A DNA stretch of 64,000 bases from a virus. Under the pieces are notes generated by a model that was given only the letters and a program-made list of their open reading frames with translations, searched no databases and was not told the DNA's origin. This document shows positions 1 through 64,000 of the stretch, in pieces. The stretch lies in the IMG/VR virus record IMGVR_UViG_3300045988_154277. One strand, 5' to 3'. A program made the translations under genes and the position numbers. The first letter of the stretch is position 1. The number at the start of each line of letters is the position of its first letter.

Positions 1-35
1 ATGCATCCGGACAGGCACAGACGATCAGCGAGTGG

Positions 36-1106
36 ATGAGATACGTGAACACAGTCGAACTGAGAACCAGTATCTATAAAACTCGATTTTTAATGGGACC
101 TTTTGTTTACAGTCCATTCGTCAATCTGTGCAAACAGATCTTACACGATGTAGCAGTGACTGATCTATTAAAAAATAGAAGTGATTACGCGAGGTATCAA
201 CAGATCTACTATCTAATCGGATCTTACCGAGGGATGTTCGATCCTGTATACAACGTGAAATCATCTGGAGGTCTCTTCACCAAAGGTTCTACAGCTGATT
301 ACGTTCTCAACGTGATGAGAACTTCTCCGATGCAATCTTTGCCATTGGATCGTTCTTGGGATCACTGGAAAGAACTGCAACCGACCAGGATCATCTACCA
401 CGACTCTATGGAGTTGGTGACCGATCTCGGATCATTCAGTGTTGAGTTCAAGAAACATCCAGCATCTTGGATGACCTGTTCAATCGATCTGATCCTGCTG
501 ATCTTCAAATATCTGAAGTTCGTGGAATACGGTAACAACACCGGAGATGATACCGATATCGAAACCTATCTTCAACGTTACGTAATCCCAGGATGGTTCG
601 ATGATCTTCGCAACATCTGGCTGTTCAACGTATTGAACGCGATGATGTTCGATCAGTTCCGTAGGGAAGACGTTTACACAGATGGGACGATCGCTCCTTT
701 ATCTGGATTACTCGGGGTTGCTCCTGATATCCACAGGATCCAAGCAGAAGCTCAACAGAAAACTCTGTTGTTCGGTGAAGTATTGGTAACCGAATGGTTC
801 GGTCATACCAAGCCATTGCTCGCATGGATCCGTGAGATTCACGATGATCTCAGTGTACCAGATCTCAGGCAATATGCACATCTGAAGTTCCTGGAAGAGT
901 TCCCGTATGTTGCATTCGTCATACGACTGAACAACATGATCCGTTCCAGGGAAAGTGCGAAGGTGAATCGAGAGCTCTATCAGCTCCTGAAACGCTACGA
1001 TGATAGTAATATCTATGCGAACCTTCCTCAACAGCAACTGAGAGACAAAATGTCGTATGAAGTAGGACATCTTCTGTCAGAGACGAAAGAATACCAATCC
1101 TACTAA
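36..1106 (+). CDS. hypothetical protein; reading frame is open back to the window edge, so it may be 5'-truncated
   Basis: 356-aa ORF with phage-like codon usage. No stop in frame between nt 3 and 36. No recognisable motif. Confidence 0.5.
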   Translation: MRYVNTVELRTSIYKTRFLMGPFVYSPFVNLCKQILHDVAVTDLLKNRSDYARYQQIYYLIGSYRGMFDPVYNVKSSGGLFTKGSTADYVLNVMRTSPMQSLPLDRSWDHWKELQPTRIIYHDSMELVTDLGSFSVEFKKHPASWMTCSIDLILLIFKYLKFVEYGNNTGDDTDIETYLQRYVIPGWFDDLRNIWLFNVLNAMMFDQFRREDVYTDGTIAPLSGLLGVAPDIHRIQAEAQQKTLLFGEVLVTEWFGHTKPLLAWIREIHDDLSVPDLRQYAHLKFLEEFPYVAFVIRLNNMIRSRESAKVNRELYQLLKRYDDSNIYANLPQQQLRDKMSYEVGHLLSETKEYQSY

Positions 1107-1247
1107 AAGACAGTATGTGCTCTATGCCATCAGGACAGTGACCCTTGCGAGTCAACCATTCTGACAGTATAAGATATATACGTCAGTAAAAATATATTGA
1201 TACATAGAGAAGGACTCACCATCCTTCTCTATGTATCGTTATACTGG

Positions 1248-2888
1248 TTAGAAGATCCCAACCTTAGGTCCTGTCCCAATCGCGTTCATAAGGGTAGCAA
1301 CATTGCCTCCTCCATTGTTGCTGGCGATAGCACCAGCTAACGCTGCGATATCTTGACCTCCACTGGAGACCTCTCTATTTGATCTCGCAGAGTCGATATC
1401 CGACACCGTATCACCCGTCGGTGCATTGTTCGCCGGAGTATACTCCAAAGACAATACCAGATCGCATTGACAGGTATGAACATACTCACTACCGTGACGA
1501 CCTACTTCTAAGAAAGTGTAGGATACTCCAGAACAGATCCCTGTTTTGGTGGTATACATCGAAGTAGCACTGACGGTAGCACCTTGTTCTCCATTAGCGA
1601 TATTGTCTCCATCGTAATGGTAATAGACACAGTATCCTGGTTTAAATGTGAATGGTACTGCAGCAGCCCATTGTGTTGTTACGATCACTCTACGATAAGC
1701 GTTCAAGAGTTCACGAAGCTTATACGGGTTGCTATCATCGAACCGGAACATCGGTTGATAAGCGTTGTACGTCATACCGAGATCCGACTCACCTGCCGAG
1801 AACATATTGGTATTCAACTCACTGACCGATACCTTACCAAGTCCCGTAGCACCTGACTCACCGATCGTAGTTGCACTGTCAATGATCCTGGTAGCATCTT
1901 GGATGATCATAGAGGTACCGTCCATCTCGGACCCACTATCTTGGAGATCTTGCTCCTTAGCGAATCCGTTCAAGATGATGTGTGTGATCGTATCCGCCAT
2001 CGCGTGGTTGACATCGTTACCAGTGTAGTTGTTGCCCACATAGTAAAGATGTGCTGACTCAGGAGTGGTTGGTTTGGTCTCGCACTCAGGGAACACGTAG
2101 AGTGTTTCGTCAGTATAGTAGAACCCTAATCCCTTGTTGTACACTCCATAGTAGGACTGTAAGAACACCATCGCCTGATCGAACGACAAGCTCGGTGGGA
2201 TGTAGAAGTTTTCATAGGTTTTAGTGTTGTCCGGCTGAACGATCGCTGTCTTCTTGATCTCACACAACTTACAGATCAACAAGATCGCATCTTTTATCGT
2301 CACTTGTCTGGCGATGAAGTTCAACTTGATCTTACGGAGATTGTAAGAGGATTGGTCGATCAACTGGAACTCAGCATCAGGGATCATCGCTCCTTGTTGT
2401 TCTTGAGTCATCTGACCCTGTGTATCCGGAACAAGAGCTTCTTTGGAGTACTTCTTACGAATATCGGATTTATCCTTGAAGATCACAAGATACTCTTTGA
2501 TGATTGTGGGAGCAGTCTCACGTTTCATCGTGTTCTTATTCGTCGGTATGAACTTCAGAGAACATTTCAACCCTCTTGAGTTGTCATACATCTGAAGATA
2601 CTGCGCTGGCATCAATGACACCACCAATGAGATCTCATCGGTATAACTACTGTTGAAGTTCTGTTCGATCGTAAGCTTCACAACTTCAAACGGTGTTACC
2701 TCAAATCGTTCGTTGTTCGTTCTATTATCACCAAAGAACAGACATTCGATCGTGTACGATCCGAAGGTAGGACGTTCTGTGATGTTGATCGAAGAAGTGT
2801 TCGGTGTATCCGGAGACGATGCTTCGTTAAGGATCAGATCCACGTTGGCTTTCATCGTATCCGATACTGGCATGATGTATTGAGACAT
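1248..2888 (-). CDS. hypothetical protein, possibly structural
   Basis: 546-aa ORF, Gly/Thr/Ser-rich C-terminus. First gene of a coupled minus-strand block 1248..6671. Confidence 0.5.
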   Translation of the reverse strand: MSQYIMPVSDTMKANVDLILNEASSPDTPNTSSINITERPTFGSYTIECLFFGDNRTNNERFEVTPFEVVKLTIEQNFNSSYTDEISLVVSLMPAQYLQMYDNSRGLKCSLKFIPTNKNTMKRETAPTIIKEYLVIFKDKSDIRKKYSKEALVPDTQGQMTQEQQGAMIPDAEFQLIDQSSYNLRKIKLNFIARQVTIKDAILLICKLCEIKKTAIVQPDNTKTYENFYIPPSLSFDQAMVFLQSYYGVYNKGLGFYYTDETLYVFPECETKPTTPESAHLYYVGNNYTGNDVNHAMADTITHIILNGFAKEQDLQDSGSEMDGTSMIIQDATRIIDSATTIGESGATGLGKVSVSELNTNMFSAGESDLGMTYNAYQPMFRFDDSNPYKLRELLNAYRRVIVTTQWAAAVPFTFKPGYCVYYHYDGDNIANGEQGATVSATSMYTTKTGICSGVSYTFLEVGRHGSEYVHTCQCDLVLSLEYTPANNAPTGDTVSDIDSARSNREVSSGGQDIAALAGAIASNNGGGNVATLMNAIGTGPKVGIF

Positions 2889-2896
2889 AGGTCACC

Positions 2897-3532
2897 TCAC
2901 TTCATCATCTTCAAGAGATCCAACAAGGAGTTGGATTTTGGTGTTTCGATACCGTGATTCAACGCGTAGTCGCGTTTCAGCTCTTCATAAGCAGTCTTGA
3001 GTTTCCCGCATGTGCCTCTCATCGTTTCGATGTACTGTTTCAACTCTGAACTCCTGGAGATATAGGAGAACATCTCTTGTTCATACCCCTCCATGATCGC
3101 CCAGACCTTCGGCATATCCTCGATGTTCTGGAACTTGAAAGGAACATTATTCACATCCATATCCACGATCATAGCTGGTGGACAGGAGCTAATACACATA
3201 TTCAATTCAGCAGCCACATAGATCGGTTGTGGGATGAAATCATCTCTCATCACAGGTTCTCCTGTGATCTCCTGATACTCCTCATCGGTCACCATACGTC
3301 CATTGACGACAGCGTAACCGGAGTTACGATGTTGTTTGAAATAGTTCGGAAGCGTTGGTTGGTAATACTCTGGTATGTATACTCGGAAGACTTCATCGTT
3401 CATCCTGTCCGAGAATAGTTTTGTGTTCTGAGACATAAGAACCTCCGTAGATTTAGCATAGGGTGGTACTAGCAGGGTGAAGAAATACACCCTGCTAGTA
3501 CAGTGATCTTTACCAGGCATCTGCCGTTTCAA
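2897..3532 (-). CDS. hypothetical protein
   Basis: 211-aa ORF, tightly spaced with its neighbours. Confidence 0.45.
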   Translation of the reverse strand: MKRQMPGKDHCTSRVYFFTLLVPPYAKSTEVLMSQNTKLFSDRMNDEVFRVYIPEYYQPTLPNYFKQHRNSGYAVVNGRMVTDEEYQEITGEPVMRDDFIPQPIYVAAELNMCISSCPPAMIVDMDVNNVPFKFQNIEDMPKVWAIMEGYEQEMFSYISRSSELKQYIETMRGTCGKLKTAYEELKRDYALNHGIETPKSNSLLDLLKMMK

Positions 3533-5195
3533 ACGGATTGTAACCCAGTCGTTGAGCTAATGCTCGTTCGTCAGGAGGAAGACCTTCGTAAGACTCACCA
3601 CAATCTCCGTTGATTTCAGGAGGCTTGCCGTAATCGTCTTGCGCACGTCCACCATCATCGGGGATACAGTACCGATCACAATCTTCCAGACCATCCGTCC
3701 AAGGAGGTCCCGGATGATGTGGTGGAACAGGCATCGGAGGTCCTGGTTTGTGACAAGGACAACATCCCGATCCACCCGGAGGTGGTCCAGGAGGAGGCAT
3801 CGGAGGTTTCCGATCACAATCACAGCAGTACACACAAGTACTGCAGTCCATATCACAAGCATCGTTGGTGGGTTCTTCCACGATGATACCGCCCGATCCT
3901 GTTTCCAAGATCCCTTGGAGTTTCTTCAGAAGGAACACCAAGATCGGTATGAAGTAGAACCTCGCCAGTCGTTTACAGGTGAGGATCTTATCCACTAACT
4001 CCAGAAGTACTTTCGGTCTCACTTTCCCTTCCGACAGATACAGAAGGATCTGCATCTGGATCGTTCTCGTCTCAGCATCGTATTCTGTTGGGATGTTGAA
4101 CGGAGGATAGTTGTGTCTTCCATTCGGATGCAAACGAATATAACAGCGATTCGTCAGAGCGTTGATCCCAGCTGTTCTGTAATGAACACCCTTCAGGATG
4201 CGATAACATTTGTCGACAACGACTTCTTCAGGTACGGTATCTGGATCCAAAAGTCTTGCCCAGAAGGATCTGGACCACCACTCTGGTGATGGAACCAACT
4301 GGGTTGGGTATGCTCTGAAGTATTTATAATCGAACACTCTTGTGATGAACTCCACGATGTAAGGATCGTAGAGACAAGGGTTCTCAATGAATGTACGGTA
4401 GATATATTTCTCGTAGAACTCACTCACGTAATACTTGGAGAGTTTGGTGATGGCGTCTTTGACTTGACCCAAGGTCTCCGTCTCATCAGAGGTGAGAAGA
4501 GCTCCTTCTCCAGAGATATAACGTTGAAGATTGAAGTAACGTTCTTCAGTTACACGATCGTTCAACGTATCCAGTTGTTCTTTGGAGAGATAATCTACCA
4601 AGATAAACTTGATCTCATGGCCGGTGAGATCCTTGATCGACAGACGAGTTGGTGGGTCTGTTATCTTGTACAGACCATACACGCCTTTCTGTACTTCATA
4701 GATGAACAGGTCACCCGTCCAAGGTACGAAGAAAGGATAGAGTACCGCTTCTCCCGTGACTTGGGATTTCACCTTGCTTCCGTCATAGGAGAATGCAAGG
4801 CTGTCTTTCAACTTCATCTGGAAGTTGTTGATCTTCAGATACGCAACGTGTACATTATCCTGTTGAAAAGAAAGATCGTTGAAGAATGATCTCGCTGTTG
4901 CATCATTGTTCAGATTGTGATAGAACGTCACAGTGATGGACATTCCGGCACTGTATGCGAGGAGTGCTGTATCCAACGTCGTCTTCGCTGTAGTAGCTAC
5001 GGTGTTGTCAGCAGCATCCGTTGCTTGCACATATGGTTCAGATGCCAACGCCTGGGATGGTGTTGGGTTGACCACTGCGGACGAATCCACTTCTGGTTTC
5101 TCGGAAGGAGGAACCACGAAGCAACTGGTCTCACAGTTGGGTCTATTAGGGTTCTTTGGCTTACGAAGCGTGCCATTCGCTTTTGACATAGGCAT
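3510..5195 (-). CDS. hypothetical protein with a C-terminal Cys/Pro-rich tail
   Basis: 561 aa. The C-terminus contains CDMDCSTCVYCCDCD followed by a PPMPPPGPPPGG..CCPCHKPGPP low-complexity tail. Shares segments (NPCLYDPY, VVVDKCYR) with the adjacent ORF 5199..6671. Confidence 0.5.
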   Translation of the reverse strand: MPMSKANGTLRKPKNPNRPNCETSCFVVPPSEKPEVDSSAVVNPTPSQALASEPYVQATDAADNTVATTAKTTLDTALLAYSAGMSITVTFYHNLNNDATARSFFNDLSFQQDNVHVAYLKINNFQMKLKDSLAFSYDGSKVKSQVTGEAVLYPFFVPWTGDLFIYEVQKGVYGLYKITDPPTRLSIKDLTGHEIKFILVDYLSKEQLDTLNDRVTEERYFNLQRYISGEGALLTSDETETLGQVKDAITKLSKYYVSEFYEKYIYRTFIENPCLYDPYIVEFITRVFDYKYFRAYPTQLVPSPEWWSRSFWARLLDPDTVPEEVVVDKCYRILKGVHYRTAGINALTNRCYIRLHPNGRHNYPPFNIPTEYDAETRTIQMQILLYLSEGKVRPKVLLELVDKILTCKRLARFYFIPILVFLLKKLQGILETGSGGIIVEEPTNDACDMDCSTCVYCCDCDRKPPMPPPGPPPGGSGCCPCHKPGPPMPVPPHHPGPPWTDGLEDCDRYCIPDDGGRAQDDYGKPPEINGDCGESYEGLPPDERALAQRLGYNPFETADAW

Positions 5196-5198
5196 ACG

Positions 5199-6671
5199 TT
5201 ATTTCTCCTTTTGAATGGCTGTCTCCGCAACGATCACACAATCCCATACGAAGTGCCAAGGGTTACGTCCTTCTTTAATCAGAGGTGTCTTGCAGAGAAC
5301 CAACCGATAGATCCTGTTCGCACCCATCGTGTTCGGGAACTTCAAGTATCGTCCGTCGAATTCCAGTTTCTTAGGATCTACTTGAACATCGTCTGCGAAT
5401 ACAGCCAAGTTGTAAGGAGCGTCCGGATAGAGACACTCTTTCGGATGTTCTCTGTAGTAATCGACAACCACTTTCTTCAGAGCATGTGGTTCCAGATCTT
5501 CATAAAGATCCACTGTCGTGTATCGACACGGACAACACTCACACTTACAACGATCTTGACACGATGTACACGCTGTGTTATCCAGAGTGAAGACTCCGAT
5601 CAAGAACGGTTCTGCATGTTCGAAGGTGTGTCGACTGTAACTCGGTAAGGACCAATTGTCGTACCAAGGTAAACGGACAGGAAGCCGATACAAGAACTTC
5701 GAATTCTGATAAGCACCGTCAAATGACTCATACGGGTGTTTCAGATACCGAATCAAACGACCATACGCATCACTCTTCTCAACATGGACCAGTTCCTCTG
5801 GGATCAGAGTGTTGTGCAATACGATCGGATACTTCAGATAGAGCATATTCACCCTACCGAATTGAAGAGTTACATTGAAACTCAATGTGATCGCATCCGC
5901 TGAAGTACCAACTCCTTCTACCGTCGGTTCATCTGCATTGTAATCGATCGTAGCCAATACTTCATACAACTCCCTATGAACCACCATCTCGTGATGTTTC
6001 CCAGGGTTATACTCGTTGGTGATCAACCGCATCTTCCCCTGAGAACATTTGGTGATCCACTCCATCCCTTTACCCTTCTCAACACCAGACATCCGTCCAA
6101 GAACATAGAGTTCATTCAACAGAGGGATGGGAAACTTATAATCGTAAGTGAAGTTGTTCACAGTCAACAACTCACCACGTACGTAGGTACTCATCATGTT
6201 CGTCACAGCATCGAATGCGACCACTCGATCTGTGAAAGTCAACGCACACTCCATCTCTAAGAGACAAGGTTGTTCTCTCTCGATGATGTGTACATTCGTA
6301 GTGGGATCCAAGAACAGAGGTTTTGTGATCAACGCATCTCTTCTGTGGATCGCAGGATCCATGTGCTGACCAGGTGAGGTCACACTCCATTTCAATCCGA
6401 GCGGATTCGAATTGAATTTGATATTCACTGTCATCCCTGGTTCATTCAGGATGGCATGTCTTGATTGGATATCTCTCCATGATTTGGAAGGACCTGTGTA
6501 ACTGCTATTAATGTACACATGGTTCTTCATGTACTCCAGAAGTCCGAGATCCTGAAGGATCTTACGTGACATCTGATCCGCAAGAGGCTTCCAAACGTGG
6601 ATGATATTTTCAGACAACGTTGAGGAAGATATCAGCATAATACCCTCTTGATAAGTTAAACTTTTAAGCAT
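5199..6671 (-). CDS. hypothetical protein with a Cys cluster; partial paralog of 3510..5195
   Basis: 490 aa. Contains CTSCQDRCKCECCPCRY and VVVDYYREHPKECLYPDAPY, which match segments of the neighbouring gene. Confidence 0.5.
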   Translation of the reverse strand: MLKSLTYQEGIMLISSSTLSENIIHVWKPLADQMSRKILQDLGLLEYMKNHVYINSSYTGPSKSWRDIQSRHAILNEPGMTVNIKFNSNPLGLKWSVTSPGQHMDPAIHRRDALITKPLFLDPTTNVHIIEREQPCLLEMECALTFTDRVVAFDAVTNMMSTYVRGELLTVNNFTYDYKFPIPLLNELYVLGRMSGVEKGKGMEWITKCSQGKMRLITNEYNPGKHHEMVVHRELYEVLATIDYNADEPTVEGVGTSADAITLSFNVTLQFGRVNMLYLKYPIVLHNTLIPEELVHVEKSDAYGRLIRYLKHPYESFDGAYQNSKFLYRLPVRLPWYDNWSLPSYSRHTFEHAEPFLIGVFTLDNTACTSCQDRCKCECCPCRYTTVDLYEDLEPHALKKVVVDYYREHPKECLYPDAPYNLAVFADDVQVDPKKLEFDGRYLKFPNTMGANRIYRLVLCKTPLIKEGRNPWHFVWDCVIVAETAIQKEK

Positions 6672-6740
6672 AGCATGACCCCTGATAGGTAGGCTAGCCT
6701 ACCTATCAGGGGTATGGTGTATGCTTGTAAAGAGTACCGT

Positions 6741-7313
6741 TTACTGGGGCTTTTCGACGGTTTCCTGAGGTTCTTCTTTGGGAGCTTCAACAGCTTCCTT
6801 CTGTTCCACAGGAGCATCCGGTGTCCGTTGAGACAACATCTTGTCGACTTCATCCGGTTCCAGGATGACGTTGTACTGTTTCGGATTGATGAGCTTCCCG
6901 TCTTCTCCGGTGGAGCGATCGAAACTGTAGTACTTGTTCGGAAGAACAGCTTCGATCTGGAGTCCGTTGTACTGAGCGAATCCAAACACATCTCCGAAGG
7001 CTTTGCACTGGAGATACTTGTTCCAGTAGATAAAGTTGATGATCTTCAGATCCGAAGACGCAGTGTCTTCCTTATAGTTGATCTGGTAGACCGCTTCCAG
7101 AGGACGCTGAGAGAACAAAGTACCACCGAAGTCATCCATGACTTTACGGACACACAGTTCGAACGGGTTCTTGTCAGAACCATCCTGGATCTTCACCCAA
7201 AGGTTAACCGAGGCGATGGTTGCGGCGACGAGACGGTTGAGATGAAGGTCTTTGTCGATGAATACGGCGGGAAGAGGCTTCCCGTTCTTGACCAGTTGTA
7301 ATGCGACTGACAT
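6741..7313 (-). CDS. hypothetical protein with an acidic, Pro/Glu-rich C-terminal tail
   Basis: Start refined to the ATG at 7313 (MSVALQL), which has an AGGAG RBS 5 nt upstream. The ORF-track version extends to 7388. Confidence 0.5.
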   Translation of the reverse strand: MSVALQLVKNGKPLPAVFIDKDLHLNRLVAATIASVNLWVKIQDGSDKNPFELCVRKVMDDFGGTLFSQRPLEAVYQINYKEDTASSDLKIINFIYWNKYLQCKAFGDVFGFAQYNGLQIEAVLPNKYYSFDRSTGEDGKLINPKQYNVILEPDEVDKMLSQRTPDAPVEQKEAVEAPKEEPQETVEKPQ

Positions 7314-7354
7314 AGGAACTCCTATTGTTAAGTTGATGATGCGTAAACAAAAAA

Positions 7355-7380
7355 GAGAACTCTTGAGCTCAAGAGTTCTC
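7355..7380 (-). terminator. terminator-like hairpin with a T-tract on the minus strand
   Basis: Palindrome gagaactcttga gc tcaagagttctc. The minus strand continues TCTTTTTTGTTT. Confidence 0.55.
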
Positions 7381-7419
7381 CCATACACATGGTACCAGTA
7401 CTATGTTTGTTACAGATAC

Positions 7420-7896
7420 TCAATCTTCATCCGGATCTGAAGTATCGAGTGTTCTGTTGTTGAGGTCGGTTAGCACGATATCGACCGTATTCGTTTTGGT
7501 TGGATGATTGAACTCGAACGCTAACGTTTTCAAAGGCATACCGAGTACCCTGCAGCAGAACTCCATAAGCCTCTTGAACGTGATATGTCCTCGTCTCATC
7601 ATCTTGAGCATATTGCTCCTCTGTGTGGATGCTTGTTGCGGATGCTGACCGAGAACTTTAATCGCATACATCTTGTATCTCTCTTGGAAATACGGTTCTG
7701 TGATGCGACTGTCCTGACACAACTTGACCGCAACCTGATCCAACGGATAGGTGCTGTAGAAGATCGGGTCATTCTCCGTAAAGATCAGCTCCCCTTGTTC
7801 TTTCAGAGCTTCCAACTCGTCGATCTCCTGTCTCCGTGCATACTTGTTTACAAACATGTCCCGGATCCTCGAGTTCGCTTGATCCGGCTTTTCCAT
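7420..7896 (-). CDS. hypothetical protein
   Basis: 158-aa ORF followed by an intrinsic-terminator-like hairpin at 7355..7380. Confidence 0.45.
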   Translation of the reverse strand: MEKPDQANSRIRDMFVNKYARRQEIDELEALKEQGELIFTENDPIFYSTYPLDQVAVKLCQDSRITEPYFQERYKMYAIKVLGQHPQQASTQRSNMLKMMRRGHITFKRLMEFCCRVLGMPLKTLAFEFNHPTKTNTVDIVLTDLNNRTLDTSDPDED

Positions 7897-7900
7897 GTCG

Positions 7901-8662
7901 TCACCTCCTTGTTCGATGTTGACTGATATGTGTGTTGATGATCGTCTGGTGAAGGAGTAACATGCTACCCAGCATCTTGTTAGCTTGCGACTTCACCTTC
8001 GGATCTTGTTCGATCTTCTTGGTGACGACAGCCAGATAGATACTGGCTACATACCGCACACTGTCCAAGGCGTACTCCAGATACTTCTTACCTACATATC
8101 GTTCATCTTTCGCCGTTGTTGAGATGATCAACTGTAGTTTACGAAGTAGATCCAACGGATCATACAACATGATAGACATACGAGCGTAACGATCGCTGCT
8201 TAATGCAAATGATTGGATCACACTGATCAACGTTGAACTCCGGTTGGGATGAAGTGGATACCACTTCGTCTCCATCAACGCGAACAGTGGCATCATCAAC
8301 ATCAAGTTGATCCCACACTCGTGCTTCTCAATACGTAATATATACGTGAGAATCTGATAGACTAACGGGGGAGCTGGCATCTCCCCCAAGATCAGAGCGT
8401 CCACCAGTTGCCTGGTGGAACGTTCTTCCAAGAACCGCATACGAACACATCCGATCCGGAACAACTGTCCTGCCATGAACAGCTCCTCAGGAGAGGCACC
8501 ACCTCCCTTGTTGTAAGGATCTCGAACGATACAAGATACTTTCGCAAGGTACTTGAAGAATGGTTCTAACTCTACGAGAGGAGGATCATCCTTATTTGTA
8601 GTATCGATCAACCAGGCTTGGAACCTGGCGATCTCAGATGTGTCGAGATCACATCGTTTCAC
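7901..8662 (-). CDS. hypothetical protein, translationally coupled to the topoisomerase gene
   Basis: 253-aa ORF. Its start overlaps the stop of the topoisomerase ORF (ATGA overlap at 8659..8662). Confidence 0.45.
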   Translation of the reverse strand: MKRCDLDTSEIARFQAWLIDTTNKDDPPLVELEPFFKYLAKVSCIVRDPYNKGGGASPEELFMAGQLFRIGCVRMRFLEERSTRQLVDALILGEMPAPPLVYQILTYILRIEKHECGINLMLMMPLFALMETKWYPLHPNRSSTLISVIQSFALSSDRYARMSIMLYDPLDLLRKLQLIISTTAKDERYVGKKYLEYALDSVRYVASIYLAVVTKKIEQDPKVKSQANKMLGSMLLLHQTIINTHISQHRTRR

Positions 8663-11109
8663 AGGACCTCCTGTTCTGGTATTTGGTTCAAGATACTCTT
8701 CACATCACCAAGAACCAACGCTTTACGAGGTGCGGTATCCACGCCCATCATGTCGTAGATACGATTCACATCCCCGATACTCGTGATCGTGGTGAATGTG
8801 CGTGTTGCAGGATCCAAACAGGTGTACTTCAACTGAGGACCACTGCATTCACCGAGACCTTTCAGACGGTGAACAGGATAGTGTTCGTCGAGTTTCTGGA
8901 GGATCCGATAGAGCTGCATGAACGTCATGGGTGCTCGTTCCATCTCCGTTGTTGTTTTGGTTGTCACCAGGAGATCGAACAACTCCCAATGAACCATCTC
9001 CAACTCAGGAAGGATGTAAGAACGGATCTCTTGAACCAAGTTCTGCATCGGAACACTGATCTCGATCCCTGCTACCGACAACAAGAGTGTCTTCGCTCCA
9101 GGATGATACGAACAATCATCCAGTTTCAGGATGTTCTTCACCATCTTGGTATCCAACTTGTACAAACTCAGATAGTCCACACAGTGAACCAACTGTTCCA
9201 GTACCATCGGATCGATCACCAACTTGTTCGCAGAACGGGTGATGATCCCACCGATCCTCTTGGTCAGGTAGATGAAATCCCGATACTGTTCTCCTTTCAG
9301 TTGACACAGATTCTTGGTCATCTGAGAGTAGAGTTCCAGATTGAAGAACTTCTCATAGATCTTGACACGGGCATCGTTCAGGGCTTTCTGGTCTCTCAAG
9401 AAGAGAGCTTTATCCCGACTTTCCATCACGTAGAGCGGAGGATTCGCCATGAACACACGTCCGCTTGCCAGGATCAAAGGATTGATCTTCAACAATGCAG
9501 TGATCACAAGGTCGTTGATGTGATAACCGTCAGGGTCAGCATCTGCCAGGATCCCGATCCTTGCGAACCGCAATCTGCTCAGATCTTGATCTCTCGGTCC
9601 AACCCCCAGGATCTTCACAAGATCTTGGTAGACTTTGTTCGCTCTAAGATCCTCCACATTAGCAGTGTGTGCATTGATCGGTTTGCCTTTCAACTTGAGT
9701 ACTGCTTGGAAGTGTTTGAACCTCTCCTGAACCACGAAGTCTCCTGCGCTGTTACCCTCAGTGATGAACAGTTCCGTGATGGTCGGATCCGTCACACGTG
9801 CAGGCACATAACAACCTTCATTGTTCATGTCGTAAGCAAGGTTCTTCGAGTTGGAACTCAAGTTCATACTCTTATTGCTGAACTGAGCGAACTTCTTCAC
9901 AAGATCATCGTGGATGATGTTGAACATCTGTTCCCACACCCCATCCTGGATCGTATCGAAGTATGCATTCAGCATCTGACCGTAGATCTTCTCGAAATCG
10001 AGATCCTTGAATCCATGCTTCGTCTGACCTTCGTATGTTGCTCCTTTGTAAAACGCTCTGATATATCCGTAGAACGGAATATTGTAGAAGCGTTCGAAGA
10101 ATGTCATGATCTCATCATCGTCCTGATCGAGATATGGAGTCAATCGTTCTCTGATCTTCTCAAAGAAGACACTGAGATGTGAAGACTCTTTATCTTTGAT
10201 CTGTGTATCATTCACAGTGGCGATATAACCATTCTGACGATCACAGTTCTTGACCAGATGAACACTGATGTCACAGGCAAGCAACTTTGGGGATGTCACC
10301 TCTTGTTTCACCTCGAGATTCCAGAGAGGTTGCTCTGTGATATTGAATTTACCACGAACGTAATCTTCAGCTGAGATCATCATAGGTGTTTCGTAGATCA
10401 ATGTACCATGCTGTTTCTGGAAGTAATTCCACATGTCTTCATATGGTTTCTTGAACCAACTGTCAGGAAGAAGTTTATCTACCTGATAGATGTGGAACTT
10501 GGTATTGGTCTTGAATGCTCCGATGTAATCCACCAACTCGAATAGACGTTGTACTCCTTCCGTTGGGAAGAATGTATGAGTGTATCTCAAGATCGTGTCA
10601 TCTGGTTGATGTACTACGATAGTACCAACGGTCTCGCGAATACTATCAATTGGCTTCATCACTTCAGACTTCACCACGTTTCCTCGGTTGAGAGTCAACC
10701 CAGCGAAACCATCCAGTCTCTTTGTGATGGCCACAAACCGTTCTGAGATGGCGTTACTTGAAACAGCACCGACACCGAACTGTCCGATACTGTATTTATA
10801 AGCAGCACTATCTGCTTTGCCAGTTGAAAACGGTATCGTGAAAACATTCCGTAACTTCTCACAAGGGATACCTCTGCCGTGATCCAGTACAGCAATCTGG
10901 TAGGTAGTATCTCCCTTGAACAATATCACGTTGATGTGATAGATCCGATTTGGGTCGATGCTCTCGTCAACCGAGTTATCGATATACTCTTTTACGCACT
11001 GTATGTTAGCGTTTAGATTCGTCTTACCCATGAGCATACCCGCATTTCTACGGGTATGCTCCATGAAGGTGAATTCTCTAATGTCACTCGATGTGTAACT
11101 GTCCGTCAT
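8659..11109 (-). CDS. type II DNA topoisomerase ATPase/TOPRIM subunit (GyrB-like), translated from an internal start
   Basis: GHKL ATPase signature (EYIDNSVDE ... VLDHGRGIP), TOPRIM motif (TEGNSAGD) and the GyrB C-terminal motif (HRLKGLGE). Internal ATG at 11109 (MTDSYTSSDIREF) is preceded by GGAGGA with a 7-nt spacer. Confidence 0.8.
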   Translation of the reverse strand: MTDSYTSSDIREFTFMEHTRRNAGMLMGKTNLNANIQCVKEYIDNSVDESIDPNRIYHINVILFKGDTTYQIAVLDHGRGIPCEKLRNVFTIPFSTGKADSAAYKYSIGQFGVGAVSSNAISERFVAITKRLDGFAGLTLNRGNVVKSEVMKPIDSIRETVGTIVVHQPDDTILRYTHTFFPTEGVQRLFELVDYIGAFKTNTKFHIYQVDKLLPDSWFKKPYEDMWNYFQKQHGTLIYETPMMISAEDYVRGKFNITEQPLWNLEVKQEVTSPKLLACDISVHLVKNCDRQNGYIATVNDTQIKDKESSHLSVFFEKIRERLTPYLDQDDDEIMTFFERFYNIPFYGYIRAFYKGATYEGQTKHGFKDLDFEKIYGQMLNAYFDTIQDGVWEQMFNIIHDDLVKKFAQFSNKSMNLSSNSKNLAYDMNNEGCYVPARVTDPTITELFITEGNSAGDFVVQERFKHFQAVLKLKGKPINAHTANVEDLRANKVYQDLVKILGVGPRDQDLSRLRFARIGILADADPDGYHINDLVITALLKINPLILASGRVFMANPPLYVMESRDKALFLRDQKALNDARVKIYEKFFNLELYSQMTKNLCQLKGEQYRDFIYLTKRIGGIITRSANKLVIDPMVLEQLVHCVDYLSLYKLDTKMVKNILKLDDCSYHPGAKTLLLSVAGIEISVPMQNLVQEIRSYILPELEMVHWELFDLLVTTKTTTEMERAPMTFMQLYRILQKLDEHYPVHRLKGLGECSGPQLKYTCLDPATRTFTTITSIGDVNRIYDMMGVDTAPRKALVLGDVKSILNQIPEQEVL

Positions 11110-12264
11110 TTGTGATTCCTCCATAGTCGTACATGATAGCGATTGTACGTCGTTTTTAACTCGGTCAATATCTGGTAAATTCTCTATACCAAACATAACC
11201 ATAAGCTCATCTGTGGTGTACTTGTGTGTTGCGATTTTTGCACGTAGATCTTGTAGTTCTTCCTTGGTAAGAGGAGTTCTATTGTTTCTATCTGCAGCAT
11301 CATGTGCAGCTTTTAATGTCTTTGCACTCTCTCCCTTTCGGTACGGTACTTCATCTGTAGTGATGCATCGATAAATCATAGCTTCCGATTTATGCATCTT
11401 AGCGCTTAGTGTATTATACGTCCATCCGAGTTTATACATATCTCTTATGTAATAAACCTCGTCTTTGGAAAGAACATCACGTATTTTAACAGTCTTCCTA
11501 GTGCCCCGGACGTTCCTTACAGGATCACCCGGATCTAACGGATAAGTGATCCCATCCAATGCATTCGAAATGGTGTGTCGATCTACATTAAAGTACTCTG
11601 CTAGTTTCCAAATCTTCCACTTCTCCTTCCCATACAGTCGACGGATCTCTTTTACTTGATCACGATTTAACTTGCTATGATTTGAATTATAGTGTTTATC
11701 ACGATAACGATCAATATCAATAGCTTTATCAGATGTTGTCCGATAGTACGTCTCATTTACAGCAGTTGATATCAACGAACCCTGTACATTGAATTCTTCT
11801 GCAAGATCTTTAATGTGTTCTCCGGACAACACACGAATTTTAAGTTCAGTAACTTGATCGTTTGTTAACTTCGCCTGTGGGTGGGCTTCACCAGACAGCA
11901 TCAGACCCATACGGACAGCGTGATGTTTGTTCTCACTAGATGATACCCATTCCAGATTGGACACATCGTTGTTTTGAGGATTTCCATCAATGTGATTTAC
12001 TTCTCTAAGATTGGCAGGATTTGGAAGAAAAGTCCATGCAACCAAGCGATGTGGGCTTGTTAGGTGACGTGACCCATCTCGTTTCACAAACACACATTTC
12101 AAACGATTATGTTTGTCTGTAAAGTATTTGAGATCCGGTATAACAAACCCTCGTTTTTTAACATACTCAGGAGAATTAGCACCTGGTTTAATACGAACAT
12201 GACCGGTTGTACTAGCTTCATAAATTCCTTCATACCCTTTTACATCTTTCCAGTATTCATTCAT
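8659..12264 (-). CDS. continuous ORF in which an HNH homing endonuclease is fused in frame to the topoisomerase subunit
   Basis: No stop codon between the HNH module and the topoisomerase. Likely start is the ATG at 12264 (MNEYWKDVKGYEGIYEAS), with GGAG 9 nt upstream. The ORF-track GTG start at 12321 overlaps the promoter-like motif. Confidence 0.6.
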   Translation of the reverse strand: MNEYWKDVKGYEGIYEASTTGHVRIKPGANSPEYVKKRGFVIPDLKYFTDKHNRLKCVFVKRDGSRHLTSPHRLVAWTFLPNPANLREVNHIDGNPQNNDVSNLEWVSSSENKHHAVRMGLMLSGEAHPQAKLTNDQVTELKIRVLSGEHIKDLAEEFNVQGSLISTAVNETYYRTTSDKAIDIDRYRDKHYNSNHSKLNRDQVKEIRRLYGKEKWKIWKLAEYFNVDRHTISNALDGITYPLDPGDPVRNVRGTRKTVKIRDVLSKDEVYYIRDMYKLGWTYNTLSAKMHKSEAMIYRCITTDEVPYRKGESAKTLKAAHDAADRNNRTPLTKEELQDLRAKIATHKYTTDELMVMFGIENLPDIDRVKNDVQSLSCTTMEESQMTDSYTSSDIREFTFMEHTRRNAGMLMGKTNLNANIQCVKEYIDNSVDESIDPNRIYHINVILFKGDTTYQIAVLDHGRGIPCEKLRNVFTIPFSTGKADSAAYKYSIGQFGVGAVSSNAISERFVAITKRLDGFAGLTLNRGNVVKSEVMKPIDSIRETVGTIVVHQPDDTILRYTHTFFPTEGVQRLFELVDYIGAFKTNTKFHIYQVDKLLPDSWFKKPYEDMWNYFQKQHGTLIYETPMMISAEDYVRGKFNITEQPLWNLEVKQEVTSPKLLACDISVHLVKNCDRQNGYIATVNDTQIKDKESSHLSVFFEKIRERLTPYLDQDDDEIMTFFERFYNIPFYGYIRAFYKGATYEGQTKHGFKDLDFEKIYGQMLNAYFDTIQDGVWEQMFNIIHDDLVKKFAQFSNKSMNLSSNSKNLAYDMNNEGCYVPARVTDPTITELFITEGNSAGDFVVQERFKHFQAVLKLKGKPINAHTANVEDLRANKVYQDLVKILGVGPRDQDLSRLRFARIGILADADPDGYHINDLVITALLKINPLILASGRVFMANPPLYVMESRDKALFLRDQKALNDARVKIYEKFFNLELYSQMTKNLCQLKGEQYRDFIYLTKRIGGIITRSANKLVIDPMVLEQLVHCVDYLSLYKLDTKMVKNILKLDDCSYHPGAKTLLLSVAGIEISVPMQNLVQEIRSYILPELEMVHWELFDLLVTTKTTTEMERAPMTFMQLYRILQKLDEHYPVHRLKGLGECSGPQLKYTCLDPATRTFTTITSIGDVNRIYDMMGVDTAPRKALVLGDVKSILNQIPEQEVL
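11110..12264 (-). mobile_element. HNH homing endonuclease module (NUMOD4 + HNH_3 + repeated HTH motifs)
   Basis: GYEGIYEASTTGHV (NUMOD4-like), NHIDGNPQNNDVSNLEWVSSSENKHHA (HNH), then repeated NUMOD1/IENR1-like helix-turn-helix segments. Confidence 0.7.
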
Positions 12265-12294
12265 AATAACAACTCCAGTTAATAGTGTTTTCTT

Positions 12295-12314
12295 AGAGTT
12301 ATATATACGTGAAG
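12295..12314 (-). promoter_or_regulatory. early-promoter-like motif (minus strand reads cacgTATATATAActct), 30-50 nt upstream of the HNH-topoisomerase start
   Basis: Member of the conserved motif family agtWatatataYNtSaaa, found only in this orientation. Confidence 0.5.
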
Positions 12315-12334
12315 TTACCACGAAACAAAAAGAG

Positions 12335-12367
12335 AAGGTATGGTGGATTTTGTATCCACCATACCTT
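12335..12367 (-). terminator. terminator-like hairpin between the two HNH genes
   Basis: 14-bp stem aaggtatggtggat / atccaccatacctt. The minus strand is followed by CTCTTTTTGTTTCG. Confidence 0.55.
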
Positions 12368-12372
12368 GTGTG

Positions 12373-13398
12373 TTAGAACGTTCTACTTCCGTATTCGATC
12401 ACATTCCATTTCTTCATAAGTTCTCTCAACGAGTACTTATTCGATGCGATATCCTCCCTTAACAGCATCAGTTCTTCTTTCGTGAATGGGACTCTATTAC
12501 GAGTCAATTGACTATTATGTTCTTCGATCAATTTGCGAACAGAATCACCATTCGAAAATGGAACCTCATCCGTAAATAACGCACGTTGCAACACACTGTA
12601 GTTACCAATATCAACCCAATGTATGATGCTTGATATACGTGCACCTCTACGATACGCATCCCGTATCTTAATAACTGTATCTTCAGACACAAGCTTAGTT
12701 AACGGGATGTGTGCGTTAGGAGATTTCAAGAATCGAATCGGTGTATCCGGTGTGATATCGTACGTTATACCACCAAGAAGATGTGACACTGTAGGAGCAT
12801 TCACATTCATTAGAGTAGATATAGCCGTTACACTATACCCGTGATCGAAGTAAAGAGATCTGATTCTACGTACATCTTCGTTTGTGAAAATGGAGCTTTG
12901 GTGATCTACTCCTGATTGTTTCACATGCAGTTTGGTACCCTCTTTACCCTCAAAACATGCACGCTGTTTCAATATGATCCCATTCACACCACTCAGACCG
13001 ATATTGAACTCTTCAGCAAGAGACTTCATCGATTCTCCTTTATGATAGCGTAAATAGATCTCGATGTCTTTAGAGCGACTGACCATTGTCATACCAGAAT
13101 CAGAAGGATCGTTAGACCAACTGAGATTGGATAACTGACAATTACTGTGATCGTAATCCTTATATCGGACATACAAACCATCACTACCAACAAAGTGACG
13201 TAGCACCAATCTCGATACGGGAGCGGTCTTCCATTCACCTTTGTCATTAACCATGTTCACAAACATGGACAAGCAGTTGTGATTCTTATGCTGCGGTAAA
13301 ATGCGATCTCCCTTTTTACGATGTCTCCTAACACGTCCGAGATTAGACACCTCGTACTTCGAGAATCCTTCTATAGACACCCAACGTTCTTCTTCCAT
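12373..13398 (-). mobile_element. free-standing HNH homing endonuclease, paralogous to the module fused to the topoisomerase
   Basis: GFSKYEVSNLGRVRR (NUMOD4), YKDYDHSNCQLSNLSW (HNH_3-like), and C-terminal HTH repeats matching the fused copy (FTKEELMLLREDIASNKYSLRELM vs TKEELQDLRAKIATHKYTTDELM). RBS is AGGAGG. Confidence 0.75.
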
Positions 13399-13440
13399 GA
13401 TACTATCCTCCTAAGTTAAGTTCTATTCACGTATCATTAC

Positions 13441-13475
13441 AGAGTAATATATACTTCAAATAGGCTTCATTTACA
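13441..13475 (-). promoter_or_regulatory. early-promoter-like motif (minus strand reads TATATATTAC), 45 nt upstream of the HNH endonuclease start
   Basis: agagtaatatatacttcaaataggcttcatttaca. The extended flank is shared with the copies at 48066 and 31298. Confidence 0.5.
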
Positions 13476-13677
13476 GTAAGACGGACCTATCTGGTTGGTT
13501 ATCCCAACCAGATAGGTCACATACAGGAGAGAGTGTGAACGACTAGGAACATCAACCCAAGAACCATTCCTAAAGCTCCCTAAACCAAAAGAAAGGATGG
13601 TGTATCGCTACACCTGTTTCTAGGTCGTTTCACATAGGATGTGCACCGTAGAGCAGAACCCCCTGAAACACAGGGAT

Positions 13678-13685
13678 ATGCTATG
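13678..13685 (+). promoter_or_regulatory. ATGCTATG motif (late-promoter-like), 56 nt upstream of the ATG at 13742
   Basis: The same octamer lies upstream of three other gene starts in the appropriate orientation. Confidence 0.35.
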
Positions 13686-13741
13686 ACAGATCCCTGCTGT
13701 AGCAAGGACAAATTACGGTGAAATCAACTAGGAGATTTAAT

Positions 13742-14197
13742 ATGGCTGAAGAAGTACAATCGTCTCCGATCGATATGTTGTTCCAGGAGTTCAATCAAGC
13801 AACCCGTGAAACGGATCAGATCCGTGATCAGATCATACAACAACTTGTGAACTCGGTGCCATCGATCAATTATGACAAAGACAGCGCACGCGACATCGAA
13901 GTGAAGATGGGTGTGATCAAAACACTTGATGATATCCTGAAGTCGAAGGAGTCATCTAAAGCGAACAAGATCACAACCTATTTGAAACGGAAGGATACTG
14001 AGAATACCGAGAACTATCAGGAAGCTGTTCTGGCAGTGCTTAGTAACTTGGATCCCGAACAGTTTCGCAAAGGTTCTGTTGCCCTTCAGAATAACGTGGA
14101 TGATCAACTTGAACATCAGTTCGAAGCGTCAGGACAATCACCGATCAAACCAGGTGAAACTGAGATCGACACTCCGATGTCAGTGGAAGAAGCATAA
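13742..14197 (+). CDS. hypothetical acidic protein
   Basis: ATG at 13742 with AGGAGA 6 nt upstream (the ORF-track GTG start is at 13718). Ends at the bidirectional hairpin 14205..14240. Confidence 0.5.
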   Translation: MAEEVQSSPIDMLFQEFNQATRETDQIRDQIIQQLVNSVPSINYDKDSARDIEVKMGVIKTLDDILKSKESSKANKITTYLKRKDTENTENYQEAVLAVLSNLDPEQFRKGSVALQNNVDDQLEHQFEASGQSPIKPGETEIDTPMSVEEA

Positions 14198-14204
14198 GTA
14201 AGTT

Positions 14205-14240
14205 AACATCAGGATGGGATGTTACTCCCATCCTGATGTT
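14205..14240. terminator. bidirectional intrinsic-terminator-like hairpin between convergent genes
   Basis: Perfect 15-bp stem: aacatcaggatggga / tcccatcctgatgtt, 6-nt loop. Confidence 0.6.
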
Positions 14241-14251
14241 ATTTCGTATGC

Positions 14252-14938
14252 TTAGCCGCGATTCTGCAACTTGGCTTGGATCCAATTGCAGAACTTGTCG
14301 TTCTTCAGGGCAAGCCGGATCGCACGGATGCTGAGACCGAACGGTTTGCGTTCCGTCTTGTGGCGGATCATCGCGTAGAAGACAGCGAAGAATGCCGAGA
14401 TACGAGACTTCTTCTGCAGGTCGGTGATCTTGTGGATCCCGGCGAGAGCCAGGTTCCGATGGATCAGACCGTTCTTCTCCTTTAGGAAGAAATCATAGAA
14501 CCGGTTGAACACTGCATAGCTGTCCGAAGCGAGGACGTATTCAGCGATGGTGTAGAACGATTCCACGAAGCGAGCACGTGTGGACTCAGACGGGTTCTTC
14601 GTCTGGACGAGGTCCTGATACTTCTTCAGGAGAGCATCCAGTTTGGCAACCTTGGCATCCGGAGTCTTGTTGTTCACAGGAGCAACCGTCTTCTGCTGAA
14701 CGGTTGTATTCACAACCGTAGCTGGGGTTTCAGCAACAGCAGCTTTGGGAACTTCTTCCTGTTTGACGACCGTCTCTTCTTTCACCTCTTCCACAGGTTT
14801 CTGTTCTTCCTGCTTCTGGGGTTCTTCCGCAGCGACGTCTTTCTTCTCTTCCAGGACCTCTTCGGTCTTCGGTTCCTGAGCTTTGTTCAGCACATCCATT
14901 GGGCTGACTTGAGGATTGTAACGATTTTTGTTCGACAT
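14252..14938 (-). CDS. hypothetical protein with an E/K/P/V-rich disordered N-terminus and a globular C-terminal domain
   Basis: 228-aa ORF immediately downstream of the beta-prime-like gene. Confidence 0.45.
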   Translation of the reverse strand: MSNKNRYNPQVSPMDVLNKAQEPKTEEVLEEKKDVAAEEPQKQEEQKPVEEVKEETVVKQEEVPKAAVAETPATVVNTTVQQKTVAPVNNKTPDAKVAKLDALLKKYQDLVQTKNPSESTRARFVESFYTIAEYVLASDSYAVFNRFYDFFLKEKNGLIHRNLALAGIHKITDLQKKSRISAFFAVFYAMIRHKTERKPFGLSIRAIRLALKNDKFCNWIQAKLQNRG

Positions 14939-14953
14939 GATGTTTCCTTATGG

Positions 14954-16606
14954 TTAGTTCAAAACGAACTTGTTGAGATCATCGATCTGATAAGTTGAGA
15001 TCTTCGTACCATGCATGCTCTTCAGAGCATCCGTGGTGAAGGTCGATGTGATATCCACTGCATCCAATGCAAGATGCTTCGCATTCTTCTTCGCATAGAT
15101 GTCGCCCATGCACATGTAACAGAGTCCATGTTGGGCTTGACAATACATCGGAGAACGCACCAAACATGTCTTACCGACGAACTTCTCCATGTTCTGTTCT
15201 GTAAGAAGAACCCAGTTCGAACCATCTTGGATATAGGAACCAAGATAACGTCCGATCTTGTACTTCGAGAAATCCACAGTAAGTCCACGTGTGGTGTGAC
15301 AGTCCTGTTCTGATACGGTAAGGTCCTGAAGAACACGGGTGATGCCTTTGGTTAGTGCACCGCCGAGTTTCGTCTGGTCACCACGGTTGAACGAACCTTT
15401 ACGGGTCTCGTTCGCCATAGCAGGCATCGTCTCTGCGGTCATCCCTTCGGACAGAGAGTTCGGAATAAACACGAAGTTCCCAGTTGTCTTGGAGAACTCT
15501 TCCACACCACCGACCGTCAGATACATCTTCTTACGGGAGATGTTGAAGGGTTTGTCACCGAGCGGCCCATAGAATCGCATCACTTCATCATCTTTGAGAT
15601 AGTTCTTATCCATCGCGATCAAGGTATTCTCGATCTCCATGATGACGTTCGGATCGTTCAACTTATCCTTGTACTTCTCCATCAACTCTTGTTTCACTTT
15701 CCTCACATTCGGATCTGTGGTAAGTGATTTACGAGTATAAGTCGGTACACAGAGTTCAGTGAAGTGTCCGATGAAGTAGAGATCGTTCACATATTGCTTA
15801 TATGCGGATACCGGGATAGAACCGTCCAACATACCTTTGGCAACGATCGTATCGATATAACCGAGATCAAATACGGAGTTCTGATAAGAGATCTTGTCTT
15901 GGAATGGATGAACCAGAAGAAGGTAGTTCAATAAGAACCGACCTACGGTGGTAATCATCTCTTCCTTGCAGTTGATGATCTCACCGGGATTCAGTTGGAA
16001 CGTATCGATCTCACCGAATGCTCTCTGGATCCCGTTGTCCAGGTAGTTCAATGTGAACGAATATGTCTCCTGATCGATATCCGAGACATACACCAGACAG
16101 GACTGACTGCTACCCACAACGGATGCCAAGAACACATCTCCTTCTTGCAAAACACATTTCTGGAAGTGTGTTGCGTTGTAATTCGCAGAGGTGTAGTAAT
16201 CGAAGAGCTCTTGGTTCGTCTTGTTGTAGAGGTCTTTGCTGAACTGATCTGCTTCTTCTTTCTTCTCTGGAGAGAGAGCAAGGTAGTTCCTATACTGGAA
16301 CAGAAGATGGAAAAGACTATCGTTGAACGGATACACCAGTGCGATTTGTCGCATCGCGATCTGTTTCAAAACTTCATCGTCTGTGATATCTTGCTCTTGC
16401 AGAGGAATATACACCGCATCTTCCGGAGGTGTCTTCAATGTAACACGAACAGAATGACGTTCCGGTGTGATCGCTTCGCTCTCATACAGAGGGAAAACAG
16501 GACGTCCACCAACCTGTGTCATGATGTCGATCAAAAATGCACGTTCTAACAGACGTCTCTGGTACTTGATCAAAAACTCTTTCTTATGGATCGGAAGTTC
16601 CATCAC
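14954..16606 (-). CDS. multisubunit RNA polymerase beta-prime subunit fragment (catalytic loop region to the second zinc-binding motif)
   Basis: [42 protein letters not shown] aligns with the E. coli beta-prime bridge helix ([38 protein letters not shown]). [20 protein letters not shown] aligns with [50 protein letters not shown] aligns with [26 protein letters not shown]. Confidence 0.75.
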   Translation of the reverse strand: [550 protein letters not shown]

Positions 16607-17634
16607 TTAGTCCCTCCCAATAATGCTGTCCAAGGAACCTGACGATACAAGTCCCACATGAACCGATAGGTCTGCTCTGAAGCGATCCCTTGATACCGTT
16701 CCAGCTCCTTCTTCATCTTGGCTTCTGGAAGTTCGTCCAGGATCAGAGAGATTACGATCATCACAGCGACTTCATTCGCCAACTCAACCAACTGGTTTAT
16801 CTTCTTCAGATGTTCCCAATGCTCGATGTGATGATCATCTTTCAAATGATGTTGTTGAAGGAACCCAGGTTCTCCGATCTTCTCCTTCTCTTCATGGGAC
16901 AGTGAGTTCCATTTAGCGAAAAGAAGAACGGTATCCGGATGGAGCTTCTCTTTATCATACTGTTTGACAAGACGCATCAGTTTCGTTTTGTTCAACAGTC
17001 CTGTAAATCGATCCAAGATGTAGTTGACATATGCGGTAACCTTCTGTTCCCGTTCGGTCATTACCATCAAGAATTGTTTCACCATCGCAAGCTCATCCTC
17101 TTGGATCGGGATGGGATTCGGATCAGTGTTCATCTCCATCCTCAACTGGATGTTGACGAGATGCGATACCAGAGCATCCGTGCTGTACCAGTATTCGGTA
17201 CCACGATTGATGTACTCCCAAGCGATATCCGTTGGGAAGAGATCGTTGAAGTAAGCCGCGATCTCAAAAAGATAATCCTCAGGAAGATCGATGTTCTCGA
17301 TCATCGCATTGTACTCGGACAACTGTTGTTCATCGAAACTCTTCAGTACTCGATAGTAGTTGTCGAAGTCAAATTTGTGTGCGAGATAGAACATCGTTTC
17401 CAAATCGATAGAGGATTCCAACAACTCTTCTACTGAGAAGTTGGAGTGGATGCCGATCTCTTCCAGGAGATCGAGAACCAGAGTGATCGCTGTATTAAGA
17501 AGATACTGAGGAGTGATCTCCTCAACGTTCTCAACTTCAGCGATGTACCTCTGTTCTTCAAAATAATCGTTGATCCCAGGTGACACGGCACGGCACCTGA
17601 AGATCAACTGTTCAATATAAGGATCGGGTTGCAT
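16603..17634 (-). CDS. hypothetical protein, translationally coupled upstream of the beta-prime fragment
   Basis: 343-aa acidic ORF whose stop overlaps the start of the beta-prime gene. No RNAP motif recognised. Confidence 0.45.
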   Translation of the reverse strand: MQPDPYIEQLIFRCRAVSPGINDYFEEQRYIAEVENVEEITPQYLLNTAITLVLDLLEEIGIHSNFSVEELLESSIDLETMFYLAHKFDFDNYYRVLKSFDEQQLSEYNAMIENIDLPEDYLFEIAAYFNDLFPTDIAWEYINRGTEYWYSTDALVSHLVNIQLRMEMNTDPNPIPIQEDELAMVKQFLMVMTEREQKVTAYVNYILDRFTGLLNKTKLMRLVKQYDKEKLHPDTVLLFAKWNSLSHEEKEKIGEPGFLQQHHLKDDHHIEHWEHLKKINQLVELANEVAVMIVISLILDELPEAKMKKELERYQGIASEQTYRFMWDLYRQVPWTALLGGTK

Positions 17635-17664
17635 CGTTGTCTCCTATTTTGGCATAGGATGTGC

Positions 17665-18147
17665 CTACCGTGTAGACTTATGGTGATCATCAGCACTCTT
17701 CTGTGCGTAGTAATCGCAGATGCGATTCGCATTAGACCTGTAGTCTTTGCGAAAGGTATGGGCTTTTACCCACTCTGCTTTTACGTTGTGTACTTGCATG
17801 AGATCGTAAAGTCGTTTGACTAGATCGAGATTCGCAACAGGAGTACCACCTTTGGTAATCCAGTTGTTTCGTTTCCAACCATAGATCCACCCGTTGATCG
17901 TGTTGACGACCAACTTGCTATCTGCGATCACTTTCACATTACAAGGCTCGGTCAACTCTTCCAAACCGTGGATCACTCCTGTCAACTCCATCCTGGAGAT
18001 CGTTGTATCTTGATCACTGGATGTCACCAGTTTCCAATGTGGCCAGTACACCAATAGAGAAGTCCAGCCACCGGCATTCAACTTCCCTTTCCAAGAACCA
18101 TCCGTGAATAGTTCTACTGTTTTCAATTTCGGATCATGTTTTCGCAT
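17665..18147 (-). CDS. rnhA: ribonuclease H (RNase HI-like)
   Basis: VELFTDGS ... ELTGVIHGLEEL ... IADSKLVVNTINGWIYGWKRNNW ... VKAHTF match the RNase HI catalytic DEDD core. Start refined to MRKHDPK, with AGAGGTGA upstream. Confidence 0.8.
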   Translation of the reverse strand: MRKHDPKLKTVELFTDGSWKGKLNAGGWTSLLVYWPHWKLVTSSDQDTTISRMELTGVIHGLEELTEPCNVKVIADSKLVVNTINGWIYGWKRNNWITKGGTPVANLDLVKRLYDLMQVHNVKAEWVKAHTFRKDYRSNANRICDYYAQKSADDHHKSTR

Positions 18148-18192
18148 AGATTCACCTCTTACGTTCACAGCATGTTGTAGACAGAAAAGATA

Positions 18193-18226
18193 CTACTCTA
18201 CCAGGGACTACACCCTGGTAGAGTAG
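18193..18226 (-). terminator. hairpin between ligA and the RNase H gene
   Basis: 14-bp stem ctactctaccaggg / ccctggtagagtag. Confidence 0.5.
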
Positions 18227-18233
18227 TGGATAC

Positions 18234-20090
18234 TTACATCTGTCGGAACTGTGATTCCGTCACGATCTGGATCCCGTAGCGTCTGGCTTTCACCAGTTTC
18301 GTACTTTCATCCTCTTGTTCTTCATCCGGAACAACGAGTAATGAGAGATCTTTTGTGACAGCAGGTACTGGTTGATAACCTTTGGATCTGGCATAAGCTT
18401 CCAACTCAGATCTTGGGGCACTCATTTTACCTGTGAAACAGATCGTCATGTCGAAGTTCTGACCAACACTGTTGAGATTGGTGCAGAGCATCAGACAGAG
18501 AGCCAGATTCTGAACATTCTCAGAATAGGACAACCATCTCACAAGGGACAATCCTGTTTCACCAAACGATTGAAACTTCTCTAAAGCGTGTTCCGTTGAA
18601 AGCGTTGTAAGATCTTCGATCGAACAAACGGTCAACAGCATCGCTGCGTTAGCTTTGCTGATCCTCGGGATCCCTAACGCTGACAGCAGCATCGCAGGTG
18701 TTGCTGTCCGAAGAGCGTTCTGGATCGAAGCATACAACTTTGTCGCTACCTTAGGTGATACGTCCGCGTAAGAACATAGTCCTTCCAAGGAGATAGACAG
18801 AAGTTGATGCAACTGCAACACCTTGTTGGATACCAGGTTCATAAGTACTACCTTCCCGAAACCATCCAGCTTCAGCTCCTTCGCTGCTTTGCGAAGGATC
18901 GCCAATGCAACACCAGGACAATCAGGGTTGGTGCAAACCAACTCTACATCTTCCTGATGAGTCGGATGTCCACACGATGGGCAGGTATGTGGTATCATCA
19001 GTTCACCTTGGTTACGGACATGATCTTCCACACAGATGTGAGGAACAACATCACCCGCTCGTTCCACCTTGACGATATCTCCGAGTCTGAAATCATTCTT
19101 GATCACATACGCCAGGTTGAACAACGATGCTTGCTGTATCGTGACATTCCCGATCTTCACAGGATCGATGATGCCTTTCGGAGTGATACTCCGCATCCCA
19201 ACATTCCACTCGATCCCACGTAAGGTAGAAGTCTGAGACTCATTGGCGAACTTGAACGCCATCATCCCTCTTGGATGGTGTTGTGTTGCACCAAGTTCTT
19301 GAATCTTGGATATATCACCAAGTTTGATCACCATCCCATCCGTCGGATAGTTTAGTTCTTCCACATCCAAGACAAGTTTATCCCACTCTTCTGGATCCTC
19401 CAACATATTCAACGTCATGATCGTTGAATAGAAGGTGTAATCCACGAATGTCAGGATCTTCTTGCCTTTCAGATCAGGAAGTGGTTCTTTGGATGCCAGG
19501 ATGCCCGCAACCGTATTCCTCTGTGTATTATATTTTTCACCATTCTGTTTCAGGATCTTACCAGAGAGGAAGTACTCTTCGAAGTCCTCATCTGTGATGA
19601 TGATCTCACCATAGAACGGTGTGTTCAGAAGAAGCAACTGTATTGCTTTGTTAGGATGTCTCATCGCCTGTAACAAAACAGTTGAAGTTGTCTTTACTTC
19701 GATCAGAGGCAACTTGCTAGTGATATCCTCTCCGACATGTCCATCTCCTCTGGTGCTCAGTTGCCAACCACGAGTTGTGTAGACCAGTTTACCTGCGATC
19801 CCATCATACTTCGGTTGCACTACGAACGTGCTGTCTTCTCGTCCAACACTCTTGCACCACTTGACGATCTCTTCGTGCGTGTAGCGTTTGTCCAGAGAGA
19901 GCATCGGTGGATTGTGGATCACAGAGCCTTTCTCTCCTCCGATATAGGTGAGTCTTGGATCATCAGGATCCAAGACACGAAGTTGTTCGATCAACTTATC
20001 ATACTCCTGATCGGAGATGATGGGTTGGTGATCGGTCCAATATTTCACATTGGCTTCATCGATCTTCTTCCGTAAAGTGTCAATGTCCAT
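18234..20090 (-). CDS. ligA: NAD-dependent DNA ligase
   Basis: KYDGIAG (KxDG adenylation motif), ERAGDVVP, the zinc finger CPSCGHPTHQEDVELVCTNPDCPG, and a C-terminal BRCT-like region. RBS is AAGGAG. Confidence 0.9.
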   Translation of the reverse strand: MDIDTLRKKIDEANVKYWTDHQPIISDQEYDKLIEQLRVLDPDDPRLTYIGGEKGSVIHNPPMLSLDKRYTHEEIVKWCKSVGREDSTFVVQPKYDGIAGKLVYTTRGWQLSTRGDGHVGEDITSKLPLIEVKTTSTVLLQAMRHPNKAIQLLLLNTPFYGEIIITDEDFEEYFLSGKILKQNGEKYNTQRNTVAGILASKEPLPDLKGKKILTFVDYTFYSTIMTLNMLEDPEEWDKLVLDVEELNYPTDGMVIKLGDISKIQELGATQHHPRGMMAFKFANESQTSTLRGIEWNVGMRSITPKGIIDPVKIGNVTIQQASLFNLAYVIKNDFRLGDIVKVERAGDVVPHICVEDHVRNQGELMIPHTCPSCGHPTHQEDVELVCTNPDCPGVALAILRKAAKELKLDGFGKVVLMNLVSNKVLQLHQLLSISLEGLCSYADVSPKVATKLYASIQNALRTATPAMLLSALGIPRISKANAAMLLTVCSIEDLTTLSTEHALEKFQSFGETGLSLVRWLSYSENVQNLALCLMLCTNLNSVGQNFDMTICFTGKMSAPRSELEAYARSKGYQPVPAVTKDLSLLVVPDEEQEDESTKLVKARRYGIQIVTESQFRQM

Positions 20091-20141
20091 AGAGAACTCC
20101 TTCTAGTTGTATATTTTACGTAGTATGCTCAATTTTCCTCA

Positions 20142-20167
20142 AGTTGTAATATATACGTAAAGCATAG
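20142..20167 (-). promoter_or_regulatory. early-promoter-like motif upstream of ligA
   Basis: agttgtaatatatacgtaaagcatag. The minus strand reads gctttacgTATATATTACaact, about 55 nt upstream of the ligA ATG. Confidence 0.5.
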
Positions 20168-20208
20168 TTGAGTATACTGGTAAGTGGATACCAGTATACT
20201 CAGGAAGA

Positions 20209-21558
20209 TTATTTCATTCTAGAGATCATCGTTTTAATCTGTGCTTTAGCCCAATTCAGTTCACCCAATGTCGGTACGTATTTCTTTTCATTGCCGTAAG
20301 CACGACGTTCTTCCTGATCATCGTTACTTCGATTTTTATCAAACTGTTTATAGTTTTGACCATCCGACAGATGAGTGCATTCATGTACGATCGTGACTAG
20401 CATCAAGCGAGCTGCACGTTCAATTCCATCAGGTGAAATATCTCTTAAGAGATATCTAGCATTGATCCAAAGGTCTCTTGCACCGATAGATCCATAACTT
20501 GCATGACACCAACCAATGATTGTATTGTTATCATCAGTAGGCCAGGTATTCGGCTCCTTCGTCGTCACAATAATGTTATCAACACGAACAGAATCTCCTA
20601 TGATCTGTTCAATGTGACGATGAAAACCTGGATCGATCGTTGTGGTATAATGTAACGTAAACCCTGAGTTATCGTAGATCTTTCCGATCCTGATCATGAT
20701 CCCAGGTAACGGTTCCAAGATGTTGGATATCGATACCGTAATGTATCCTAATGTCTTAATACACTCCAACACAACATTCTTCAAATCAGATACTGTTCTA
20801 GGAGAGGTATCCGGTATCATCAAAAAGTCGTATGTTGTAGCTGATGAAACATTTACAAGTTGTGCTGTTCCACGAATCAACTTGGAAGTTAATGAAACTA
20901 CATCAGTCACAGTTTCAGCCTTATCGATCAGATACCGTACTTCACTTACGTTCTCAGAAAGGGCGATCGCCTGAACTTCTAAGAAGTTCAGATAATCAAC
21001 GATCCTTCTACAAACAGAACAACATTTCGACTTCATGATCCGAATCGATCGATCTCGTTCCAATACCAACTCGTGCCAGATCTGGAACCAACCACTGATA
21101 TCACGACTGATCTTCTGTCCATTATCCTGAGTTACTTGAATCGGTAACTTCTCACGGAAGCCTTTTAGATGTTCAAAGATCTCTTCCACATTGTAAGGTA
21201 TGAAGATCTCTTTATCCTCAAACGAAGAAACTCGATAATGTGTTGATGTGATCGAATGAATAAACGTACTACGTCGGTTCGAGACCAACCCGAAGATAGT
21301 TGCTTTCAGATATTTGACGAACGTGATGAATTTGTGTAAGAGATCTAACACTTTCTGTTTTAACCAACTGAGGAACTTTTGAAATCCATCAGAGAGTTCT
21401 GTCAAAAGACTTTCTTGTCCGTAGTCCAATTGATCTTGAAAAACCTGTGCTTGTACAATTACATCGTTGGCTGCAAAAACAAGATCTTGTGCTGACTGTT
21501 CAAAAGGGGTAAGCATAGTTCTCCTTATCGTTGTTTTGTGATGAGATATCGGATCCAT
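20209..21558 (-). CDS. HExxH zinc-metallopeptidase-like protein; paralog of 45844..47187
   Basis: IVHECTHL near the C-terminus, WCHASYGS, and the N-terminal helix FQKFLSWLKQKVLDLL are shared with 45844..47187 and 43050..44066. Confidence 0.5.
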   Translation of the reverse strand: MDPISHHKTTIRRTMLTPFEQSAQDLVFAANDVIVQAQVFQDQLDYGQESLLTELSDGFQKFLSWLKQKVLDLLHKFITFVKYLKATIFGLVSNRRSTFIHSITSTHYRVSSFEDKEIFIPYNVEEIFEHLKGFREKLPIQVTQDNGQKISRDISGWFQIWHELVLERDRSIRIMKSKCCSVCRRIVDYLNFLEVQAIALSENVSEVRYLIDKAETVTDVVSLTSKLIRGTAQLVNVSSATTYDFLMIPDTSPRTVSDLKNVVLECIKTLGYITVSISNILEPLPGIMIRIGKIYDNSGFTLHYTTTIDPGFHRHIEQIIGDSVRVDNIIVTTKEPNTWPTDDNNTIIGWCHASYGSIGARDLWINARYLLRDISPDGIERAARLMLVTIVHECTHLSDGQNYKQFDKNRSNDDQEERRAYGNEKKYVPTLGELNWAKAQIKTMISRMK

Positions 21559-21965
21559 GCAATCTGATCATCTCTTAGTTGCCACTTCGGAACCACTGTC
21601 TCAATGTTATCATCAATCTCAATGATATCTGATTCAGTTTCATGAAACACGACTCGATGTGCTGGATGGTTTGTGATGTATGAGAAAACAACATCCATAT
21701 TGCGTTGTACAGGTATCACATTCACGTACTTTGTTGGGTTAGACTTTGGTTCAATAACCATAAAACTCTTGTAACGACAAATCACATCGAACTGATCAAT
21801 CATGAGGTCTGATGATTTACATCGATAAGAGAATCGATCACCTGGAACGCTACCAAGTGACTCGTGATAGTTGATGATAAGCGTATCTTGATCGATAACC
21901 ACCGTATCAATGATATCACAGCATGTCCCATAAAAACACAGATCATGTGGAAATGATAGTTCCAT
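21525..21965 (-). CDS. hypothetical protein
   Basis: Start refined to MELSFPHDL at 21965, with GGAGGTG upstream. Preceded by the hairpin at 21993..22018. Confidence 0.4.
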   Translation of the reverse strand: MELSFPHDLCFYGTCCDIIDTVVIDQDTLIINYHESLGSVPGDRFSYRCKSSDLMIDQFDVICRYKSFMVIEPKSNPTKYVNVIPVQRNMDVVFSYITNHPAHRVVFHETESDIIEIDDNIETVVPKWQLRDDQIAWIRYLITKQR

Positions 21966-21992
21966 ACACACCTCCTTATGCAAAAAAAGAAA

Positions 21993-22018
21993 CACTAGTG
22001 AGTAACTACTCACTAGTG
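21993..22018 (-). terminator. terminator-like hairpin with a T-tract
   Basis: 11-bp stem cactagtgagt / actcactagtg. The minus strand is followed by TTTCTTTTTTTGC. Confidence 0.55.
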
Positions 22019-22110
22019 TATGATGTTTCACTCGCGTTTCTTAGATTTACGATCGCGTATTTTTCTTACATTCGGCGATGATCCAATCAAACATCTCAAC
22101 CTCCTTTCTA

Positions 22111-22656
22111 TTACAGTTTCCATCTCCCTTTTCCCATAACAGATTGCACGATCGACCTGTGCAGTTTAGAATTATCAGGAAGATGCATTCCGATCTCGTA
22201 CGGGATCGTGATACTGAACGCAGTATCGTCATGTATCCCATGTTCCGGACCATGAGACGGGATGGACACTCCCGTTACACGATAACAGTAGTTTGAATCG
22301 TCATACGTTATATCGGATGCTGTTGTGTGGAACATCAGATACTTCGGTTCCAGAGAGGGTATTTGTTCGAGACAGTTCCTCAAGACCTCTGTATCCACAA
22401 GAACATAGTGACCGAAACCATCATGGAAGCACCTGAAATCAATTAAGATCTGAGCTGCTTGCAGGCAGTAATACGTGTACTTCCGGTAGATCGTATCGAA
22501 GAAATCATCATTGTGTTTCAGACCCAACGCACGTGTGATCTTCTGGTTTTGCCATCCGTAAGCATCCACATATGCGATCTGGTTCATTTTCTCAACCAGA
22601 CGTTTCAGTTCTTGGATCTTATCCGAATCAGCATTCGTGTTAGAACAAGTGCTCAT
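22111..22656 (-). CDS. hypothetical protein
   Basis: Start refined to MSTCSN at 22656, with a GGGAGTGG RBS. Confidence 0.4.
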   Translation of the reverse strand: MSTCSNTNADSDKIQELKRLVEKMNQIAYVDAYGWQNQKITRALGLKHNDDFFDTIYRKYTYYCLQAAQILIDFRCFHDGFGHYVLVDTEVLRNCLEQIPSLEPKYLMFHTTASDITYDDSNYCYRVTGVSIPSHGPEHGIHDDTAFSITIPYEIGMHLPDNSKLHRSIVQSVMGKGRWKL

Positions 22657-22927
22657 CGTAACCACTCCCTTCCAAGTCATCATTTAGACTTAATTCACCT
22701 TCGATGTAGTCGTTGTCGATCCCTTCGTCCAACTCCACATACTCAGGCTGCAGGTTATCATCCTCCCTGATGATCTCAGGGGTATCATCTGACGATGCGC
22801 TGATCTCCACCATCTGATCCGGTACTTGTTCACTAGAACAAGTAGGACAGAACATGTAGTCAACGACATCGTCGAACTCCTCTGTGTCATACCAGCGATG
22901 ACACTTACAACATTTGAAATAGCTCAT
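22640..22927 (-). CDS. small zinc-ribbon protein with a polyacidic C-terminal tail
   Basis: CCKCH..(17)..CPTC, then a tail rich in D/E (DDTPEIIREDDNLQPEYVELDEGIDNDYIEGELSLNDDLEGSGYDE). Paralogous in architecture to 28500..28751. Confidence 0.5.
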   Translation of the reverse strand: MSYFKCCKCHRWYDTEEFDDVVDYMFCPTCSSEQVPDQMVEISASSDDTPEIIREDDNLQPEYVELDEGIDNDYIEGELSLNDDLEGSGYDEHLF

Positions 22928-23714
22928 GTATCTTTCCTTTCGGGATCCAAGTCATCCCTTTTGTTAAGTACGTCATACCGGTAATATTCGCATCTACGAA
23001 CCATTTGTGGCTGATGTCGATACTGGATGATGATCGTTTACCATCCGCTCTTTTGAATACGATCTTGAGTCGATCCATCCGGTCATCCCACTTAAGAGAG
23101 TAGTGTTTGCGTGTCTCATCATCGAGCGACTGCATGATGATATCACAGCAGTCGCTCTCAGAGTAGTGTGATGTACTGTTTTGATAATACCAGATGTAGA
23201 AGAAGCGTTGGAGATCCTCCTCCAACGCACCATAGTGTTTGGTCCACTCTCCAGTCGTATCACGACTGGGTTGACTATGTCCCAACTCACACAACTTCTT
23301 GAAATGATGCGATATATGCTCCAAATAGTTGTCGTATCTATCAAGATGTAAATACTGATTCACATCTTCGATCTGAACACGATGCCCGACAACGCTGTTG
23401 TCTTTCGTGTAGAGTTCACAATAAACGAAACGATGATCTCGTTCATACTTACGTGACTCTTTATACGGTTGGATGAAACACTTGCAGGTACCACTCACAG
23501 GATCCCAATCGACGCTGGTTATGATATCGTACTTCGGGTTGTCATCTTGGAACGCATCTACGATGATGGATAGGAAAGTGTGATGTAAACACACTTCCAT
23601 TTCCATCTCATCTTTACACTCCGGAAGTGGACTGCCTTCACATGCAATGCATGCTTTGACAACCACATCTTTCAAAGCTTGTAACGTTTTGACGATCTTC
23701 TGTTCTCTTGTCAT
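22905..23714 (-). CDS. hypothetical protein, possibly a distant member of the tandem paralog family
   Basis: RKYERDHRFVYCELY and LKIVFKRADGK weakly resemble family motifs (DRHHRNCNHYLY, VQFKEGRG). RBS is AAGGAG. Confidence 0.4.
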   Translation of the reverse strand: MTREQKIVKTLQALKDVVVKACIACEGSPLPECKDEMEMEVCLHHTFLSIIVDAFQDDNPKYDIITSVDWDPVSGTCKCFIQPYKESRKYERDHRFVYCELYTKDNSVVGHRVQIEDVNQYLHLDRYDNYLEHISHHFKKLCELGHSQPSRDTTGEWTKHYGALEEDLQRFFYIWYYQNSTSHYSESDCCDIIMQSLDDETRKHYSLKWDDRMDRLKIVFKRADGKRSSSSIDISHKWFVDANITGMTYLTKGMTWIPKGKIHELFQML

Positions 23715-23750
23715 AGTTTACTCCTTCGTGCATAATGTTAAGTTTGACGT

Positions 23751-23780
23751 ATAGAGCGGGATGATACTATCCCGCTCTAT
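23751..23780 (-). terminator. hairpin between paralog-region genes
   Basis: 11-bp stem atagagcggga / tcccgctctat. Confidence 0.4.
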
Positions 23781-23789
23781 ACACAGTAA

Positions 23790-24488
23790 TCATCGATTGA
23801 TATTGATCAACGTGTACCAATGCTTTTTGATCTTGATCGGTACTTCGTGCAACACTCCATAGAACGAGAGTGTGAGATGTCTCTGCTTGGGATACCGTGC
23901 CAAATAACACTGCATCGTCTGACACACCTCAAGGTGCTCTTTCAGATACTTGATGAATGCAGGATATCCATCCACAAGTCCGATACACTCCATATGACTG
24001 TAGATATCCTGGAACTCTTCGTTGAGTTCACGAACAGTTAAGTTCGTATCCCCGCAGATCGCTTCTTGTATGTGTGCATTCAACTGATTGATTTGCTTGT
24101 CCAAAATACCGATCGGAAAGAATCGGCAGATGGACTCGATCTGCAAACGATATCCTACAATCAAACCACGACTCATCGATCTATAAGATCCAACGAAGAT
24201 CTGTCCATACACGAACTGATCAAAATCACGATCCGCATCGACAGGTCTGAGGTAGAACGTATAGGTGTTCCTCCAGGTATCCCATTTCCCATCATATTCG
24301 ATATTGATGGTTGGGAATTTAGTCTCCAGCTGATGTATCACGTTCATCAATGAACTACGGAGCTGCCCTTCTATGCTACGAGTATCAACACCCGTTAACG
24401 GACAATACATCAAAATATTGATATGAGCACTTATGGTGTTCCGTATGGTGCCCACGATCAATGATTCTTTCAATGTTACTTGTTCCAT
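23790..24488 (-). CDS. divergent member of the tandem paralog family
   Basis: YTFYLRPVDADRDFDQFVYGQI matches FMFRLDRYHDDCKHFVYGSI of 26209..26949. GLIVGYRLQIESICRFFPIG matches FLIHGVNIQIAPVISRRI. Confidence 0.5.
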   Translation of the reverse strand: MEQVTLKESLIVGTIRNTISAHINILMYCPLTGVDTRSIEGQLRSSLMNVIHQLETKFPTINIEYDGKWDTWRNTYTFYLRPVDADRDFDQFVYGQIFVGSYRSMSRGLIVGYRLQIESICRFFPIGILDKQINQLNAHIQEAICGDTNLTVRELNEEFQDIYSHMECIGLVDGYPAFIKYLKEHLEVCQTMQCYLARYPKQRHLTLSFYGVLHEVPIKIKKHWYTLININR

Positions 24489-24501
24489 TTTGATATTCCT
24501 T

Positions 24502-25029
24502 TCACTGTAACTGTTTAATGCAATCTGTTAGAGCTGCTTCCAACCGCGGGTTGTGATAACGCTCACCAAGTTGCAAGACGGAGTTGATCTCTTCCTGTGA
24601 CAAAACACGCATGAACTTCGTATCTGCTTTGAGACACTGGTGTTCATCGAAATAATGAGATAACCATGCGATTTCGTGTACATTATCTGTACGAAAATCC
24701 GATGGATCGAGGATCTCTACATCGACTCCAAAATCAGACGGATCAGAACCATCACACCCGAAGATGTGATAATACGAGCCATCGATACGTGCGTAATAAT
24801 GATTGTACGTACCACGCAATACCTCCTTCCGTAATGTATGGTACGGGGTTCCTTCTAACATCATCCCTACACCAACGATGTGACTATCGTAATGGTGAAA
24901 TGCTGTACAAAGGATCTGAGCGAACCGAAAGCACTGTCCGTTCGCATAGATGAGTTCATGCCATAGTCCGACACTCGGTTGTTCCTTCGGATGGAACAAC
25001 TCGATGAAATCTATCACCTCCTGATGCAT
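24502..25029 (-). CDS. hypothetical protein
   Basis: 175 aa. The GAGGAGTG RBS overlaps the upstream stop. Confidence 0.45.
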   Translation of the reverse strand: MHQEVIDFIELFHPKEQPSVGLWHELIYANGQCFRFAQILCTAFHHYDSHIVGVGMMLEGTPYHTLRKEVLRGTYNHYYARIDGSYYHIFGCDGSDPSDFGVDVEILDPSDFRTDNVHEIAWLSHYFDEHQCLKADTKFMRVLSQEEINSVLQLGERYHNPRLEAALTDCIKQLQ

Positions 25030-25036
25030 ATTCCAT

Positions 25037-25423
25037 TCACTCCTCTGGATAGATCCAACTCAAGTTGATACCCTGTCCTCGATATAAGACCTGTTTGGTC
25101 GGATAACGACCTCCGAGTAACTCTATGATCATCATTGCAGTATCCGGAAGTCCAGCATACCGGAACTTCACGTATTGACACCATTTATCACTGTGACGTG
25201 AAGTATAGATCTGCTGGAACGTCAAAAGACGTTCCGGATGTTGAATATTGAGTTCACTTACATAATGCTCAAGAGCATCATTCACTTTTGAATGAGTGGT
25301 CCTCTCAATAAACTCCATCTCGGTCTCATACTCAAACGGTTTAAACGAGTCAACCAAATGGCGTCTCAGATCAGTAAGGTTGATCTGATCTTTCAGTTGT
25401 TGTGATATCGTAAGTTCTTCCAT
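25037..25423 (-). CDS. hypothetical protein
   Basis: 128-aa ORF, coupled to its neighbours. Confidence 0.45.
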   Translation of the reverse strand: MEELTISQQLKDQINLTDLRRHLVDSFKPFEYETEMEFIERTTHSKVNDALEHYVSELNIQHPERLLTFQQIYTSRHSDKWCQYVKFRYAGLPDTAMMIIELLGGRYPTKQVLYRGQGINLSWIYPEE

Positions 25424-25438
25424 GATGAAGTCTCCTTG

Positions 25439-26137
25439 TTATTCAAACGTGTCTAAAAGTGAATCATTTAACGCGATATGACGAACCAGGATCGCGTTAC
25501 CTTTGTAATAGAATCCGATGACCAAATTACCCTGCTCGTACCAAAACTTGATGTTGCGATATCCTGTATATCCCAACATCTTCTTCAATGATTGACAGAA
25601 TGCACGTTTGCTCAGATCAGGATCTCGCCACTTGGAAATATTCCAAAGTTCTTCGATACATGGTTTCAGCAATTCTAAATAGTTCGGTACAATCGAATAT
25701 GCTACCTTGAACGCGATCAAGATCTGATCGATGAGTTTTCTCGCTGTGGACTGTGCGTTCTGATACTGCGTATCAGAGAACCGATCAGGGATCGGCAAGC
25801 ACTCCACATTGACAGCTCTGATCAACCACAGGTTGTCATCCTGACAAGTCATTTCTATTTGACCGCACAAATACTGATGTGTTGGACGAACCGTGTCGGT
25901 GAGTGTAAACCTGATACAACAAGTACGGTTCTCTTCTCGTTTGGATTCGTCACCGTTGTCGCACAATCGCTTCAGTTCTGGATAGACAAAACGAAGTACA
26001 TAGCGCACGTCCCACAGTGCATGGTGGATAACGCGTGTGGGATATGGATACTTTTTCCCTAGCAGTCCACCAAGTGTTTTTAACACGGTCTCCTGGAGTT
26101 GATACAAATTCTGATTTTGTGTTGTTATCTGAGTCAT
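25439..26137 (-). CDS. tandem paralog family member 1
   Basis: Shares WLIRAVNVECLPIPDRFSD, IEELWNISKWRDPDLSKRAF and GYRNIKFWYEQGNLVIGFYYKGNAIL with the three following genes. Confidence 0.55.
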   Translation of the reverse strand: MTQITTQNQNLYQLQETVLKTLGGLLGKKYPYPTRVIHHALWDVRYVLRFVYPELKRLCDNGDESKREENRTCCIRFTLTDTVRPTHQYLCGQIEMTCQDDNLWLIRAVNVECLPIPDRFSDTQYQNAQSTARKLIDQILIAFKVAYSIVPNYLELLKPCIEELWNISKWRDPDLSKRAFCQSLKKMLGYTGYRNIKFWYEQGNLVIGFYYKGNAILVRHIALNDSLLDTFE

Positions 26138-26162
26138 GATGGTCCTCTTTGTTAATGACTCG

Positions 26163-26198
26163 TACTTAGGGGTAGTAAAATAACTACCCCTAAGTACT
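26163..26198 (-). terminator. hairpin between tandem paralogs 1 and 2
   Basis: 14-bp stem gtacttaggggtag / ctacccctaagtac. Confidence 0.5.
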
Positions 26199-26208
26199 TA
26201 TGTTGTTA

Positions 26209-26949
26209 TTAGAAATGCGGGTTCAGTGAGATAACAGTCTGATGTTCTTTCTGTCCACGATGGTGGTACTCGATGAACAACTTGTTCTTTTCAGAGCGGA
26301 AGTAGATCGTACGATATCCATCGTAGTCCAGAAGAGACTTGATCCTCTTGGCGAACTGACAGATTGTGATATCGGGATTCGTCCATTTGCAGTGATCCCA
26401 AATTCTGTCGATACGTTCGTCCAGCTTGTTTTCAACAGGTTTCAGATAATGCTGAAGATCGTGATCTGATCGATCCTTTCTAATCTTCTGAAGACCCGAC
26501 TGGATATCTTCGATGTACCGTCGAGCGAACATCCGATCACTGCGGAATTCGTCTGCATCAATACGACGACTTATCACAGGTGCAATCTGTATATTTACAC
26601 CGTGGATCAAGAAGGATCCCTCCTGATGAGTGGTCATAATCGATCCGTAGACGAAGTGTTTGCAATCATCGTGGTACCGATCCAACCGAAACATGAATTT
26701 ACTGTGACTGTATCGTTCCCCGTGTTGACCCTTCGGTGACAGCCACTTCGTATCGATGTGATCCATGAAGAGTTCCAATTCAGGAAGTGAGAGTTTACCT
26801 CGTAGGTTGTGGTGAAGTTCATGAAGGAGTCTGTTGATCACTTTCTCGGGTTGTGTGTAGGAACGACCAAGCAACGATTGGGTTGCTTCCAGTGATGCGA
26901 TCTGGATCTGTTTCAGATCGCTTGCGTAAGGATCGTGTGTTTGTGCCAT
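26209..26949 (-). CDS. tandem paralog family member 2
   Basis: Start refined to MAQTHDPY at 26949 (ACGGAGGAA RBS). Motifs FRLDRYHDDCKHFVYG, FLIHGVNIQIAPV, IDRIWDHCKWTNPD, DYDGYRTIYF. Confidence 0.55.
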   Translation of the reverse strand: MAQTHDPYASDLKQIQIASLEATQSLLGRSYTQPEKVINRLLHELHHNLRGKLSLPELELFMDHIDTKWLSPKGQHGERYSHSKFMFRLDRYHDDCKHFVYGSIMTTHQEGSFLIHGVNIQIAPVISRRIDADEFRSDRMFARRYIEDIQSGLQKIRKDRSDHDLQHYLKPVENKLDERIDRIWDHCKWTNPDITICQFAKRIKSLLDYDGYRTIYFRSEKNKLFIEYHHRGQKEHQTVISLNPHF

Positions 26950-26989
26950 GGGGTTCTTCCTCCGTATGGTTATTGGGTTATGTTTTGTA

Positions 26990-27017
26990 TTAGGAGGGAA
27001 CACGATATCCCTCCTAA
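26990..27017 (-). terminator. hairpin between tandem paralogs 2 and 3
   Basis: 10-bp stem ttaggaggga / tccctcctaa. Confidence 0.4.
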
Positions 27018-27030
27018 TGCACTGCTTCGT

Positions 27031-27714
27031 TTACAGTATCTCGTCAAATGCAGAATACAAGACGAGATGTTTTGTGGTCATGAGTTCGTCTTTGTAATAG
27101 AAGTTGATCAACATCTCACATCCACGACCTTCCTTGAACTGAACGGTACGACAACGTTCATAGTCAAGAAGAGCTGGTAATGTACGACGGACGAATGTCG
27201 TCCGATCCAACTCAGGATGTTGCCACTTCATGATACACCAGATGTTGAAGATGGTTGCTCCTAAAAACTCCATCTTATCACAAATGCATTGAGATGTTCC
27301 ACGGATCCCACGCTGGATCTGTCCGATCGTAAGTTTCACATCATGGATGTCTTCACAGAGCGTATCATTCGATCTGTAGTCGCCTGGGATCCGTCTACAT
27401 GTCACTGCGACAGCGTGGATCAACCAAGATCCGTTGAAGAGTTCCATATCAACTCTGATGTAAAGATAATGATTACAGTTGCGATGGTGACGATCCATCC
27501 GGAGGATGATCGTGTAAGAAGTGGTATCTTCTGGATCTAACTCTTGTGGATCCCTAAATACTTCCAATCCTCTGTCGATATACTTCGTAGTTGCTGATGC
27601 GATCGTTTGACCGATCGTCGTTACGGGATCCAGATGGTACGTCCCGATCAACTTCTGGAATGATTTCAACAGATCAGCTTGGATCCGTCTTAAGATTTCT
27701 TCCGATGTTAACAT
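27031..27714 (-). CDS. tandem paralog family member 3
   Basis: Likely start is MLTSEEIL at 27714 (the ORF-track start at 27732 lies inside a hairpin and has no SD). Motifs MDRHHRNCNHYLYIRVDME, WLIHAVAVTCRRIPGDYRSND, IWCIMKWQHPELDRTTF, DYERCRTVQFKEGRGCEMLINFYYKDEL. Confidence 0.55.
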   Translation of the reverse strand: MLTSEEILRRIQADLLKSFQKLIGTYHLDPVTTIGQTIASATTKYIDRGLEVFRDPQELDPEDTTSYTIILRMDRHHRNCNHYLYIRVDMELFNGSWLIHAVAVTCRRIPGDYRSNDTLCEDIHDVKLTIGQIQRGIRGTSQCICDKMEFLGATIFNIWCIMKWQHPELDRTTFVRRTLPALLDYERCRTVQFKEGRGCEMLINFYYKDELMTTKHLVLYSAFDEIL

Positions 27715-27737
27715 AATGATATTTCCTTTCATGTTGC

Positions 27738-27773
27738 CTACTTGGTAAGGGTATCGATACCCTTACCAAGTAG
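27738..27773 (-). terminator. hairpin between tandem paralogs 3 and 4
   Basis: 17-bp stem ctacttggtaagggtat cg atacccttaccaagtag. Confidence 0.5.
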
Positions 27774-27780
27774 GATGTTG

Positions 27781-28500
27781 TTACAATAGATCCTCGAGTG
27801 ATTCACTCAGATGGATCTTGTGGGCAAGGATCAGTTCTCTCTTATAGTAGAACTCTACGATCAACTCACCATCTTTTCCTTCTTTGAATTGAACCTTCGT
27901 ATAACGTTCGTATTCCAAGTAGGACGTTAATCCAGAACTGATGAATGTCTTAAGTGGCATCCACGGTTCGTGCCATTTGGTGAAGGACCAGATGTGTAAG
28001 ATCTTGGAGTCTAAAAACTCCAAAGTACGTGTAATCGTACCATCGTAGTCCAATGTATTCACGAACCCTCTTGCGGATCGGATCATCAGATGGAGCTTAT
28101 CGAATGCACGTCTTGCATCTGAGATACTCCTGGCAAGTTCATCACTGGTTCTATATACATCCGGAACCGGTTTGCATTTCACAGTAACGGAGTGGATCAA
28201 CCACTTATGATCAGCACAGTGTTCCATCTCCACTTTACCGTAAAGATAGTGGGCACTGCTACAACGACCGTGACCGATCCTCACCAAGAACGCATACATA
28301 GTACCCTGTTCCGTGTGTCTCGGTAACAGGTTCTTGCCATCATAGATGTAAAGTCCGTAACCCGAGTACTGCTCATATATAGAACCGAGCACATGTGTGA
28401 TCCGCAGTAACGGATCATCAGAACTGGTTCCAAGGAACCCACGAAGTTCCTTCAGTAAAGTTGTTTGGATACCCCTAAGGAACTGTTCTTCTTGTGTCAT
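27781..28500 (-). CDS. tandem paralog family member 4
   Basis: Motifs HGRCSSAHYLYGKVEME, WLIHSVTVKCKPVPDVYRTSD, IWSFTKWHEPWMPLKTF, EYERYTKVQFKEGKDGELIVEFYYKREL. Its start overlaps the stop of the upstream zinc-ribbon gene (TAATG). Confidence 0.55.
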   Translation of the reverse strand: MTQEEQFLRGIQTTLLKELRGFLGTSSDDPLLRITHVLGSIYEQYSGYGLYIYDGKNLLPRHTEQGTMYAFLVRIGHGRCSSAHYLYGKVEMEHCADHKWLIHSVTVKCKPVPDVYRTSDELARSISDARRAFDKLHLMIRSARGFVNTLDYDGTITRTLEFLDSKILHIWSFTKWHEPWMPLKTFISSGLTSYLEYERYTKVQFKEGKDGELIVEFYYKRELILAHKIHLSESLEDLL

Positions 28501-28751
28501 TATAACTCCTCCTCGAACTCTTCGTTCGGTACATCGATGTCATCGTAAGATGCATCGAGATAGTTGTCTCCATCGTCGTAGAGATCATCCTCTTCCTCGT
28601 ACAGCTCTTCCATCTCATCTGTGTCATCCTCTACACTGAACATGTTCCCTCTGTACAGGCAGTCGGGACAGCAGTCCTCTGCAGCTTCAGACTCATCAGT
28701 GTAGTCGGATGGTTCATACATGTCACCACAATACTTGCAACGGTACATCAT
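28500..28751 (-). CDS. small zinc-ribbon protein with a polyacidic tail
   Basis: CKYCGD..(14)..CCPDC, then EDDTDEMEELYEEEDDLYDDGDNYLDASYDDIDVPNEEFEEEL. Translationally coupled to paralog member 4. Confidence 0.55.
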   Translation of the reverse strand: MMYRCKYCGDMYEPSDYTDESEAAEDCCPDCLYRGNMFSVEDDTDEMEELYEEEDDLYDDGDNYLDASYDDIDVPNEEFEEEL

Positions 28752-28770
28752 ACTGTTCCTCCTTGTAAGA

Positions 28771-29265
28771 TTACCATTCTGGTTGTTTACTTGCTAATAC
28801 CTCTACGTTCGAAGAACGAACGTAGTACTTGCCTTGGCGTTGACGGATGGACAGCGTCATCTTGTAACGTAATTTGGACTCCACCTCAAACGAGTTGGAC
28901 TCTCGCCCTTTGGCCATCACCTCCGGTGCGTAATCGATCCATTTTCTCTCACATGCGATGTACACGATACACGCACCTGTCCATGACGTGGCTGTTGTAG
29001 TCGTATCTTGGATCGAGATCGATACTTTCGGAGTAGTATCACGAGATTTATCATCATGATACTTAGGATCTTTCACCATCTCGTTGATCCAACTGTATAA
29101 CCATTGTAAAATCTGATCCAGAGATGTGTTTTCAATGGTAACGTCAGGATACAGAGATGGTAGGTCTCTGCTTCTTTGTACGACATGGTTGATCCGTTCG
29201 TGAAGTTCAGACCGAACATGTCGTGTATAGCGATACCGCTCTTGTTCTAGTTTCTTAGTGATCAT
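28771..29265 (-). CDS. hypothetical protein
   Basis: 164-aa ORF. Confidence 0.45.
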   Translation of the reverse strand: MITKKLEQERYRYTRHVRSELHERINHVVQRSRDLPSLYPDVTIENTSLDQILQWLYSWINEMVKDPKYHDDKSRDTTPKVSISIQDTTTTATSWTGACIVYIACERKWIDYAPEVMAKGRESNSFEVESKLRYKMTLSIRQRQGKYYVRSSNVEVLASKQPEW

Positions 29266-29456
29266 ACTTCATCCTCCTTCTTGAAGAACGTATAGTGAAC
29301 ACCATAGACGATGTACGTTCCGATATAAGTACCGACCAGTTGATAGTAGATCCGACACACATCAGAACGTTGTTCTGCTACACCATACGTGATCACGATA
29401 TCGACATAGACCTCTTGTCGATCAACGGTAACAGGGTCTAATACTTCGAACTTCAT
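29262..29456 (-). CDS. small hypothetical protein
   Basis: 64-aa ORF whose stop overlaps the next start. Confidence 0.3.
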   Translation of the reverse strand: MKFEVLDPVTVDRQEVYVDIVITYGVAEQRSDVCRIYYQLVGTYIGTYIVYGVHYTFFKKEDEV

Positions 29457-29614
29457 ATCGGGTAGTTTCTCTTTTTATACGGATGGTGTTGACCGTGGTG
29501 TTCAACACATCTTAGATTTTGATGATTTTAACATGAAGTCATCTAGAGTGTGATACACCCCTGATATAACAAGGATGTTGTTGCTCTAGATGGTTAAATA
29601 TAAGGTTCTGTGCT

Positions 29615-30226
29615 CTACTGATCACAGGTGTTCTTAGAGAGGGTAAGATCCTCCTGTTGGATCTGTCGATAAATATACCGTAAGATGCGATAACATGCCT
29701 CACCGCGTTCGGTCAGATGGGATGACTGGATGGTACCTACATGATCGGTGATCCCAGCAGCATGTAAGAACTGCAAGATCAGTTCACAACCATCCAAAAG
29801 ATCGAGGTACAAGATACCGGTATGATCACATCGATGGTAACTATGAGAGCTGATATGAACCGTAACAGCATGGTTCGGATCACAGAACCTGATCCATAGA
29901 TGTCTGTTGTGCAGTCGTCGGATGATCATGTATAGAAGTTCATCGGTACCATTACCATAATAACATCCACACATCCCGAACGACTTATGAACGTATCGGA
30001 TCACATCGACATAGTGGTAGATGTCCATATCACCATGTCGTACGGGATCATAGATCGACAAGATGTCACGAACGATGTTCTTGGGCAGTATCACCCTGCC
30101 CTCTCGCATCGCAGACAAGAACGAAGGGAACCTATGTTCCGTATCCAGAAGAACAGACTCCGGTACAGGAACCTCAGCATACTCATAAAGAGGAAGTATC
30201 TCTTGGTTGTAAAGATCGTTAGACAT
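29615..30226 (-). CDS. His/Cys-rich hypothetical protein
   Basis: 203 aa with many His and Cys residues (possible metal binding). No firm assignment. Confidence 0.45.
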   Translation of the reverse strand: MSNDLYNQEILPLYEYAEVPVPESVLLDTEHRFPSFLSAMREGRVILPKNIVRDILSIYDPVRHGDMDIYHYVDVIRYVHKSFGMCGCYYGNGTDELLYMIIRRLHNRHLWIRFCDPNHAVTVHISSHSYHRCDHTGILYLDLLDGCELILQFLHAAGITDHVGTIQSSHLTERGEACYRILRYIYRQIQQEDLTLSKNTCDQ

Positions 30227-30240
30227 AAACGGTTATCTCC

Positions 30241-30849
30241 TTATCGGTTGTGATGCCAATGTTTCACATGTTGTGGTAGATCTTGTTCTTTGGTATAGAT
30301 TTTGCTTAAGTAGCTATATTTGTAAATAGCGTTCTTAAAGTGTTCGATCGACATCTGATCTCGTTCTAGTATCATCCTGTTGCACTCAGCACTGCGGTAT
30401 TCGACCAATCCAGGAAGATATACTCCGATCGTATTACACCAGTGACATTCTAACACTTCTCCTATGGTGATAAAGCTTTTACATACACTACCATCCACCC
30501 ATAAGGCGAGATGGTAGTGTTGATGTGTACTATCGTTGCGTTCTCTTACCCATACGTAAGAAGGATGAGTGAACGCTATCCCTCGTAGGAATAATTCCAT
30601 CGTATTGCAGAAACAAGTGTTATCATTCACAGCCTCCTGGTAAAAGAATTGAGGGAACCTTATAGTGAAGGTTCCAAATAGAGTTGATTTCCTCCTATCT
30701 AGAATACGCTCTGTCAATCGTATTCCGTATTCAAGGATATTGAGATAATGCCCCATCTCATCTGTAGTTCGTACTGGAGATTGGTAAAGAGGCAGTTGAT
30801 CTCCGTTATAAGGGTAATAAGGAATTACCCATTTCTTGTATCGGTACAT
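30241..30849 (-). CDS. HUH-superfamily (Rep-like) endonuclease candidate
   Basis: Motif order and spacing resemble rolling-circle Rep proteins: LFGTFTIRF (motif 1, FuTuT), HQHYHLALWV (HUH motif 2), AIYKYSYLSKIYTK (Tyr motif 3). Confidence 0.4.
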   Translation of the reverse strand: MYRYKKWVIPYYPYNGDQLPLYQSPVRTTDEMGHYLNILEYGIRLTERILDRRKSTLFGTFTIRFPQFFYQEAVNDNTCFCNTMELFLRGIAFTHPSYVWVRERNDSTHQHYHLALWVDGSVCKSFITIGEVLECHWCNTIGVYLPGLVEYRSAECNRMILERDQMSIEHFKNAIYKYSYLSKIYTKEQDLPQHVKHWHHNR

Positions 30850-31046
30850 ATCGTACAGCTCCTTTCATTAATGTTGGTTCTCTATGTTGTGATGCACCCT
30901 TCGTCAGGCTCAGGGACATCGATGACTACGTTCGCTAGGTGTCTTGGAGGACACTACGCTCTCTTCGTTGCTCTTTTATACGCTTATGATGTGCATATAG
31001 AGAGACTGTGATATGGAACTAACGTTGTTCCTTCACTGGTGATCTA

Positions 31047-31256
31047 CTAACGTAGATCTAAGACGTTACGGTGTTGTGTCTCTCTATATGCTTCTGTTGT
31101 TAGATCTTCATTGTACTTATCGATGAATGAAGTACGGATTATGAATGGTATCTTAACTGTAGCTACATATGGTTGGGTTATATAGTTACTACCATAATAC
31201 CTGGTTAAGATTTGAGGGTAAGTTGAGGGTAAAATAACGATGGGATAAATCGTCAT
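31047..31256 (-). CDS. small hypothetical protein
   Basis: 69-aa ORF, 40-50 nt downstream (leftward) of the promoter-like motif at 31298..31332. Confidence 0.3.
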   Translation of the reverse strand: MTIYPIVILPSTYPQILTRYYGSNYITQPYVATVKIPFIIRTSFIDKYNEDLTTEAYRETQHRNVLDLR

Positions 31257-31297
31257 ATGACTATTATATTTACTCTACTAGATCCCATCTATCAACA

Positions 31298-31332
31298 AGT
31301 AATATATACGTGAAATAGACTTCAGTTACACT
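31298..31332 (-). promoter_or_regulatory. early-promoter-like motif upstream of small ORF 31047..31256
   Basis: aagtaatatatacgtgaaatagacttcagttacac. Confidence 0.45.
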
Positions 31333-31380
31333 AAAAGAGTAAAAGAAGAAGACTAGGGTGACTAGTCTTCACTATCTAAG

Positions 31381-31599
31381 TTAGAGAAGATCTTGGATCT
31401 TCTCTACTAAGATCGCATCGATCAGAAGTTGAGGGATGCTTTTGGTATAGACGAGGATGTAATCACCATCTCTTATCAGATCGTAACCCTCATGCTTATA
31501 TTGGTTGTAGGATGCGATAGCCATCTTCTGATCCATGGTACGTGCTTGACGTTTCAGGATAGCAAGATGAATCGTATTACCCATGGATAGGATCTTCAT
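31381..31599 (-). CDS. small hypothetical protein
   Basis: Start refined to MKILSMGN at 31599 (GGAGA RBS). The ORF-track version (to 31707) would overlap a terminator hairpin and the upstream gene. Confidence 0.4.
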   Translation of the reverse strand: MKILSMGNTIHLAILKRQARTMDQKMAIASYNQYKHEGYDLIRDGDYILVYTKSIPQLLIDAILVEKIQDLL

Positions 31600-31624
31600 G
31601 GTAGTATCTCCTATATAAGAAAAA

Positions 31625-31651
31625 GAGAAGGTGGTGTAGTACCACCTTCTC
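31625..31651 (-). terminator. terminator-like hairpin with a T-tract after ORF 31661..32434
   Basis: 11-bp stem gagaaggtggt / accaccttctc. The minus strand is followed by CTCTTTTTCTT. Confidence 0.55.
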
Positions 31652-31660
31652 GGTTCGATG

Positions 31661-32434
31661 TTAGAAGAGATTGGAGACCGTATCGGAAGCGGTCTCAGCA
31701 GCACCATCTCCGCAGAAGATCTTCTTCACACCGTAGACGATGGCTGCACCAGCAGCCATACCAACGATGACTCCCATCCCGTAGGATGCTCCGATGGTGA
31801 AGGCACTCCCAGCTTCACGAGCCAGGGTGGAACCATGCCGGTCACGTTCAGCGGGCTTGTTGGGATCGGGATGATCTTCCTGTTCCTCTTTGGGAGTGTC
31901 CTTCTTGGGTTCTTCTTTCGGAACATCCTGCTTGGGGTTGGGATCCACTTTCTTGGACTCCTGTTTGGTGTCCTTGGGATCGACCTTCGGTTCCGTCTTG
32001 GGCTGTTCCGGGTTGCCGTTGGTGTTCTTGGTTTCGGTGTTGACTTTGGTTTCTTCCATTTTGGATTCCTCCTGGTTGTGGTTGGTGTTGTTGGGGTTGA
32101 TGGTTGCGTTGTTCTTGTTGTCTTCCATTTTGTTTTCCTCTTTTTGGTTAGGGGTTGTATGGGTTGCTTGTTTGGTTGCATGTTCCTGCAGCAGATCTTC
32201 CATCTGCTGACCGACGTTGATACCGAATGAGTCTCTCGGGACTTCCTCGGTAAACTCCTCCACAGTAACACCTGTGGGGTTGTTCTCTGGATGATCCAGA
32301 GAGATCACAACGGTTCGACCAGTTGTGATGTTCGGCATATGAGCCGGATAGTCCGGTTCAGTAATGCCAGGACCAGTGAGACCTGGTGCCTGGTTTTCGA
32401 ATGAACCACGGAATTTGTGTCGTTTGTGTCCCAT
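31661..32434 (-). CDS. low-complexity protein rich in Pro/Thr/Lys/Asn/Glu, with a C-terminal glycine-zipper hydrophobic segment
   Basis: The C-terminus GASYGMGVIVGMAAGAAIVYG is a putative transmembrane or glycine-zipper segment. The N-terminal two-thirds is compositionally biased. Overlapping plus-strand ORFs are judged to be artefacts. Confidence 0.45.
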   Translation of the reverse strand: MGHKRHKFRGSFENQAPGLTGPGITEPDYPAHMPNITTGRTVVISLDHPENNPTGVTVEEFTEEVPRDSFGINVGQQMEDLLQEHATKQATHTTPNQKEENKMEDNKNNATINPNNTNHNQEESKMEETKVNTETKNTNGNPEQPKTEPKVDPKDTKQESKKVDPNPKQDVPKEEPKKDTPKEEQEDHPDPNKPAERDRHGSTLAREAGSAFTIGASYGMGVIVGMAAGAAIVYGVKKIFCGDGAAETASDTVSNLF

Positions 32435-32570
32435 ATGAGACCTCCTTATGTTAAGTTTTGAATTGGATGCTTATGTCTACCACGCCCTTGTTTAAAAGTA
32501 TTGATGATCGCGATACTTTGAGCGTGGTAGTTGGTCTACCCTACAAAGAAGGCAGACAGAACTAACGATG

Positions 32571-32720
32571 TTACTTGGCGATCAACAAGTTGTCCATCGT
32601 GAGCTGGAATGCTTTATTTAACGCCTCATACCAGGTGAGGCTGGTCTTAGCCCAAATCTCTTCCCCGATCACATAGATCGGTCTCCTGAGATCCAAGCTG
32701 CTGTAGTCAAATTCTGACAT
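32571..32720 (-). CDS. small ORF (49 aa), not in the supplied ORF track
   Basis: ATG at 32720 with an AAGGAGA RBS. Lies 140 nt downstream (leftward) of promoter-like motif 32862..32900, with the hairpin 32771..32806 in its 5' UTR. Confidence 0.3.
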   Translation of the reverse strand: MSEFDYSSLDLRRPIYVIGEEIWAKTSLTWYEALNKAFQLTMDNLLIAK

Positions 32721-32861
32721 ACAGTCTCCTTCTTAGGAAAGTTGTAGAACAACGTCACTCTCCACAACGACCTAACACTAGAGTGTGGTAGCACTCTAGT
32801 GTTAGGGTCCTTTACTATTACTGGAGTCGTGATAAGAAGTCATCGCTCTACTAGTATCATA

Positions 32862-32900
32862 AGAGTTATATATATTCGAAATATTTTGAACTACACTTTT
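32862..32900 (-). promoter_or_regulatory. early-promoter-like motif; 33 nt identical to the copy at 62208..62240
   Basis: agagttatatatattcgaaatattttgaactacactttt. Confidence 0.45.
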
Positions 32901-32927
32901 AGATAGAGTACTCTGTGTTGATCCGAG

Positions 32928-32935
32928 ATGCTATG
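32928..32935 (+). promoter_or_regulatory. ATGCTATG motif, 27 nt upstream of the ATG at 32962
   Basis: gagATGCTATGtcc. Confidence 0.35.
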
Positions 32936-32961
32936 TCCATATACAGAAGGAGGACATAAGC

Positions 32962-33027
32962 ATGAGTGCTAAAATCTACACAAATGGAAAGTGGGTTGAT
33001 CTTTCCCCTGCTACGGGGGGGGGGTAA
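32962..33027 (+). CDS. 21-codon ORF starting at an ATG with a strong RBS and ending just after a G10 tract; probable true 5' end of the downstream gene if the tract is G11
   Basis: AAGGAGGA RBS, then MSAKIYTNGKWVDLSPATGGG* . One extra G would fuse it in frame to 33045..33380. Confidence 0.35.
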   Translation: MSAKIYTNGKWVDLSPATGGG

Positions 33028-33044
33028 TCAGTCTTGGAGACTCC

Positions 33045-33380
33045 GTGTTTGAAAACCAATTGTCGTCCGAGAATGGTGTTCGATTCGGATCGCAAGCAAC
33101 AGCTACATCGTTCGTTCAAATGTCATTCCGTTATGCTGGAAAATCAGATGCAACAGGAACGGGATACATCGCGGTAGGAGAACAAGATCGATCTGTTGAT
33201 CCTAAAACGTTTACACGAAGAGGATATCTGCTTATCCCCTTGACAGATGCTGGATATTACTCTGTATCCTTTGTAGTATCCGAAGGTATGTATCCTGCGT
33301 GGAAGTTTGAAGAAGGTAAGTCGTTTGGAAACATCCTTACATATATGACCACCACACCACTCACGATCGTATCAAACTGA
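33045..33380 (+). CDS. hypothetical protein (frame is open back to 33000)
   Basis: 111-aa ORF with a GTG start in the track. Its frame is open from 33000 across the G10 tract. Confidence 0.45.
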   Translation: MFENQLSSENGVRFGSQATATSFVQMSFRYAGKSDATGTGYIAVGEQDRSVDPKTFTRRGYLLIPLTDAGYYSVSFVVSEGMYPAWKFEEGKSFGNILTYMTTTPLTIVSN

Positions 33381-33396
33381 TCTCGATATAAAAGAA

Positions 33397-33431
33397 GAAC
33401 TACAGGGAGTTGGTTAGACTCCCTGTAGTTC
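33397..33431. terminator. bidirectional hairpin between convergent genes
   Basis: 14-bp stem gaactacagggagt / actccctgtagttc. Confidence 0.55.
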
Positions 33432-33442
33432 CATATGTTGCA

Positions 33443-35539
33443 TCATCCGTAAAGGTCCATCAGAAGTGTCTTAGTCTCTTTATTGAGATGAGCCACTCCG
33501 ATGTTGAGTTTGTTCAGGACTCGATACAGAGCAGAACAGTTGTGATAGATGATCTTCTTGTAATCCACCAAAGGGATGATCTCTTTGGGGATCGCATTCG
33601 CAGCTGGGTTGATCAGGACGTTGTTCGGGAACTTCTTATGCTGTTCTACGAACTTCATCGTCTCTTGATAGATGGATTTATTCATCTTCTCAAGCTCCTG
33701 ATAATAACCGGCTGTAGGGGTGTACAGGGATACGTAAATCACCTTAGCTGGCGGTTGAACATCCCCGTATTTCTTGGCATAAACAGCTTGCCAGAACATC
33801 CAAGCGAAGAACACAGAGGTTGACTCAGGATCACTGTAATCTCTCTCATACTTCAAGGATGTGATCTGGAGGAACTCTGTTTCTCCACGTTTGATACTAT
33901 CCATGATGTTGTGTTCCCACCCAAGTACTTTATCGATCAACTTATTGGCTGATAGCTTCCCTTGGATGGAAGGATACAACACATCGTTCTCGATGAAGTT
34001 CTGGATGAAATCAAGAGAGGTTGAACAGATCGAAGATCCTCTGAGTGTTTGACCTTTGATATCCGCTTTGGGTTTGGGTAGGATTACTCCTTCCTGCACC
34101 GCTTGGATCCCACAATACGTCTTCTTGATACCGAAGAGCAACATGATGGGATAGAGGAACTCATTCTTCATCGCCAGCACACGACGATGCTCAGGAGATA
34201 CCCCATGAAGGATACTGTATCGATAGCAAGCGTGACGAACACTATGATGGAGCCAGTAGATCACCAAGGAAGTGATCTGATAACTCTCATCTGTGATGTC
34301 ATAGTGGATCCCACCACGATACCAATCATCCCACTCAGCAGCTGTGAAGATTTCACTATCCGTATCACTGATGATAACGGTGTTCCGCCAGGTCATTTGT
34401 TTCTTACGAACCTCTGGAACATCCGCATCTGTGTTGACGAACGTATCGAACAGGAGATCCAGCATGTGGACTTTCTTCTCGATGCTCTTACAGTAAGCTA
34501 CCACCTTCGGGATCAACTCTGGATGTTCTTCCACGATGATCTTGATCGAGTAGTTGTTGAACTCCTTCGCAAGACCCACTGTTGTGATCGCCAGCACCGT
34601 CTCATCTTGTTTGAAGATATCATCCGCTGTTACATTCGGATCGATCTGTACTTTACTGGTATCGAACACATAGTGGATGAACCCTTTGAAGATCTCAGAG
34701 TTGTACCACATGATGTGTCTCAGATTACAGTAGTAGAAGAGGAAAGTCACTTCCAATGGGGTGAGTCGACTTACCAGTCGGTCTACAGAAGCCATCTGAC
34801 AACCAGGACAGTACCGATGTAATGTCTCAGTGTAGAAATCGATCAGCTGCATGTGATCGATCATCTTCAGTTTATACTTCTGGATCGCTTGGTTGATCTG
34901 ATCATCCGAAGGACGCAACCTTAAGTTAAGTAGGATGTGGTTCACCAGTTCATCTTCACTGAACCAGGAGAAGTTCCCACCCAACAACTGTTCTGCTACC
35001 GTGTATGCTCTTACGATCATACAGCGAGCAGCAGATGTGATCGTGTTGTATCCCGGTTTATCATAGAAGATATTGAACGGAGATCCGAATCCTCCAGGTA
35101 GACTGTTACAGTTGATCTTGATCGTAGCTTGCTGATACCAGCAACGCTTCGCTTCCAAGTCATCACCCACCGCTTCTGCAGCAAGTTGTTTCTTCTTAAC
35201 CTTCTTACGTTCTTTCAGCTTATCGACGACCATCTCTGCGATGAACGAAGATTGTTCGATCGTTGGTTTGTACATCGATCCAGCTGGTGTGATTACTTTG
35301 GATTTTTGTTGATTCAAGAACTGGTAGAAATCTTCCTCCACGATCTTCTCATTCCCAGGAGAGACCGTCTTATTGTAAATAACTCGTTTACTCTGATATC
35401 GTTCTCGGAAGGTATCCTTCAGGAACCGTTTGATCTCATTATCATCTTCAAATCCAGTCATCCTCTTTAGATAGTCATAATGCATCCGCATCGCTTCCTG
35501 GAAGATATCGGGTCTTACTATCTGATCGGTTGTTAGCAT
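33443..35539 (-). CDS. large hypothetical protein with weak polymerase-like motifs
   Basis: Start refined to MLTTDQIV at 35539 (AGGTG RBS). Contains KINCNSLPGGFG and ISDTDSEIF, which resemble family-B polymerase motifs B and C. No motif A is present and the spacing is atypical, so the assignment is not confident. Confidence 0.5.
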   Translation of the reverse strand: MLTTDQIVRPDIFQEAMRMHYDYLKRMTGFEDDNEIKRFLKDTFRERYQSKRVIYNKTVSPGNEKIVEEDFYQFLNQQKSKVITPAGSMYKPTIEQSSFIAEMVVDKLKERKKVKKKQLAAEAVGDDLEAKRCWYQQATIKINCNSLPGGFGSPFNIFYDKPGYNTITSAARCMIVRAYTVAEQLLGGNFSWFSEDELVNHILLNLRLRPSDDQINQAIQKYKLKMIDHMQLIDFYTETLHRYCPGCQMASVDRLVSRLTPLEVTFLFYYCNLRHIMWYNSEIFKGFIHYVFDTSKVQIDPNVTADDIFKQDETVLAITTVGLAKEFNNYSIKIIVEEHPELIPKVVAYCKSIEKKVHMLDLLFDTFVNTDADVPEVRKKQMTWRNTVIISDTDSEIFTAAEWDDWYRGGIHYDITDESYQITSLVIYWLHHSVRHACYRYSILHGVSPEHRRVLAMKNEFLYPIMLLFGIKKTYCGIQAVQEGVILPKPKADIKGQTLRGSSICSTSLDFIQNFIENDVLYPSIQGKLSANKLIDKVLGWEHNIMDSIKRGETEFLQITSLKYERDYSDPESTSVFFAWMFWQAVYAKKYGDVQPPAKVIYVSLYTPTAGYYQELEKMNKSIYQETMKFVEQHKKFPNNVLINPAANAIPKEIIPLVDYKKIIYHNCSALYRVLNKLNIGVAHLNKETKTLLMDLYG

Positions 35540-35589
35540 ATTCACCTCTAGTTGTAATATTCAGTCGTATAGGTTGAAACTCTTTCATT

Positions 35590-35613
35590 GAGTAATATAT
35601 GCTTGAAAGAACG
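35590..35613 (-). promoter_or_regulatory. early-promoter-like motif about 50 nt upstream of the 700-aa ORF start
   Basis: gagtaatatatgcttgaaagaacg. The minus strand reads caTATATTACtc. Confidence 0.45.
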
Positions 35614-35629
35614 ATGGTGATCCCAAGTC

Positions 35630-35637
35630 ATGCTATG
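35630..35637 (+). promoter_or_regulatory. ATGCTATG motif, 30-45 nt upstream of the chaperonin-operon start
   Basis: tcATGCTATGctt. Confidence 0.35.
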
Positions 35638-35668
35638 CTTAAACTTGTCTCAACAATAACTTTTACAT

Positions 35669-36844
35669 ATGGAGTCTATGATGATCCCTAACCCTGCTTG
35701 TCTTGGTCTGGAAGCACTGATCCCGTCGGAGACGATCGCTTACCAGCAAATCCAGAAGATGTCCCATGATCTGAATGTTACTCAGAAACAACTGTTCGAT
35801 CAGATGGGACTTCTCCGCAATGCTCATGATCTTTACATCGACAGCCGTCGTAGTCCTGTGGCTTATGTTGCAGCGATGCGTGCGATGGATCTGAAACAAC
35901 CAGGTGATCTGGTTAGGATGTATGCTTCTGTTGAAGATGCTTACGATACTGCTTTCCGCACATACGAAGCTTGTGTGGATCGGTTCGTAAGGTTCTGCAA
36001 GGAACATATGACGGATGAGAAATACAAACTCGCTTATCAAGCTGCGATCGAGAATATCCAGATGCAGTACCATAACCTACTCTGTCTGGATCCGAGAGCG
36101 AACGGTGGTGTCGACATCGGTCCTTCCACAGAAAGTCTTGTGATGGGGGATGTATCGGATGCATCGATGGAAGGGTTCTTCAAGAATATCATCGAGAGCA
36201 TCAAGCATACATTCACACGAGATCTCAAGTGCAAAGAGATCATGAGTGAGATTGCGGCAAGAGCATCCAGCGCTTCGAAAGAAGCTGATGATAAATTCAA
36301 ATCCATCGCTCATGAGTTCAAGTGTCCTCCAGCTGATGACCTGCAAGAAGGAATCGCATACATCGGACCAACGACGAAGTTCCTTAGTGAACGGTTCGAT
36401 GCGTTCATGAACGCACACAAATCGATCTTCACCAGGAAGATGTCTGGAGCAGAACAGGAAGCTTATTTGAAGAAGTTCTTGAAAGAACATAAAGATCACT
36501 TCAATCAGTGGGGTGCGAAATATGGTGATTACCATATGTCGTATCGCAAGGAAGGCAACTATGGCTCCCTCGGTTACAACATGAAGAAAGTGGTTCAGCT
36601 GTTCAAAGCCTTCGAAACGACATCTTCGGGTGCGCGCTCTATGTTGAAAAAGATGTTCGAACAGACAGAAGGGCACACTCAAATTGATGGTGCTTCCTAC
36701 AACGGGAGTGGTGTTACCATCTACTATTCCATCAAGAAGGAATGGAGACTGTGCAATGCTCACCTCGAACGTGTCTTGGAGATCTACGACCAAGTTGATT
36801 ACACGATCTTCCGTATCGGCAAAGACGTGAAATCCTGTCTCTAA
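35669..36844 (+). CDS. hypothetical protein; first gene of a rightward operon ending at 42998
   Basis: Three candidate ATGs (35669, 35678, 35681), with GGAG at 35671. No recognisable domain. Confidence 0.5.
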   Translation: MESMMIPNPACLGLEALIPSETIAYQQIQKMSHDLNVTQKQLFDQMGLLRNAHDLYIDSRRSPVAYVAAMRAMDLKQPGDLVRMYASVEDAYDTAFRTYEACVDRFVRFCKEHMTDEKYKLAYQAAIENIQMQYHNLLCLDPRANGGVDIGPSTESLVMGDVSDASMEGFFKNIIESIKHTFTRDLKCKEIMSEIAARASSASKEADDKFKSIAHEFKCPPADDLQEGIAYIGPTTKFLSERFDAFMNAHKSIFTRKMSGAEQEAYLKKFLKEHKDHFNQWGAKYGDYHMSYRKEGNYGSLGYNMKKVVQLFKAFETTSSGARSMLKKMFEQTEGHTQIDGASYNGSGVTIYYSIKKEWRLCNAHLERVLEIYDQVDYTIFRIGKDVKSCL

Positions 36845-36871
36845 AACATACACAACTTAAGGATAACAACA

Positions 36872-37393
36872 ATGAAAACACAACCTGTCAATACCGCTGT
36901 ACAAACTGCAGTGATCCGCGAATCTGCGATCGTAGCTCTTCTGGAAGACTACGGGAGATTCCTTCTGAAACATCAACGTGTCTCTTCGATGGAAGAGTGT
37001 CGGGATAAGATCGGACAGATCATCAGTCTCGCCATGGATCGAGGAGATGCTACCCAGAACACTCTCGCTCACATCGAACGTTGGCTCTCCAAGAGAACGG
37101 TCAGCACAGACTTCACTTGTTGCTGCAAGAGGATCGAAAAGTATCTCAGTCACGCTCTTGTGGAAGAGATGGGTGAGGTAATGCAGGAACACAATGTCGC
37201 ATCGGATGACCCGAGTTATGCTGAATTCAAACAAGTGTACGATATTTATCTTCAGTGCAAACAAGCGACGGAAGCTCTGATTGCGAAGTATGGTCAACAG
37301 GTCAAATCGATTGCTGCTCAATTCATCACGGAATACAAGCAGGCGTTCGATCCGGAGTTCGTTGCCAAAGTGGAACAAGCGAAGAACTGCTAA
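36872..37393 (+). CDS. hypothetical protein
   Basis: 173 aa with an AAGGA RBS. Followed by a terminator hairpin at 37403..37434. Confidence 0.5.
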   Translation: MKTQPVNTAVQTAVIRESAIVALLEDYGRFLLKHQRVSSMEECRDKIGQIISLAMDRGDATQNTLAHIERWLSKRTVSTDFTCCCKRIEKYLSHALVEEMGEVMQEHNVASDDPSYAEFKQVYDIYLQCKQATEALIAKYGQQVKSIAAQFITEYKQAFDPEFVAKVEQAKNC

Positions 37394-37402
37394 CATTTAA
37401 TT

Positions 37403-37434
37403 ACTGATGGGTGGTTGTGTGACCACCCATCAGT
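37403..37434 (+). terminator. terminator-like hairpin
   Basis: 13-bp stem actgatgggtggt / accacccatcagt, followed by atatttctatc. Confidence 0.5.
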
Positions 37435-37481
37435 ATATTTCTATCTATGCGGATGATCCTACCTTATAGGAGGTGGTGAAT

Positions 37482-38237
37482 ATGGAACCTAATGATGTTA
37501 AATATTTCTTAGAACAACTGAAGCTCGTGTTCTCTTCGTTGTTCGCAAGACAGATGTCGTATGTGATCTTCGGATGTCCGAAGTTACAAGACAACGAACT
37601 GTTGTTCTCTAATGTGGACTCAGTAGCGATTGAAGTTTACGAGAACGATCCGGAGTTCTACTTTCACAAAGTAACGATCCATGATCAACGATTCTTGGAT
37701 CTTCTGTATCAGCAGTATCCGATATTGAAATCTCATGTAATCTGTATGGATGTGAAGACATTCATGTCAGCTGTGAACAAATCAACCAAGTCGCTGACAG
37801 AGAGCAAATTGTCCTTGGCTGAGCAGGAGCTTCTCTTCGAATGTCAGGAGATTTCGATACCCTGTGGACAGATGATTTCAGAGTTCACAGCGAACCATTA
37901 TTACGACATCTTCTTATCCGGATTACCGGATGGTGAAGATCCGTATGTGGTACAGTTACAACTGGATCAGATCGATCCGACGAAGATTACATATTTGGAT
38001 ATCAATGACCACGGTGGTCAGACGATCCAGGAGATCCTTCATTCCAGATGTATGTTGTTACAAGGTAAGAATATCATCTCTACGAAGGAGTATATCCCGA
38101 AGTCCAAGATATCCGAGTACACCTTACAGTTAACAGCAGGCGGAACCAAACAAGCACTGAAAGTGTCGATGATGTTCCAGAATGAGTTGTTATCTGTCGT
38201 ATCCTCACAACCTGGGATACGGTATTACGTACGATAG
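37482..38237 (+). CDS. hypothetical protein
   Basis: ATG at 37482 with an AGGAGGTG RBS. Followed by the hairpin at 38256..38290. Confidence 0.5.
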   Translation: MEPNDVKYFLEQLKLVFSSLFARQMSYVIFGCPKLQDNELLFSNVDSVAIEVYENDPEFYFHKVTIHDQRFLDLLYQQYPILKSHVICMDVKTFMSAVNKSTKSLTESKLSLAEQELLFECQEISIPCGQMISEFTANHYYDIFLSGLPDGEDPYVVQLQLDQIDPTKITYLDINDHGGQTIQEILHSRCMLLQGKNIISTKEYIPKSKISEYTLQLTAGGTKQALKVSMMFQNELLSVVSSQPGIRYYVR

Positions 38238-38255
38238 TATACAGAACATGTGGCA

Positions 38256-38290
38256 GAACTACACTACGTTGTAATGACGTAGTGTAGTTC
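38256..38290 (+). terminator. terminator-like hairpin
   Basis: 14-bp stem gaactacactacgt / acgtagtgtagttc, followed by tctatt. Confidence 0.5.
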
Positions 38291-38360
38291 TCTATTAGTA
38301 GTGTTAAATCGTATACCTACTAGAATATTTGAACACTCTTACAATAAGGAGTATACCACT

Positions 38361-40247
38361 ATGGAACGTCGACCGATTAATCGTGTTGTCCAACCGATGG
38401 AAGATGGTCTTCCTGAAGTCCCGCCAACTGAAGTGATTGTGGATAAACATCCAGAACCACAGCCTTCTGAACCAACACCATCTGCTGTGACAGATGAGGA
38501 CTGGGCGAAGGAGATCGAGCGTGAGAAAGCGGAACAGGAAGCTGTCCTGAAGAAACTTGCGGAAGAAGAGAAAGCTACTGAGCAGAAGGTAACAGAGACT
38601 CAACAGCATGAGATGCAAGCGGATCAGAAGATCGCCGAACTGGAACGACAGCTGGCTGAACTGAAAGCCCAGCAAGCCAAACCGGTACAGGAACCACCGA
38701 AGCCACAGCCGCAACCTGTTGCCCCTAAAGAACCCAAACAAGAAGCACAACAGCCTGCTCCCTCAGCACCTGTGAATCCTCTTGAAAAACTCCAACAGGA
38801 TGAACTGGGTGGGACTTTGTCACAGAATACCCCTGAAGCGAATGCTCCGAAAGAGGAGATCGTCGATCCCGTCCAGAAGAAACACGATGAGATCGCTACC
38901 AAGAACAACTGTTCCAACCGTGTCTTTACAGACAATGGTACGGAAGATGATCTGGACAACGCGATCATCACGTACGACAGAGAGGATCAGCGAGATGAAG
39001 AAGCCAAAGAGGAATCGCCTTCTCCTGGTATCATCGCGATGTCACTCTGTGCACAAGCGGGACAGAAGACCAAACAAGCTCGTATGATGAACCGGTATAT
39101 CAATGAGCTCAAGGAGTTGAATCAGAAGTTCGAGATCCTCACGGAAAGCGTCCTCCGTCTGTCCAAGATCACTCCTCGCCTCCCCAAGAACGACAAGACA
39201 ACACCGATCCATCTGTCCGGCGATGCTGCGAAGATCGCCGTTCTTTCCAGAACACAGGGACTGTACCGGATCATGCTCTACAACAGTGGCTTTTGGATCA
39301 CGGTTCGTCCTCTTACGGTATCGGATGCTTCTGCGTTCGTTCATGAAGTGGACAATGATTTCAAAGAACTGGGTCGGATCTTGGGTGGACAATTCCATCT
39401 GGTCCTCGGTGCCTATCTGAAACAGAAGGTGCTGGAGATCCTTCCCAATGTGATCGTCTCTTCGAACCTGGAAGACTGGGATCAGCCGGATGTGCTCGGA
39501 GAAGCGATCTCCATGCACGATTACGATACGATCCTCTGGGGGATCTGTTGTTCCATGTATCGAGACGGGATCGGGATCGGGGTCCACTGCACCAATATGG
39601 AATGTCGTCATATCGACGCCAACCAATATGTGGATCTCACCAAGGCGTGTTACATCAATCCCGATGTGTTCAATGAGGAAGCGATGACGTGGATGCGCGA
39701 TACGAGAGTCAACAGGACCTTGGATGATTGTCTCAGATATCGCAACACTATCCTGAAGTCTACCAAGACGCTCCCGATGGATGACAACAAGGTGTTGATC
39801 CACATGCGTGTTCCCTCTATCCAGACCTACACAAAACGCAGTGTTGAACTGATCGGGAAGATGCAGTCTGCGATCTATCGGGCGAAGACCCGTAAGAACC
39901 AGGAACTGCAGAATCAAGTGATCTTCCACATTTACAAGATGCTGGCTCCCTGGATTTCATCGATCGTCTACAAGAACGAGTCGGATGCGGATGTTGTGAT
40001 CGAAGGTTACGATGCGATCTGCGCCGACTTGGAAGCCAGAGCAGAACAGGACCACACTCTCTACAGCAAACTGGAAGAATATATTCGCGATACGAAATGT
40101 TCGATGTACTGTCTGACTTCGATCGAATGTCCGAAGTGTCACAAGAAACCCAATCTCAACTCTGAAGGACTGTTCCCGTTGGATGTTGAGTACCTTTTTT
40201 TCGGGTTAACCTGTCTGAAGTTGGAGCAGACAGGAGCACAATTGTAA
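38361..40247 (+). CDS. hypothetical protein with a disordered Pro/Gln/Glu-rich coiled-coil N-terminus and a globular Cys-containing C-terminal domain
   Basis: ATG at 38361 with an AAGGAG RBS. Ends 45 nt after a T_TTT_TTC slippery site. Confidence 0.5.
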   Translation: MERRPINRVVQPMEDGLPEVPPTEVIVDKHPEPQPSEPTPSAVTDEDWAKEIEREKAEQEAVLKKLAEEEKATEQKVTETQQHEMQADQKIAELERQLAELKAQQAKPVQEPPKPQPQPVAPKEPKQEAQQPAPSAPVNPLEKLQQDELGGTLSQNTPEANAPKEEIVDPVQKKHDEIATKNNCSNRVFTDNGTEDDLDNAIITYDREDQRDEEAKEESPSPGIIAMSLCAQAGQKTKQARMMNRYINELKELNQKFEILTESVLRLSKITPRLPKNDKTTPIHLSGDAAKIAVLSRTQGLYRIMLYNSGFWITVRPLTVSDASAFVHEVDNDFKELGRILGGQFHLVLGAYLKQKVLEILPNVIVSSNLEDWDQPDVLGEAISMHDYDTILWGICCSMYRDGIGIGVHCTNMECRHIDANQYVDLTKACYINPDVFNEEAMTWMRDTRVNRTLDDCLRYRNTILKSTKTLPMDDNKVLIHMRVPSIQTYTKRSVELIGKMQSAIYRAKTRKNQELQNQVIFHIYKMLAPWISSIVYKNESDADVVIEGYDAICADLEARAEQDHTLYSKLEEYIRDTKCSMYCLTSIECPKCHKKPNLNSEGLFPLDVEYLFFGLTCLKLEQTGAQL

Positions 40248-40282
40248 ATTATCTGGAAGAGTACTGGGAGAAAGGACAAGAT

Positions 40283-40639
40283 GTGATCTCCAAGAATGAG
40301 GGATTCAACAAATCCTTTCATCTCCAGCTCTTCACAGACAGTCGCTTCCACAAAGCAGATAAGCGATATCGCTTCAATAACCCCAACTGGCACATCTCGT
40401 ATAAAGAGCCAGGTGGTAACCTGGATCAGTATGAGAATCGTGTTATCGATCTGCTTCAACGAAGCGTAACACACGAACTGTTCGGACTCTCATATTGGGA
40501 TCTGATGAATATGGATCTTCCTACTTTTAACAAGATCAGGAACCGTATCTTAGACATCTGTCAGAGACAAGATGAGATGAAGAACCAGATCGATAAAGAA
40601 CAAAAGAAACTGGAAACGGCGCTCCAGAAAGGATATTAA
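40283..40639 (+). CDS. hypothetical protein; reachable by a -1 frameshift from the upstream gene
   Basis: 118 aa with a GTG start and a weak RBS. Its frame is open back to 40190. Confidence 0.4.
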   Translation: MISKNEGFNKSFHLQLFTDSRFHKADKRYRFNNPNWHISYKEPGGNLDQYENRVIDLLQRSVTHELFGLSYWDLMNMDLPTFNKIRNRILDICQRQDEMKNQIDKEQKKLETALQKGY

Positions 40640-40642
40640 CCT

Positions 40643-42529
40643 ATGCCAACTGTACAGCAAGAACCGAATATCGGCTTCGTTCCGATGGATAACAACATCG
40701 GTATGAGCAATCGGTTAGAGAAAGATGAGATGCAGAAGATCATGGTTGAAACACTCGGCGACCTTGCCGATGTGCTGAAAGATCACTGCGGTCCGTATGG
40801 TAAGTATGCAGCGATCACATCTCCTGTGAACCCCTCTGCAGAACCGATCTTCACGAAAGACGGGATCAACATCGTCCGTTCGATCGACTACGTGTCTCAG
40901 GTGCAACAGTTCATCAGGCACACACTGATGTACATGGGATCTCGTATCGAATCTACAGCAGGTGATGGTACGACTTCTGCCATGATCATCATGGCTGTTG
41001 CGATGAAGAACCTGATCCGATCGATCAACGATATTCCCTGCACCTATCAAGATCTGATCTATGTATATCAGAAATACATCCTGGACAAGATGGATGGTGG
41101 ATATAAGGAACATTATGGGTATCATGTCGATAACCAGCAGTTCAAGAACTACGCCAGTCTCCATACAGAGTACGAGGGTGGTGAAGCTTCTACGATGAAG
41201 AAGGGGATCCGTTATATCGCTTACAGTCAAGCGTATACCTCGTCGCATGGTGATATTGAACTTTCCAACATCATCGCTGATCTGTTCGCGAATACTCCGA
41301 AAGAAGTGTGGCACCTCTTCTCTCTGGACAAAGCAGCATATGAAACCAAAGAGCGGTATGTGGTGGATACGGAGTGCTGTCAGTGGAAGGTGGAGGGATG
41401 TCAGCTCTTTCCTCTTACGCAGATGTCAGAGGAGTTCGGCACCGCAGCGATCCGAGAGAACGCTACAACGTTGTTGACGGATCACGGGATATCGGTTGGA
41501 GATGACTATACCAAACCAGTCAGAAATCGAATCGAACAAGCGATCTTGAATGATGAACAGTTGACGGTTCTGGTAACTGGCAACTTAGATACCGCAACCA
41601 ACATGTGGTTGACTGGGTTGTTCCAGCAACATCCGAACCACATGATCAGTATCTACATGATCACTCCTGGAGATTATGGTCTGTGGAACGACATTCCCTA
41701 CATGAAGGTTGCATCAGGACAGCAGCCCACAGAAGTGATGGAGTTCCAACTGGACTACAAGTTCAACGGACGTGATCTCACGATCACCAAAGGTCTGTAC
41801 GAAGACGATGACAAAACTACTTGTCATATGCATCCGTTCTACAAGAACGAAGCATATCCTCTTTACAACGACTTCGTTGCCAGATTGGAACATCAGATCA
41901 AGATCCAGTCTTCTGTTGTGGCTACCAGAGAGTCCAACAACACGGTCGCCCACATGAAGAAGATGCTCAGCAAACTCATCGTGGTGAATCGCAACTACTT
42001 CCGAGTTGGCGGTGCTGCATATGACAATGCTGCCGCGGTTGATGTAGCGGTAGATGTCCTCACAGCAGTGAAGAACACTCTGATCAATGGATGCGCTCTC
42101 GGATCCAACAAGACGTTGTATCAATTCTTCCATAATCGGAAGAAGAATGCGGTTGATCTTGGTATGGATCAGAAGACTTCGAAGATCCTGGTTGCTTTTG
42201 CAGATGCGTTCATGTCTGCGATCGAAGAGACCTTCACTGCGATGTTTCGTTTCGCACCGACGATGCGTCCTGCAGATGATCGTATTAAAGAGATCCTACT
42301 GGAACCTGTTCCGTACAACATCCTGGAACAAGATCAATCCAGTGCAGAGTATCATAACCTTTATGATATGTGCTTCTCTGAACACACGAACCAACCAGCT
42401 GTGCTTCAACCGATCGATACCGATATGGCCATCGTAAGACGGTTCGGTGAAGTGGCTCTTCGGTTCGTGAAAACAGCGCGACTGGTCTCAGAGGGCGGTA
42501 TCTACGTCAACCAAAAGAAGGACTCTTGA
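40643..42529 (+). CDS. divergent chaperonin (GroEL/Cpn60-like)
   Basis: LADVLKDHCGPYGKYAAI, FTKDGINIVRSIDY and TAGDGTTSAMIIMA align with the GroEL N-terminal equatorial domain (LADAVKVTLGPKGRNVVL, ITKDGVSVAREIEL, AAGDGTTTATVLA). Length is 628 aa. Confidence 0.75.
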   Translation: MPTVQQEPNIGFVPMDNNIGMSNRLEKDEMQKIMVETLGDLADVLKDHCGPYGKYAAITSPVNPSAEPIFTKDGINIVRSIDYVSQVQQFIRHTLMYMGSRIESTAGDGTTSAMIIMAVAMKNLIRSINDIPCTYQDLIYVYQKYILDKMDGGYKEHYGYHVDNQQFKNYASLHTEYEGGEASTMKKGIRYIAYSQAYTSSHGDIELSNIIADLFANTPKEVWHLFSLDKAAYETKERYVVDTECCQWKVEGCQLFPLTQMSEEFGTAAIRENATTLLTDHGISVGDDYTKPVRNRIEQAILNDEQLTVLVTGNLDTATNMWLTGLFQQHPNHMISIYMITPGDYGLWNDIPYMKVASGQQPTEVMEFQLDYKFNGRDLTITKGLYEDDDKTTCHMHPFYKNEAYPLYNDFVARLEHQIKIQSSVVATRESNNTVAHMKKMLSKLIVVNRNYFRVGGAAYDNAAAVDVAVDVLTAVKNTLINGCALGSNKTLYQFFHNRKKNAVDLGMDQKTSKILVAFADAFMSAIEETFTAMFRFAPTMRPADDRIKEILLEPVPYNILEQDQSSAEYHNLYDMCFSEHTNQPAVLQPIDTDMAIVRRFGEVALRFVKTARLVSEGGIYVNQKKDS

Positions 42530-42530
42530 T

Positions 42531-42998
42531 ATGCCTACCACCACAGAACAAAATCTGGTGAAAGTATCTCAGTGTAATCTCGGAGATACGATTAAATTCA
42601 AGACGATCAACCCGATCGATGTCAATGTCTACTCCGGTAAGATCATCGGCATCGTGGACTTTGAACGTGCCAGAACTTACGGTGATGTTGCCGCGATCCA
42701 TCTTCAGATGGCTCAAGGTGCATCCAGCATGGGTAAAGACGATCTGATCGATGTGACTCAACAGCAGTTCCTGGTCGTGGAACTATACAACGGTGAGATC
42801 GTTCCTTACGCGTTTGAGTGGTTGCAGTCTCCAGGTGGATCCTACGGATCGGTACAGAAGATCGATGTTGGTGCAACCTACACGATCCGTCTGTACAACG
42901 TGTCGGACACTGACGCGTCGACAGCTCTGTCCATCCTGAAACAGAATGGATATGTCTGTAAACTCTTGAAGAAAACAAGAGATGGTTCCGTCTCTTAA
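42531..42998 (+). CDS. hypothetical protein, coupled to the chaperonin gene
   Basis: 155 aa. Its start is 2 nt after the chaperonin stop. Not GroES-like. Confidence 0.45.
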   Translation: MPTTTEQNLVKVSQCNLGDTIKFKTINPIDVNVYSGKIIGIVDFERARTYGDVAAIHLQMAQGASSMGKDDLIDVTQQQFLVVELYNGEIVPYAFEWLQSPGGSYGSVQKIDVGATYTIRLYNVSDTDASTALSILKQNGYVCKLLKKTRDGSVS

Positions 42999-43006
42999 GT
43001 AAGAAC

Positions 43007-43043
43007 ATCACTAGGGATGTGGATATCCACATCCCTAGTGATC
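43007..43043. terminator. bidirectional hairpin between convergent operons
   Basis: 17-bp stem atcactagggatgtgga / tccacatccctagtgat. Confidence 0.55.
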
Positions 43044-43049
43044 ATATCG

Positions 43050-44066
43050 TTATTTCTTGGAGTTATTGATCTCTTGGATGATCCACTCCGTCATAGAGTA
43101 GAACTTAGCATAATACTGTTCGATACCAACCAACAGAGATGCAGATGAGTTCATCACATATTGAGTGACGTTGAGCAGAAGCGTGATCGACTCTTCCGCA
43201 TTCGAACCTTTCCACATGTTACTCACATCTCTGATGTTCTCGTACAACGTTTCCATGTTGTCAGCGACCGGTTCGATCTCTTTCATGATGGCGGAGACCA
43301 ACGCCTCTGCATAACGAATCTGAGATCCACCATTCCAACCGAACTCTCTGGGATCAACAGGATCCGGAGATGCCGTTTCGATGATGACTTTGCATCCCTC
43401 AGATGTTACAACGACACCATCGCGATAGTGCTGGTGATTGATCTCCCTGGCGAACATATCTCTGGCTGAACGGTAGTCTTTGAATACACCGTCTATGGTT
43501 TGCTTAGCTTTGGCTGGATCGCTTTTAACTGCAGCGAATAGACTGTTCAACTTGCTGTACCAGTCTCCGATGTACACAACAAGATTGCGGAGTGCGGTTA
43601 ATCGCGTAATGAACATCTGGTAATCGAATACATTGGGAACTTGCATCCCTTTGGGGAATGATTGGATCATCATGAGTCGGCTGGCGTTCATCTTCTGTTG
43701 TTTGTTGGGACGCAGGAACCATTCTGTGATCTTGTCCATCAGATAACGGAGGAAGTCCAAGATCTTCTGGATGATGTAGTTCGCTTTATCCTTCAGCCAA
43801 CTTCCCAGGTTAGCAACATAGATGCTCTTCTTGGAGAACATGTCTTTGCCGTCCAGTTCGTGTTTGCCGATGTGAATGGCCGTTGTGAACGACTCACCAC
43901 CAACAGAATCGATCAACGGTTTGCTGTATCCGAACTCTCGAATGGTCTTCAGTACATTGCGGTGATGTTCGAACGTTGCGAAATCCTCCATGATTGACCG
44001 GTACATCTCTTTGGTTCTCTCTTGGAACTCAAAGATATCCATGTAAATAGGAATAAACATATCCAT
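43050..44066 (-). CDS. hypothetical protein sharing the N-terminal SWLK-helix with the HExxH paralogs
   Basis: LGSWLKDKANYIIQKILDFLRYL compares with SWLKQKVLDLLHKFITFVKYL (20209..21558) and SWLKEKINQLIAAVKKFF (45844..47187). Confidence 0.45.
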   Translation of the reverse strand: MDMFIPIYMDIFEFQERTKEMYRSIMEDFATFEHHRNVLKTIREFGYSKPLIDSVGGESFTTAIHIGKHELDGKDMFSKKSIYVANLGSWLKDKANYIIQKILDFLRYLMDKITEWFLRPNKQQKMNASRLMMIQSFPKGMQVPNVFDYQMFITRLTALRNLVVYIGDWYSKLNSLFAAVKSDPAKAKQTIDGVFKDYRSARDMFAREINHQHYRDGVVVTSEGCKVIIETASPDPVDPREFGWNGGSQIRYAEALVSAIMKEIEPVADNMETLYENIRDVSNMWKGSNAEESITLLLNVTQYVMNSSASLLVGIEQYYAKFYSMTEWIIQEINNSKK

Positions 44067-44081
44067 GTGTTATTATCCTCA

Positions 44082-45668
44082 TCAGTTGTTCAGTAGTTGT
44101 GAGAGCTTAGCAGCTCTGAAATAAAGTTTGTTATCCACAAGTTGCTTGGTCTTGTAGATTAGTTGTTCGTACTCTCTTGGGAATCTTCCACTGAGGATCA
44201 TGCCCACTGGTGTTTCCACAAGATAACGAAGTAGTTTGGTGAACGCAGTGATACCATCTGCGATACGGTTCGTAATGGAACGGTTATCGAGCGCTTGTAA
44301 AGTACTCTCGTAATCAGCGATGTAATACGCGAGCATATCGGGAGGAAGGTTCTGCTTGAACACTTTAACAGTCTCCTGCAGAACCAGCTGGCCACGCATC
44401 GGCATCTCATCGTGTTCTTCCAAATGATACATATCACCATTCAGAAGTGTCGTGATGAAAAACGAGAGCTTGGCAACGTTCCAAGCGATACTGCTGTTCT
44501 TCGCGAAGATCCCTGTACCAGCTCTGCTAGCGAGGTTGTAGTCCAGTTTGTTCAGAGAGGACACCAGAGCACTACCGAGTCCGTGTCGTACAACGAACTG
44601 ATCTGCCAGTCTCTCACAGAGTTTGAAGTTGTGAACAGAAACTGCTTGATCGGAGAGTTTCTTACTGGATGTGTTCAGTGCGATCAATGTGGACGTATCT
44701 CCCATATAAGAGAACAGCTGACTCAATACGGCGAATGGGATCGTTGCTATCATAGCAGCATCCATGATCGCCGAGATCAAAATGCCGAATCCATCAAGGA
44801 TGTAAGCTCCAGCAGAGTCTTTTCTATTTTGCAACAGATCATCGGTCTTATCAACAGCGTCTGGTGTATGATGGATCTTACTCAACTCAATCACCATCTT
44901 GGCTTTTTCCTCAACGGTAGCGTGTTGATTGAAATACTCATAAGCAGTCATAACCGTTCCCATCCGCATACACCCATCCAGAGCATGTTCTAACATGGAG
45001 TGAAGATGTCCGATCTCATGGATGACGATAGCAGCGATCTCTTCTGCTGTAAATGGTTGACATTTGTTATGTCCGACTTCCTGGATCAAAAAAGAAGCGA
45101 ATGGATCGAAGTACAACGTGAACGATACCTTACGACCATCGTAGAGATGATCGATTGCATAGATACCGGTATCCTTACGAAGTGAATTCACAAGGTTCTG
45201 GATGTCCTTGACGGTGGTACAGCGTAGGTCGTACTGCTTAATGATCCATTGATAATACTTCTGCATACCAGTACCGGAATACGAATCGATGAACATCTGA
45301 GCATTCCAACCGTAACGGTCACCAATATCCATCACACAAGCGAACCCGTAGTTGATCCCATTGGAGAGAACGATCTTCCTACAGTTCAACCCGGTGGTCT
45401 CTTTGACCAGTTTGCTGAACCTTGGATAGAAGATCTTTTTGGTGTAAGCGATCGTCTCTTTGACACGATCTTGGATAGAGGTGTTGATGTTGTTCCTGTA
45501 ATTGATAATATCTTGAAACAGTTCAACCAACCCTTTCGTCAAAGGAGAACTACGTTGGAAGTCGATCGCTTCCAACGAAGGATATAATCTTGACATAGTG
45601 GAAAGTTCCTTCTGTAGTTTAAGTATAGCATGTGCTGGAAGTGTTGTGAATACACACACCATAAACAA
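44082..45668 (-). CDS. HEIGH zinc-metallopeptidase-like protein
   Basis: AAIVIHEIGHLHSMLEH (HExxH ... E). Confidence 0.5.
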   Translation of the reverse strand: MFMVCVFTTLPAHAILKLQKELSTMSRLYPSLEAIDFQRSSPLTKGLVELFQDIINYRNNINTSIQDRVKETIAYTKKIFYPRFSKLVKETTGLNCRKIVLSNGINYGFACVMDIGDRYGWNAQMFIDSYSGTGMQKYYQWIIKQYDLRCTTVKDIQNLVNSLRKDTGIYAIDHLYDGRKVSFTLYFDPFASFLIQEVGHNKCQPFTAEEIAAIVIHEIGHLHSMLEHALDGCMRMGTVMTAYEYFNQHATVEEKAKMVIELSKIHHTPDAVDKTDDLLQNRKDSAGAYILDGFGILISAIMDAAMIATIPFAVLSQLFSYMGDTSTLIALNTSSKKLSDQAVSVHNFKLCERLADQFVVRHGLGSALVSSLNKLDYNLASRAGTGIFAKNSSIAWNVAKLSFFITTLLNGDMYHLEEHDEMPMRGQLVLQETVKVFKQNLPPDMLAYYIADYESTLQALDNRSITNRIADGITAFTKLLRYLVETPVGMILSGRFPREYEQLIYKTKQLVDNKLYFRAAKLSQLLNN

Positions 45669-45676
45669 AAAACAAA

Positions 45677-45712
45677 TCGTATGGTGGGAGTATTATAGCT
45701 CCCACCATACGA
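45677..45712 (-). terminator. terminator-like hairpin with a T-tract
   Basis: 14-bp stem tcgtatggtgggag / ctcccaccatacga. The minus strand is followed by TTTGTTTTTTGTTT. Confidence 0.55.
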
Positions 45713-45843
45713 AGTCGTTATCATCTCAGATGATACCACACAGTAACATATAGTTCCCTATATGACATCGTGTGATCTCATGCCTGATTAGGTCATCAGA
45801 CATGTGTTTCATTACAATGTACCACATGTGTTCCTCCTTGTTG

Positions 45844-47187
45844 TTATAGTTTTGATTTGATCTGTTTTATCACGTCCCGAACCCAACGACGATCTTCTTC
45901 GTTTAAGTATTCACGGTAATATTTCTGTTCTATCTTCTCTACCAGATCCTCTTCCTTTTTTTGGTTATTTGGGGCTTTGTCCCATTGCGCTAAGAACAGG
46001 TGATAACACTCGTGTACGATAGTTCCCATAAAACTATCTATTTGATCCTTTGTGGCGTTACCGGATGGACCCCACATGTTACTGTACAATCTGTAATTGA
46101 CATATATGTCTACAGAGCCAGACATGTTGTTCTTAGCATAACACCAACCGTACGGAGGGCGTTCTTCAGCAGTATCGTCGCTAAGACCCCACGTCATAGG
46201 TCTACGATTTGTTATAATTACATTTCGGACAGTAACAGATCCTCCAAAGAGGTGCTCCATCTTCTTTAGGATATGTGATGGGATCTTAACAGTAACCTCT
46301 ACTGGTATATCTCGATTAAACAATCTATCTATATCCAATAGATACGATACACCGATAGAGCATAGTTCAGTCGATGCTCGTGATATGGTTGTGACTATCA
46401 GTATAACTTGTTTGACACCATCCTGTATCCCGACATCCATAATGTCATCTCTAAAGATGTCATTCGCTTGTTTTGATATACCTAATATCGCCTCTTTGAA
46501 TTCTTCTTTCGTCATATCGTCTGATATTGTTAACTTAAATTCTTCCAATGCGAATACTAGGGTATCTGAAAGGAGTGCTATGTGACCAAGATCACTTGCT
46601 ATTGATCTTGCCAGATCACGAACATCTCCACGGCGATAACCAACAACTCCCTTTTGTTTTTCACAAAGCTGATGTGCTTTATCAACGTAACTATCTAGTT
46701 TTCGTTTAAAAGCATCAAATGGTGTTGATTTACATCTAGTACGCATGAACACATGGGCATCAGTGAATACTTCTGCTACCTCATCCATATATTTATACGG
46801 TATTAGTATAACACCATCTCTAGCTTGAGACATAAGTAAGAAAAGATCACTCATACTCTTCTTTACGAAATCAGAGTTACTCGTCTTAGGTGTTTCTTTG
46901 ATACCAAGTACTTTACACACCTTATGCCGAATAGCACCGAAGAACTTCTTAACAGCAGCAATCAGTTGGTTGATTTTCTCTTTCAACCAACTGATGAACT
47001 TACTGATCGCTTCTTTCGCTTGATCAACTAAGCTCTCTTCACCTATTAGTTCACGGAAGTGTTCTGTGTAACCATACTTGTTATAGTAGTTGACCACAAC
47101 GCATGCGTTGTGATACACATCGTAACCTTGTATGATTTGGTTACAGATAGTGTTGATATCGTTTAGGTATTTTAATTCAGTTTCCAT
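45844..47187 (-). CDS. HExxH zinc-metallopeptidase-like protein; paralog of 20209..21558
   Basis: GTIVHECYHLFLAQWD, WCYAKNNMSGS, and the N-terminal FISWLKEKINQLI helix. Confidence 0.5.
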   Translation of the reverse strand: METELKYLNDINTICNQIIQGYDVYHNACVVVNYYNKYGYTEHFRELIGEESLVDQAKEAISKFISWLKEKINQLIAAVKKFFGAIRHKVCKVLGIKETPKTSNSDFVKKSMSDLFLLMSQARDGVILIPYKYMDEVAEVFTDAHVFMRTRCKSTPFDAFKRKLDSYVDKAHQLCEKQKGVVGYRRGDVRDLARSIASDLGHIALLSDTLVFALEEFKLTISDDMTKEEFKEAILGISKQANDIFRDDIMDVGIQDGVKQVILIVTTISRASTELCSIGVSYLLDIDRLFNRDIPVEVTVKIPSHILKKMEHLFGGSVTVRNVIITNRRPMTWGLSDDTAEERPPYGWCYAKNNMSGSVDIYVNYRLYSNMWGPSGNATKDQIDSFMGTIVHECYHLFLAQWDKAPNNQKKEEDLVEKIEQKYYREYLNEEDRRWVRDVIKQIKSKL

Positions 47188-47995
47188 GTTCTAGATCCTC
47201 TTTAAGTAATTCATCCCAATAAGTATCGGTTGCGATGTCGTTGTCTTTTACCATAGCCTCGTATGGGATAGACCTGATCAGCTCCAGTTGCTCTTTGGTC
47301 AACAGTTCTTTGGAACAGTGCCAGCTCCGAAAGTAGTTGAAACGTGCTTTTGTGTGAAACTTCATATAGAGCCAGACAGTGTTGTTGTCTTCTGCTCTTT
47401 CGATGACCAGACGGTCACCTTCTTTGAGTCGTGCAAATTGCTCCAGGAACGCTTTGCAGTTGCAGAAACTCAGCTCACCGGCACTTACCCGGATCATCTT
47501 GCATTGCCATTCCAGAATCTCAAGCCTCCGAAGCTGCTCTCCCTCCAAATTGGATTTATGAAAAGAATGGGTTTCCGTGATGGCTTCGGGACCATTCATC
47601 AAATATCGTCTTACGACGATAGTCACCGTGTTATAGTCTTCTTTGAAAGATACCAGATCAACACGCTGATGATCCGCCACATACAACAGTTGATAACAGA
47701 GCGATTCAAACTCACTCTGTTCCGCACGTTTGTTTGCCAGCTTAAGTTGCTCTTCCTTGATTCGGACGATCCGTTCTGCGTTCAGATGTTTCTTTTGGAA
47801 TGTATATGCAACATCATAGGTGGGTAAGCTGATACCATCATGTTCTTTCCGAACGATGATCTCGAACTTGTCATCGAACTCCTGTATGCTGGTGATATAG
47901 ATGTGCTTGATCATATCATTCTGAGTTCGATCAATGTCGCGGATAACTGTGTCGAACAGTTTAGTAGACGAGGGTTTTTCAGAATGGTAAAACAT
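47177..47995 (-). CDS. hypothetical protein
   Basis: 272 aa with an AAGGAG RBS. Lies 70-100 nt downstream (leftward) of promoter-like motif 48066..48099. Confidence 0.45.
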   Translation of the reverse strand: MFYHSEKPSSTKLFDTVIRDIDRTQNDMIKHIYITSIQEFDDKFEIIVRKEHDGISLPTYDVAYTFQKKHLNAERIVRIKEEQLKLANKRAEQSEFESLCYQLLYVADHQRVDLVSFKEDYNTVTIVVRRYLMNGPEAITETHSFHKSNLEGEQLRRLEILEWQCKMIRVSAGELSFCNCKAFLEQFARLKEGDRLVIERAEDNNTVWLYMKFHTKARFNYFRSWHCSKELLTKEQLELIRSIPYEAMVKDNDIATDTYWDELLKEDLEHGN

Positions 47996-48065
47996 GCGTG
48001 ACTCCTTTATGATTGTTCTTATTGGATGTTTGATGGTTATATCAATTCGATGATATACTTCAATT

Positions 48066-48099
48066 AGTTATATATACTTCAAAAGACCTTCATTTACAC
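48066..48099 (-). promoter_or_regulatory. early-promoter-like motif about 70-100 nt upstream of ORF 47177..47995
   Basis: agttatatatacttcaaaagaccttcatttacac. Confidence 0.5.
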
Positions 48100-48120
48100 C
48101 TGCTATACTGGACATAAAGA

Positions 48121-48156
48121 CTGTACACGTGATGGTTTTATCCATCACGTGTACAG
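48121..48156 (-). terminator. hairpin downstream of the acidic repeat gene
   Basis: 15-bp stem ctgtacacgtgatgg / ccatcacgtgtacag. Confidence 0.5.
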
Positions 48157-48195
48157 TAGGGTAGACCTCTAATAGTCCTATACTAGAACCTTAGA

Positions 48196-50295
48196 TCAAA
48201 GCCATCTGAAAAGACGGTCTTGGTTCAGTTCTTTCTCAGCCGATTCGTTGGGGATGGTCTCCGGGGGAGTCTCCACAACTTCACGGTGGGGTTCGGTCAC
48301 AGCGTTCGGAACTTCCGGATCGCCGTTGGGATCGACGCCAGGAGCTGGTTCCTCCACAGGCTTCGGTTCACCTTCACCACCAGGAAGACCTTCCGGTTCC
48401 ACAACACCAGCTTCGTTGGTCAGAGCAGGCTGCGGGGGAACGAGAGGTTCTTCTTCGATCGGAGAACCATCCGGGTTGACAGGGCTCACCGGAGGAGTGA
48501 CTTCCGGGTCAACGGGAGCAGGAGTTGCAGGTTCCGCAGGAGGAACGATGGGTTCTTCCACAACGGTACCTTCCGGAGTGACGGCAGGTTCCCCTTCGTT
48601 CCGATAGACACGACGACGATTGGTCGGGTTGCCAGCGGACGGAGCCGGTTCACCACCGACAGGACCTTCCGTGCCTTCTTCCAGAGCACCAGCCGGATCC
48701 GCATTGCCATCACCAGACTTGCCTTCCCCTTCCGTATCGTCCGGAAGCGTGCTCGCCGGGTCTTCCATCTGTTTCTCAGGTTCGAACTCATGCTCGGTCA
48801 CATCACCACCCTGGAACTCATTGAAGACGCGACGACGATTGGTCGCATCACCAGTGGTGGAAGATGCACTTGGTTCGTTGCCGGAGGTCGGAGCAGGATC
48901 GCCTTTGCCTTCTCCTTCGCTTTCATCGGGGAGGGTACCAGCAGGATCATCCATCTGTTCTTCCGGTTTGAACTCATGTTCCGTGACATCGCCGCCTTCG
49001 AACTCGTTCTTGGCATGACGACGGACTTTGCCTCTGCGTTTGTTACCGAGAGGTTTCTGCTCGGTGACTTCTTCCACAGGAGTTGCAACCGGAGCCTGTT
49101 CTGGAACTTCGGCTTTCTTCAGCTTACCGCACATCGCGACAACCTGGTCAACCATGTGGCTGCAAGCCGTTCCATAAAGCTGAGCCACCGTACCAACCGT
49201 GGCAGCGAACTTACGGCACTCTTCGATTTCACCATCCGCCTTCGCATCACCTTCCATCGCGTTGATCTGTTCGACTTTCGCACAGACATCATCTTTGCAT
49301 TTACAGACAACGTCTTTGGCTTTGGCGATGTTCTCACATTTGCCGATCACAGCAGCGAGAGCAAGAGTCGCTTCTTTCAGGTTCGCAGGAGTCCAACGGA
49401 AGACCGCCATCTCCTGTTCCTGAGGAGCATCGGCAGGACCTTCGACCGGGATCGCTTCCGCCGTCTCGCGCTGTTCCAGATCTTCCTGAGACTTACCTTC
49501 TTCAGCAGCCGGAGTTTCGGCGACAGGAGCAGACATCACTTCTTCCGGAGCAGGAGCTTCCGCCTCTGCTACAGCAGGAGACTCTTCCACGATCGCGACC
49601 TTCTCTTCGACCTGATAACCGAGTGTCTTGAGAGCCGGTTCGATCTCAGCAAGCTTGGCGGGATCCAGAGTCGGCATCGCAGCATTGATCGTTTCCAGAG
49701 CTTTGATGCGTTCCATGAACACAGGCTGAGTAAATCCGAAGACTTCGTCCGTAGCGAACGCAGCCGCATCGATCGCTTCGATGTTGCCGAGCAGATCGTT
49801 GGCAAGGTCGTTCAGAGTTTCCTGCTGACATTTGGAAGTTTCACAGAGTTTGTCGAGGTAATCGCAAACGGTGTGAGCCAGGGAGTGGAAGAACTCACAG
49901 ACTTTGGCATACGCATTCTCAACGACGTTGTCGATGCCTTCGCAGCAGAGTTTGCCGACCTGACGAGTATTGAGAGAGGTGACGTTCGGGATTTCGATGC
50001 CGATCGCATTCGCAAGCTGGTTGCCGTCATTGAAGACCGCAAGCAGACCTTCCGTAGCGCCGTGCTCTGTGAACAGAGCTTTCGCCTGTTTCAGAGTGGC
50101 AACCGCATCATAGACCGCTTTGTCCTGGCAGATGATACGGCTGATCTTGTTGCCCTTCATTTCAAGGGCAACTTGACAGTTCTGCATGTTGGCGAGATGG
50201 ATCCAGAAGAACCCCTTGCTGACAACTTTCTTCGCAGTAGAGTGCTGCTTGGGAGCAAGGATGCTCTTGAGATTGAGGTTGATTCCGTTACTCAT
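48196..50295 (-). CDS. acidic Ala/Glu/Pro-rich protein with internal repeats, encoded by a GC-rich DNA segment
   Basis: 699 aa. Contains a tandem ~75-aa repeat (NEFEGGDVTEHEFKPEEQMDDPAGTLPDESEGEGK / NEFQGGDVTEHEFEPEKQMEDPASTLPDDTEGEGK) and two Cys-containing N-terminal subdomains. The plus-strand ORF 48220..50340 is judged to be an antisense artefact. Confidence 0.5.
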   Translation of the reverse strand: MSNGINLNLKSILAPKQHSTAKKVVSKGFFWIHLANMQNCQVALEMKGNKISRIICQDKAVYDAVATLKQAKALFTEHGATEGLLAVFNDGNQLANAIGIEIPNVTSLNTRQVGKLCCEGIDNVVENAYAKVCEFFHSLAHTVCDYLDKLCETSKCQQETLNDLANDLLGNIEAIDAAAFATDEVFGFTQPVFMERIKALETINAAMPTLDPAKLAEIEPALKTLGYQVEEKVAIVEESPAVAEAEAPAPEEVMSAPVAETPAAEEGKSQEDLEQRETAEAIPVEGPADAPQEQEMAVFRWTPANLKEATLALAAVIGKCENIAKAKDVVCKCKDDVCAKVEQINAMEGDAKADGEIEECRKFAATVGTVAQLYGTACSHMVDQVVAMCGKLKKAEVPEQAPVATPVEEVTEQKPLGNKRRGKVRRHAKNEFEGGDVTEHEFKPEEQMDDPAGTLPDESEGEGKGDPAPTSGNEPSASSTTGDATNRRRVFNEFQGGDVTEHEFEPEKQMEDPASTLPDDTEGEGKSGDGNADPAGALEEGTEGPVGGEPAPSAGNPTNRRRVYRNEGEPAVTPEGTVVEEPIVPPAEPATPAPVDPEVTPPVSPVNPDGSPIEEEPLVPPQPALTNEAGVVEPEGLPGGEGEPKPVEEPAPGVDPNGDPEVPNAVTEPHREVVETPPETIPNESAEKELNQDRLFRWL
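48600..49035. repeat. tandem ~225-bp direct repeat inside the acidic protein gene
   Basis: ttcgaactcatgctcggtcacatcaccaccctggaactcattgaagacgcgacgacgattggtcgc (about 48784..48850) recurs as ttgaactcatgttccgtgacatcgccgccttcgaactcgtt (about 48968..49010). gacgacgattggtcg recurs near 48610. Confidence 0.6.
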
Positions 50296-50326
50296 AATCC
50301 TATTCCTTTGTATAAGGTGAAATGTT

Positions 50327-51292
50327 TCAGTTTACTGTGAGTATATTGTTCCACGTATCGATAAGCATACCGCTCATCTGTGTTACATAGGATTGAAAGA
50401 CGACCGCACATTTGAACACGTAGCTGGCACGTAAGCTCTTGTTGTTGAGCTCGTATTGCAGCTGTTGTGCACCTGCATCATCTCCCAATGCGATGTATTT
50501 ATCGATCGTACGGATGGAAGCGGTTACATCGTTCTCCAACGAGTTCTTCAGATCGTTCAGTTCAGCAGCTTGTGTACAAAGCATCGCAACACGATTGGTG
50601 ATCTGTTTCAGATGCTCCACGGACCAGTCACTGCTCTTCATCGTCATACGACCTGCTCTGATCTTGTAAGGATTCACTTCATAGATCACTCCGTCTTTGA
50701 CCGTGTATCCGAATTGGGTGATCCCTGTTTTGAAGGTAGCAGCATCTTGGATCGAAGGAACTTTAGACAACTCCATCACGTCGTGATAGAGGATCTCGAG
50801 ACTACTGATCACTTCAACCGACTCCTTATAAGTAGGAAGATAAAGATCGACAGTCTGCAACTTCAGATCAGCGTCGTTGGATCGATTCTTATCGAACTCT
50901 CTCTGCAGGTTGTAGAGAGTCGTCCTCGTTCTGGAGTTCGTATCGAACATCCGTTTGAAGAACGCTACGATGCTAGCCCACAGATTCATGAAGAAGTTCT
51001 TAAGTGACAGAAGTGCATTCCGGAACATCGATGACAGTCCTTCCTGAGAACTGTTCATCAGTTTCTCACTTCCCAGAGCATCTCGGAGCACGATATCCTT
51101 CATACCCGCATAATCGATCAAAGAGTGGATATTGAAGGTCTTCAAGATCTCATCCTGAATGGCGTGGAAGTTGTTTACAACAACACGTTCCAAGTCATCC
51201 ATAGTGGAGATCTGAGAAGCGAGTTCTTCGATCGACCAGTTGCAGATAGGAGGAGGCGCTGGGAATGCTTGTTTCAAAGCGTTCGTGATCAT
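50327..51292 (-). CDS. hypothetical protein
   Basis: 321 aa. First of four coupled genes 50327..54351. Confidence 0.45.
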   Translation of the reverse strand: MITNALKQAFPAPPPICNWSIEELASQISTMDDLERVVVNNFHAIQDEILKTFNIHSLIDYAGMKDIVLRDALGSEKLMNSSQEGLSSMFRNALLSLKNFFMNLWASIVAFFKRMFDTNSRTRTTLYNLQREFDKNRSNDADLKLQTVDLYLPTYKESVEVISSLEILYHDVMELSKVPSIQDAATFKTGITQFGYTVKDGVIYEVNPYKIRAGRMTMKSSDWSVEHLKQITNRVAMLCTQAAELNDLKNSLENDVTASIRTIDKYIALGDDAGAQQLQYELNNKSLRASYVFKCAVVFQSYVTQMSGMLIDTWNNILTVN

Positions 51293-52239
51293 ACCTCAGT
51301 ATCCTCCATAGTCAGATGATCCTGGAGATATTTGGTGTATGCATACAGGGTTTCCAGTGTTTCCACATTGGAGATATCCGCTTGCTGGATAGGAAGATCC
51401 AGATCGGTATCCGTATCCAGACAGATCAGATGAGTCATCTTGAGAAGACCGTATTTGACCGTGAATCGACTGGATGCTTCCCGGAGTTCCTGTTTCATCC
51501 AACCCCAACGGAATGCACTGGACGGAAGTTTCAGAACATCTTCTTTGCGTTCGATCTTCGCCTGATGTGCGATCAGAAGGAGAACCTTCAGATACTCGAT
51601 CACCGCTTGGATCTTCGTATGGTAGTCCACAGCGATGCTGTCGTTGCTGTTCGTCTTCTGGAAACAGCCTTTGATCTTCTCATCCACGATGTCCATGAAG
51701 AGGAGGAATCGTTCCTGTGGGATCAGATACTTTGAGATATCGAAATCCTGGTTCCAAGTCTGGAACCACTCTTCACTGTTCCTCAGGAGAGAAGATTTGA
51801 ATGCATTGAACTGAAGCGTATCGTCCGCACCAGGATCTTGTTTGTGGAGCAAGAGCAGGTTGTTGAACATCGTCAAACTGTTCGTCGGAATAGAGAACGG
51901 GTAGTTCTTGTTCTTCTCAGCGAGGGAACGCCAACGTCTGGAGATCTTGCTGATTACATTGAACAAGCTCTGGTAAACGAACACCTTGATCGCCTGCTGA
52001 TACGAAGTGGCCAGTTCTCGGAGTTGCTCATCGTTCAAGTTCGTGATATCACGACGATACACATCAGCGTAGATCCGCATCATGTTCTCATCGAACGACG
52101 GAGTAACATCTCCGATGTTCCACACCGCTACCATATCGCAGATCCACTGGAACTCCACATATCTGCGTTGTGACATCTGAGCGGTCATGGTAGCAACCTG
52201 AGCTGCTCGTTTTAATCCAATATCGAATCCCATGATCAA
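51289..52239 (-). CDS. hypothetical protein
   Basis: 316 aa. Stop and start overlap with its neighbours. Confidence 0.45.
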   Translation of the reverse strand: MIMGFDIGLKRAAQVATMTAQMSQRRYVEFQWICDMVAVWNIGDVTPSFDENMMRIYADVYRRDITNLNDEQLRELATSYQQAIKVFVYQSLFNVISKISRRWRSLAEKNKNYPFSIPTNSLTMFNNLLLLHKQDPGADDTLQFNAFKSSLLRNSEEWFQTWNQDFDISKYLIPQERFLLFMDIVDEKIKGCFQKTNSNDSIAVDYHTKIQAVIEYLKVLLLIAHQAKIERKEDVLKLPSSAFRWGWMKQELREASSRFTVKYGLLKMTHLICLDTDTDLDLPIQQADISNVETLETLYAYTKYLQDHLTMEDTEV

Positions 52240-53192
52240 TCCTCCATATAGCTGCTGATCTTGAGATCGAGATCTCGGATCATATCGTTATAAGTGTTGA
52301 TGATCTTCACAGCTTTCCGGTATTCATCGCTGTTGGGATCAATACCATTCAGCTGAAGTTTCAGAAGGTCAGTGTGGTTCTGCAACCACTCTTTCTCCTG
52401 GACCATCTTCTGGTATTTCAGGTTGCGCATCAGAACACCCCACTCTCCGAAATAACGGAAGATAGAGGCGAGGATCGTAGCGCCACCCTCGATGAGACCG
52501 AACTTGTTCTTGACGGTCTTGATCATATCGTTCACTCGATCCTGATCATCGAGCAACGTTGTATCGCTTGACTTGCGAAGAGTATCGATCTCGGTGATCA
52601 ATTGATTCGCACTGGATGGCAGAGAACCAACCTTAAGCAGTTCAACAACGCCGAGTTTATACTTGTTGATGAACTCATACCGATATGGTTTCGGTTGGTT
52701 GAGTTCATGAACACCTTCATTGACGATGATCTCGTACAACACTCCATCGAACAGATAAACAGCGTAGTTGCTGAAGATCTGTGCCTGTTCCACGATACGG
52801 AACACCGCCAGCTGGCTGACTTTCGCATTGTAGATCGTAGTGAACTTCTCGTTGAAGAGAACATTCACATTACGTTCGATCATCTGAAGAACCGTTGTAA
52901 GGTTCTGAGCAAGCATAACGAACGGATCGAATCCAACCTTCTGAGAGCGCAACAGCTTGTTGATCTCTACACAAGTGTTGCAGAAGAGGTTGCCTGGAAC
53001 GGCGAATGTATTGATCCTCTGAGAGAACTGTTCCTTATCCGATCCAGTAATGTTGTTAAGTGTATTGATGAAGTTGGTAAGCTGTCCCTCAACCAGTTTA
53101 AGATTCTCTTTGAAGTCTTCTTTCGAGATCTTCCGCATCTTCTTGGATTCGACAGCAACCACTTCACCTACGTCTTTCAATATATCTCGCAT
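52236..53192 (-). CDS. hypothetical protein
   Basis: 318 aa. Stop and start overlap with its neighbours. Confidence 0.45.
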   Translation of the reverse strand: MRDILKDVGEVVAVESKKMRKISKEDFKENLKLVEGQLTNFINTLNNITGSDKEQFSQRINTFAVPGNLFCNTCVEINKLLRSQKVGFDPFVMLAQNLTTVLQMIERNVNVLFNEKFTTIYNAKVSQLAVFRIVEQAQIFSNYAVYLFDGVLYEIIVNEGVHELNQPKPYRYEFINKYKLGVVELLKVGSLPSSANQLITEIDTLRKSSDTTLLDDQDRVNDMIKTVKNKFGLIEGGATILASIFRYFGEWGVLMRNLKYQKMVQEKEWLQNHTDLLKLQLNGIDPNSDEYRKAVKIINTYNDMIRDLDLKISSYMED

Positions 53193-53205
53193 AGTGGCTA
53201 CTCCT

Positions 53206-54285
53206 TTAGAATCTGGGACTCATACCCTGGGAGAAAGTCTGCATGATCTCTGCGAGATTGAAGCTGTCCTTCCCCTTGGCTCCCACTTTATTCAACATCT
53301 GGAACGTGTAAGTTCCCTTCACGTCGATGCCGTTGAAATACATATCGACGGTTCCACCCATCACGTCGACAACAACCACGAAGATCGCCATCGTCTTCAA
53401 CATGAAACTCTGACGATAACCTTTGTCTGCAAAGTTCGCACCGACCTCTTTGCAAGCTTCGGTAAAGGTTGGTTTGTCCATGATGATCATGGAGTTCGCC
53501 AAGTTTCCGGATGTGGGTTTCATACCGATCAGGCGAAGTGCCCAGTTGAAAAGCTTATTGTGCTGGTTGGTAAGGATCGCAGCCAGAACACCGGACTTGT
53601 CTTCCTTCAGGAGTTTTTCCTGCTTCTTGAGCAGGTCTCTGGAGAGCATGAAGTCGTTCCAGAAACTGATCTCCTTCGCCTCCACCTGTTTCCAACGAAC
53701 GGACATCGGCGGATGGAAGTTGATGTTCATGAAACCTTTGCAGATGTTGGAAGACAAGATGATCGGGATCAGCTGGACATACACGTATACTTTAAACGTG
53801 TTCACCTTGCCGCCCCCTTCAAGCGTAAGATCGACCTCCAAAAGACGTCCGGTAACCAGTCGCTGGCTGTCCTTCTCCAGGTCCACCACTTGTGACTCCA
53901 TAGAGACGTTCATCTCTTTGATCGTGGAGTTCAGAGTCTCCTGACCGAAGTCATCCGCGATGATCGTGACGGTATCTTGAAGGGTTTCTGTGGCGATGAT
54001 ACCGTACAGTTCTTTCACCGTCTTTCCGCCAACCACTACATTTTGCATATTCAAAGCGGTCATGATGTAGCTAGCATAAAGCTGGTTCAGGGTACCGAGC
54101 AACGGTAACGCGATGTCGTCTTGAGCGACACTTTCCTGCAGATACACTCGACTGATGATGTTCGCAGGTTTGTTCATTTGTGTCAGCGATACTGTCTGCA
54201 TCTCGTTGACCTTATTCACACCTTGTGCGACGATCTTCAAGATTTCAGACAGTCCTGCTGGCAGCAGATCTGGGATAGAAGCCAT
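53206..54285 (-). CDS. hypothetical protein
   Basis: Start refined to MASIPDLL at 54285 (GTGAGGA RBS). The ORF-track version extends to 54351. Confidence 0.45.
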   Translation of the reverse strand: MASIPDLLPAGLSEILKIVAQGVNKVNEMQTVSLTQMNKPANIISRVYLQESVAQDDIALPLLGTLNQLYASYIMTALNMQNVVVGGKTVKELYGIIATETLQDTVTIIADDFGQETLNSTIKEMNVSMESQVVDLEKDSQRLVTGRLLEVDLTLEGGGKVNTFKVYVYVQLIPIILSSNICKGFMNINFHPPMSVRWKQVEAKEISFWNDFMLSRDLLKKQEKLLKEDKSGVLAAILTNQHNKLFNWALRLIGMKPTSGNLANSMIIMDKPTFTEACKEVGANFADKGYRQSFMLKTMAIFVVVVDVMGGTVDMYFNGIDVKGTYTFQMLNKVGAKGKDSFNLAEIMQTFSQGMSPRF

Positions 54286-54344
54286 ATGAAATATCCTCAC
54301 TTTGCGGGATAAAATACCCCTTGATTTTGTGGATTCAATGCAGC

Positions 54345-54353
54345 ATAGCATGT
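54345..54353 (-). promoter_or_regulatory. ATGCTATG motif on the minus strand, 60 nt upstream of the refined start at 54285
   Basis: The minus strand reads gacATGCTATGctg. Confidence 0.35.
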
Positions 54354-54417
54354 CCAGGAACGCACCCTCAACTATGAGATGCTAGACTCTATTATTCCTT
54401 AATATAAGGAGACAACC

Positions 54418-55920
54418 ATGCCTTCCAATGAACGAGAAAGAACTCCGAAGGATATCCTCGGATACTTCGATGAGTTTTTACCATCTGCGTACAGGGGTAA
54501 GAATCTTCAATCGATCCCTGAGGATGTTCTTCAAACTGCATACAATCAGATGATGCGATCCACGGTCGATCCAGATGCTCTTACCAAAGAGATGAAAGAT
54601 CGAGTCGCCAACCTCGCATTCGTCACGTCAGGTGCAGGTCCTTACTTCAACCAGATCCAAACCTATTTAACTTGTTTGGATCGATTCAAAGGGAACCTCC
54701 TCCCTATCAACACGATGGAATCCGGTCTGACATTCATCACCAGACCGAGGCTCTGTCTGCAGTCATCTAATATTCGTAACAATCGTAGAATGGCAGCGTT
54801 GGATACTTTGAACCCAACATCGATGGCGTTCATGATCCGATGCTTGTTGGATACGAACTTTGGAGAAGTGAATAATCAGCGGTACAAAAGCATCGTCAAC
54901 AGTTCTCCGTTGATTGACTCCTATAACCCATTCTTAGTTCCACTCTGCAACTCTCTGTTGTCCATCAGCGGGTTCCCGGACATGATGATTCAGACTCAGA
55001 CGACCGATGGTGGGTATCAAGCAGAAGCACAGACCTTCGCTGTTGGAGGTGATGATTTCAACCGAGCAACCTACAACTTGAATCTAGAGTTCAAGGATAT
55101 CCAGCACGGTCCGATCTCAGCGATCATCTACTACTGGTTGGAATACATCCGTTGTGTGACAAGAGGGATCCTCTTGGCATATGCAGATGACATCGATGAA
55201 CAGAGACTCAATTACACAGTGTCCATCTATCGGTTCGCTCTGGATCCAACGAAAACTTATATCGTGGATTGGTGTAAGTGTACCGGATGCTTCCCGACGA
55301 ACTTGAACACCGGTGCAATCATGCAGGTAAATGACGGGGAAGAGTTCGTATCAGCAGCTACCAGGATCAATGTGGGATTCGCATGCAATAAGGTAGAGTA
55401 CCGAGATCATGCGATCTTCATGGATTTCAACACACTGATCCAGAGATACTTCCCAGATATCAACAAAGACGTCAATGGGAAGTATGCGGAACCGGATGAA
55501 CAGGGTGTCAACCATGCAACCTTAAGATACCCCAACCTTCCGAAAGAACCTTATGCCAACTTCCGAGGTATTCCATATATCACCTCTGATATGCACGGAC
55601 CCCGATTGGAGTTCCGTCGTTCTCCTACTCCGGTGTTCCCATACTCCAGAGGAACGAATGATCTTGTTGATCAGTTGCTTATGATCGACATGATGCGAAA
55701 AGCCCAAGAGTTTGGAAAACAGAACTACACTCGTTATGCAGAGATGTATACACCTGAGTATATGAAACAAGCGAATAGTCAGAACCTCGGTGCGAACATT
55801 AAAGCATTCTTCCGGAGAGTTATGAACGATAAAACGCATGATTCGAAGGGGTTCGATGCGATCCAGTATCGAGATGATACCCCTCCTAGCTCAGCGCAAA
55901 ATACACAAGGAGTTAACTGA
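54418..55920 (+). CDS. putative virion structural protein (500 aa)
   Basis: TAAGGAGA RBS. Its stop overlaps the start of the 1442-aa gene (TGATG). No specific family recognised. Confidence 0.45.
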   Translation: MPSNERERTPKDILGYFDEFLPSAYRGKNLQSIPEDVLQTAYNQMMRSTVDPDALTKEMKDRVANLAFVTSGAGPYFNQIQTYLTCLDRFKGNLLPINTMESGLTFITRPRLCLQSSNIRNNRRMAALDTLNPTSMAFMIRCLLDTNFGEVNNQRYKSIVNSSPLIDSYNPFLVPLCNSLLSISGFPDMMIQTQTTDGGYQAEAQTFAVGGDDFNRATYNLNLEFKDIQHGPISAIIYYWLEYIRCVTRGILLAYADDIDEQRLNYTVSIYRFALDPTKTYIVDWCKCTGCFPTNLNTGAIMQVNDGEEFVSAATRINVGFACNKVEYRDHAIFMDFNTLIQRYFPDINKDVNGKYAEPDEQGVNHATLRYPNLPKEPYANFRGIPYITSDMHGPRLEFRRSPTPVFPYSRGTNDLVDQLLMIDMMRKAQEFGKQNYTRYAEMYTPEYMKQANSQNLGANIKAFFRRVMNDKTHDSKGFDAIQYRDDTPPSSAQNTQGVN

Positions 55921-58900
55921 TGCCTAACACAGATAATGCAACGGAGATGACGTTGCAGCTCTATACGGTTCCACAGAGGATCCAGGCGAGAGCTCTGGAT
56001 CTTCTCCAAGAGAAAGTCTTGGATGGTCGTGAAATGGTCGATGGGAACAACCCAACCACCTTCTTGCTTGAGTTCTCTGCAACTGTTGCTGCAGGGATCA
56101 CCAACGAAGTATCCCAGTCGTTGTCGTCACTGTATCCAAGCCGTGCTCAGACGACAGCGGATCTGTATCGTCATATGGCAGATTACGATTATGTCAATCT
56201 GTTCAGCACACCTTCTAACACGATGATCGAGATCGTATTGAACCGAAACTATCTGATCCAGAATGCTGTTCGTTATGGAAACTCAGATTACAAGAAGATC
56301 GTGATCCCAGAGTACAGTACATTCAAGATCGGAGAGTATACGTTCGGGATCTACTACCCAATCGAGATCCAGATCAAAGAATCCAGAGAGAACGGTGTAC
56401 TCGATTACGACAACTGTCTGATCACGACCAAATGGGATCTCACCAATGAGAATCCCCTGATGACGATGGAGACGAACATCCTGGAGAACAGAACATATAT
56501 GCGGGATGGGATCACGATGCTCTGCATCAGTATCCCGATCCACCAGTTCGTCTCCACGATCCACCAAGAGGACACGGTTGCAAGCACTGGGTTCTCGAAA
56601 CGATATACGTATACCGATCAGTTCTATGCTGCACGGATCTTCCACTACTTCGGTGGTTCCTGGGTAGAACTGGCTCAGACATTGTCCGATGTCGTATACG
56701 ATCCGATGTTGGCAACGGCGAAACTCACTGTACTGACAGATCTGAGTGTACTGCAAGTTGACATCCCACAGGTGTATTTCACCAAGAACATGATCGGATC
56801 GAAGATCCGCATTTACGTCTACACTTCCAAAGGTGCACTGGATGTGGATATCACGGAATACAGCGCAGAGCAGTTCAGTGCATCGTTCCTGTTGAACGAT
56901 GAGGTGGTGGATGATACCTACAGCGCGATGTTGAAGAGGATCCCCTATTGTCAGGTCCTTCCTCTCTCCAAGAGGATCGCCAGCGGATCTGATGGATTGA
57001 CCTTTGAAGAGTTGAGAGAACGAGTGGTGCACGATTCGACTTACAGTCTGCTGATCACGCCTGCTGATATCGAGAACTACTTCAAAGACCAAGGATTCAT
57101 CGCCAAACGATATCTCGACAACCTTACAGATCGTATCTATCTGGCTCAGAAAGTGATGACAGACGGAGCAGGTGTCACGATCAGTGCTGGTGATCAGACC
57201 GCTGTATTCCAAAGTGATGTTTTCCATCGTGAGACAGATCCAGATACCAACGAAGTGATCATATCGAACTACCGTACGATCAAATACATCAACGATCGTT
57301 CGTTCATGATCTTACCTTCTACGGTGTATCAGTACGATCAGGGTACCAACACGGTTGTTCCGATGAACAACACTTGGATGGATGCGTTGGATGATATGTC
57401 TGCTGCTCAGAAAGTATCTCTTCTGAACAGTGGAGTTTACATGTACTCTCCATTCCACTTAAAACTCACAACGACAAACTCTACTCCGGTTGCGTGTTAT
57501 TACGATCTTCTACAACCGAAGATCACAAGTACAACATTTCTCAGTGAGAACCAGAATATCACCTCTCAGATCTCGATCTACAACTCCAGTATCACCCATA
57601 TGGAGAACGGAACAGGTGGATATCGGTTCTACATCAGTCTGTACAAGACGTCGGATATGCAGAAAGTTCCAGTACTGGGTGAAGATGGTCTGACTCCGAA
57701 CATCACCGTTGTTCTTAAGACCGAAACAGCGGAAGGTCAGGAACTCTACATGTACGGACAGTATGCGGGTCAGTACAGCGATCACGATGTATTCGTGTTC
57801 GATATCAAAACCTCATACAAGATCAATGAGGATAACGAAATCGATGTGTCCTCGTTCAACAGTATGTCCTCTGGTCAGAAGACCACGATGATGATCCCTC
57901 TGACCAACACTTACAAGATCATGTTCTTCGTGAATCGGTCGTTCATCTCATCGATCAGTGCAATGACAGGTGTGGATGTATCGCAGTTCCCACCGGATCT
58001 TGGAGCAGGTGGTGTGGTATGGTTGGCAACGCAGCAGTTCACATTGGAACTTGGTTCCGCACTGAACTCGTTGTTCACCAACGTAGCGGTTCATGTGGAA
58101 GCTCAGCAATACCAGACCTATCCAACTACTGTGTACGCCACGTATACCAACCCTGTATATGCGAGGTATACCGAAGAGGATGTGAAAAACGGTGTTGTCT
58201 CTGAGTACTACGGACCGATTACAGAAGAACTTGTTGGTGTGTACAAGTATCCGTTGGAACTGATCCACGACGCGGATGAAGTGATCCTGAGTCCTGTTTA
58301 CAATGAGACGATCCCACCAGCTTGTAAGGTGAAGATCCCAAATGCAGAAGATGAGTCGATCACCACGTATCCTCTGTATCTGCAACCGATTTACACAGCA
58401 AGCTCGTCTTCTACGAACCTTTGGTTGCCTCCTCCAGAAGGGATGGATGCGTACGATGTGAACAACAAGATGCGGTTGGAAGTGGTGGATGTGTTGCAGT
58501 TCGCACTTACGGATGTGTCGAAAGCATCCGGTGTGGTGAAAGAACCATCCGAACTTCAGATCCAGTTCAGAGATGAGACGATCACCAACGAGGACGGATC
58601 TACCACCGTTGTTCGTACCTCATACGACCCTCATGTTGGTCAGATGTTCATGTTCGTAACAGATGCGGAGAATGACCTCTCCGATCCTGAGAACACCTTC
58701 AGTCTTGGATCCGGAAGCACGGAACCATCCCTCACGGGAGCTCTGTATCGTCGTGATGCGAGCGCTACGGATTACGATTACACTGGATTCTCCTACCGGT
58801 TGGCAGGGGATACGGAGTATCATAGTCTTACAGCTGAAGTTCTGGAACAGATCTACAACGATCTCGCTACCATGACAGAAGATGCGGTCAGTCAGAAATA

Positions 58901-60248
58901 CAGCATGACGAAGTCTGTGCTGAAGAGATTGAACGGATCGATCCGTTCTCCATGGATCAAAGTGATCCAAGCGGAGTCGATACAACAGTTGTCCAATTAC
59001 TGGAACAACCGTCGGATCTTGAACACCACAGCGGATTATCTCTACGCTATCCAGAAACAGTTGAGTCGTGTTCCAGAGTATGCGAGTTACACAGCGTTGT
59101 TGGATGCGGAAAAAAGCATCGTAACAGGATCGATCGTGTGGGTCACAGATGTGAGCGATTACGGTGGAGAACTGCCTGTTCGGTTGATCGGTGATCTGAC
59201 CGTTACTGGGACACAGACACAAGGTGCTCTGCTTCGTAAGCTTGATACCGGTTGGGAGTGGATCATCACAGGTCCTTACAAGAAATCCTGTATCGCTTCT
59301 GTGAACTCCACCAATACCTTCAGTGGGTTCGCTTACCTGATCAGTGAACAGGATGCGTCTGGAACATACATCCCACGGTACATCAATCTTTTGTCTTATA
59401 CGGACAAAGGGAAGTTAAGCATCGATTTCTCCACGTATACGTGGGCATTGATCGATCACTGGGCGTGGGAAATCACCACTCCTTGGGTATCCATCAGCAC
59501 AGGTACCAACTCCGGTGTTGATCTGGATATCGATACGACCACTTCAGCGAAGATCGCTCAGTATGGTGGTGATGTTCAGTTGGATGAGAACGGGAATCTT
59601 GTGGGTGTGATCACCGATGCGAATGGTAACCCGGTCGAAGAGGACGATGAGTATGCAGATACTCGTAAGATCGCTTACCGAGTTCGTACTTTGCAAGCAG
59701 ATTACAAACTCACCTACTCCACAGAAGCTCAACATCTCACCTATCGGAACGACATCCTCGAACTGCTTCGGTCGTATTTCAATACGATCAATACAGCGAG
59801 AGCATCGTTACTGGAGAGAACAGAGTTCTACTACTCTCCGATCCGTACGATGGGTTATGCGGAGTTCAAAGGAACGAACGCAGAAGTGGAATCGAGATCG
59901 TTGGATATCACGATGGGGTTCCGGCTGTACGTGCAAGACTACGTTGCGAACTCTTCGGATAACCGAGAAGCGATCATGAACAACGTTCTCAGTATCATCG
60001 ACAGCCATATGGCAACGGGTTCTATCTCGACGACTCAGTTGGCAGAGGAGATCCGCGCATCTCTCTCTGATACAGTACAGTTCGTAGAGAACCTTGGGAT
60101 CAACGGAGATCCTGAGTTGAGAGTACTGGTCCTGAATGAAAGTATGGAGGAGTGTATCCCCCATCTGAAACAGGAACTTTATCTCGATGAAGGGAACCAG
60201 ATCAAAGTCAATCGTGGTGTTACGTTGGAATACGTAGCGATCAACTAA
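55920..60248 (+). CDS. very large putative virion structural protein (1442 aa)
   Basis: Long beta-rich sequence with Ser/Thr/Asn-rich stretches, translationally coupled to 54418..55920. Followed by a bidirectional hairpin at 60260..60299. Confidence 0.45.
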   Translation: MPNTDNATEMTLQLYTVPQRIQARALDLLQEKVLDGREMVDGNNPTTFLLEFSATVAAGITNEVSQSLSSLYPSRAQTTADLYRHMADYDYVNLFSTPSNTMIEIVLNRNYLIQNAVRYGNSDYKKIVIPEYSTFKIGEYTFGIYYPIEIQIKESRENGVLDYDNCLITTKWDLTNENPLMTMETNILENRTYMRDGITMLCISIPIHQFVSTIHQEDTVASTGFSKRYTYTDQFYAARIFHYFGGSWVELAQTLSDVVYDPMLATAKLTVLTDLSVLQVDIPQVYFTKNMIGSKIRIYVYTSKGALDVDITEYSAEQFSASFLLNDEVVDDTYSAMLKRIPYCQVLPLSKRIASGSDGLTFEELRERVVHDSTYSLLITPADIENYFKDQGFIAKRYLDNLTDRIYLAQKVMTDGAGVTISAGDQTAVFQSDVFHRETDPDTNEVIISNYRTIKYINDRSFMILPSTVYQYDQGTNTVVPMNNTWMDALDDMSAAQKVSLLNSGVYMYSPFHLKLTTTNSTPVACYYDLLQPKITSTTFLSENQNITSQISIYNSSITHMENGTGGYRFYISLYKTSDMQKVPVLGEDGLTPNITVVLKTETAEGQELYMYGQYAGQYSDHDVFVFDIKTSYKINEDNEIDVSSFNSMSSGQKTTMMIPLTNTYKIMFFVNRSFISSISAMTGVDVSQFPPDLGAGGVVWLATQQFTLELGSALNSLFTNVAVHVEAQQYQTYPTTVYATYTNPVYARYTEEDVKNGVVSEYYGPITEELVGVYKYPLELIHDADEVILSPVYNETIPPACKVKIPNAEDESITTYPLYLQPIYTASSSSTNLWLPPPEGMDAYDVNNKMRLEVVDVLQFALTDVSKASGVVKEPSELQIQFRDETITNEDGSTTVVRTSYDPHVGQMFMFVTDAENDLSDPENTFSLGSGSTEPSLTGALYRRDASATDYDYTGFSYRLAGDTEYHSLTAEVLEQIYNDLATMTEDAVSQKYSMTKSVLKRLNGSIRSPWIKVIQAESIQQLSNYWNNRRILNTTADYLYAIQKQLSRVPEYASYTALLDAEKSIVTGSIVWVTDVSDYGGELPVRLIGDLTVTGTQTQGALLRKLDTGWEWIITGPYKKSCIASVNSTNTFSGFAYLISEQDASGTYIPRYINLLSYTDKGKLSIDFSTYTWALIDHWAWEITTPWVSISTGTNSGVDLDIDTTTSAKIAQYGGDVQLDENGNLVGVITDANGNPVEEDDEYADTRKIAYRVRTLQADYKLTYSTEAQHLTYRNDILELLRSYFNTINTARASLLERTEFYYSPIRTMGYAEFKGTNAEVESRSLDITMGFRLYVQDYVANSSDNREAIMNNVLSIIDSHMATGSISTTQLAEEIRASLSDTVQFVENLGINGDPELRVLVLNESMEECIPHLKQELYLDEGNQIKVNRGVTLEYVAIN

Positions 60249-60259
60249 ACGAATGATAT

Positions 60260-60299
60260 CGTAAGTACGTGTAGAGAGATAACCCTCTACACGTACTTA
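60260..60299. terminator. bidirectional hairpin after the 1442-aa gene
   Basis: 16-bp stem gtaagtacgtgtagag / ctctacacgtacttac. Confidence 0.55.
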
Positions 60300-60323
60300 C
60301 CTTTTACAATTTACCATGTGACA

Positions 60324-60713
60324 TCATTCATCGTTAGGCTCCTGTTGTGGACGAGTGATCCGTCCTGGTGAGTGGATCGCCAAGATCTGTGGGATCTTAA
60401 CCAGGGCACCTTCTGGTAACTGGGAGATCTGTTCATCCATGATCTTGGATACTTGGTTCCCAAGCTCTTCACAACGGATCCGTTGTCCGTTGGTGACATC
60501 GATCATATCACCACTGGTGGTGATATAGTTGTTCTCTTTGAGATAATCCATCACTTCATCAGATACATCGAGAGATGGGAGTGGTTTGACACTGTCGGTC
60601 AGTGTCATCAATGCACCCAGTAGTTCACCTGCTGGGATATTCTTCTCTCCGTCTTGGAGGAAGAACTGCTGCACGGTAACAGCAGAGGGTTTAATATTGA
60701 CATCAGAGGACAT
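60324..60713 (-). CDS. hypothetical protein
   Basis: 129-aa ORF. Confidence 0.4.
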   Translation of the reverse strand: MSSDVNIKPSAVTVQQFFLQDGEKNIPAGELLGALMTLTDSVKPLPSLDVSDEVMDYLKENNYITTSGDMIDVTNGQRIRCEELGNQVSKIMDEQISQLPEGALVKIPQILAIHSPGRITRPQQEPNDE

Positions 60714-61200
60714 AGGGTTTTCCTTTCGGGTCGTTGGGATGATCGTTTTCCATAAAGTTCAGTGAGATACGTGGCACCATGGAGAAGGTGAGGTGTGCAA
60801 GTTCTTCTCCTTGGTGAATCGTCTGTACGTTACGACTGATATTGTGAATGATCAACAAGATCTCACTGTGATGAGTAGCAGGAAGTACGGTTGGTGCAAC
60901 CAACACGATCCCTTTTGACTCAACGAGATATGGACTGGAATGCAAATTGATTTGAAGCACCAGTTTGGAATACTTGGAAGTAGTATTACCTTCCTTAGTG
61001 GTTTCAACGATGTTGGGAGTCATAAGACGGATCCCCGTCGGTACAGGGGCGTAGACTCCTGGGTTGATCGGAAGTTTCTTCTGGCAGAGAAGAGCGAAGA
61101 TCGAAGCATCTTCGGACAACTTCAATGGAAGATATCGAAAGTCAGTTCCAATGGTGGTGAATGGAACCGTGGTATTGAGTTTGTCATATTTTCTGGACAT
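60703..61200 (-). CDS. dUTPase-like beta-barrel protein (degenerate motifs)
   Basis: VPTGIRL, ILLIIHNIS and GEELAHLTF weakly resemble dUTPase motifs (IPTGI, VILFNHS, GDRIAQLIF). Catalytic residues are not confirmed. Confidence 0.35.
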   Translation of the reverse strand: MSRKYDKLNTTVPFTTIGTDFRYLPLKLSEDASIFALLCQKKLPINPGVYAPVPTGIRLMTPNIVETTKEGNTTSKYSKLVLQINLHSSPYLVESKGIVLVAPTVLPATHHSEILLIIHNISRNVQTIHQGEELAHLTFSMVPRISLNFMENDHPNDPKGKPYVL

Positions 61201-61302
61201 GATGTCTCCTAACGTTGTGTTCTGGTATAGGCTGGTTGATGCTACACAACAAAAAAGAAAATACAGAGTTAGGGGTAACCTAACTCTGTACCGAAGAACG
61301 AC

Positions 61303-61704
61303 TTAGTCGTTATCTTCTTCCTTGTCATCCTCCGGATCGTCCTTGAAGAGATTCTTCGACTTGGCTTCCCAATACTCGGACTCTTCCTCGTACTTCTTAG
61401 TACGAGCTTTGGACTCTTCGACAGAGGCTTTGACTTCCTGGTCACGGAGTTCAAGGCGTTTCACGTCCATCTTCATCTGGTGTTCGATTACCTTATCGAC
61501 CTTCGCATCGGCGAAGGTGAAGATGGCTTTCAACAAACCGACCGCACCGTCGGTCGAGATCTTCACGTTCTCATCGGTGATGTCGGCATGTGCAGACATC
61601 TTGAGGTTCTTCAAGGTGATACCCTTGAATTCCACTTCTCCGATGGTGAACTCGAAGTTGGCGGTGCTGTTGTTGCGGACGTTGTTGGTGGTTTCGTTGC
61701 TCAT
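61303..61704 (-). CDS. hypothetical protein with an acidic C-terminus
   Basis: 133-aa ORF. Confidence 0.4.
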   Translation of the reverse strand: MSNETTNNVRNNSTANFEFTIGEVEFKGITLKNLKMSAHADITDENVKISTDGAVGLLKAIFTFADAKVDKVIEHQMKMDVKRLELRDQEVKASVEESKARTKKYEEESEYWEAKSKNLFKDDPEDDKEEDND

Positions 61705-62202
61705 GGTTTGATTCCTTTTGTTAAGGGTTGTTGGGTTGAGCTAAGATATGGAGAAGAACGAAGGTTCGTATCGTTGTCACTAACACAACGATCTTCTCCT
61801 TCGAATCTTCGACTTGTTTACTACACGAATGACTTTTGTACAAAACTAGACTATGTAAACACACTATGAGAGAGGTTAGTGTCTCATATGTGTTAAATGA
61901 ACGTTACCGACCGACTCTTGTCGGTATGTACAACAATACGAATTAGTTCGTCGGATATTCGGTACCACAACGAACTTCGTACTGTATTACTGCAACTGCA
62001 CGCTGCATCGCGTCAAGAACATCTTGTCCTTCACGCAGGAACTGGTTTAACAGTTCGTAATAACGTTGATGAAACGTCTTCACGTAGTCACCTCCTTTCT
62101 TGATGTTAGTGTACAGAGTGTAGATGCGTCAACATCTACACTCTGTACACGGTTATCAGTTTGACACATCTCTAATTAGACATGTCTTCGGTATTATCAA
62201 TA

Positions 62203-62240
62203 AAGTAATATATATTCGAAATATTTTGAACTACACTTTT
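62203..62240 (-). promoter_or_regulatory. early-promoter-like motif (duplicate of the 32862 module)
   Basis: aagtaatatatattcgaaatattttgaactacactttt. Downstream (leftward) lie the hairpin 62108..62149 and a small minus-strand ORF with an AGGAGGTG RBS (approximately 61946..62086). Confidence 0.45.
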
Positions 62241-62277
62241 CAAGACAGTCGATGGTATGCAAGATAGGAGGTTAACG

Positions 62278-62580
62278 ATGATAGGTAGGATCTTCAGTAT
62301 ATTAAAAGCAATATGGGCTCGACCAGCGGTTCAAGCCTCTGTATGGTTGGTGATCGAGAGCATCGCGATCTGGTTGAAAGACTGGATCGTTACATTCTTC
62401 AAGAGGAACAGTCCTTGTTGTGAGCAACCGAAGTCAGAAGACTACACTCCAGGTGAGACGAAAAGTGATCGTAAAACAACTCGAAGAGCTCCTCGTAGGA
62501 AGAAATGTTCTAAGACCCCAACAACCCTTGCTACACCAAGGACTTCTACTCGTAAAACGAGGACGAAACGAAAAGTGTGA
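62278..62580 (+). CDS. small membrane protein with a basic C-terminal tail
   Basis: ATG at 62278 with AGGAGG upstream. Hydrophobic N-terminal segment (IFSILKAIWARPAVQASVWLVIESIAIWL), then K/R/T-rich tail. Confidence 0.4.
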   Translation: MIGRIFSILKAIWARPAVQASVWLVIESIAIWLKDWIVTFFKRNSPCCEQPKSEDYTPGETKSDRKTTRRAPRRKKCSKTPTTLATPRTSTRKTRTKRKV

Positions 62581-62581
62581 T

Positions 62582-62619
62582 GTATCGTACACGGTGGCAT
62601 AACTCACCGTGTACGATAC
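62582..62619. terminator. bidirectional hairpin between convergent genes
   Basis: 15-bp stem gtatcgtacacggtg / caccgtgtacgatac. Confidence 0.5.
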
Positions 62620-62624
62620 CTATT

Positions 62625-63551
62625 TTAATCAAGTGATAGTTCGATCCCGAACGCTTTCCGGAACAAGATCTTCAAGTCCTCACTTTGATGGATCCCTTTC
62701 GTAGATCCAGCATAGATGTTGGAGAATAGATGTTTGGTCCCAAGGAGAAGATCGATCCTTGTGATCGGAACTTTGTCAGCAGAACACAGCTTAGTGAACT
62801 CTTTCAATGTAACAGGATGTTCTGCATACAAGAGTTGTAGTTTCTGTCGGAACAGTAGAACTTTAACTGTGTTGTTGACAGCTCTCGCTGCGAACCGATT
62901 GAACGTCAGTTCACTGGAGAGTTGTTTCAAGAACGCTTCCAACGAGTAGTCCTTATGAAGAAGTTCATCGTCTATCTTCCAAGCATATTGTGACTTCCTG
63001 CCTTTTCGTTCTACCTTCTTCTCCAGTTCTTTAATTGGCGCTTGAGAAGCTCTTTTCTCTTGCGCATCTTTCTCAGTTGTCTTTGGTTCCTGTTTCTTCG
63101 TCTTAGATTGTTCAGCCGATTGATCTCTTTTTGATTGAACGGTTGACTTGAGTTGTTGGAACACTCTTCGATCGTCATCCATGTCTTGGAGGATTCCAGG
63201 ATGGAACAGGGCATTCCAAGCATTAGTAAGATAAGGGAACGAAGCCCCATCCAACATCTTGTTAAAATCATCTTCAGATAGATCACAATATCTCCTCAAT
63301 TCCTCTTGTACCTGGAACTTCCCTTCCAGATAAGCGACGATCTCTCGTCGTGTTTTGGTTGTATAGTCTTTAATATTGACGATGATAACTCGTCTTAAGT
63401 ACTCGATGAACTTCTCTCTGGAAGTTTCTCTTGGGATGCCCTTGATAACGAGAGTGAATGTTTTCTTATTCCACCTTCTCTGTTGTTCTGCGAGCTCTTC
63501 CCAATCCTTCCAATCTCCTTCGTCGGGTACATATACGTCCTCTTCTGGCAT
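62625..63551 (-). CDS. hypothetical protein
   Basis: 308 aa with a central K/E-rich linker. Confidence 0.45.
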   Translation of the reverse strand: MPEEDVYVPDEGDWKDWEELAEQQRRWNKKTFTLVIKGIPRETSREKFIEYLRRVIIVNIKDYTTKTRREIVAYLEGKFQVQEELRRYCDLSEDDFNKMLDGASFPYLTNAWNALFHPGILQDMDDDRRVFQQLKSTVQSKRDQSAEQSKTKKQEPKTTEKDAQEKRASQAPIKELEKKVERKGRKSQYAWKIDDELLHKDYSLEAFLKQLSSELTFNRFAARAVNNTVKVLLFRQKLQLLYAEHPVTLKEFTKLCSADKVPITRIDLLLGTKHLFSNIYAGSTKGIHQSEDLKILFRKAFGIELSLD

Positions 63552-63604
63552 AAAGATCCCTCCTATTGTTTTGTTCGCAAACTATGGTTGTTCTCAGTAA
63601 GAAG

Positions 63605-63644
63605 ATCTATGAGTGGAAGGCGTCCAACCCTTCCACTCATAGAT
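63605..63644. other. perfect 16-bp stem-loop at the edge of a 450-bp non-coding tail
   Basis: atctatgagtggaagg / ccttccactcatagat. Confidence 0.4.
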
Positions 63645-64000
63645 CGTTGCATAGGAGCAGGATAAGAGGTCGCTCAAGATCCTTCAGAGAACATCGGATC
63701 AAGAGCTACGGACCGACCGCAGCCCAGTAATAGAACTCGAGCGGACTTCAGGCGTGTCCTCAGATCACTGACGAAAGATAGGTGGTTCCTCCTAGACTGC
63801 GTCGCGAACTACACGCAGACCAACTTCACTTCCGGCGCAAAGCGAGGTCGTTCCTATGTGGGTAATCATCGAAGAGTCTGGGAGTTTGACCCTATCGATG
63901 GAAGGTTGTCAGGTCTCAACGAGTTCTTTTCGGCACGATGGTTTACCAGACCACCGAATACAGGTTGTGCCCAAGTGCGTCCTTGCCTAAGGTAGCGTCA

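Follow-up and report, generated by a model that had tools for sequence, protein, structure and literature searches.

A conserved TATG-containing motif resembling phiKZ late promoters precedes genes of a jumbo phage from human gut metagenomes

The window (the whole stretch of DNA analysed here, 64 kb) comes from an uncultured jumbo phage of the phiKZ-like group (Chimalliviridae), which has a genome of about 279 kb and was found in human gut metagenomes. We report that the word (C)ATGCTATG, with the variants ATCCTATG, ATGGTATG and ATGCTATA, is most probably the promoter and start-site element of the phage's own non-virion multisubunit RNA polymerase, serving late and possibly middle genes. A second promoter class of this kind, akin to the TATG late promoters of phiKZ, had been put forward from the sequence of the window, and it is supported by the strand and position bias of the motif, its replication and conservation in relatives and the classes of the genes behind it.

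Results

The motif is concentrated in noncoding DNA upstream of genes

The window contains five exact copies of ATGCTATG, at 6669-6676 (-), 13678-13685 (+), 32928-32935 (+), 35630-35637 (+) and 54344-54351 (-), where about 1.5 are expected by chance. Dinucleotide shuffles of the window gave a mean of 1.5 copies and reached five in one of 100 cases, and Markov models of order 1 to 4 predicted 1.3-1.9. All four copies named in the original prediction exist, although the copy at 6669-6676 had been overlooked and the minus-strand copy had been placed 1-2 nt off, at 54345-54353. After refinement of start codons, 5/5 copies are noncoding and on the same strand as the next gene. Such oriented upstream noncoding DNA makes up 4.0% of strand-positions, so that the placement, predicted earlier as upstream of genes, is far above background (p=1.0e-7). 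The spacing to the start codon, foreseen as 20-60 nt, was measured as 27-59 nt for these copies, which are as follows.

6669..6677, minus strand: promoter-like site CATGCTATG, one base after the terminator hairpin 6678-6713; terminal G 31 nt upstream of ATG 6638 (ribosome-binding site, RBS, AAGAGGG)
13678..13685, plus strand: ATGCTATG site; G 13685 is 57 nt upstream of ATG 13742 (RBS AGGAG)
32928..32935, plus strand: ATGCTATG site; G 32935 is 27 nt upstream of ATG 32962 (RBS GAAGGAGG)
35629..35637, plus strand: CATGCTATG site; G 35637 is 32 nt upstream of ATG 35669
54344..54352, minus strand: CATGCTATG site; G 54344 is 59 nt upstream of ATG 54285

Three start codons (6638, 54285 and 45596) were refined on the basis of their ribosome-binding sites with the motif already known; the RBS supports all three, and for 54285 and 45596 the resulting product lengths equal those from gene calls of orthologues in relatives. 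An unbiased scan of all 8-mers in the window, made before this refinement, ranked ATGCTATG top, with 4/5 copies upstream (p=6e-6). The degenerate form ATSCTATG has seven of its eight copies in oriented upstream noncoding DNA of the window (p=1.3e-9). One-mismatch variants of ATGCTATG, taken as a whole, are not enriched (40 seen, 44.5 expected), and bare TATG lacking the preceding C shows no upstream enrichment (18/391).

Variant and candidate sites extend the set

Exact and variant sites end 19-59 nt upstream of an RBS-bearing start codon and often stand just 3' of a terminator hairpin. Variants and candidates in the window are listed below.

45624..45632, minus strand: CATGCTATA variant with A replacing the terminal G; 28 nt upstream of ATG 45596 (RBS AGAAGGAA)
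17653..17663, minus strand: CACATCCTATG variant; G 17653 is 19 nt upstream of ATG 17634
13633..13643, minus strand: second copy of CACATCCTATG, 235 nt upstream of the HNH gene 12373-13398
62252..62260, plus strand: ATGGTATGC variant; G 62259 is 19 nt upstream of ATG 62278
54369..54376, plus strand: CAACTATG, weak candidate start site for the tail-tube gene 54418; G 54376 is 42 nt upstream
37440..37449, plus strand: TCTATCTATG, weak candidate a few bases after the terminator 37402-37435 and 33 nt upstream of ATG 37482
50386..50393, minus strand: ATCCTATG, possible internal promoter; it lies in gene 50327-51292, at its 3' end, and 91 nt upstream of ATG 50295

Three partial copies had been proposed earlier, and all are present (TCTATCTATGCGG at 37440-37452, ATGGTATGC at 62252-62260 and ATGCTAGAC at 54379-54387), but their support is unequal. 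The ATGCTAG word assigned to gene 54418 contains no TATG core, and we replace it by CAACTATG at 54369-54376, a better candidate because it retains this core. The motif had also been tied to rightward or late-type units, and the rightward direction is true of 13678, 32928 and 35630; six sites, however, drive leftward units (exact 6669 and 54344, variants 13633, 17653 and 45624, candidate 50386), so direction is incidental.

The motif is retained in relatives

Four relatives with 54-71% protein identity (L009, L010, L011 and L013; 86 kb, with the tool's own gene calls) served as a replication set, in which CATGCTATG was the top-ranked upstream 9-mer, with 7/7 copies upstream (p=5.6e-10). Conservation of the motif extends down to 54% protein identity, and at sites 54344, 35630, 45624, 13678 and 17653 it is retained where the flanks have diverged or cannot be aligned. 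Site 54344 illustrates this pattern: CATGCTATG is kept in L009, L010 and L011 (71-54% identity) within otherwise unalignable intergenic regions, and L008 reads CATGGTATG. Likewise, L013 (57% protein identity) keeps GTCATGCTATGCTTAA at the 35629 site in an intergenic region that has otherwise diverged, and L005 keeps the motif at 13678 despite a diverged 5' flank, L006 having ATGCTATA there; a conserved hairpin follows this site at about 13690-13709. Site 6669 is unchanged in L003, L004, L005, L006 and L007, and its adjoining hairpin carries compensatory changes. The close relative L003 also has a sixth copy just left of the window, ending 81 nt before a start codon.

Among the variants, 17653 is invariant in L004, L005, L006 and L007, with a 9-nt insertion between motif and RBS in L006. 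Its second copy at 13633, which lies upstream of the hairpin 13484-13518 and of the early motif 13444-13453, is conserved in 4/4 relatives. Downstream of the terminator 45677-45712, the 45624 site has orthologous sites reading CATGCTATG in L009 and L013 and CATGCTATA in L012 and L014, and the 62252 variant is conserved as GATG(G/A)TATGC, with GATGATATGC in L008 and L009. The candidates behave less uniformly. The 54369 word is kept in L008, and the equivalent place reads CATGGTATG in L011, CTTATG in L010 and CATGCAATG in L009. The 37440 word is retained in the close relatives L012 and L014 only and is missing in L013. L008 and L009 share the 50386 word, whose conservation is ambiguous because the site is coding.

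Beyond TATG, the conserved bases are C at -8, A at -7, T at -6, G or C at -5 and C at -4 (numbered from the terminal G as +1), followed by a pyrimidine-pyrimidine-N-A bias at +2 to +5. When site groups were compared, all four TATG bases were among the most invariant positions, and A -7 and C -4 were invariant. In intergenic regions whose two flanking genes share a strand, the motif points in their direction without exception. The exact 8-mer ATGCTATG is absent from 589 kb covering 79 other chimallivirus loci; as a strong signal, the extended motif therefore looks clade-specific on the present sample.

Late-type and early-type motifs stand back to back

An AT-rich, early-type motif has 12 matches (2.8 expected). 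It is abundant in the loci of the clade and nearly absent from the 79 other chimallivirus loci.

13444..13453, minus strand: early-type AT-rich motif TATATATTAC, the leftward partner in back-to-back pairs
8335, 12298, 20146, 31299, 32865, 35592, 45743, 48067 and 62205: other copies of TATATATTAC
32901..33389, plus strand: strain-specific cassette of about 490 nt with a ATGCTATG promoter, an RBS and one ORF

Three pairs of early motif and ATGCTATG had been described in divergent intergenic regions, and we recovered all of them, with gaps of 224, 53 and 28 nt. A fourth is formed by the early motif 62205-62214 (-) and the 62252 site, with a gap of 37 nt, and there is a fifth immediately outside the left end of the window. 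The arrangement recurs, as the original prediction had it, and with five cases in all, but the recurrence arises because divergent early and late units adjoin, which accounts for what had been read as a regular bidirectional control architecture. The pair 32865/32928 arose through insertion of the promoter-plus-gene cassette 32901-33389, which is absent from four relatives (L002, L012, L013 and L014). It is flanked by an early-promoter block on one side and by the pre-existing terminator 33396-33432 on the other, and its ORF is split by a G10 run (33014-33023). That an inserted gene carries its own copy suggests autonomy of the motif.

Genes behind the two motifs fall into different classes

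The units headed by the late-type motif include a tail-tube gene pair (PF23971, on which the assignment of 54418 is based), a phiKZ_IP-like head-protein operon, a phrog_3013 virion-protein operon and a gp80-like virion polymerase operon; the downstream genes 13742, 32962, 35669 and 44082 have no known function. Site 6669 heads the leftward virion-protein operon 6638 to 1248, whose genes match phrog_3289, phrog_3013 (virion structural protein) and phrog_3245. Site 54344 heads a leftward operon of four tandem paralogues from 54285 down to 50327; this family matches the phiKZ internal head protein (phiKZ_IP) and phrog_5750, although within the window only 50327-51292 gives the match itself. Site 35629 heads the rightward operon 35669-42998, which runs to chaperonin and SH3-domain genes. 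Site 17653 heads an operon for a gp79-like protein and, at 14954-16606, a virion RNA polymerase subunit homologous to phiKZ gp80 (E 1.6e-54), so that this subunit is encoded within the window.

The early motif, for its part, heads genes for DNA polymerase, ligase/RNase H, topoisomerase and a gp55-like non-virion polymerase subunit; this gp55 homologue is found in a close relative, some 2 kb beyond the left end of the window. In phiKZ, the genes of the non-virion polymerase belong to the early class and those of the virion polymerase to the middle class, and the gene split seen here matches this timing. A homologue of gp123, the TATG-reading subunit, was sought for the clade and was not found.

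Discussion

We propose that the non-virion multisubunit RNA polymerase would read the motif and thereby transcribe genes of the late and possibly also the middle class. If phiKZ is taken as a guide, the motif would end in the four-base TATG late-promoter core and transcription would start at the terminal G, or at A in some sites. The additional bases at -8 to -4 and the +2 to +5 pattern may add specificity beyond the four-base consensus of phiKZ, and TATATATTAC pointing away from the late motif would be the virion-polymerase promoter of the adjoining early unit. At 17653 and 62252, the G stands just 19 nt ahead of the ATG, with a Shine-Dalgarno sequence that begins about 8 nt after the G; this short spacing fits a start at the motif and fits poorly a start downstream of a -10-like box. 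Against the promoter reading, the structural or co-directional units 54418, 37482 and 38361 have weak TATG or TATA candidates only.

The strong conservation at -8 to -4 goes beyond what the phiKZ mechanism would lead one to expect, and an extra factor could be involved. The motif might even be an operator for a phage-encoded DNA-binding regulator at structural-gene promoters, with CATGC as the protein site and TATG coincidental or separate. The four to five conserved bases upstream of TATG, which the phiKZ polymerase does not require, would then be explained; many sites read ATGC-T-ATGC, a short direct repeat, and the phiKZ literature allows for unknown factors in the choice of middle and late promoters. 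We nevertheless consider an operator improbable, as the TATG bases are themselves among the most invariant, strict strand-specificity to the gene together with a variable distance of 19-59 nt to the RBS is the behaviour of a start site, and no candidate regulator is known. Moreover, the phiKZ promoter P119L, which shares 7/8 bases with the motif, is transcribed by purified phiKZ polymerase with no added factor. Very improbable, too, is a role at the RNA level, as a processing site (e.g., for endoribonuclease cleavage) or a read-through leader element. The motif is strand-specific, lies within 5' leaders and often follows hairpins with a possible role in processing or termination (6669, 37440, 45624), but the divergent regions at 13678, 32928, 35630, 54344 and 62252 have no same-strand upstream gene that could supply a precursor transcript. 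The cassette 32901-33389 needs a promoter of its own, for which the motif is the sole conserved upstream element, and the core of the motif is the same as that of a proven DNA promoter.

Recognition by bacterial RNA polymerase, with the sites as host sigma-70/sigma-A extended -10 promoters, is hardly credible either. The word ATGCTATGCT can be read as TG, one base and TATGCT, a 4/6 match to TATAAT, and site 45624 scores as TTCACA-17-TATACT with an upstream TG; yet this is the one site with a -35-like partner, and the region holds fewer matches to the pattern (20) than expected (35). The position that would be the near-invariant last T of a -10 box holds T in less than half of the site groups, whereas the G, dispensable for such a box, is nearly invariant and A -7 and C -4 are fully so; the TG is missing from the ATCCTATG variants. 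With a start some 7 nt further on, transcription at 17653 and 62252 would begin on the Shine-Dalgarno sequence, and phiKZ-like phages transcribe without host polymerase. Finally, eight bases make a short word, which could recur by chance in AT-rich intergenic DNA, five copies do appear in one of 100 shuffles and one-mismatch variants show no overall enrichment. This reading is effectively refuted by the oriented upstream placement of 5/5 copies and by the replication in relatives, the motif being top-ranked in unbiased scans of two independent data sets and orthologous sites being conserved where intergenic regions are otherwise unalignable.

Comparison with known promoters

The motif is best compared with the late promoters of phiKZ, of which it is probably, judging from sequence, a longer and sequence-predictable version. 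In phiKZ, a five-subunit non-virion RNA polymerase transcribes late promoters, with P119L as the model; the late promoter is TATG with G as +1, all four bases are required in vitro and gp123 is the subunit that binds the core, in agreement with the link to TATG drawn earlier for this phage. P119L itself reads TTGCTATG and starts at its G, and phiKZ carries ATGCTATG 28-46 nt upstream of gp94, gp143 and gp76.2. In both systems the TATG core is at the 3' end of the motif, sites lie tens of nucleotides upstream of structural genes and often just after terminators, -35/-10 architecture is lacking, and labour is shared with an AT-rich early promoter class. They differ in that phiKZ has four conserved bases, positions outside TATG being reported as non-conserved and a change at -4 having a small effect, whereas 8-9 contiguous bases and a bias at +2 to +5 are conserved here. 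The sites can consequently be found from sequence alone, unlike those of phiKZ, whose late promoters were described in a 2020 review as not bioinformatically predictable. The terminal base may also be A here, and the start site and timing we propose follow the phiKZ analogy.

Middle promoters of phiKZ have a weak AAanTTACc near -24, in some cases combined with a TATG at the start site. The virion RNA polymerase genes of phiKZ belong to the middle class, and here the gp79/gp80-like operon is headed by the sub-variant CACATCCTATG, whose only observed difference from other sites is C for G at -5 with a preceding CAC; a middle-versus-late division along this line is speculation from two or three examples. 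The cassette resembles phage morons and the phiKZ units TU118, TU123 and TU129 in being a single gene with its own promoter among opposite-strand genes, present in one strain only, but it uses the phage's late-type promoter and borrows a pre-existing bidirectional terminator. Late promoters of the AR9 (PBS1-like) non-virion polymerase, AACA-N6-T(A/G), are comparable in that a phage multisubunit polymerase with a sigma-like fifth subunit uses a short consensus near the start site. The AR9 sequence is different, however, with no AACA-N6 pattern here; its sigma-like subunit recognizes template-strand uracils, and AR9-type phages encode no pseudo-nucleus. Likeness to the bacterial extended -10 element (TGnTATAAT) is limited to the superficial TG-C-TATGCT, since conservation falls on the G and on the upstream A and C but not on the last T, no -35 element accompanies the motif and sites 17653 and 62252 have the wrong geometry.

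Placement of the motif in the window

The 8-mer ATGCTATG, whose 3' half is TATG, is found in five exact copies in the window:

6669, minus strand: separated by one base from a preceding hairpin with a perfect 18-bp stem (6678-6713), 31 nt upstream of the in-frame ATG 6638
13678, plus strand
32928, plus strand
35630, plus strand: site of a 391-aa gene
54344, minus strand: site of the head-protein operon

The four copies of the original prediction are real, and the fifth, at 6669, had been overlooked. The start 6638 is an ATG with the ribosome-binding site AAGAGGG, and the mechanical ORF start 6671 is therefore over-extended. Starts were also refined to 54285 behind the site 54344 and to 45596 behind the site 45624; both have ribosome-binding sites and give products of the lengths called for the orthologues of relatives. 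With these refined starts, each of the five copies is in noncoding DNA ahead of a gene on its own strand (p=1.0e-7), oriented upstream noncoding DNA making up 4.0% of the strand-positions of the window. The original prediction called for counts upstream of starts to be compared with those elsewhere under a Markov-corrected expectation; for the window as a whole, Markov models give 1.3-1.9 copies (1.5 from shuffles) against the five observed. In an unbiased scan of all 8-mers, performed with the starts as they stood before refinement, ATGCTATG ranks first, above the early motif and the ribosome-binding site. A sixth copy is present in a close relative, 52 nt left of the first base of the window and 81 nt upstream of gene 36-1106, back-to-back with an early motif.

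The degenerate form ATSCTATG has seven of its eight copies in oriented upstream noncoding DNA (p=1.3e-9), and TATG without a preceding C shows no upstream enrichment in the window (18/391). The TATG core ends all five exact copies as well as the ATCC and ATGG variants, and TATA takes its place at the site 45624 and at the counterpart of 13678 in the relative L006. We propose that transcription would start at the terminal G of the motif, a geometry that would give leaders of 19-59 nt from motif to gene start in the window, with the Shine-Dalgarno beginning about 8 nt after the G at the sites 17653 and 62252. Two further matches were set apart: CAACTATGC at 20170 was rejected and treated as chance since it is not conserved in L007, L005 and L006, and TCTATCTATG at 37440, lost in L013, is a weak candidate only.

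The phage and its relatives

The window has a GC content of about 45% and no nucleotide match in GenBank phages by megablast or by tblastn of the chaperonin region; its proteins share 25-35% identity with those of phiKZ-like jumbo phages. It encodes a gp87-like virion protein of 1442 aa, a gp80-like virion RNA polymerase subunit, a gp50-like DNA polymerase and a chaperonin. No function was found by Pfam and tblastn for genes 5199, 38361, 44082 and others, and Rfam and tRNA scans of the whole window gave no matches. Relatives, from near-identical to graded, lie on 250-279 kb contigs, at least one of them labelled human gut metagenome; UONW01000014 and ERZ16268244 scaffold_6 are among those of 277-279 kb. 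The IMG/VR contig UViG_3300045988_142450 is 92-97% identical to the window, with insertions and deletions between them, and the closest contig is 92-99% identical, none being identical among the contigs compared. The loci of relatives used for comparison cover three parts of the window, one with L004-L007, one with L008-L011 and one with L012-L014.

Some features of the window lie apart from the motif. Two ORFs, of 699 aa (minus) and 706 aa (plus), overlap almost wholly at 48196-50340 (54% GC); neither has a PHROG match, and the gene callers of relatives pick the minus-strand ORF. HNH endonuclease content is variable across 8659-13398: the ORF 8659-12321 is a topoisomerase II large subunit with an HNH region fused at the N-terminus (residues ~17-321), and 12373-13398 is another HNH gene. 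The alignment with L006 leaves out 11085-13534, and L004 and L007 also differ there. Many intergenic hairpins have perfect 14-21 bp stems, and at 30000-49999 terminator-like hairpins are twice as common as in shuffles (27 vs 13.5).

Conservation and replication in relatives

An independent data set comes from L009, L010, L011 and L013, the most distant of the relatives (54-71% protein identity, 86 kb), whose genomes had not been used when the motif was proposed and whose genes were called by the tool itself. The 9-mer CATGCTATG is the top 9-mer of their oriented upstream DNA, with seven of seven copies there (p=5.6e-10), and CATGCTAT is the top 8-mer. At the head-protein operon (54344), L009, L010 and L011 carry CATGCTATG in the expected orientation, with 60-64 nt to the start, in intergenic regions otherwise unalignable with the window, and L008 reads CATGGTATG at this site. 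The 391-aa gene keeps GTCATGCTATGCTTAA in L013 amid diverged DNA. Upstream of a 504-aa gene, CATGCTATA is found in the window, L012 and L014, and CATGCTATG in L009 and L013. At the site 13678, the motif is kept in L005 despite a replaced 5' flank, and L006 reads ATGCTATA. The variant CACATCCTATG, at 17653 and 13633, is invariant in four of four relatives (L004-L007); in L006, 9 extra nt separate it from the ribosome-binding site, so its distance from the gene can vary freely, as that of a start site would. Where the genes on either side of an intergenic region share a strand, the motif is always on the gene strand.

In the logo, weighted by site group, the sequence is c(-8) A T G/c C T A T G(+1) y y n A(+5). 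From -8 to -4 the conserved bases are C (73%), A (100%), T (100%), G/C and C (100%); -7 to -4, and partly -7 to +1, are fixed by the site-selection pattern, and -8 and the flanking positions are unbiased, among them the A at +5 present in 86% of the site groups. Independent support for an extension beyond TATG is the k-mer enrichment.

Directly after the putative start 13685 lies a hairpin (13690-13709) whose stem bases are changed in L005 and L006 and which is nevertheless kept, the L005 form being ATCCCTGC-TATA-GCAGGGAT; it may be a 5' leader structure.

Genes behind the late-type and early motifs

It is virion and morphogenesis genes, not early ones, that the late-type motif precedes on the same strand, timing being read from gene function. 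The main units are as follows:

Four tandem paralogues of about 320-360 aa, of a family with matches to the phiKZ internal head protein (phiKZ_IP): headed by the motif
Operon 6638-1248, including a virion structural protein: headed by the motif
Chaperonin operon: headed by the motif
gp79/gp80-like operon, with the virion RNA polymerase subunit: headed by a conserved variant
Tail-tube gene (PF23971) and gp87-like virion protein gene: weak candidate CAACTATG at 54369-54376 only

The early motif TATATATTAC is matched 12 times where 2.8 are expected, and 11 of the matches share the orientation of the leftward genes. The motif is kept in relatives and nearly absent from 79 other chimallivirus loci, and it resembles the early promoters of jumbo-phage virion polymerases, which are highly conserved, AT-rich, about 10 nt long and phage-specific, and stand before early operons. 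In the window it heads the DNA polymerase, ligase/RNase H and topoisomerase genes and the small-gene block at 20-32 kb. Of the non-virion polymerase subunits gp55, gp68, gp71-73, gp74 and gp123, the search covered gp55 and gp123, and a gp55 homologue was found in the close relative L003 (gene 6936-8126, E 1.8e-30), about 2 kb left of the window and also headed by the early motif. An HNH gene follows it, as in gp55/gp56 of phiKZ. The 518-aa gene that precedes it has no family match and holds the position of the phiKZ nuclear-shell gene gp54; L003 6108-9780 lies about 0.2-3.9 kb left of the window.

No copy of the late-type motif occurs in the 12-kb early block, with its six hairpin-bearing intergenic regions, or in a further 10 kb leftward in a relative, where there are early-type minus-strand genes only. 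The latter stretch is consistent with the model and adds no sites. In phiKZ, the non-virion polymerase genes are early and the virion polymerase genes middle, and the split of motifs between gene classes in this clade mirrors that order.

In the intergenic region 13399-13741, CACATCCTATG (13633-13643, minus) comes first, followed by a 15-bp hairpin (13484-13518) and then the early motif (13444-13453), and all three elements point at the HNH gene 12373-13398. Two readings fit this order: the gene would have an early as well as a late-type promoter, or a short leader RNA would end at the hairpin. A block of about 33 nt, ATATATATTCGAAATATTTTGAACTACACTTTT, is identical in the early-promoter regions 32865-32905 and 62205-62245 and is also present in relatives.

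Divergent pairs and an inserted cassette

Leftward early and rightward late-type motifs are paired with gaps of 28-224 nt at the following places:

13444 (early) and 13678 (late-type)
32865 (early) and 32928 (late-type)
35592 (early) and 35630 (late-type)
62205 (early) and 62252 (late-type)
One further pair just left of the window

The original prediction saw in such pairs a regular bidirectional control architecture. The pairing itself holds in these five cases; the idea of a single control device does not, as each pair looks like two adjacent divergent transcription units and one of the pairs was made by a cassette. The motif is also found between co-directional genes, and the region 54288-54417 has late-type candidates on both strands.

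The cassette, of about 490 nt (32901-33389), consists of ATGCTATG, a ribosome-binding site and one ORF. It is present in the window, absent from L002, L012, L013 and L014, and sits between the early-promoter block and a pre-existing bidirectional terminator (33396-33432), so the pair 32865/32928 exists because the cassette was inserted. In this moron-like arrangement the motif has moved together with a gene, as the putative promoter of that gene, and strain-specific genes would enter these genomes carrying their own copy of the promoter. A run of G10 (33014-33023) splits the cassette ORF into 32962-33025 and 33045-33380, and one extra G gives a continuous ORF of 139 aa; the run could reflect a sequencing error at a homopolymer, or be a tract that is slippery or phase-variable.

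Nature of the element

The element is best described as a putative late-type promoter, for the non-virion polymerase, of an uncultured gut chimallivirus clade, that is, a longer and sequence-predictable variant of the phiKZ TATG promoter; the start sites, timing and polymerase contacts are what we infer from sequence. The original reading of a second promoter class akin to the phiKZ TATG late promoters is supported by the TATG core, the placement, the structural genes and the replication. The original prediction also warned that chance enrichment of so short a word had to be excluded, and this is now done, by the upstream bias in the window and by the independent recurrence in the four relatives, whose p values are stated with each count.

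A host extended -10 promoter (TG-n-TATGCT) bears a superficial resemblance to the motif, and the site 45624 does match in a sigma-70 scan. It is alone in this among the sites, and the explanation fails: the position of the final T holds a T in a minority of the site groups, the TG is missing from the ATCC variants, -35 partners are lacking, and the geometry is unfit at the two sites with 19-nt leaders. Sigma-70-like matches are rarer at 30000-49999 than in shuffles (20 vs 35 +/- 7). An RNA processing site would also lie on the gene strand, in the 5' leader, and fails as well for the five divergent intergenic regions, which have no same-strand upstream gene, and for the inserted cassette. That a separate regulator binds CATGC, next to the core, we consider improbable.

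For the promoter reading, the conserved bases around TATG raise a more specific proposal. CATGC (-8 to -4), together with the pyrimidine-pyrimidine-N-A after the start, might be a second recognition element of the non-virion polymerase of this clade, of which phiKZ would keep a faint trace; we advance this tentatively, giving it somewhat under an even chance. The ATGC and ATCC sub-variants may split late from middle promoters.

Comparison with phiKZ and other chimalliviruses

The phiKZ late promoter has been described as 5'-TATG-3', with G as +1. None of the four bases is dispensable in vitro, and substitutions at -4 and +2 have little effect; the downstream region matters, though no consensus has emerged in it. 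It is as non-template strand that TATG enters its pocket in gp123, whose residues include F151, H185, H331, Y399, Y406, K158 and K190, and a review considers the middle and late promoters of these phages not bioinformatically predictable. For the model late promoter P119L, published oligonucleotides and priming RNA put the start at the G of ...TATTGCTATG|TAGACAG, at 117615 (L101), and its TTGCTATG shares 7/8 bases with ATGCTATG. In 140 kb of phiKZ, three of seven ATGCTATG copies lie in upstream intergenic DNA (p 0.002); in NC_004629 these are:

G at 70912: upstream of gp76.2
G at 94329: upstream of gp94, an internal head protein
G at 145658: upstream of gp143, a virion protein

They stand 28-46 nt upstream of these genes, and the mild upstream enrichment of CTATG exceeds that of other TATG words. 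Under the second-element proposal, the trace in phiKZ would consist of TTGCTATG at P119L, ATGCTATG at gp94 and gp143, and this CTATG excess. The 79 other chimallivirus loci (L020-L098, 589 kb) have no copy of ATGCTATG against 7-14 expected, and the strong extended consensus thus looks specific to the clade, with a trace in phiKZ. In the same loci TATG, the only tetramer compared, falls short of its order-2 Markov expectation by about 25% (2548 vs ~3330), which may be avoidance of spurious late start sites.

The gp123 homologue of the clade was not found in a search seeded with phiKZ gp123, which gave only other clades, or in a profile scan of viral contigs, of whose 79 loci none is from this clade, judged by the absent early motif. 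P0279, from a food-metagenome phage of 52% GC with no ATGCTATG, was rejected, and neither of the two large proteins adjoining the window is gp123. Among 21 gp123 homologues of other chimalliviruses, S144, F151 and H331 do not vary, and S334 and Q466 are almost invariant.

These sites bear on the puzzle of how phiKZ-type non-virion polymerases, with a four-base TATG, avoid thousands of other TATGs. With 8-9 conserved bases, kept over wide divergence, they can be found from sequence alone and offer a predictive model of the promoter, with which the transcription units of uncultured gut jumbo phages could be annotated, as well as a natural set of variants at -5 (G or C) and at +1 (G or A). They also suggest upstream contacts that would be testable on the phiKZ enzyme, whose structures are known and which can be assayed in vitro. 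Were the second-element proposal true, the clade would hold, in natural form, a version of the enigmatic four-base promoter that is rich in information, and the specificity determinant that is missing could be mapped from it. The 3' end of the clade motif is exactly the TATG core of phiKZ; unlike this four-base core, however, the clade sites have conserved bases beyond it, which makes the element a variant of the phiKZ type and not a plain member.

Follow-up and report, generated by a model that had tools for sequence, protein, structure and literature searches.

What is the role of a run of tandem, deeply diverged genes lying between two small acidic zinc-ribbon proteins in the genome of a large phage? 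The window, meaning the whole 64,000-nucleotide stretch that was analyzed (IMG/VR record IMGVR_UViG_3300045988_154277), derives from a phiKZ-like jumbo phage of an uncultivated lineage. Jumbo phages of this type, including the nucleus-forming ones, have been studied mostly with Pseudomonas, Erwinia and E. coli as hosts. The lineage of the window phage is known from gut metagenomes, and its relatives are metagenome contigs of 255–282 kb, at least one of which comes from human gut; no match appeared when the region was compared by megablast with 50,697 phage records, and a scan of IMG/VR contributed just one further locus. We compared 12 related arrangements of the locus and scored the presence of individual genes across seven close relatives. 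The initial annotation of the window had described a rapidly diversifying accessory island of four to six paralogs, bracketed by the zinc ribbons. Our preferred reading, to which we give a probability of roughly 0.45, is that the locus is a hyperplastic, dispensable and diversifying host-interaction module of the phage, with the function being what we infer. All island open reading frames were confirmed, all on the minus strand, and the features discussed below are as follows.

22640..22927, minus strand: ZR1, 95 aa, Cys4 zinc ribbon with an acidic tail (28 D+E residues, pI 4.05)
22905..23714, minus strand: F1 gene, 269-aa type, its end overlapped over 23 nt by the start of ZR1
23749..23782, unstranded: hairpin between the two F1 genes, perfect 14-bp stem, dG −26.0, z −8.0; DNA-alignment block boundary at 23739
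23790..24488, minus strand: F1 gene, 232-aa type, candidate remote relative of the P family
24502..25029, minus strand: 175-aa product, weakly matching a YunG-like family
25037..25423, minus strand: 128-aa member of a further small variable family
25439..26137, minus strand: P1, 232 aa, P family, in five of the seven close relatives
26162..26197, unstranded: hairpin after P2, perfect 15-bp stem, dG −26.7, z −7.7; block boundary at 26150
26209..26949, minus strand: P2, 246 aa, P family, in three of the seven, its orthologs just 55–61% identical
26989..27018, unstranded: hairpin after P3, 11-bp core stem, dG −19.1, z −4.1; block boundary at 26981
27031..27714, minus strand: P3, 227 aa, P family, in two of the seven
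27737..27774, unstranded: hairpin after P4, perfect stem of 17–19 bp, dG −28.9, z −7.9
27781..28500, minus strand: P4, 239 aa, P family, in all seven at 62–94% amino acid identity
28500..28751, minus strand: ZR2, 83 aa, Cys4 zinc ribbon with an acidic tail (33 D+E residues, pI 4.05), its stop overlapping the P4 start

Judged by their alignments, P1–P4 are true paralogs and old ones, as had been proposed: all four align with one another over their full length with BLASTP E values of 1e-14 to 2e-43, at 24–33% identity compared with the approximately 25–40% estimated before, and the motifs previously listed for them are visible in the P-family alignment. The 20 invariant columns of that alignment are mostly hydrophobic, the polar exceptions being Q12, E64 and K175, and no catalytic-type conserved residues were found among them. 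The AlphaFold (AF2) model of P4 is confident (pLDDT 86, pTM 0.79) and predicts the topology H H E E E E H H H E E E; searched against the PDB and BFVD, it returned zero fold matches. An internal duplication within the fold was considered and rejected on the hhalign comparison of the N-terminal and C-terminal halves (P 0.28).

The F1 genes at 22905..23714 and 23790..24488 had been put forward as possible further members of the same array. They match one another (E 2e-5) and form one HMM family, F1, and their connection to P1–P4 is marginal, with hhalign P values of 0.0035–0.023 and probabilities of 2–9%. The P-family HMM gives an empirical p of ~0.001–0.01 on the 232-aa type and scores at chance level on the 269-aa type. 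Each family is nevertheless the other's best out-of-family match, and the N-terminal half of the AF2 model of the 232-aa type, which is its confident part, shares the helix and strand order of P4, so that F1 may be remotely related to the P family. Since the link is marginal, we count four solid paralogs and a separate two-member family rather than six paralogs. A natural P4–F1 fusion, P0028, was rejected as proof of homology, since it joins residue 94 of P4 to approximately residue 158 of F1 and is thus an out-of-register deletion. The two remaining island genes are variable as well: the 175-aa product matches the YunG-like Pfam family PF24591 at E 6.6e-5, below the curated cut-off, and is found in some relatives and missing from others, while the 128-aa product has paralogs of 128–141 aa in relatives. 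Neither this family nor an island family of 131–134-aa proteins consists of truncated P genes, as the HMM signal is absent from both.

The P family appears, from the homology searches, to be restricted to the lineage of the window phage. Searching 5.8 billion proteins by word index recovered 28 P-family clusters, and HMMER, run exhaustively on 1.84 billion representative proteins, gave 9 P-family matches, all in relatives of the window phage or on short metagenome contigs free of context. Searches of P1–P4 and both F1 proteins against Pfam-A, PHROGs v4, NCBIfam and PADLOC produced best E values of at least 0.024, all below the cut-offs, the sub-threshold YunG-like match being the sole signal for the island proteins as a whole, and a profile search against PDB sequences reached a best E of 0.16. 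The island proteins showed no similarity to known anti-defence proteins, and we found no description of the P family or of the array architecture in the published literature.

The array differs in composition from one relative to the next. Between 0 and 4 intact P copies are present per arrangement, and related phages hold different subsets of the P paralogs in a mosaic of presence and absence; 11 of the 12 arrangements keep at least one P and at least one F1 copy, the exception being the genome L022 of sample ERR13717720, represented by a single short-read contig, with no intact gene of either family within the 12.6 kb that was covered. Three natural chimeras, all in-frame deletions verified at the DNA level, share 12–21 nt of sequence at their junctions (P4::P2, 13 nt; P3::P1, 21 nt; P4::F1, 12 nt, the last leaving zero intact copies), which shows that the array loses copies when one paralog recombines with another. 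The remnants and chimeras include a 54-aa open reading frame in L013, a 65-aa one (P0045), a P1 fragment of 139 aa from L023 and a 188-aa P4::P2 fusion.

Breaks of presence and absence in the DNA alignments coincide with the hairpins downstream of the genes, which thereby mark cassette boundaries. The four strong hairpins claimed to separate the genes are all real (dG −19 to −29 kcal/mol, z −4 to −8), and a Shine-Dalgarno-like motif precedes every gene, in agreement with the individual ribosome-binding sites reported for them. The hairpins are, however, a genome-wide feature and not an island-specific one, because comparable perfect hairpins lie at gene boundaries throughout the window. They were also rejected as canonical intrinsic terminators, the sense strand being without a U-tract. 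The hairpin after P4 is nearly unchanged in six relatives; at the aligned site in L001 a different hairpin is found, with six pairs changed on both sides and the pairing kept, and this may be a replacement, given its resemblance to the hairpin after P2. Sigma-70-like promoter sites occur in the region below the shuffled expectation, and the phage has an RNA polymerase of its own.

The substitution rates of the P genes exceed those of the core genes. PolB is 92–99% identical at the amino acid level among relatives with a dN/dS of 0.02–0.04, and the pairwise dN/dS values of P genes are 0.13–0.44 (P4, 0.13–0.41; P1, 0.35–0.44), which is 5–20 times higher. Gene-wide the ratios stay below 1, and their range at a dS of 0.1–1.6 within orthology groups points to long-lasting purifying selection. 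Between L017 and L019, flanking proteins are 97–99% identical, compared with 48% for the P family and 34% for F1, and the P and F1 genes stand in swapped order. The locus thus displays copy-number variation, recombinant alleles and a substitution rate above that of core genes, the marks of a diversifying array of arms-race type. The description as a rapidly diversifying accessory locus therefore holds for its content, while its divergence is a matter of old-paralog retention and recombination as much as of rapid point substitution; relaxed constraint together with retained old alleles accounts for the dN/dS figures equally well.

The zinc ribbons that bracket the array behave differently. ZR1 and ZR2 both show the CxxC...CPxC pattern and the same layout, a Cys4 ribbon of ~30 residues followed by a D/E-rich tail of 45–60 residues, and their common motif is CKxCHRxYDxD[DE]F[TD]D...CPxC ahead of the acidic tail. 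Their assignment as a paralogous pair, made in the initial annotation, is supported by hhalign with richer alignments (probability 90–94%, P 1e-7 to 2e-6), and the TAATG overlap of ZR2 with P4 can be read directly in the sequence. The view of these two as fast-evolving accessory genes fails: ZR1 is found in every relative examined and evolves under strong purifying selection (dN/dS 0–0.07), and in 11 of the 12 arrangements ZR2 is found on the upstream side of the array (dN/dS 0.04–0.14), so that they are the best-conserved genes of the locus. Against PHROGs, the zinc ribbons reached E 0.14 with the Lar-like phrog_6422 and E 0.06 with the FmdB-like phrog_1076, where the CxxC spacing alone agrees.

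In the host-interaction reading that we favor, hairpin-delimited, moron-like cassettes would encode two lineage-restricted families (P and F1) of ~235-aa, probably non-enzymatic alpha/beta proteins, held between the two conserved acidic-tailed zinc ribbons. Early or midway in infection, each paralog would bind its own host factor, or its own variant of a shared one, targets of defence or takeover being the likeliest, and the mix of paralogs could tune host range. ZR1 and ZR2, each of which overlaps a neighbouring gene (ZR2 that of P4, ZR1 that of the 269-aa F1 protein), may serve as invariant partners or else as decoys that imitate nucleic acid. The initial annotation had likewise pointed to host takeover or anti-defence and to possible DNA mimicry; what the tails show in this respect is an acidic composition. 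A bolder and rather unlikely version holds that the block from ZR2 to ZR1 is an undescribed two-part counter-defence system of jumbo phages in the gut, in which the constant acidic zinc ribbons would provide a nucleic-acid-mimicking or scaffold component and the P and F1 proteins, with their new alpha/beta fold and their shuffling, hairpin-bounded cassettes, would be exchangeable subunits that lend specificity against the variable immunity proteins of hosts. If this were true, the paralog repertoire would set host range.

Against the host-interaction reading stands the persistence of ZR1 and of one or more genes each of P and F1 in nearly all genomes, so that the module could have a near-essential basal role. 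The genes for PolB, an NAD-dependent ligase, RNase H and the RNA polymerase beta subunit adjoin the array in the same orientation, which in the host-interaction reading we take to suggest non-late expression. This setting would also suit a module that assists the phage's replication, transcription or compartment machinery in a basal role, with the zinc ribbons as transcription or replication factors, P and F1 as their adaptors and the copy variation largely neutral redundancy, as would the universal presence and strong constraint of ZR1 in the clade and the gene overlaps with the zinc ribbons, which suggest a fixed stoichiometry. Zinc ribbons are common among transcription factors. In Bacillus phage G, the members of an expanded family of zinc ribbons have been discussed as possible transcription factors (Iyer et al., 2021; PMC7824862). 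An adaptor would not be expected, however, to differ by 52–66% and to swap order inside flanks that are 97–99% identical, nor would reduction of the array to one chimeric open reading frame be expected, and homologs are undetectable in any other phiKZ-like phage. We consider this explanation improbable on balance.

The head-internal proteins of phiKZ-like phages include paralogous, non-enzymatic families of 200–300 aa that vary between relatives. It is accordingly conceivable, though quite doubtful, that P and F1 are internal or ejected proteins packaged in the virion, with the acidic zinc ribbons co-packaged or acting as assembly chaperones; the phiKZ-like nature of the phage and the retention of P and F1 copies in 11 of 12 arrangements are consistent with this. 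The array, however, is surrounded by genes of replication and transcription and shares their orientation, whereas the head-tail genes are elsewhere in the window and not co-oriented with it, and one genome does without an intact copy. A tblastn search of P4 and the 269-aa F1 protein against the 50,697 phage records, all sequenced phiKZ-like phages included, was empty; no inner-body or internal head proteins of the phiKZ type matched among deposited phages. That the extra copies are decaying, functionless duplicates and the array a by-product of recombination-prone repeats, as the truncated remnants and out-of-register chimeras might suggest, is very improbable, since all four window P genes are full-length with ribosome-binding sites, the dN/dS range indicates lasting purifying selection, and paralogs still intact at 24–33% identity imply an ancient duplication.

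The host-interaction reading gains context from known systems. The hyperplastic regions of T4-like phages include the polymorphic internal-protein (ip) locus, whose product IPI* blocks the GmrSD restriction enzyme. The array resembles that locus as a slot in a conserved large-phage genome where small, non-enzymatic, fast-diverging genes vary in number and identity among close relatives; it differs in that its proteins have no sequence or fold similarity to those of the ip locus, and in consisting of paralogs of one or two families within a conserved zinc-ribbon bracket. Phage morons, as in HK97 and lambdoid phages, are independently acquired cassettes, each equipped with a promoter and a terminator. 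The array genes are like them in that each has its own ribosome-binding site and a strong downstream hairpin at which presence and absence break; unlike morons, the cassettes are duplicated paralogs and not unrelated imports, and their hairpins are genome-wide and lack the sense-strand U-tract. In the gene accordions and tandem paralog expansions of large DNA viruses, such as the amplification of poxvirus K3L, recombination between tandem copies likewise alters copy number and leaves hybrid genes at the junctions, whereas the copies here are ancient rather than recent and identical, and mainly contraction and differential retention are seen. Finally, Ocr and ArdA are acidic DNA-mimic anti-restriction proteins, a class that inhibits DNA-binding enzymes by means of a folded surface with carboxylates spaced like the phosphates of B-DNA, and YacG, an E. 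coli gyrase inhibitor, and Lar, which functions in restriction alleviation, are small zinc ribbons with acidic tails. ZR1 and ZR2 are comparably very acidic, with a Cys4 ribbon and a D/E-rich tail, yet they have no significant similarity to these proteins and, unlike typical anti-defence genes, are the most conserved of their locus.

At present the locus is a well-delimited lead rather than a demonstrated mechanism, and its natural chimeras and copy-number series form a ready set of alleles for tests. The most variable locus of this lineage consists of protein families with no detectable relatives or matching fold. Should the module prove structural or basal, it would be a part of jumbo-phage biology peculiar to this lineage; should the paralogs prove to be inhibitors specific to particular hosts, they would lead to new defence targets among gut bacteria and offer new inhibitor scaffolds.

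All genes within 22640-29265 lie on the minus strand, and a Shine-Dalgarno-like motif precedes every island gene. Among these genes are four tandem paralogs (P1-P4), two members of a second family (F1-232 and F1-269) and, bracketing them, two acidic-tailed zinc-ribbon proteins (ZR1 and ZR2). The overlap of ZR2 with P4 reads TAATG, and ZR1 starts 23 nt ahead of the F1-269 stop.

Genes of the island in the direction of transcription
28771-29265 (-), unnamed gene, 164 aa
28500-28751 (-), ZR2, 83 aa
27781-28500 (-), P4, 239 aa
27031-27714 (-), P3, 227 aa
26209-26949 (-), P2, 246 aa
25439-26137 (-), P1, 232 aa
25037-25423 (-), unnamed gene, 128 aa
24502-25029 (-), weakly YunG-like gene, 175 aa
23790-24488 (-), F1-232, 232 aa
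22905-23714 (-), F1-269, 269 aa
22640-22927 (-), ZR1, 95 aa
22111-22683 (-), unnamed gene, 190 aa

P1-P4 align with one another over their full length in BLASTP (E 1e-14 to 2e-43, identity 24-33%), and the motifs that the initial annotation named for them are seen in the P-family alignment. Of the four to six paralogs proposed there, these four are solid, while the other two form the separate F1 family with a marginal link to P. Profile searches returned 28 P-family clusters among 5.8 billion proteins (word-indexed) and nine matches among 1.84 billion representatives (exhaustive HMMER), all without annotation; those on examined contigs belong to relatives of this phage, and a few lie on short contigs without context. 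The P family is restricted to this phage lineage, as are F1 (13 clusters) and the zinc-ribbon family (39 clusters). No known family in Pfam-A, PHROGs v4, NCBIfam or PADLOC was found to include the P or F1 proteins. The AlphaFold2 model of P4, built from a 25-sequence alignment, is confident (pLDDT 86, pTM 0.79) and is composed of helices at 3-20 and 30-48, four strands in 50-111, three helices in 119-195 and three strands in 203-230; it has no structural match in the PDB or BFVD, and no sequence repeat was found between its N- and C-terminal halves. The 20 invariant columns of the family are mainly hydrophobic, the only polar ones being Q12, E64 and K175, and include no catalytic-looking site; we therefore infer that the P proteins act by binding and not by catalysis.

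The two F1 proteins are related to each other (BLASTP E 2e-5) and form one HMM family with the 233-, 238-, 248- and 251-aa proteins of relatives. By sequence the link to P appears marginal: hhalign gives P 0.0035-0.023 (probability 2-9%), and the P-family HMM, judged by shuffled decoys, gives the 232/238-aa type an empirical p of ~0.001-0.01 and the 269-aa type a chance-level score. F1 may nonetheless be a distant branch of the P family, which is favored by the two families being reciprocal best out-of-family matches among ~170 ORFs, by the F1 model, in whose confident N-terminal half two helices, four strands and three helices follow the same order as in P4, and by the exchange of positions between P and F1 in related genomes.

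In both ZR1 and ZR2 (pI 4.05 each) a D/E-rich tail follows a CxxC...CPxC ribbon. The two window sequences compared on their own give weak support for homology (P 3e-4 to 2e-3); with database diversity added, a common motif emerges (CKxCHRxYDxD[DE]F[TD]D...CPxC) and hhalign reaches a probability of 90-94% (P 1e-7 to 2e-6), and the two proteins are paralogs, as proposed.

From the window and related metagenome loci (L numbers), twelve arrangements were reconstructed for the slot that separates the YagK/YfjJ-like gene from the ligase.

Gene order in the slot
Window: ZR2-P4-P3-P2-P1-128-175-F1-F1-ZR1
L004: ZR2-P4-131-P2-P1-128-175-F1-F1-ZR1
L002, L011: ZR2-141-P4-13x-P1-128-175-F1-F1-ZR1
L013: ZR2-F1-175-P4-132-P1-129-F1-ZR1
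L008: ZR2-F1-P4-P3-P2-129-F1-ZR1
L001: P4-F1-ZR1
L017: ZR2-P-143-F1-ZR1
L018, L019: ZR2-F1-177-P-ZR1
L023: ZR2-139-P1 fragment-184-92-P-146-F1-ZR1
L021: ZR2-P4::P2-P1-128-175-F1-F1-ZR1
L022: ZR2-139-P4::F1-ZR1

What stays constant is the zinc-ribbon bracket (ZR1 in 12/12 arrangements, ZR2 in 11/12). Intact P copies range from 0 to 4, with the window at the maximum. Four P orthology groups are found in the close relatives (P4 in 7/7 genomes, P1 in 5/7, P2 in 3/7 and P3 in 2/7), and three more subtypes are <50% identical to any of them. Small variable families share the slot: a 128-141-aa family (window 25037-25423), of which each genome has one or two copies, a 131-134-aa family that takes the place of P3/P2 in several relatives and is missing in the window, and the YunG-like 175-aa gene (window 24502-25029), which has two alternative positions. 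Examples in relatives lie at L002 9562-9987 and L004 10789-11184. Just past the ZR1 side of the variable region, L002 carries an inserted TnpB-like gene (15902-17071; OrfB_IS605/Cas12f-like TNB, 389 aa). Adjoining the island, the YagK/YfjJ_C/Rep-like gene (30241-30849, -) shares only 37-40% identity with the same-position gene in six close relatives and 64-66% with its counterparts in the more distant L017, L019 and L023, a pattern suggestive of recombinational allele replacement immediately beyond the array.

Four hairpins lie within the island (dG -19 to -29 kcal/mol, z -4 to -8).

Hairpins of the island
27737-27774, after P4
26989-27018, after P3
26162-26197, after P2
23749-23782, between F1-232 and F1-269

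The strong intergenic hairpins reported earlier are thus real, but they are not specific to the island, since perfect 14-22-bp hairpins with loops of ~6 nt occur at many gene boundaries throughout the window (for example 1193-1243, 6678-6713, 14204-14241, 18192-18227, 20169-20202, 33397-33431, 43007-43042 and 62109-62150) and thus characterize the genome at large. No U-tract is seen on their sense strand, and they may be phage-specific terminators or RNA-processing signals for the phage-encoded RNA polymerase. The P4 hairpin is near-invariant in six relatives, even with P4 down to 65% amino acid identity. At the aligned site L001 has a different hairpin, in whose fold six pairs have both partners changed; because it resembles the hairpin after P2, it may be a replacement rather than a compensatory change. 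Breaks in the DNA alignments of the window with its relatives coincide with the hairpins (27728, 26981, 26150 and 23739); genes are therefore gained and lost together with the hairpin that follows them.

Three chimeric database proteins, each confirmed at the DNA level, are deletion products of a window-like array.

Deletion chimeras
L021: P4 fused to the P2 C-terminus, window bases 28039-26331 lost, 13-nt junction overlap
L020: P3 fused to P1, window bases 27207-25634 lost, 21-nt junction overlap
L022: P4 residues 1-94 plus the C-terminal part of F1-269, ~5 kb lost, 12-nt overlap

The L020 junction falls at the homologous KW..P position and yields a full-length hybrid. Truncated remnants occur as well. 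No intact P or F1 gene is present in the 12.6 kb examined of L022, and the array therefore appears dispensable.

Amino acid identity to close relatives and pairwise Nei-Gojobori dN/dS
PolB: 92-99%, 0.02-0.04
P4: 62-94%, 0.13-0.41
P1: 83-91%, 0.35-0.44
P2: 55-61%, about 0.2 (dS saturated)
F1: 60-98%, 0.08-0.30
ZR1: 93-100%, 0-0.07
ZR2: 72-99%, 0.04-0.14

Pairwise, gene-wide dN/dS stays below 1 in all of these genes and gives no evidence of positive selection. The dS of P4 is above that of PolB in some pairs (0.74 vs 0.20 for the window and L004); part of the divergence therefore reflects older alleles imported by recombination. The contrast is sharpest between L017 and L019: five flanking proteins, among them PolB, ligase and RNase H, share 97-99% identity, ZR1 shares 95% and ZR2 88%, but the P genes share only 48% and the F1 genes 34%, and the P/F1 order is reversed.

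The family-B polymerase of the window (PF20286) is divergent, with ~26% identity to its Goslar and Ea35-70 counterparts. A 549-aa fragment of a phage multisubunit RNA polymerase beta subunit (14954-16603, -; phrog_2962, E 4e-97) places the phage in the phiKZ-like group with its own split RNA polymerases. Two adjacent genes encode 628 aa each: the product of 40643-42529 (+) is a GroEL-like chaperonin, closest among solved structures to the phage EL chaperonin (6tmt, E 4e-6), and that of 38361-40247 (+) matches only phrog_4585 (function unknown) and Serratia/Erwinia jumbo-phage hypothetical proteins at ~20% identity. Together with an NAD-dependent ligase, GyrB, and tail-tube and head-tail joining proteins, the polymerases and chaperonin are hallmarks of phiKZ-like jumbo phages. 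No nucleotide match to the window was found among deposited phages; the relatives are metagenome contigs of 255-282 kb, and one related record is labeled human gut metagenome. The sole family-carrying IMG/VR contig, L023 (IMGVR_UViG_3300045988_163688), is 361 kb long, clearly above that range; it may represent a larger relative, or else a concatemer or mis-assembly. The window GyrB lies in a single 1201-aa ORF (8659-12264, -), with residues 1-233 homing-endonuclease-like (NUMOD4/HNH_3/HTH) and residues 422-1182 GyrB (HATPase_c, Toprim, GyrB C-terminus); in L017 and L019 the two parts are encoded separately, by genes of 337 and 816 aa. The ORF may be a fusion arising by read-through; alternatively, GyrB could simply be made from an internal start.

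The family in the slot is confined to this lineage and structurally unmatched; its array is delimited by hairpins, recombines, appears dispensable and sits within a conserved zinc-ribbon bracket. The initial reading of an accessory, diversifying locus is largely borne out by the copy-number range, the chimeras and a dN/dS raised relative to PolB. It is unlikely that the P and F1 proteins serve as accessory factors in replication or transcription by the phage's own machinery, and marginally less likely that they are virion-internal proteins. The array genes are functional, judging from their substitution patterns, and it is very improbable that the extra copies are decaying duplicates. By analogy, the array comes nearest to the hyperplastic regions and ip locus of T4-like phages, to morons and to viral gene accordions. 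The host-takeover or anti-defence function first suggested is a plausible candidate. The reading that we favor, tentatively and with a probability of roughly 0.45, is that the P and F1 proteins would act non-enzymatically by binding variable host factors, whether counter-defence or takeover targets, that they would be expressed alongside the co-oriented replication genes, and that the zinc-ribbon proteins would serve as their constant partners or as decoys.
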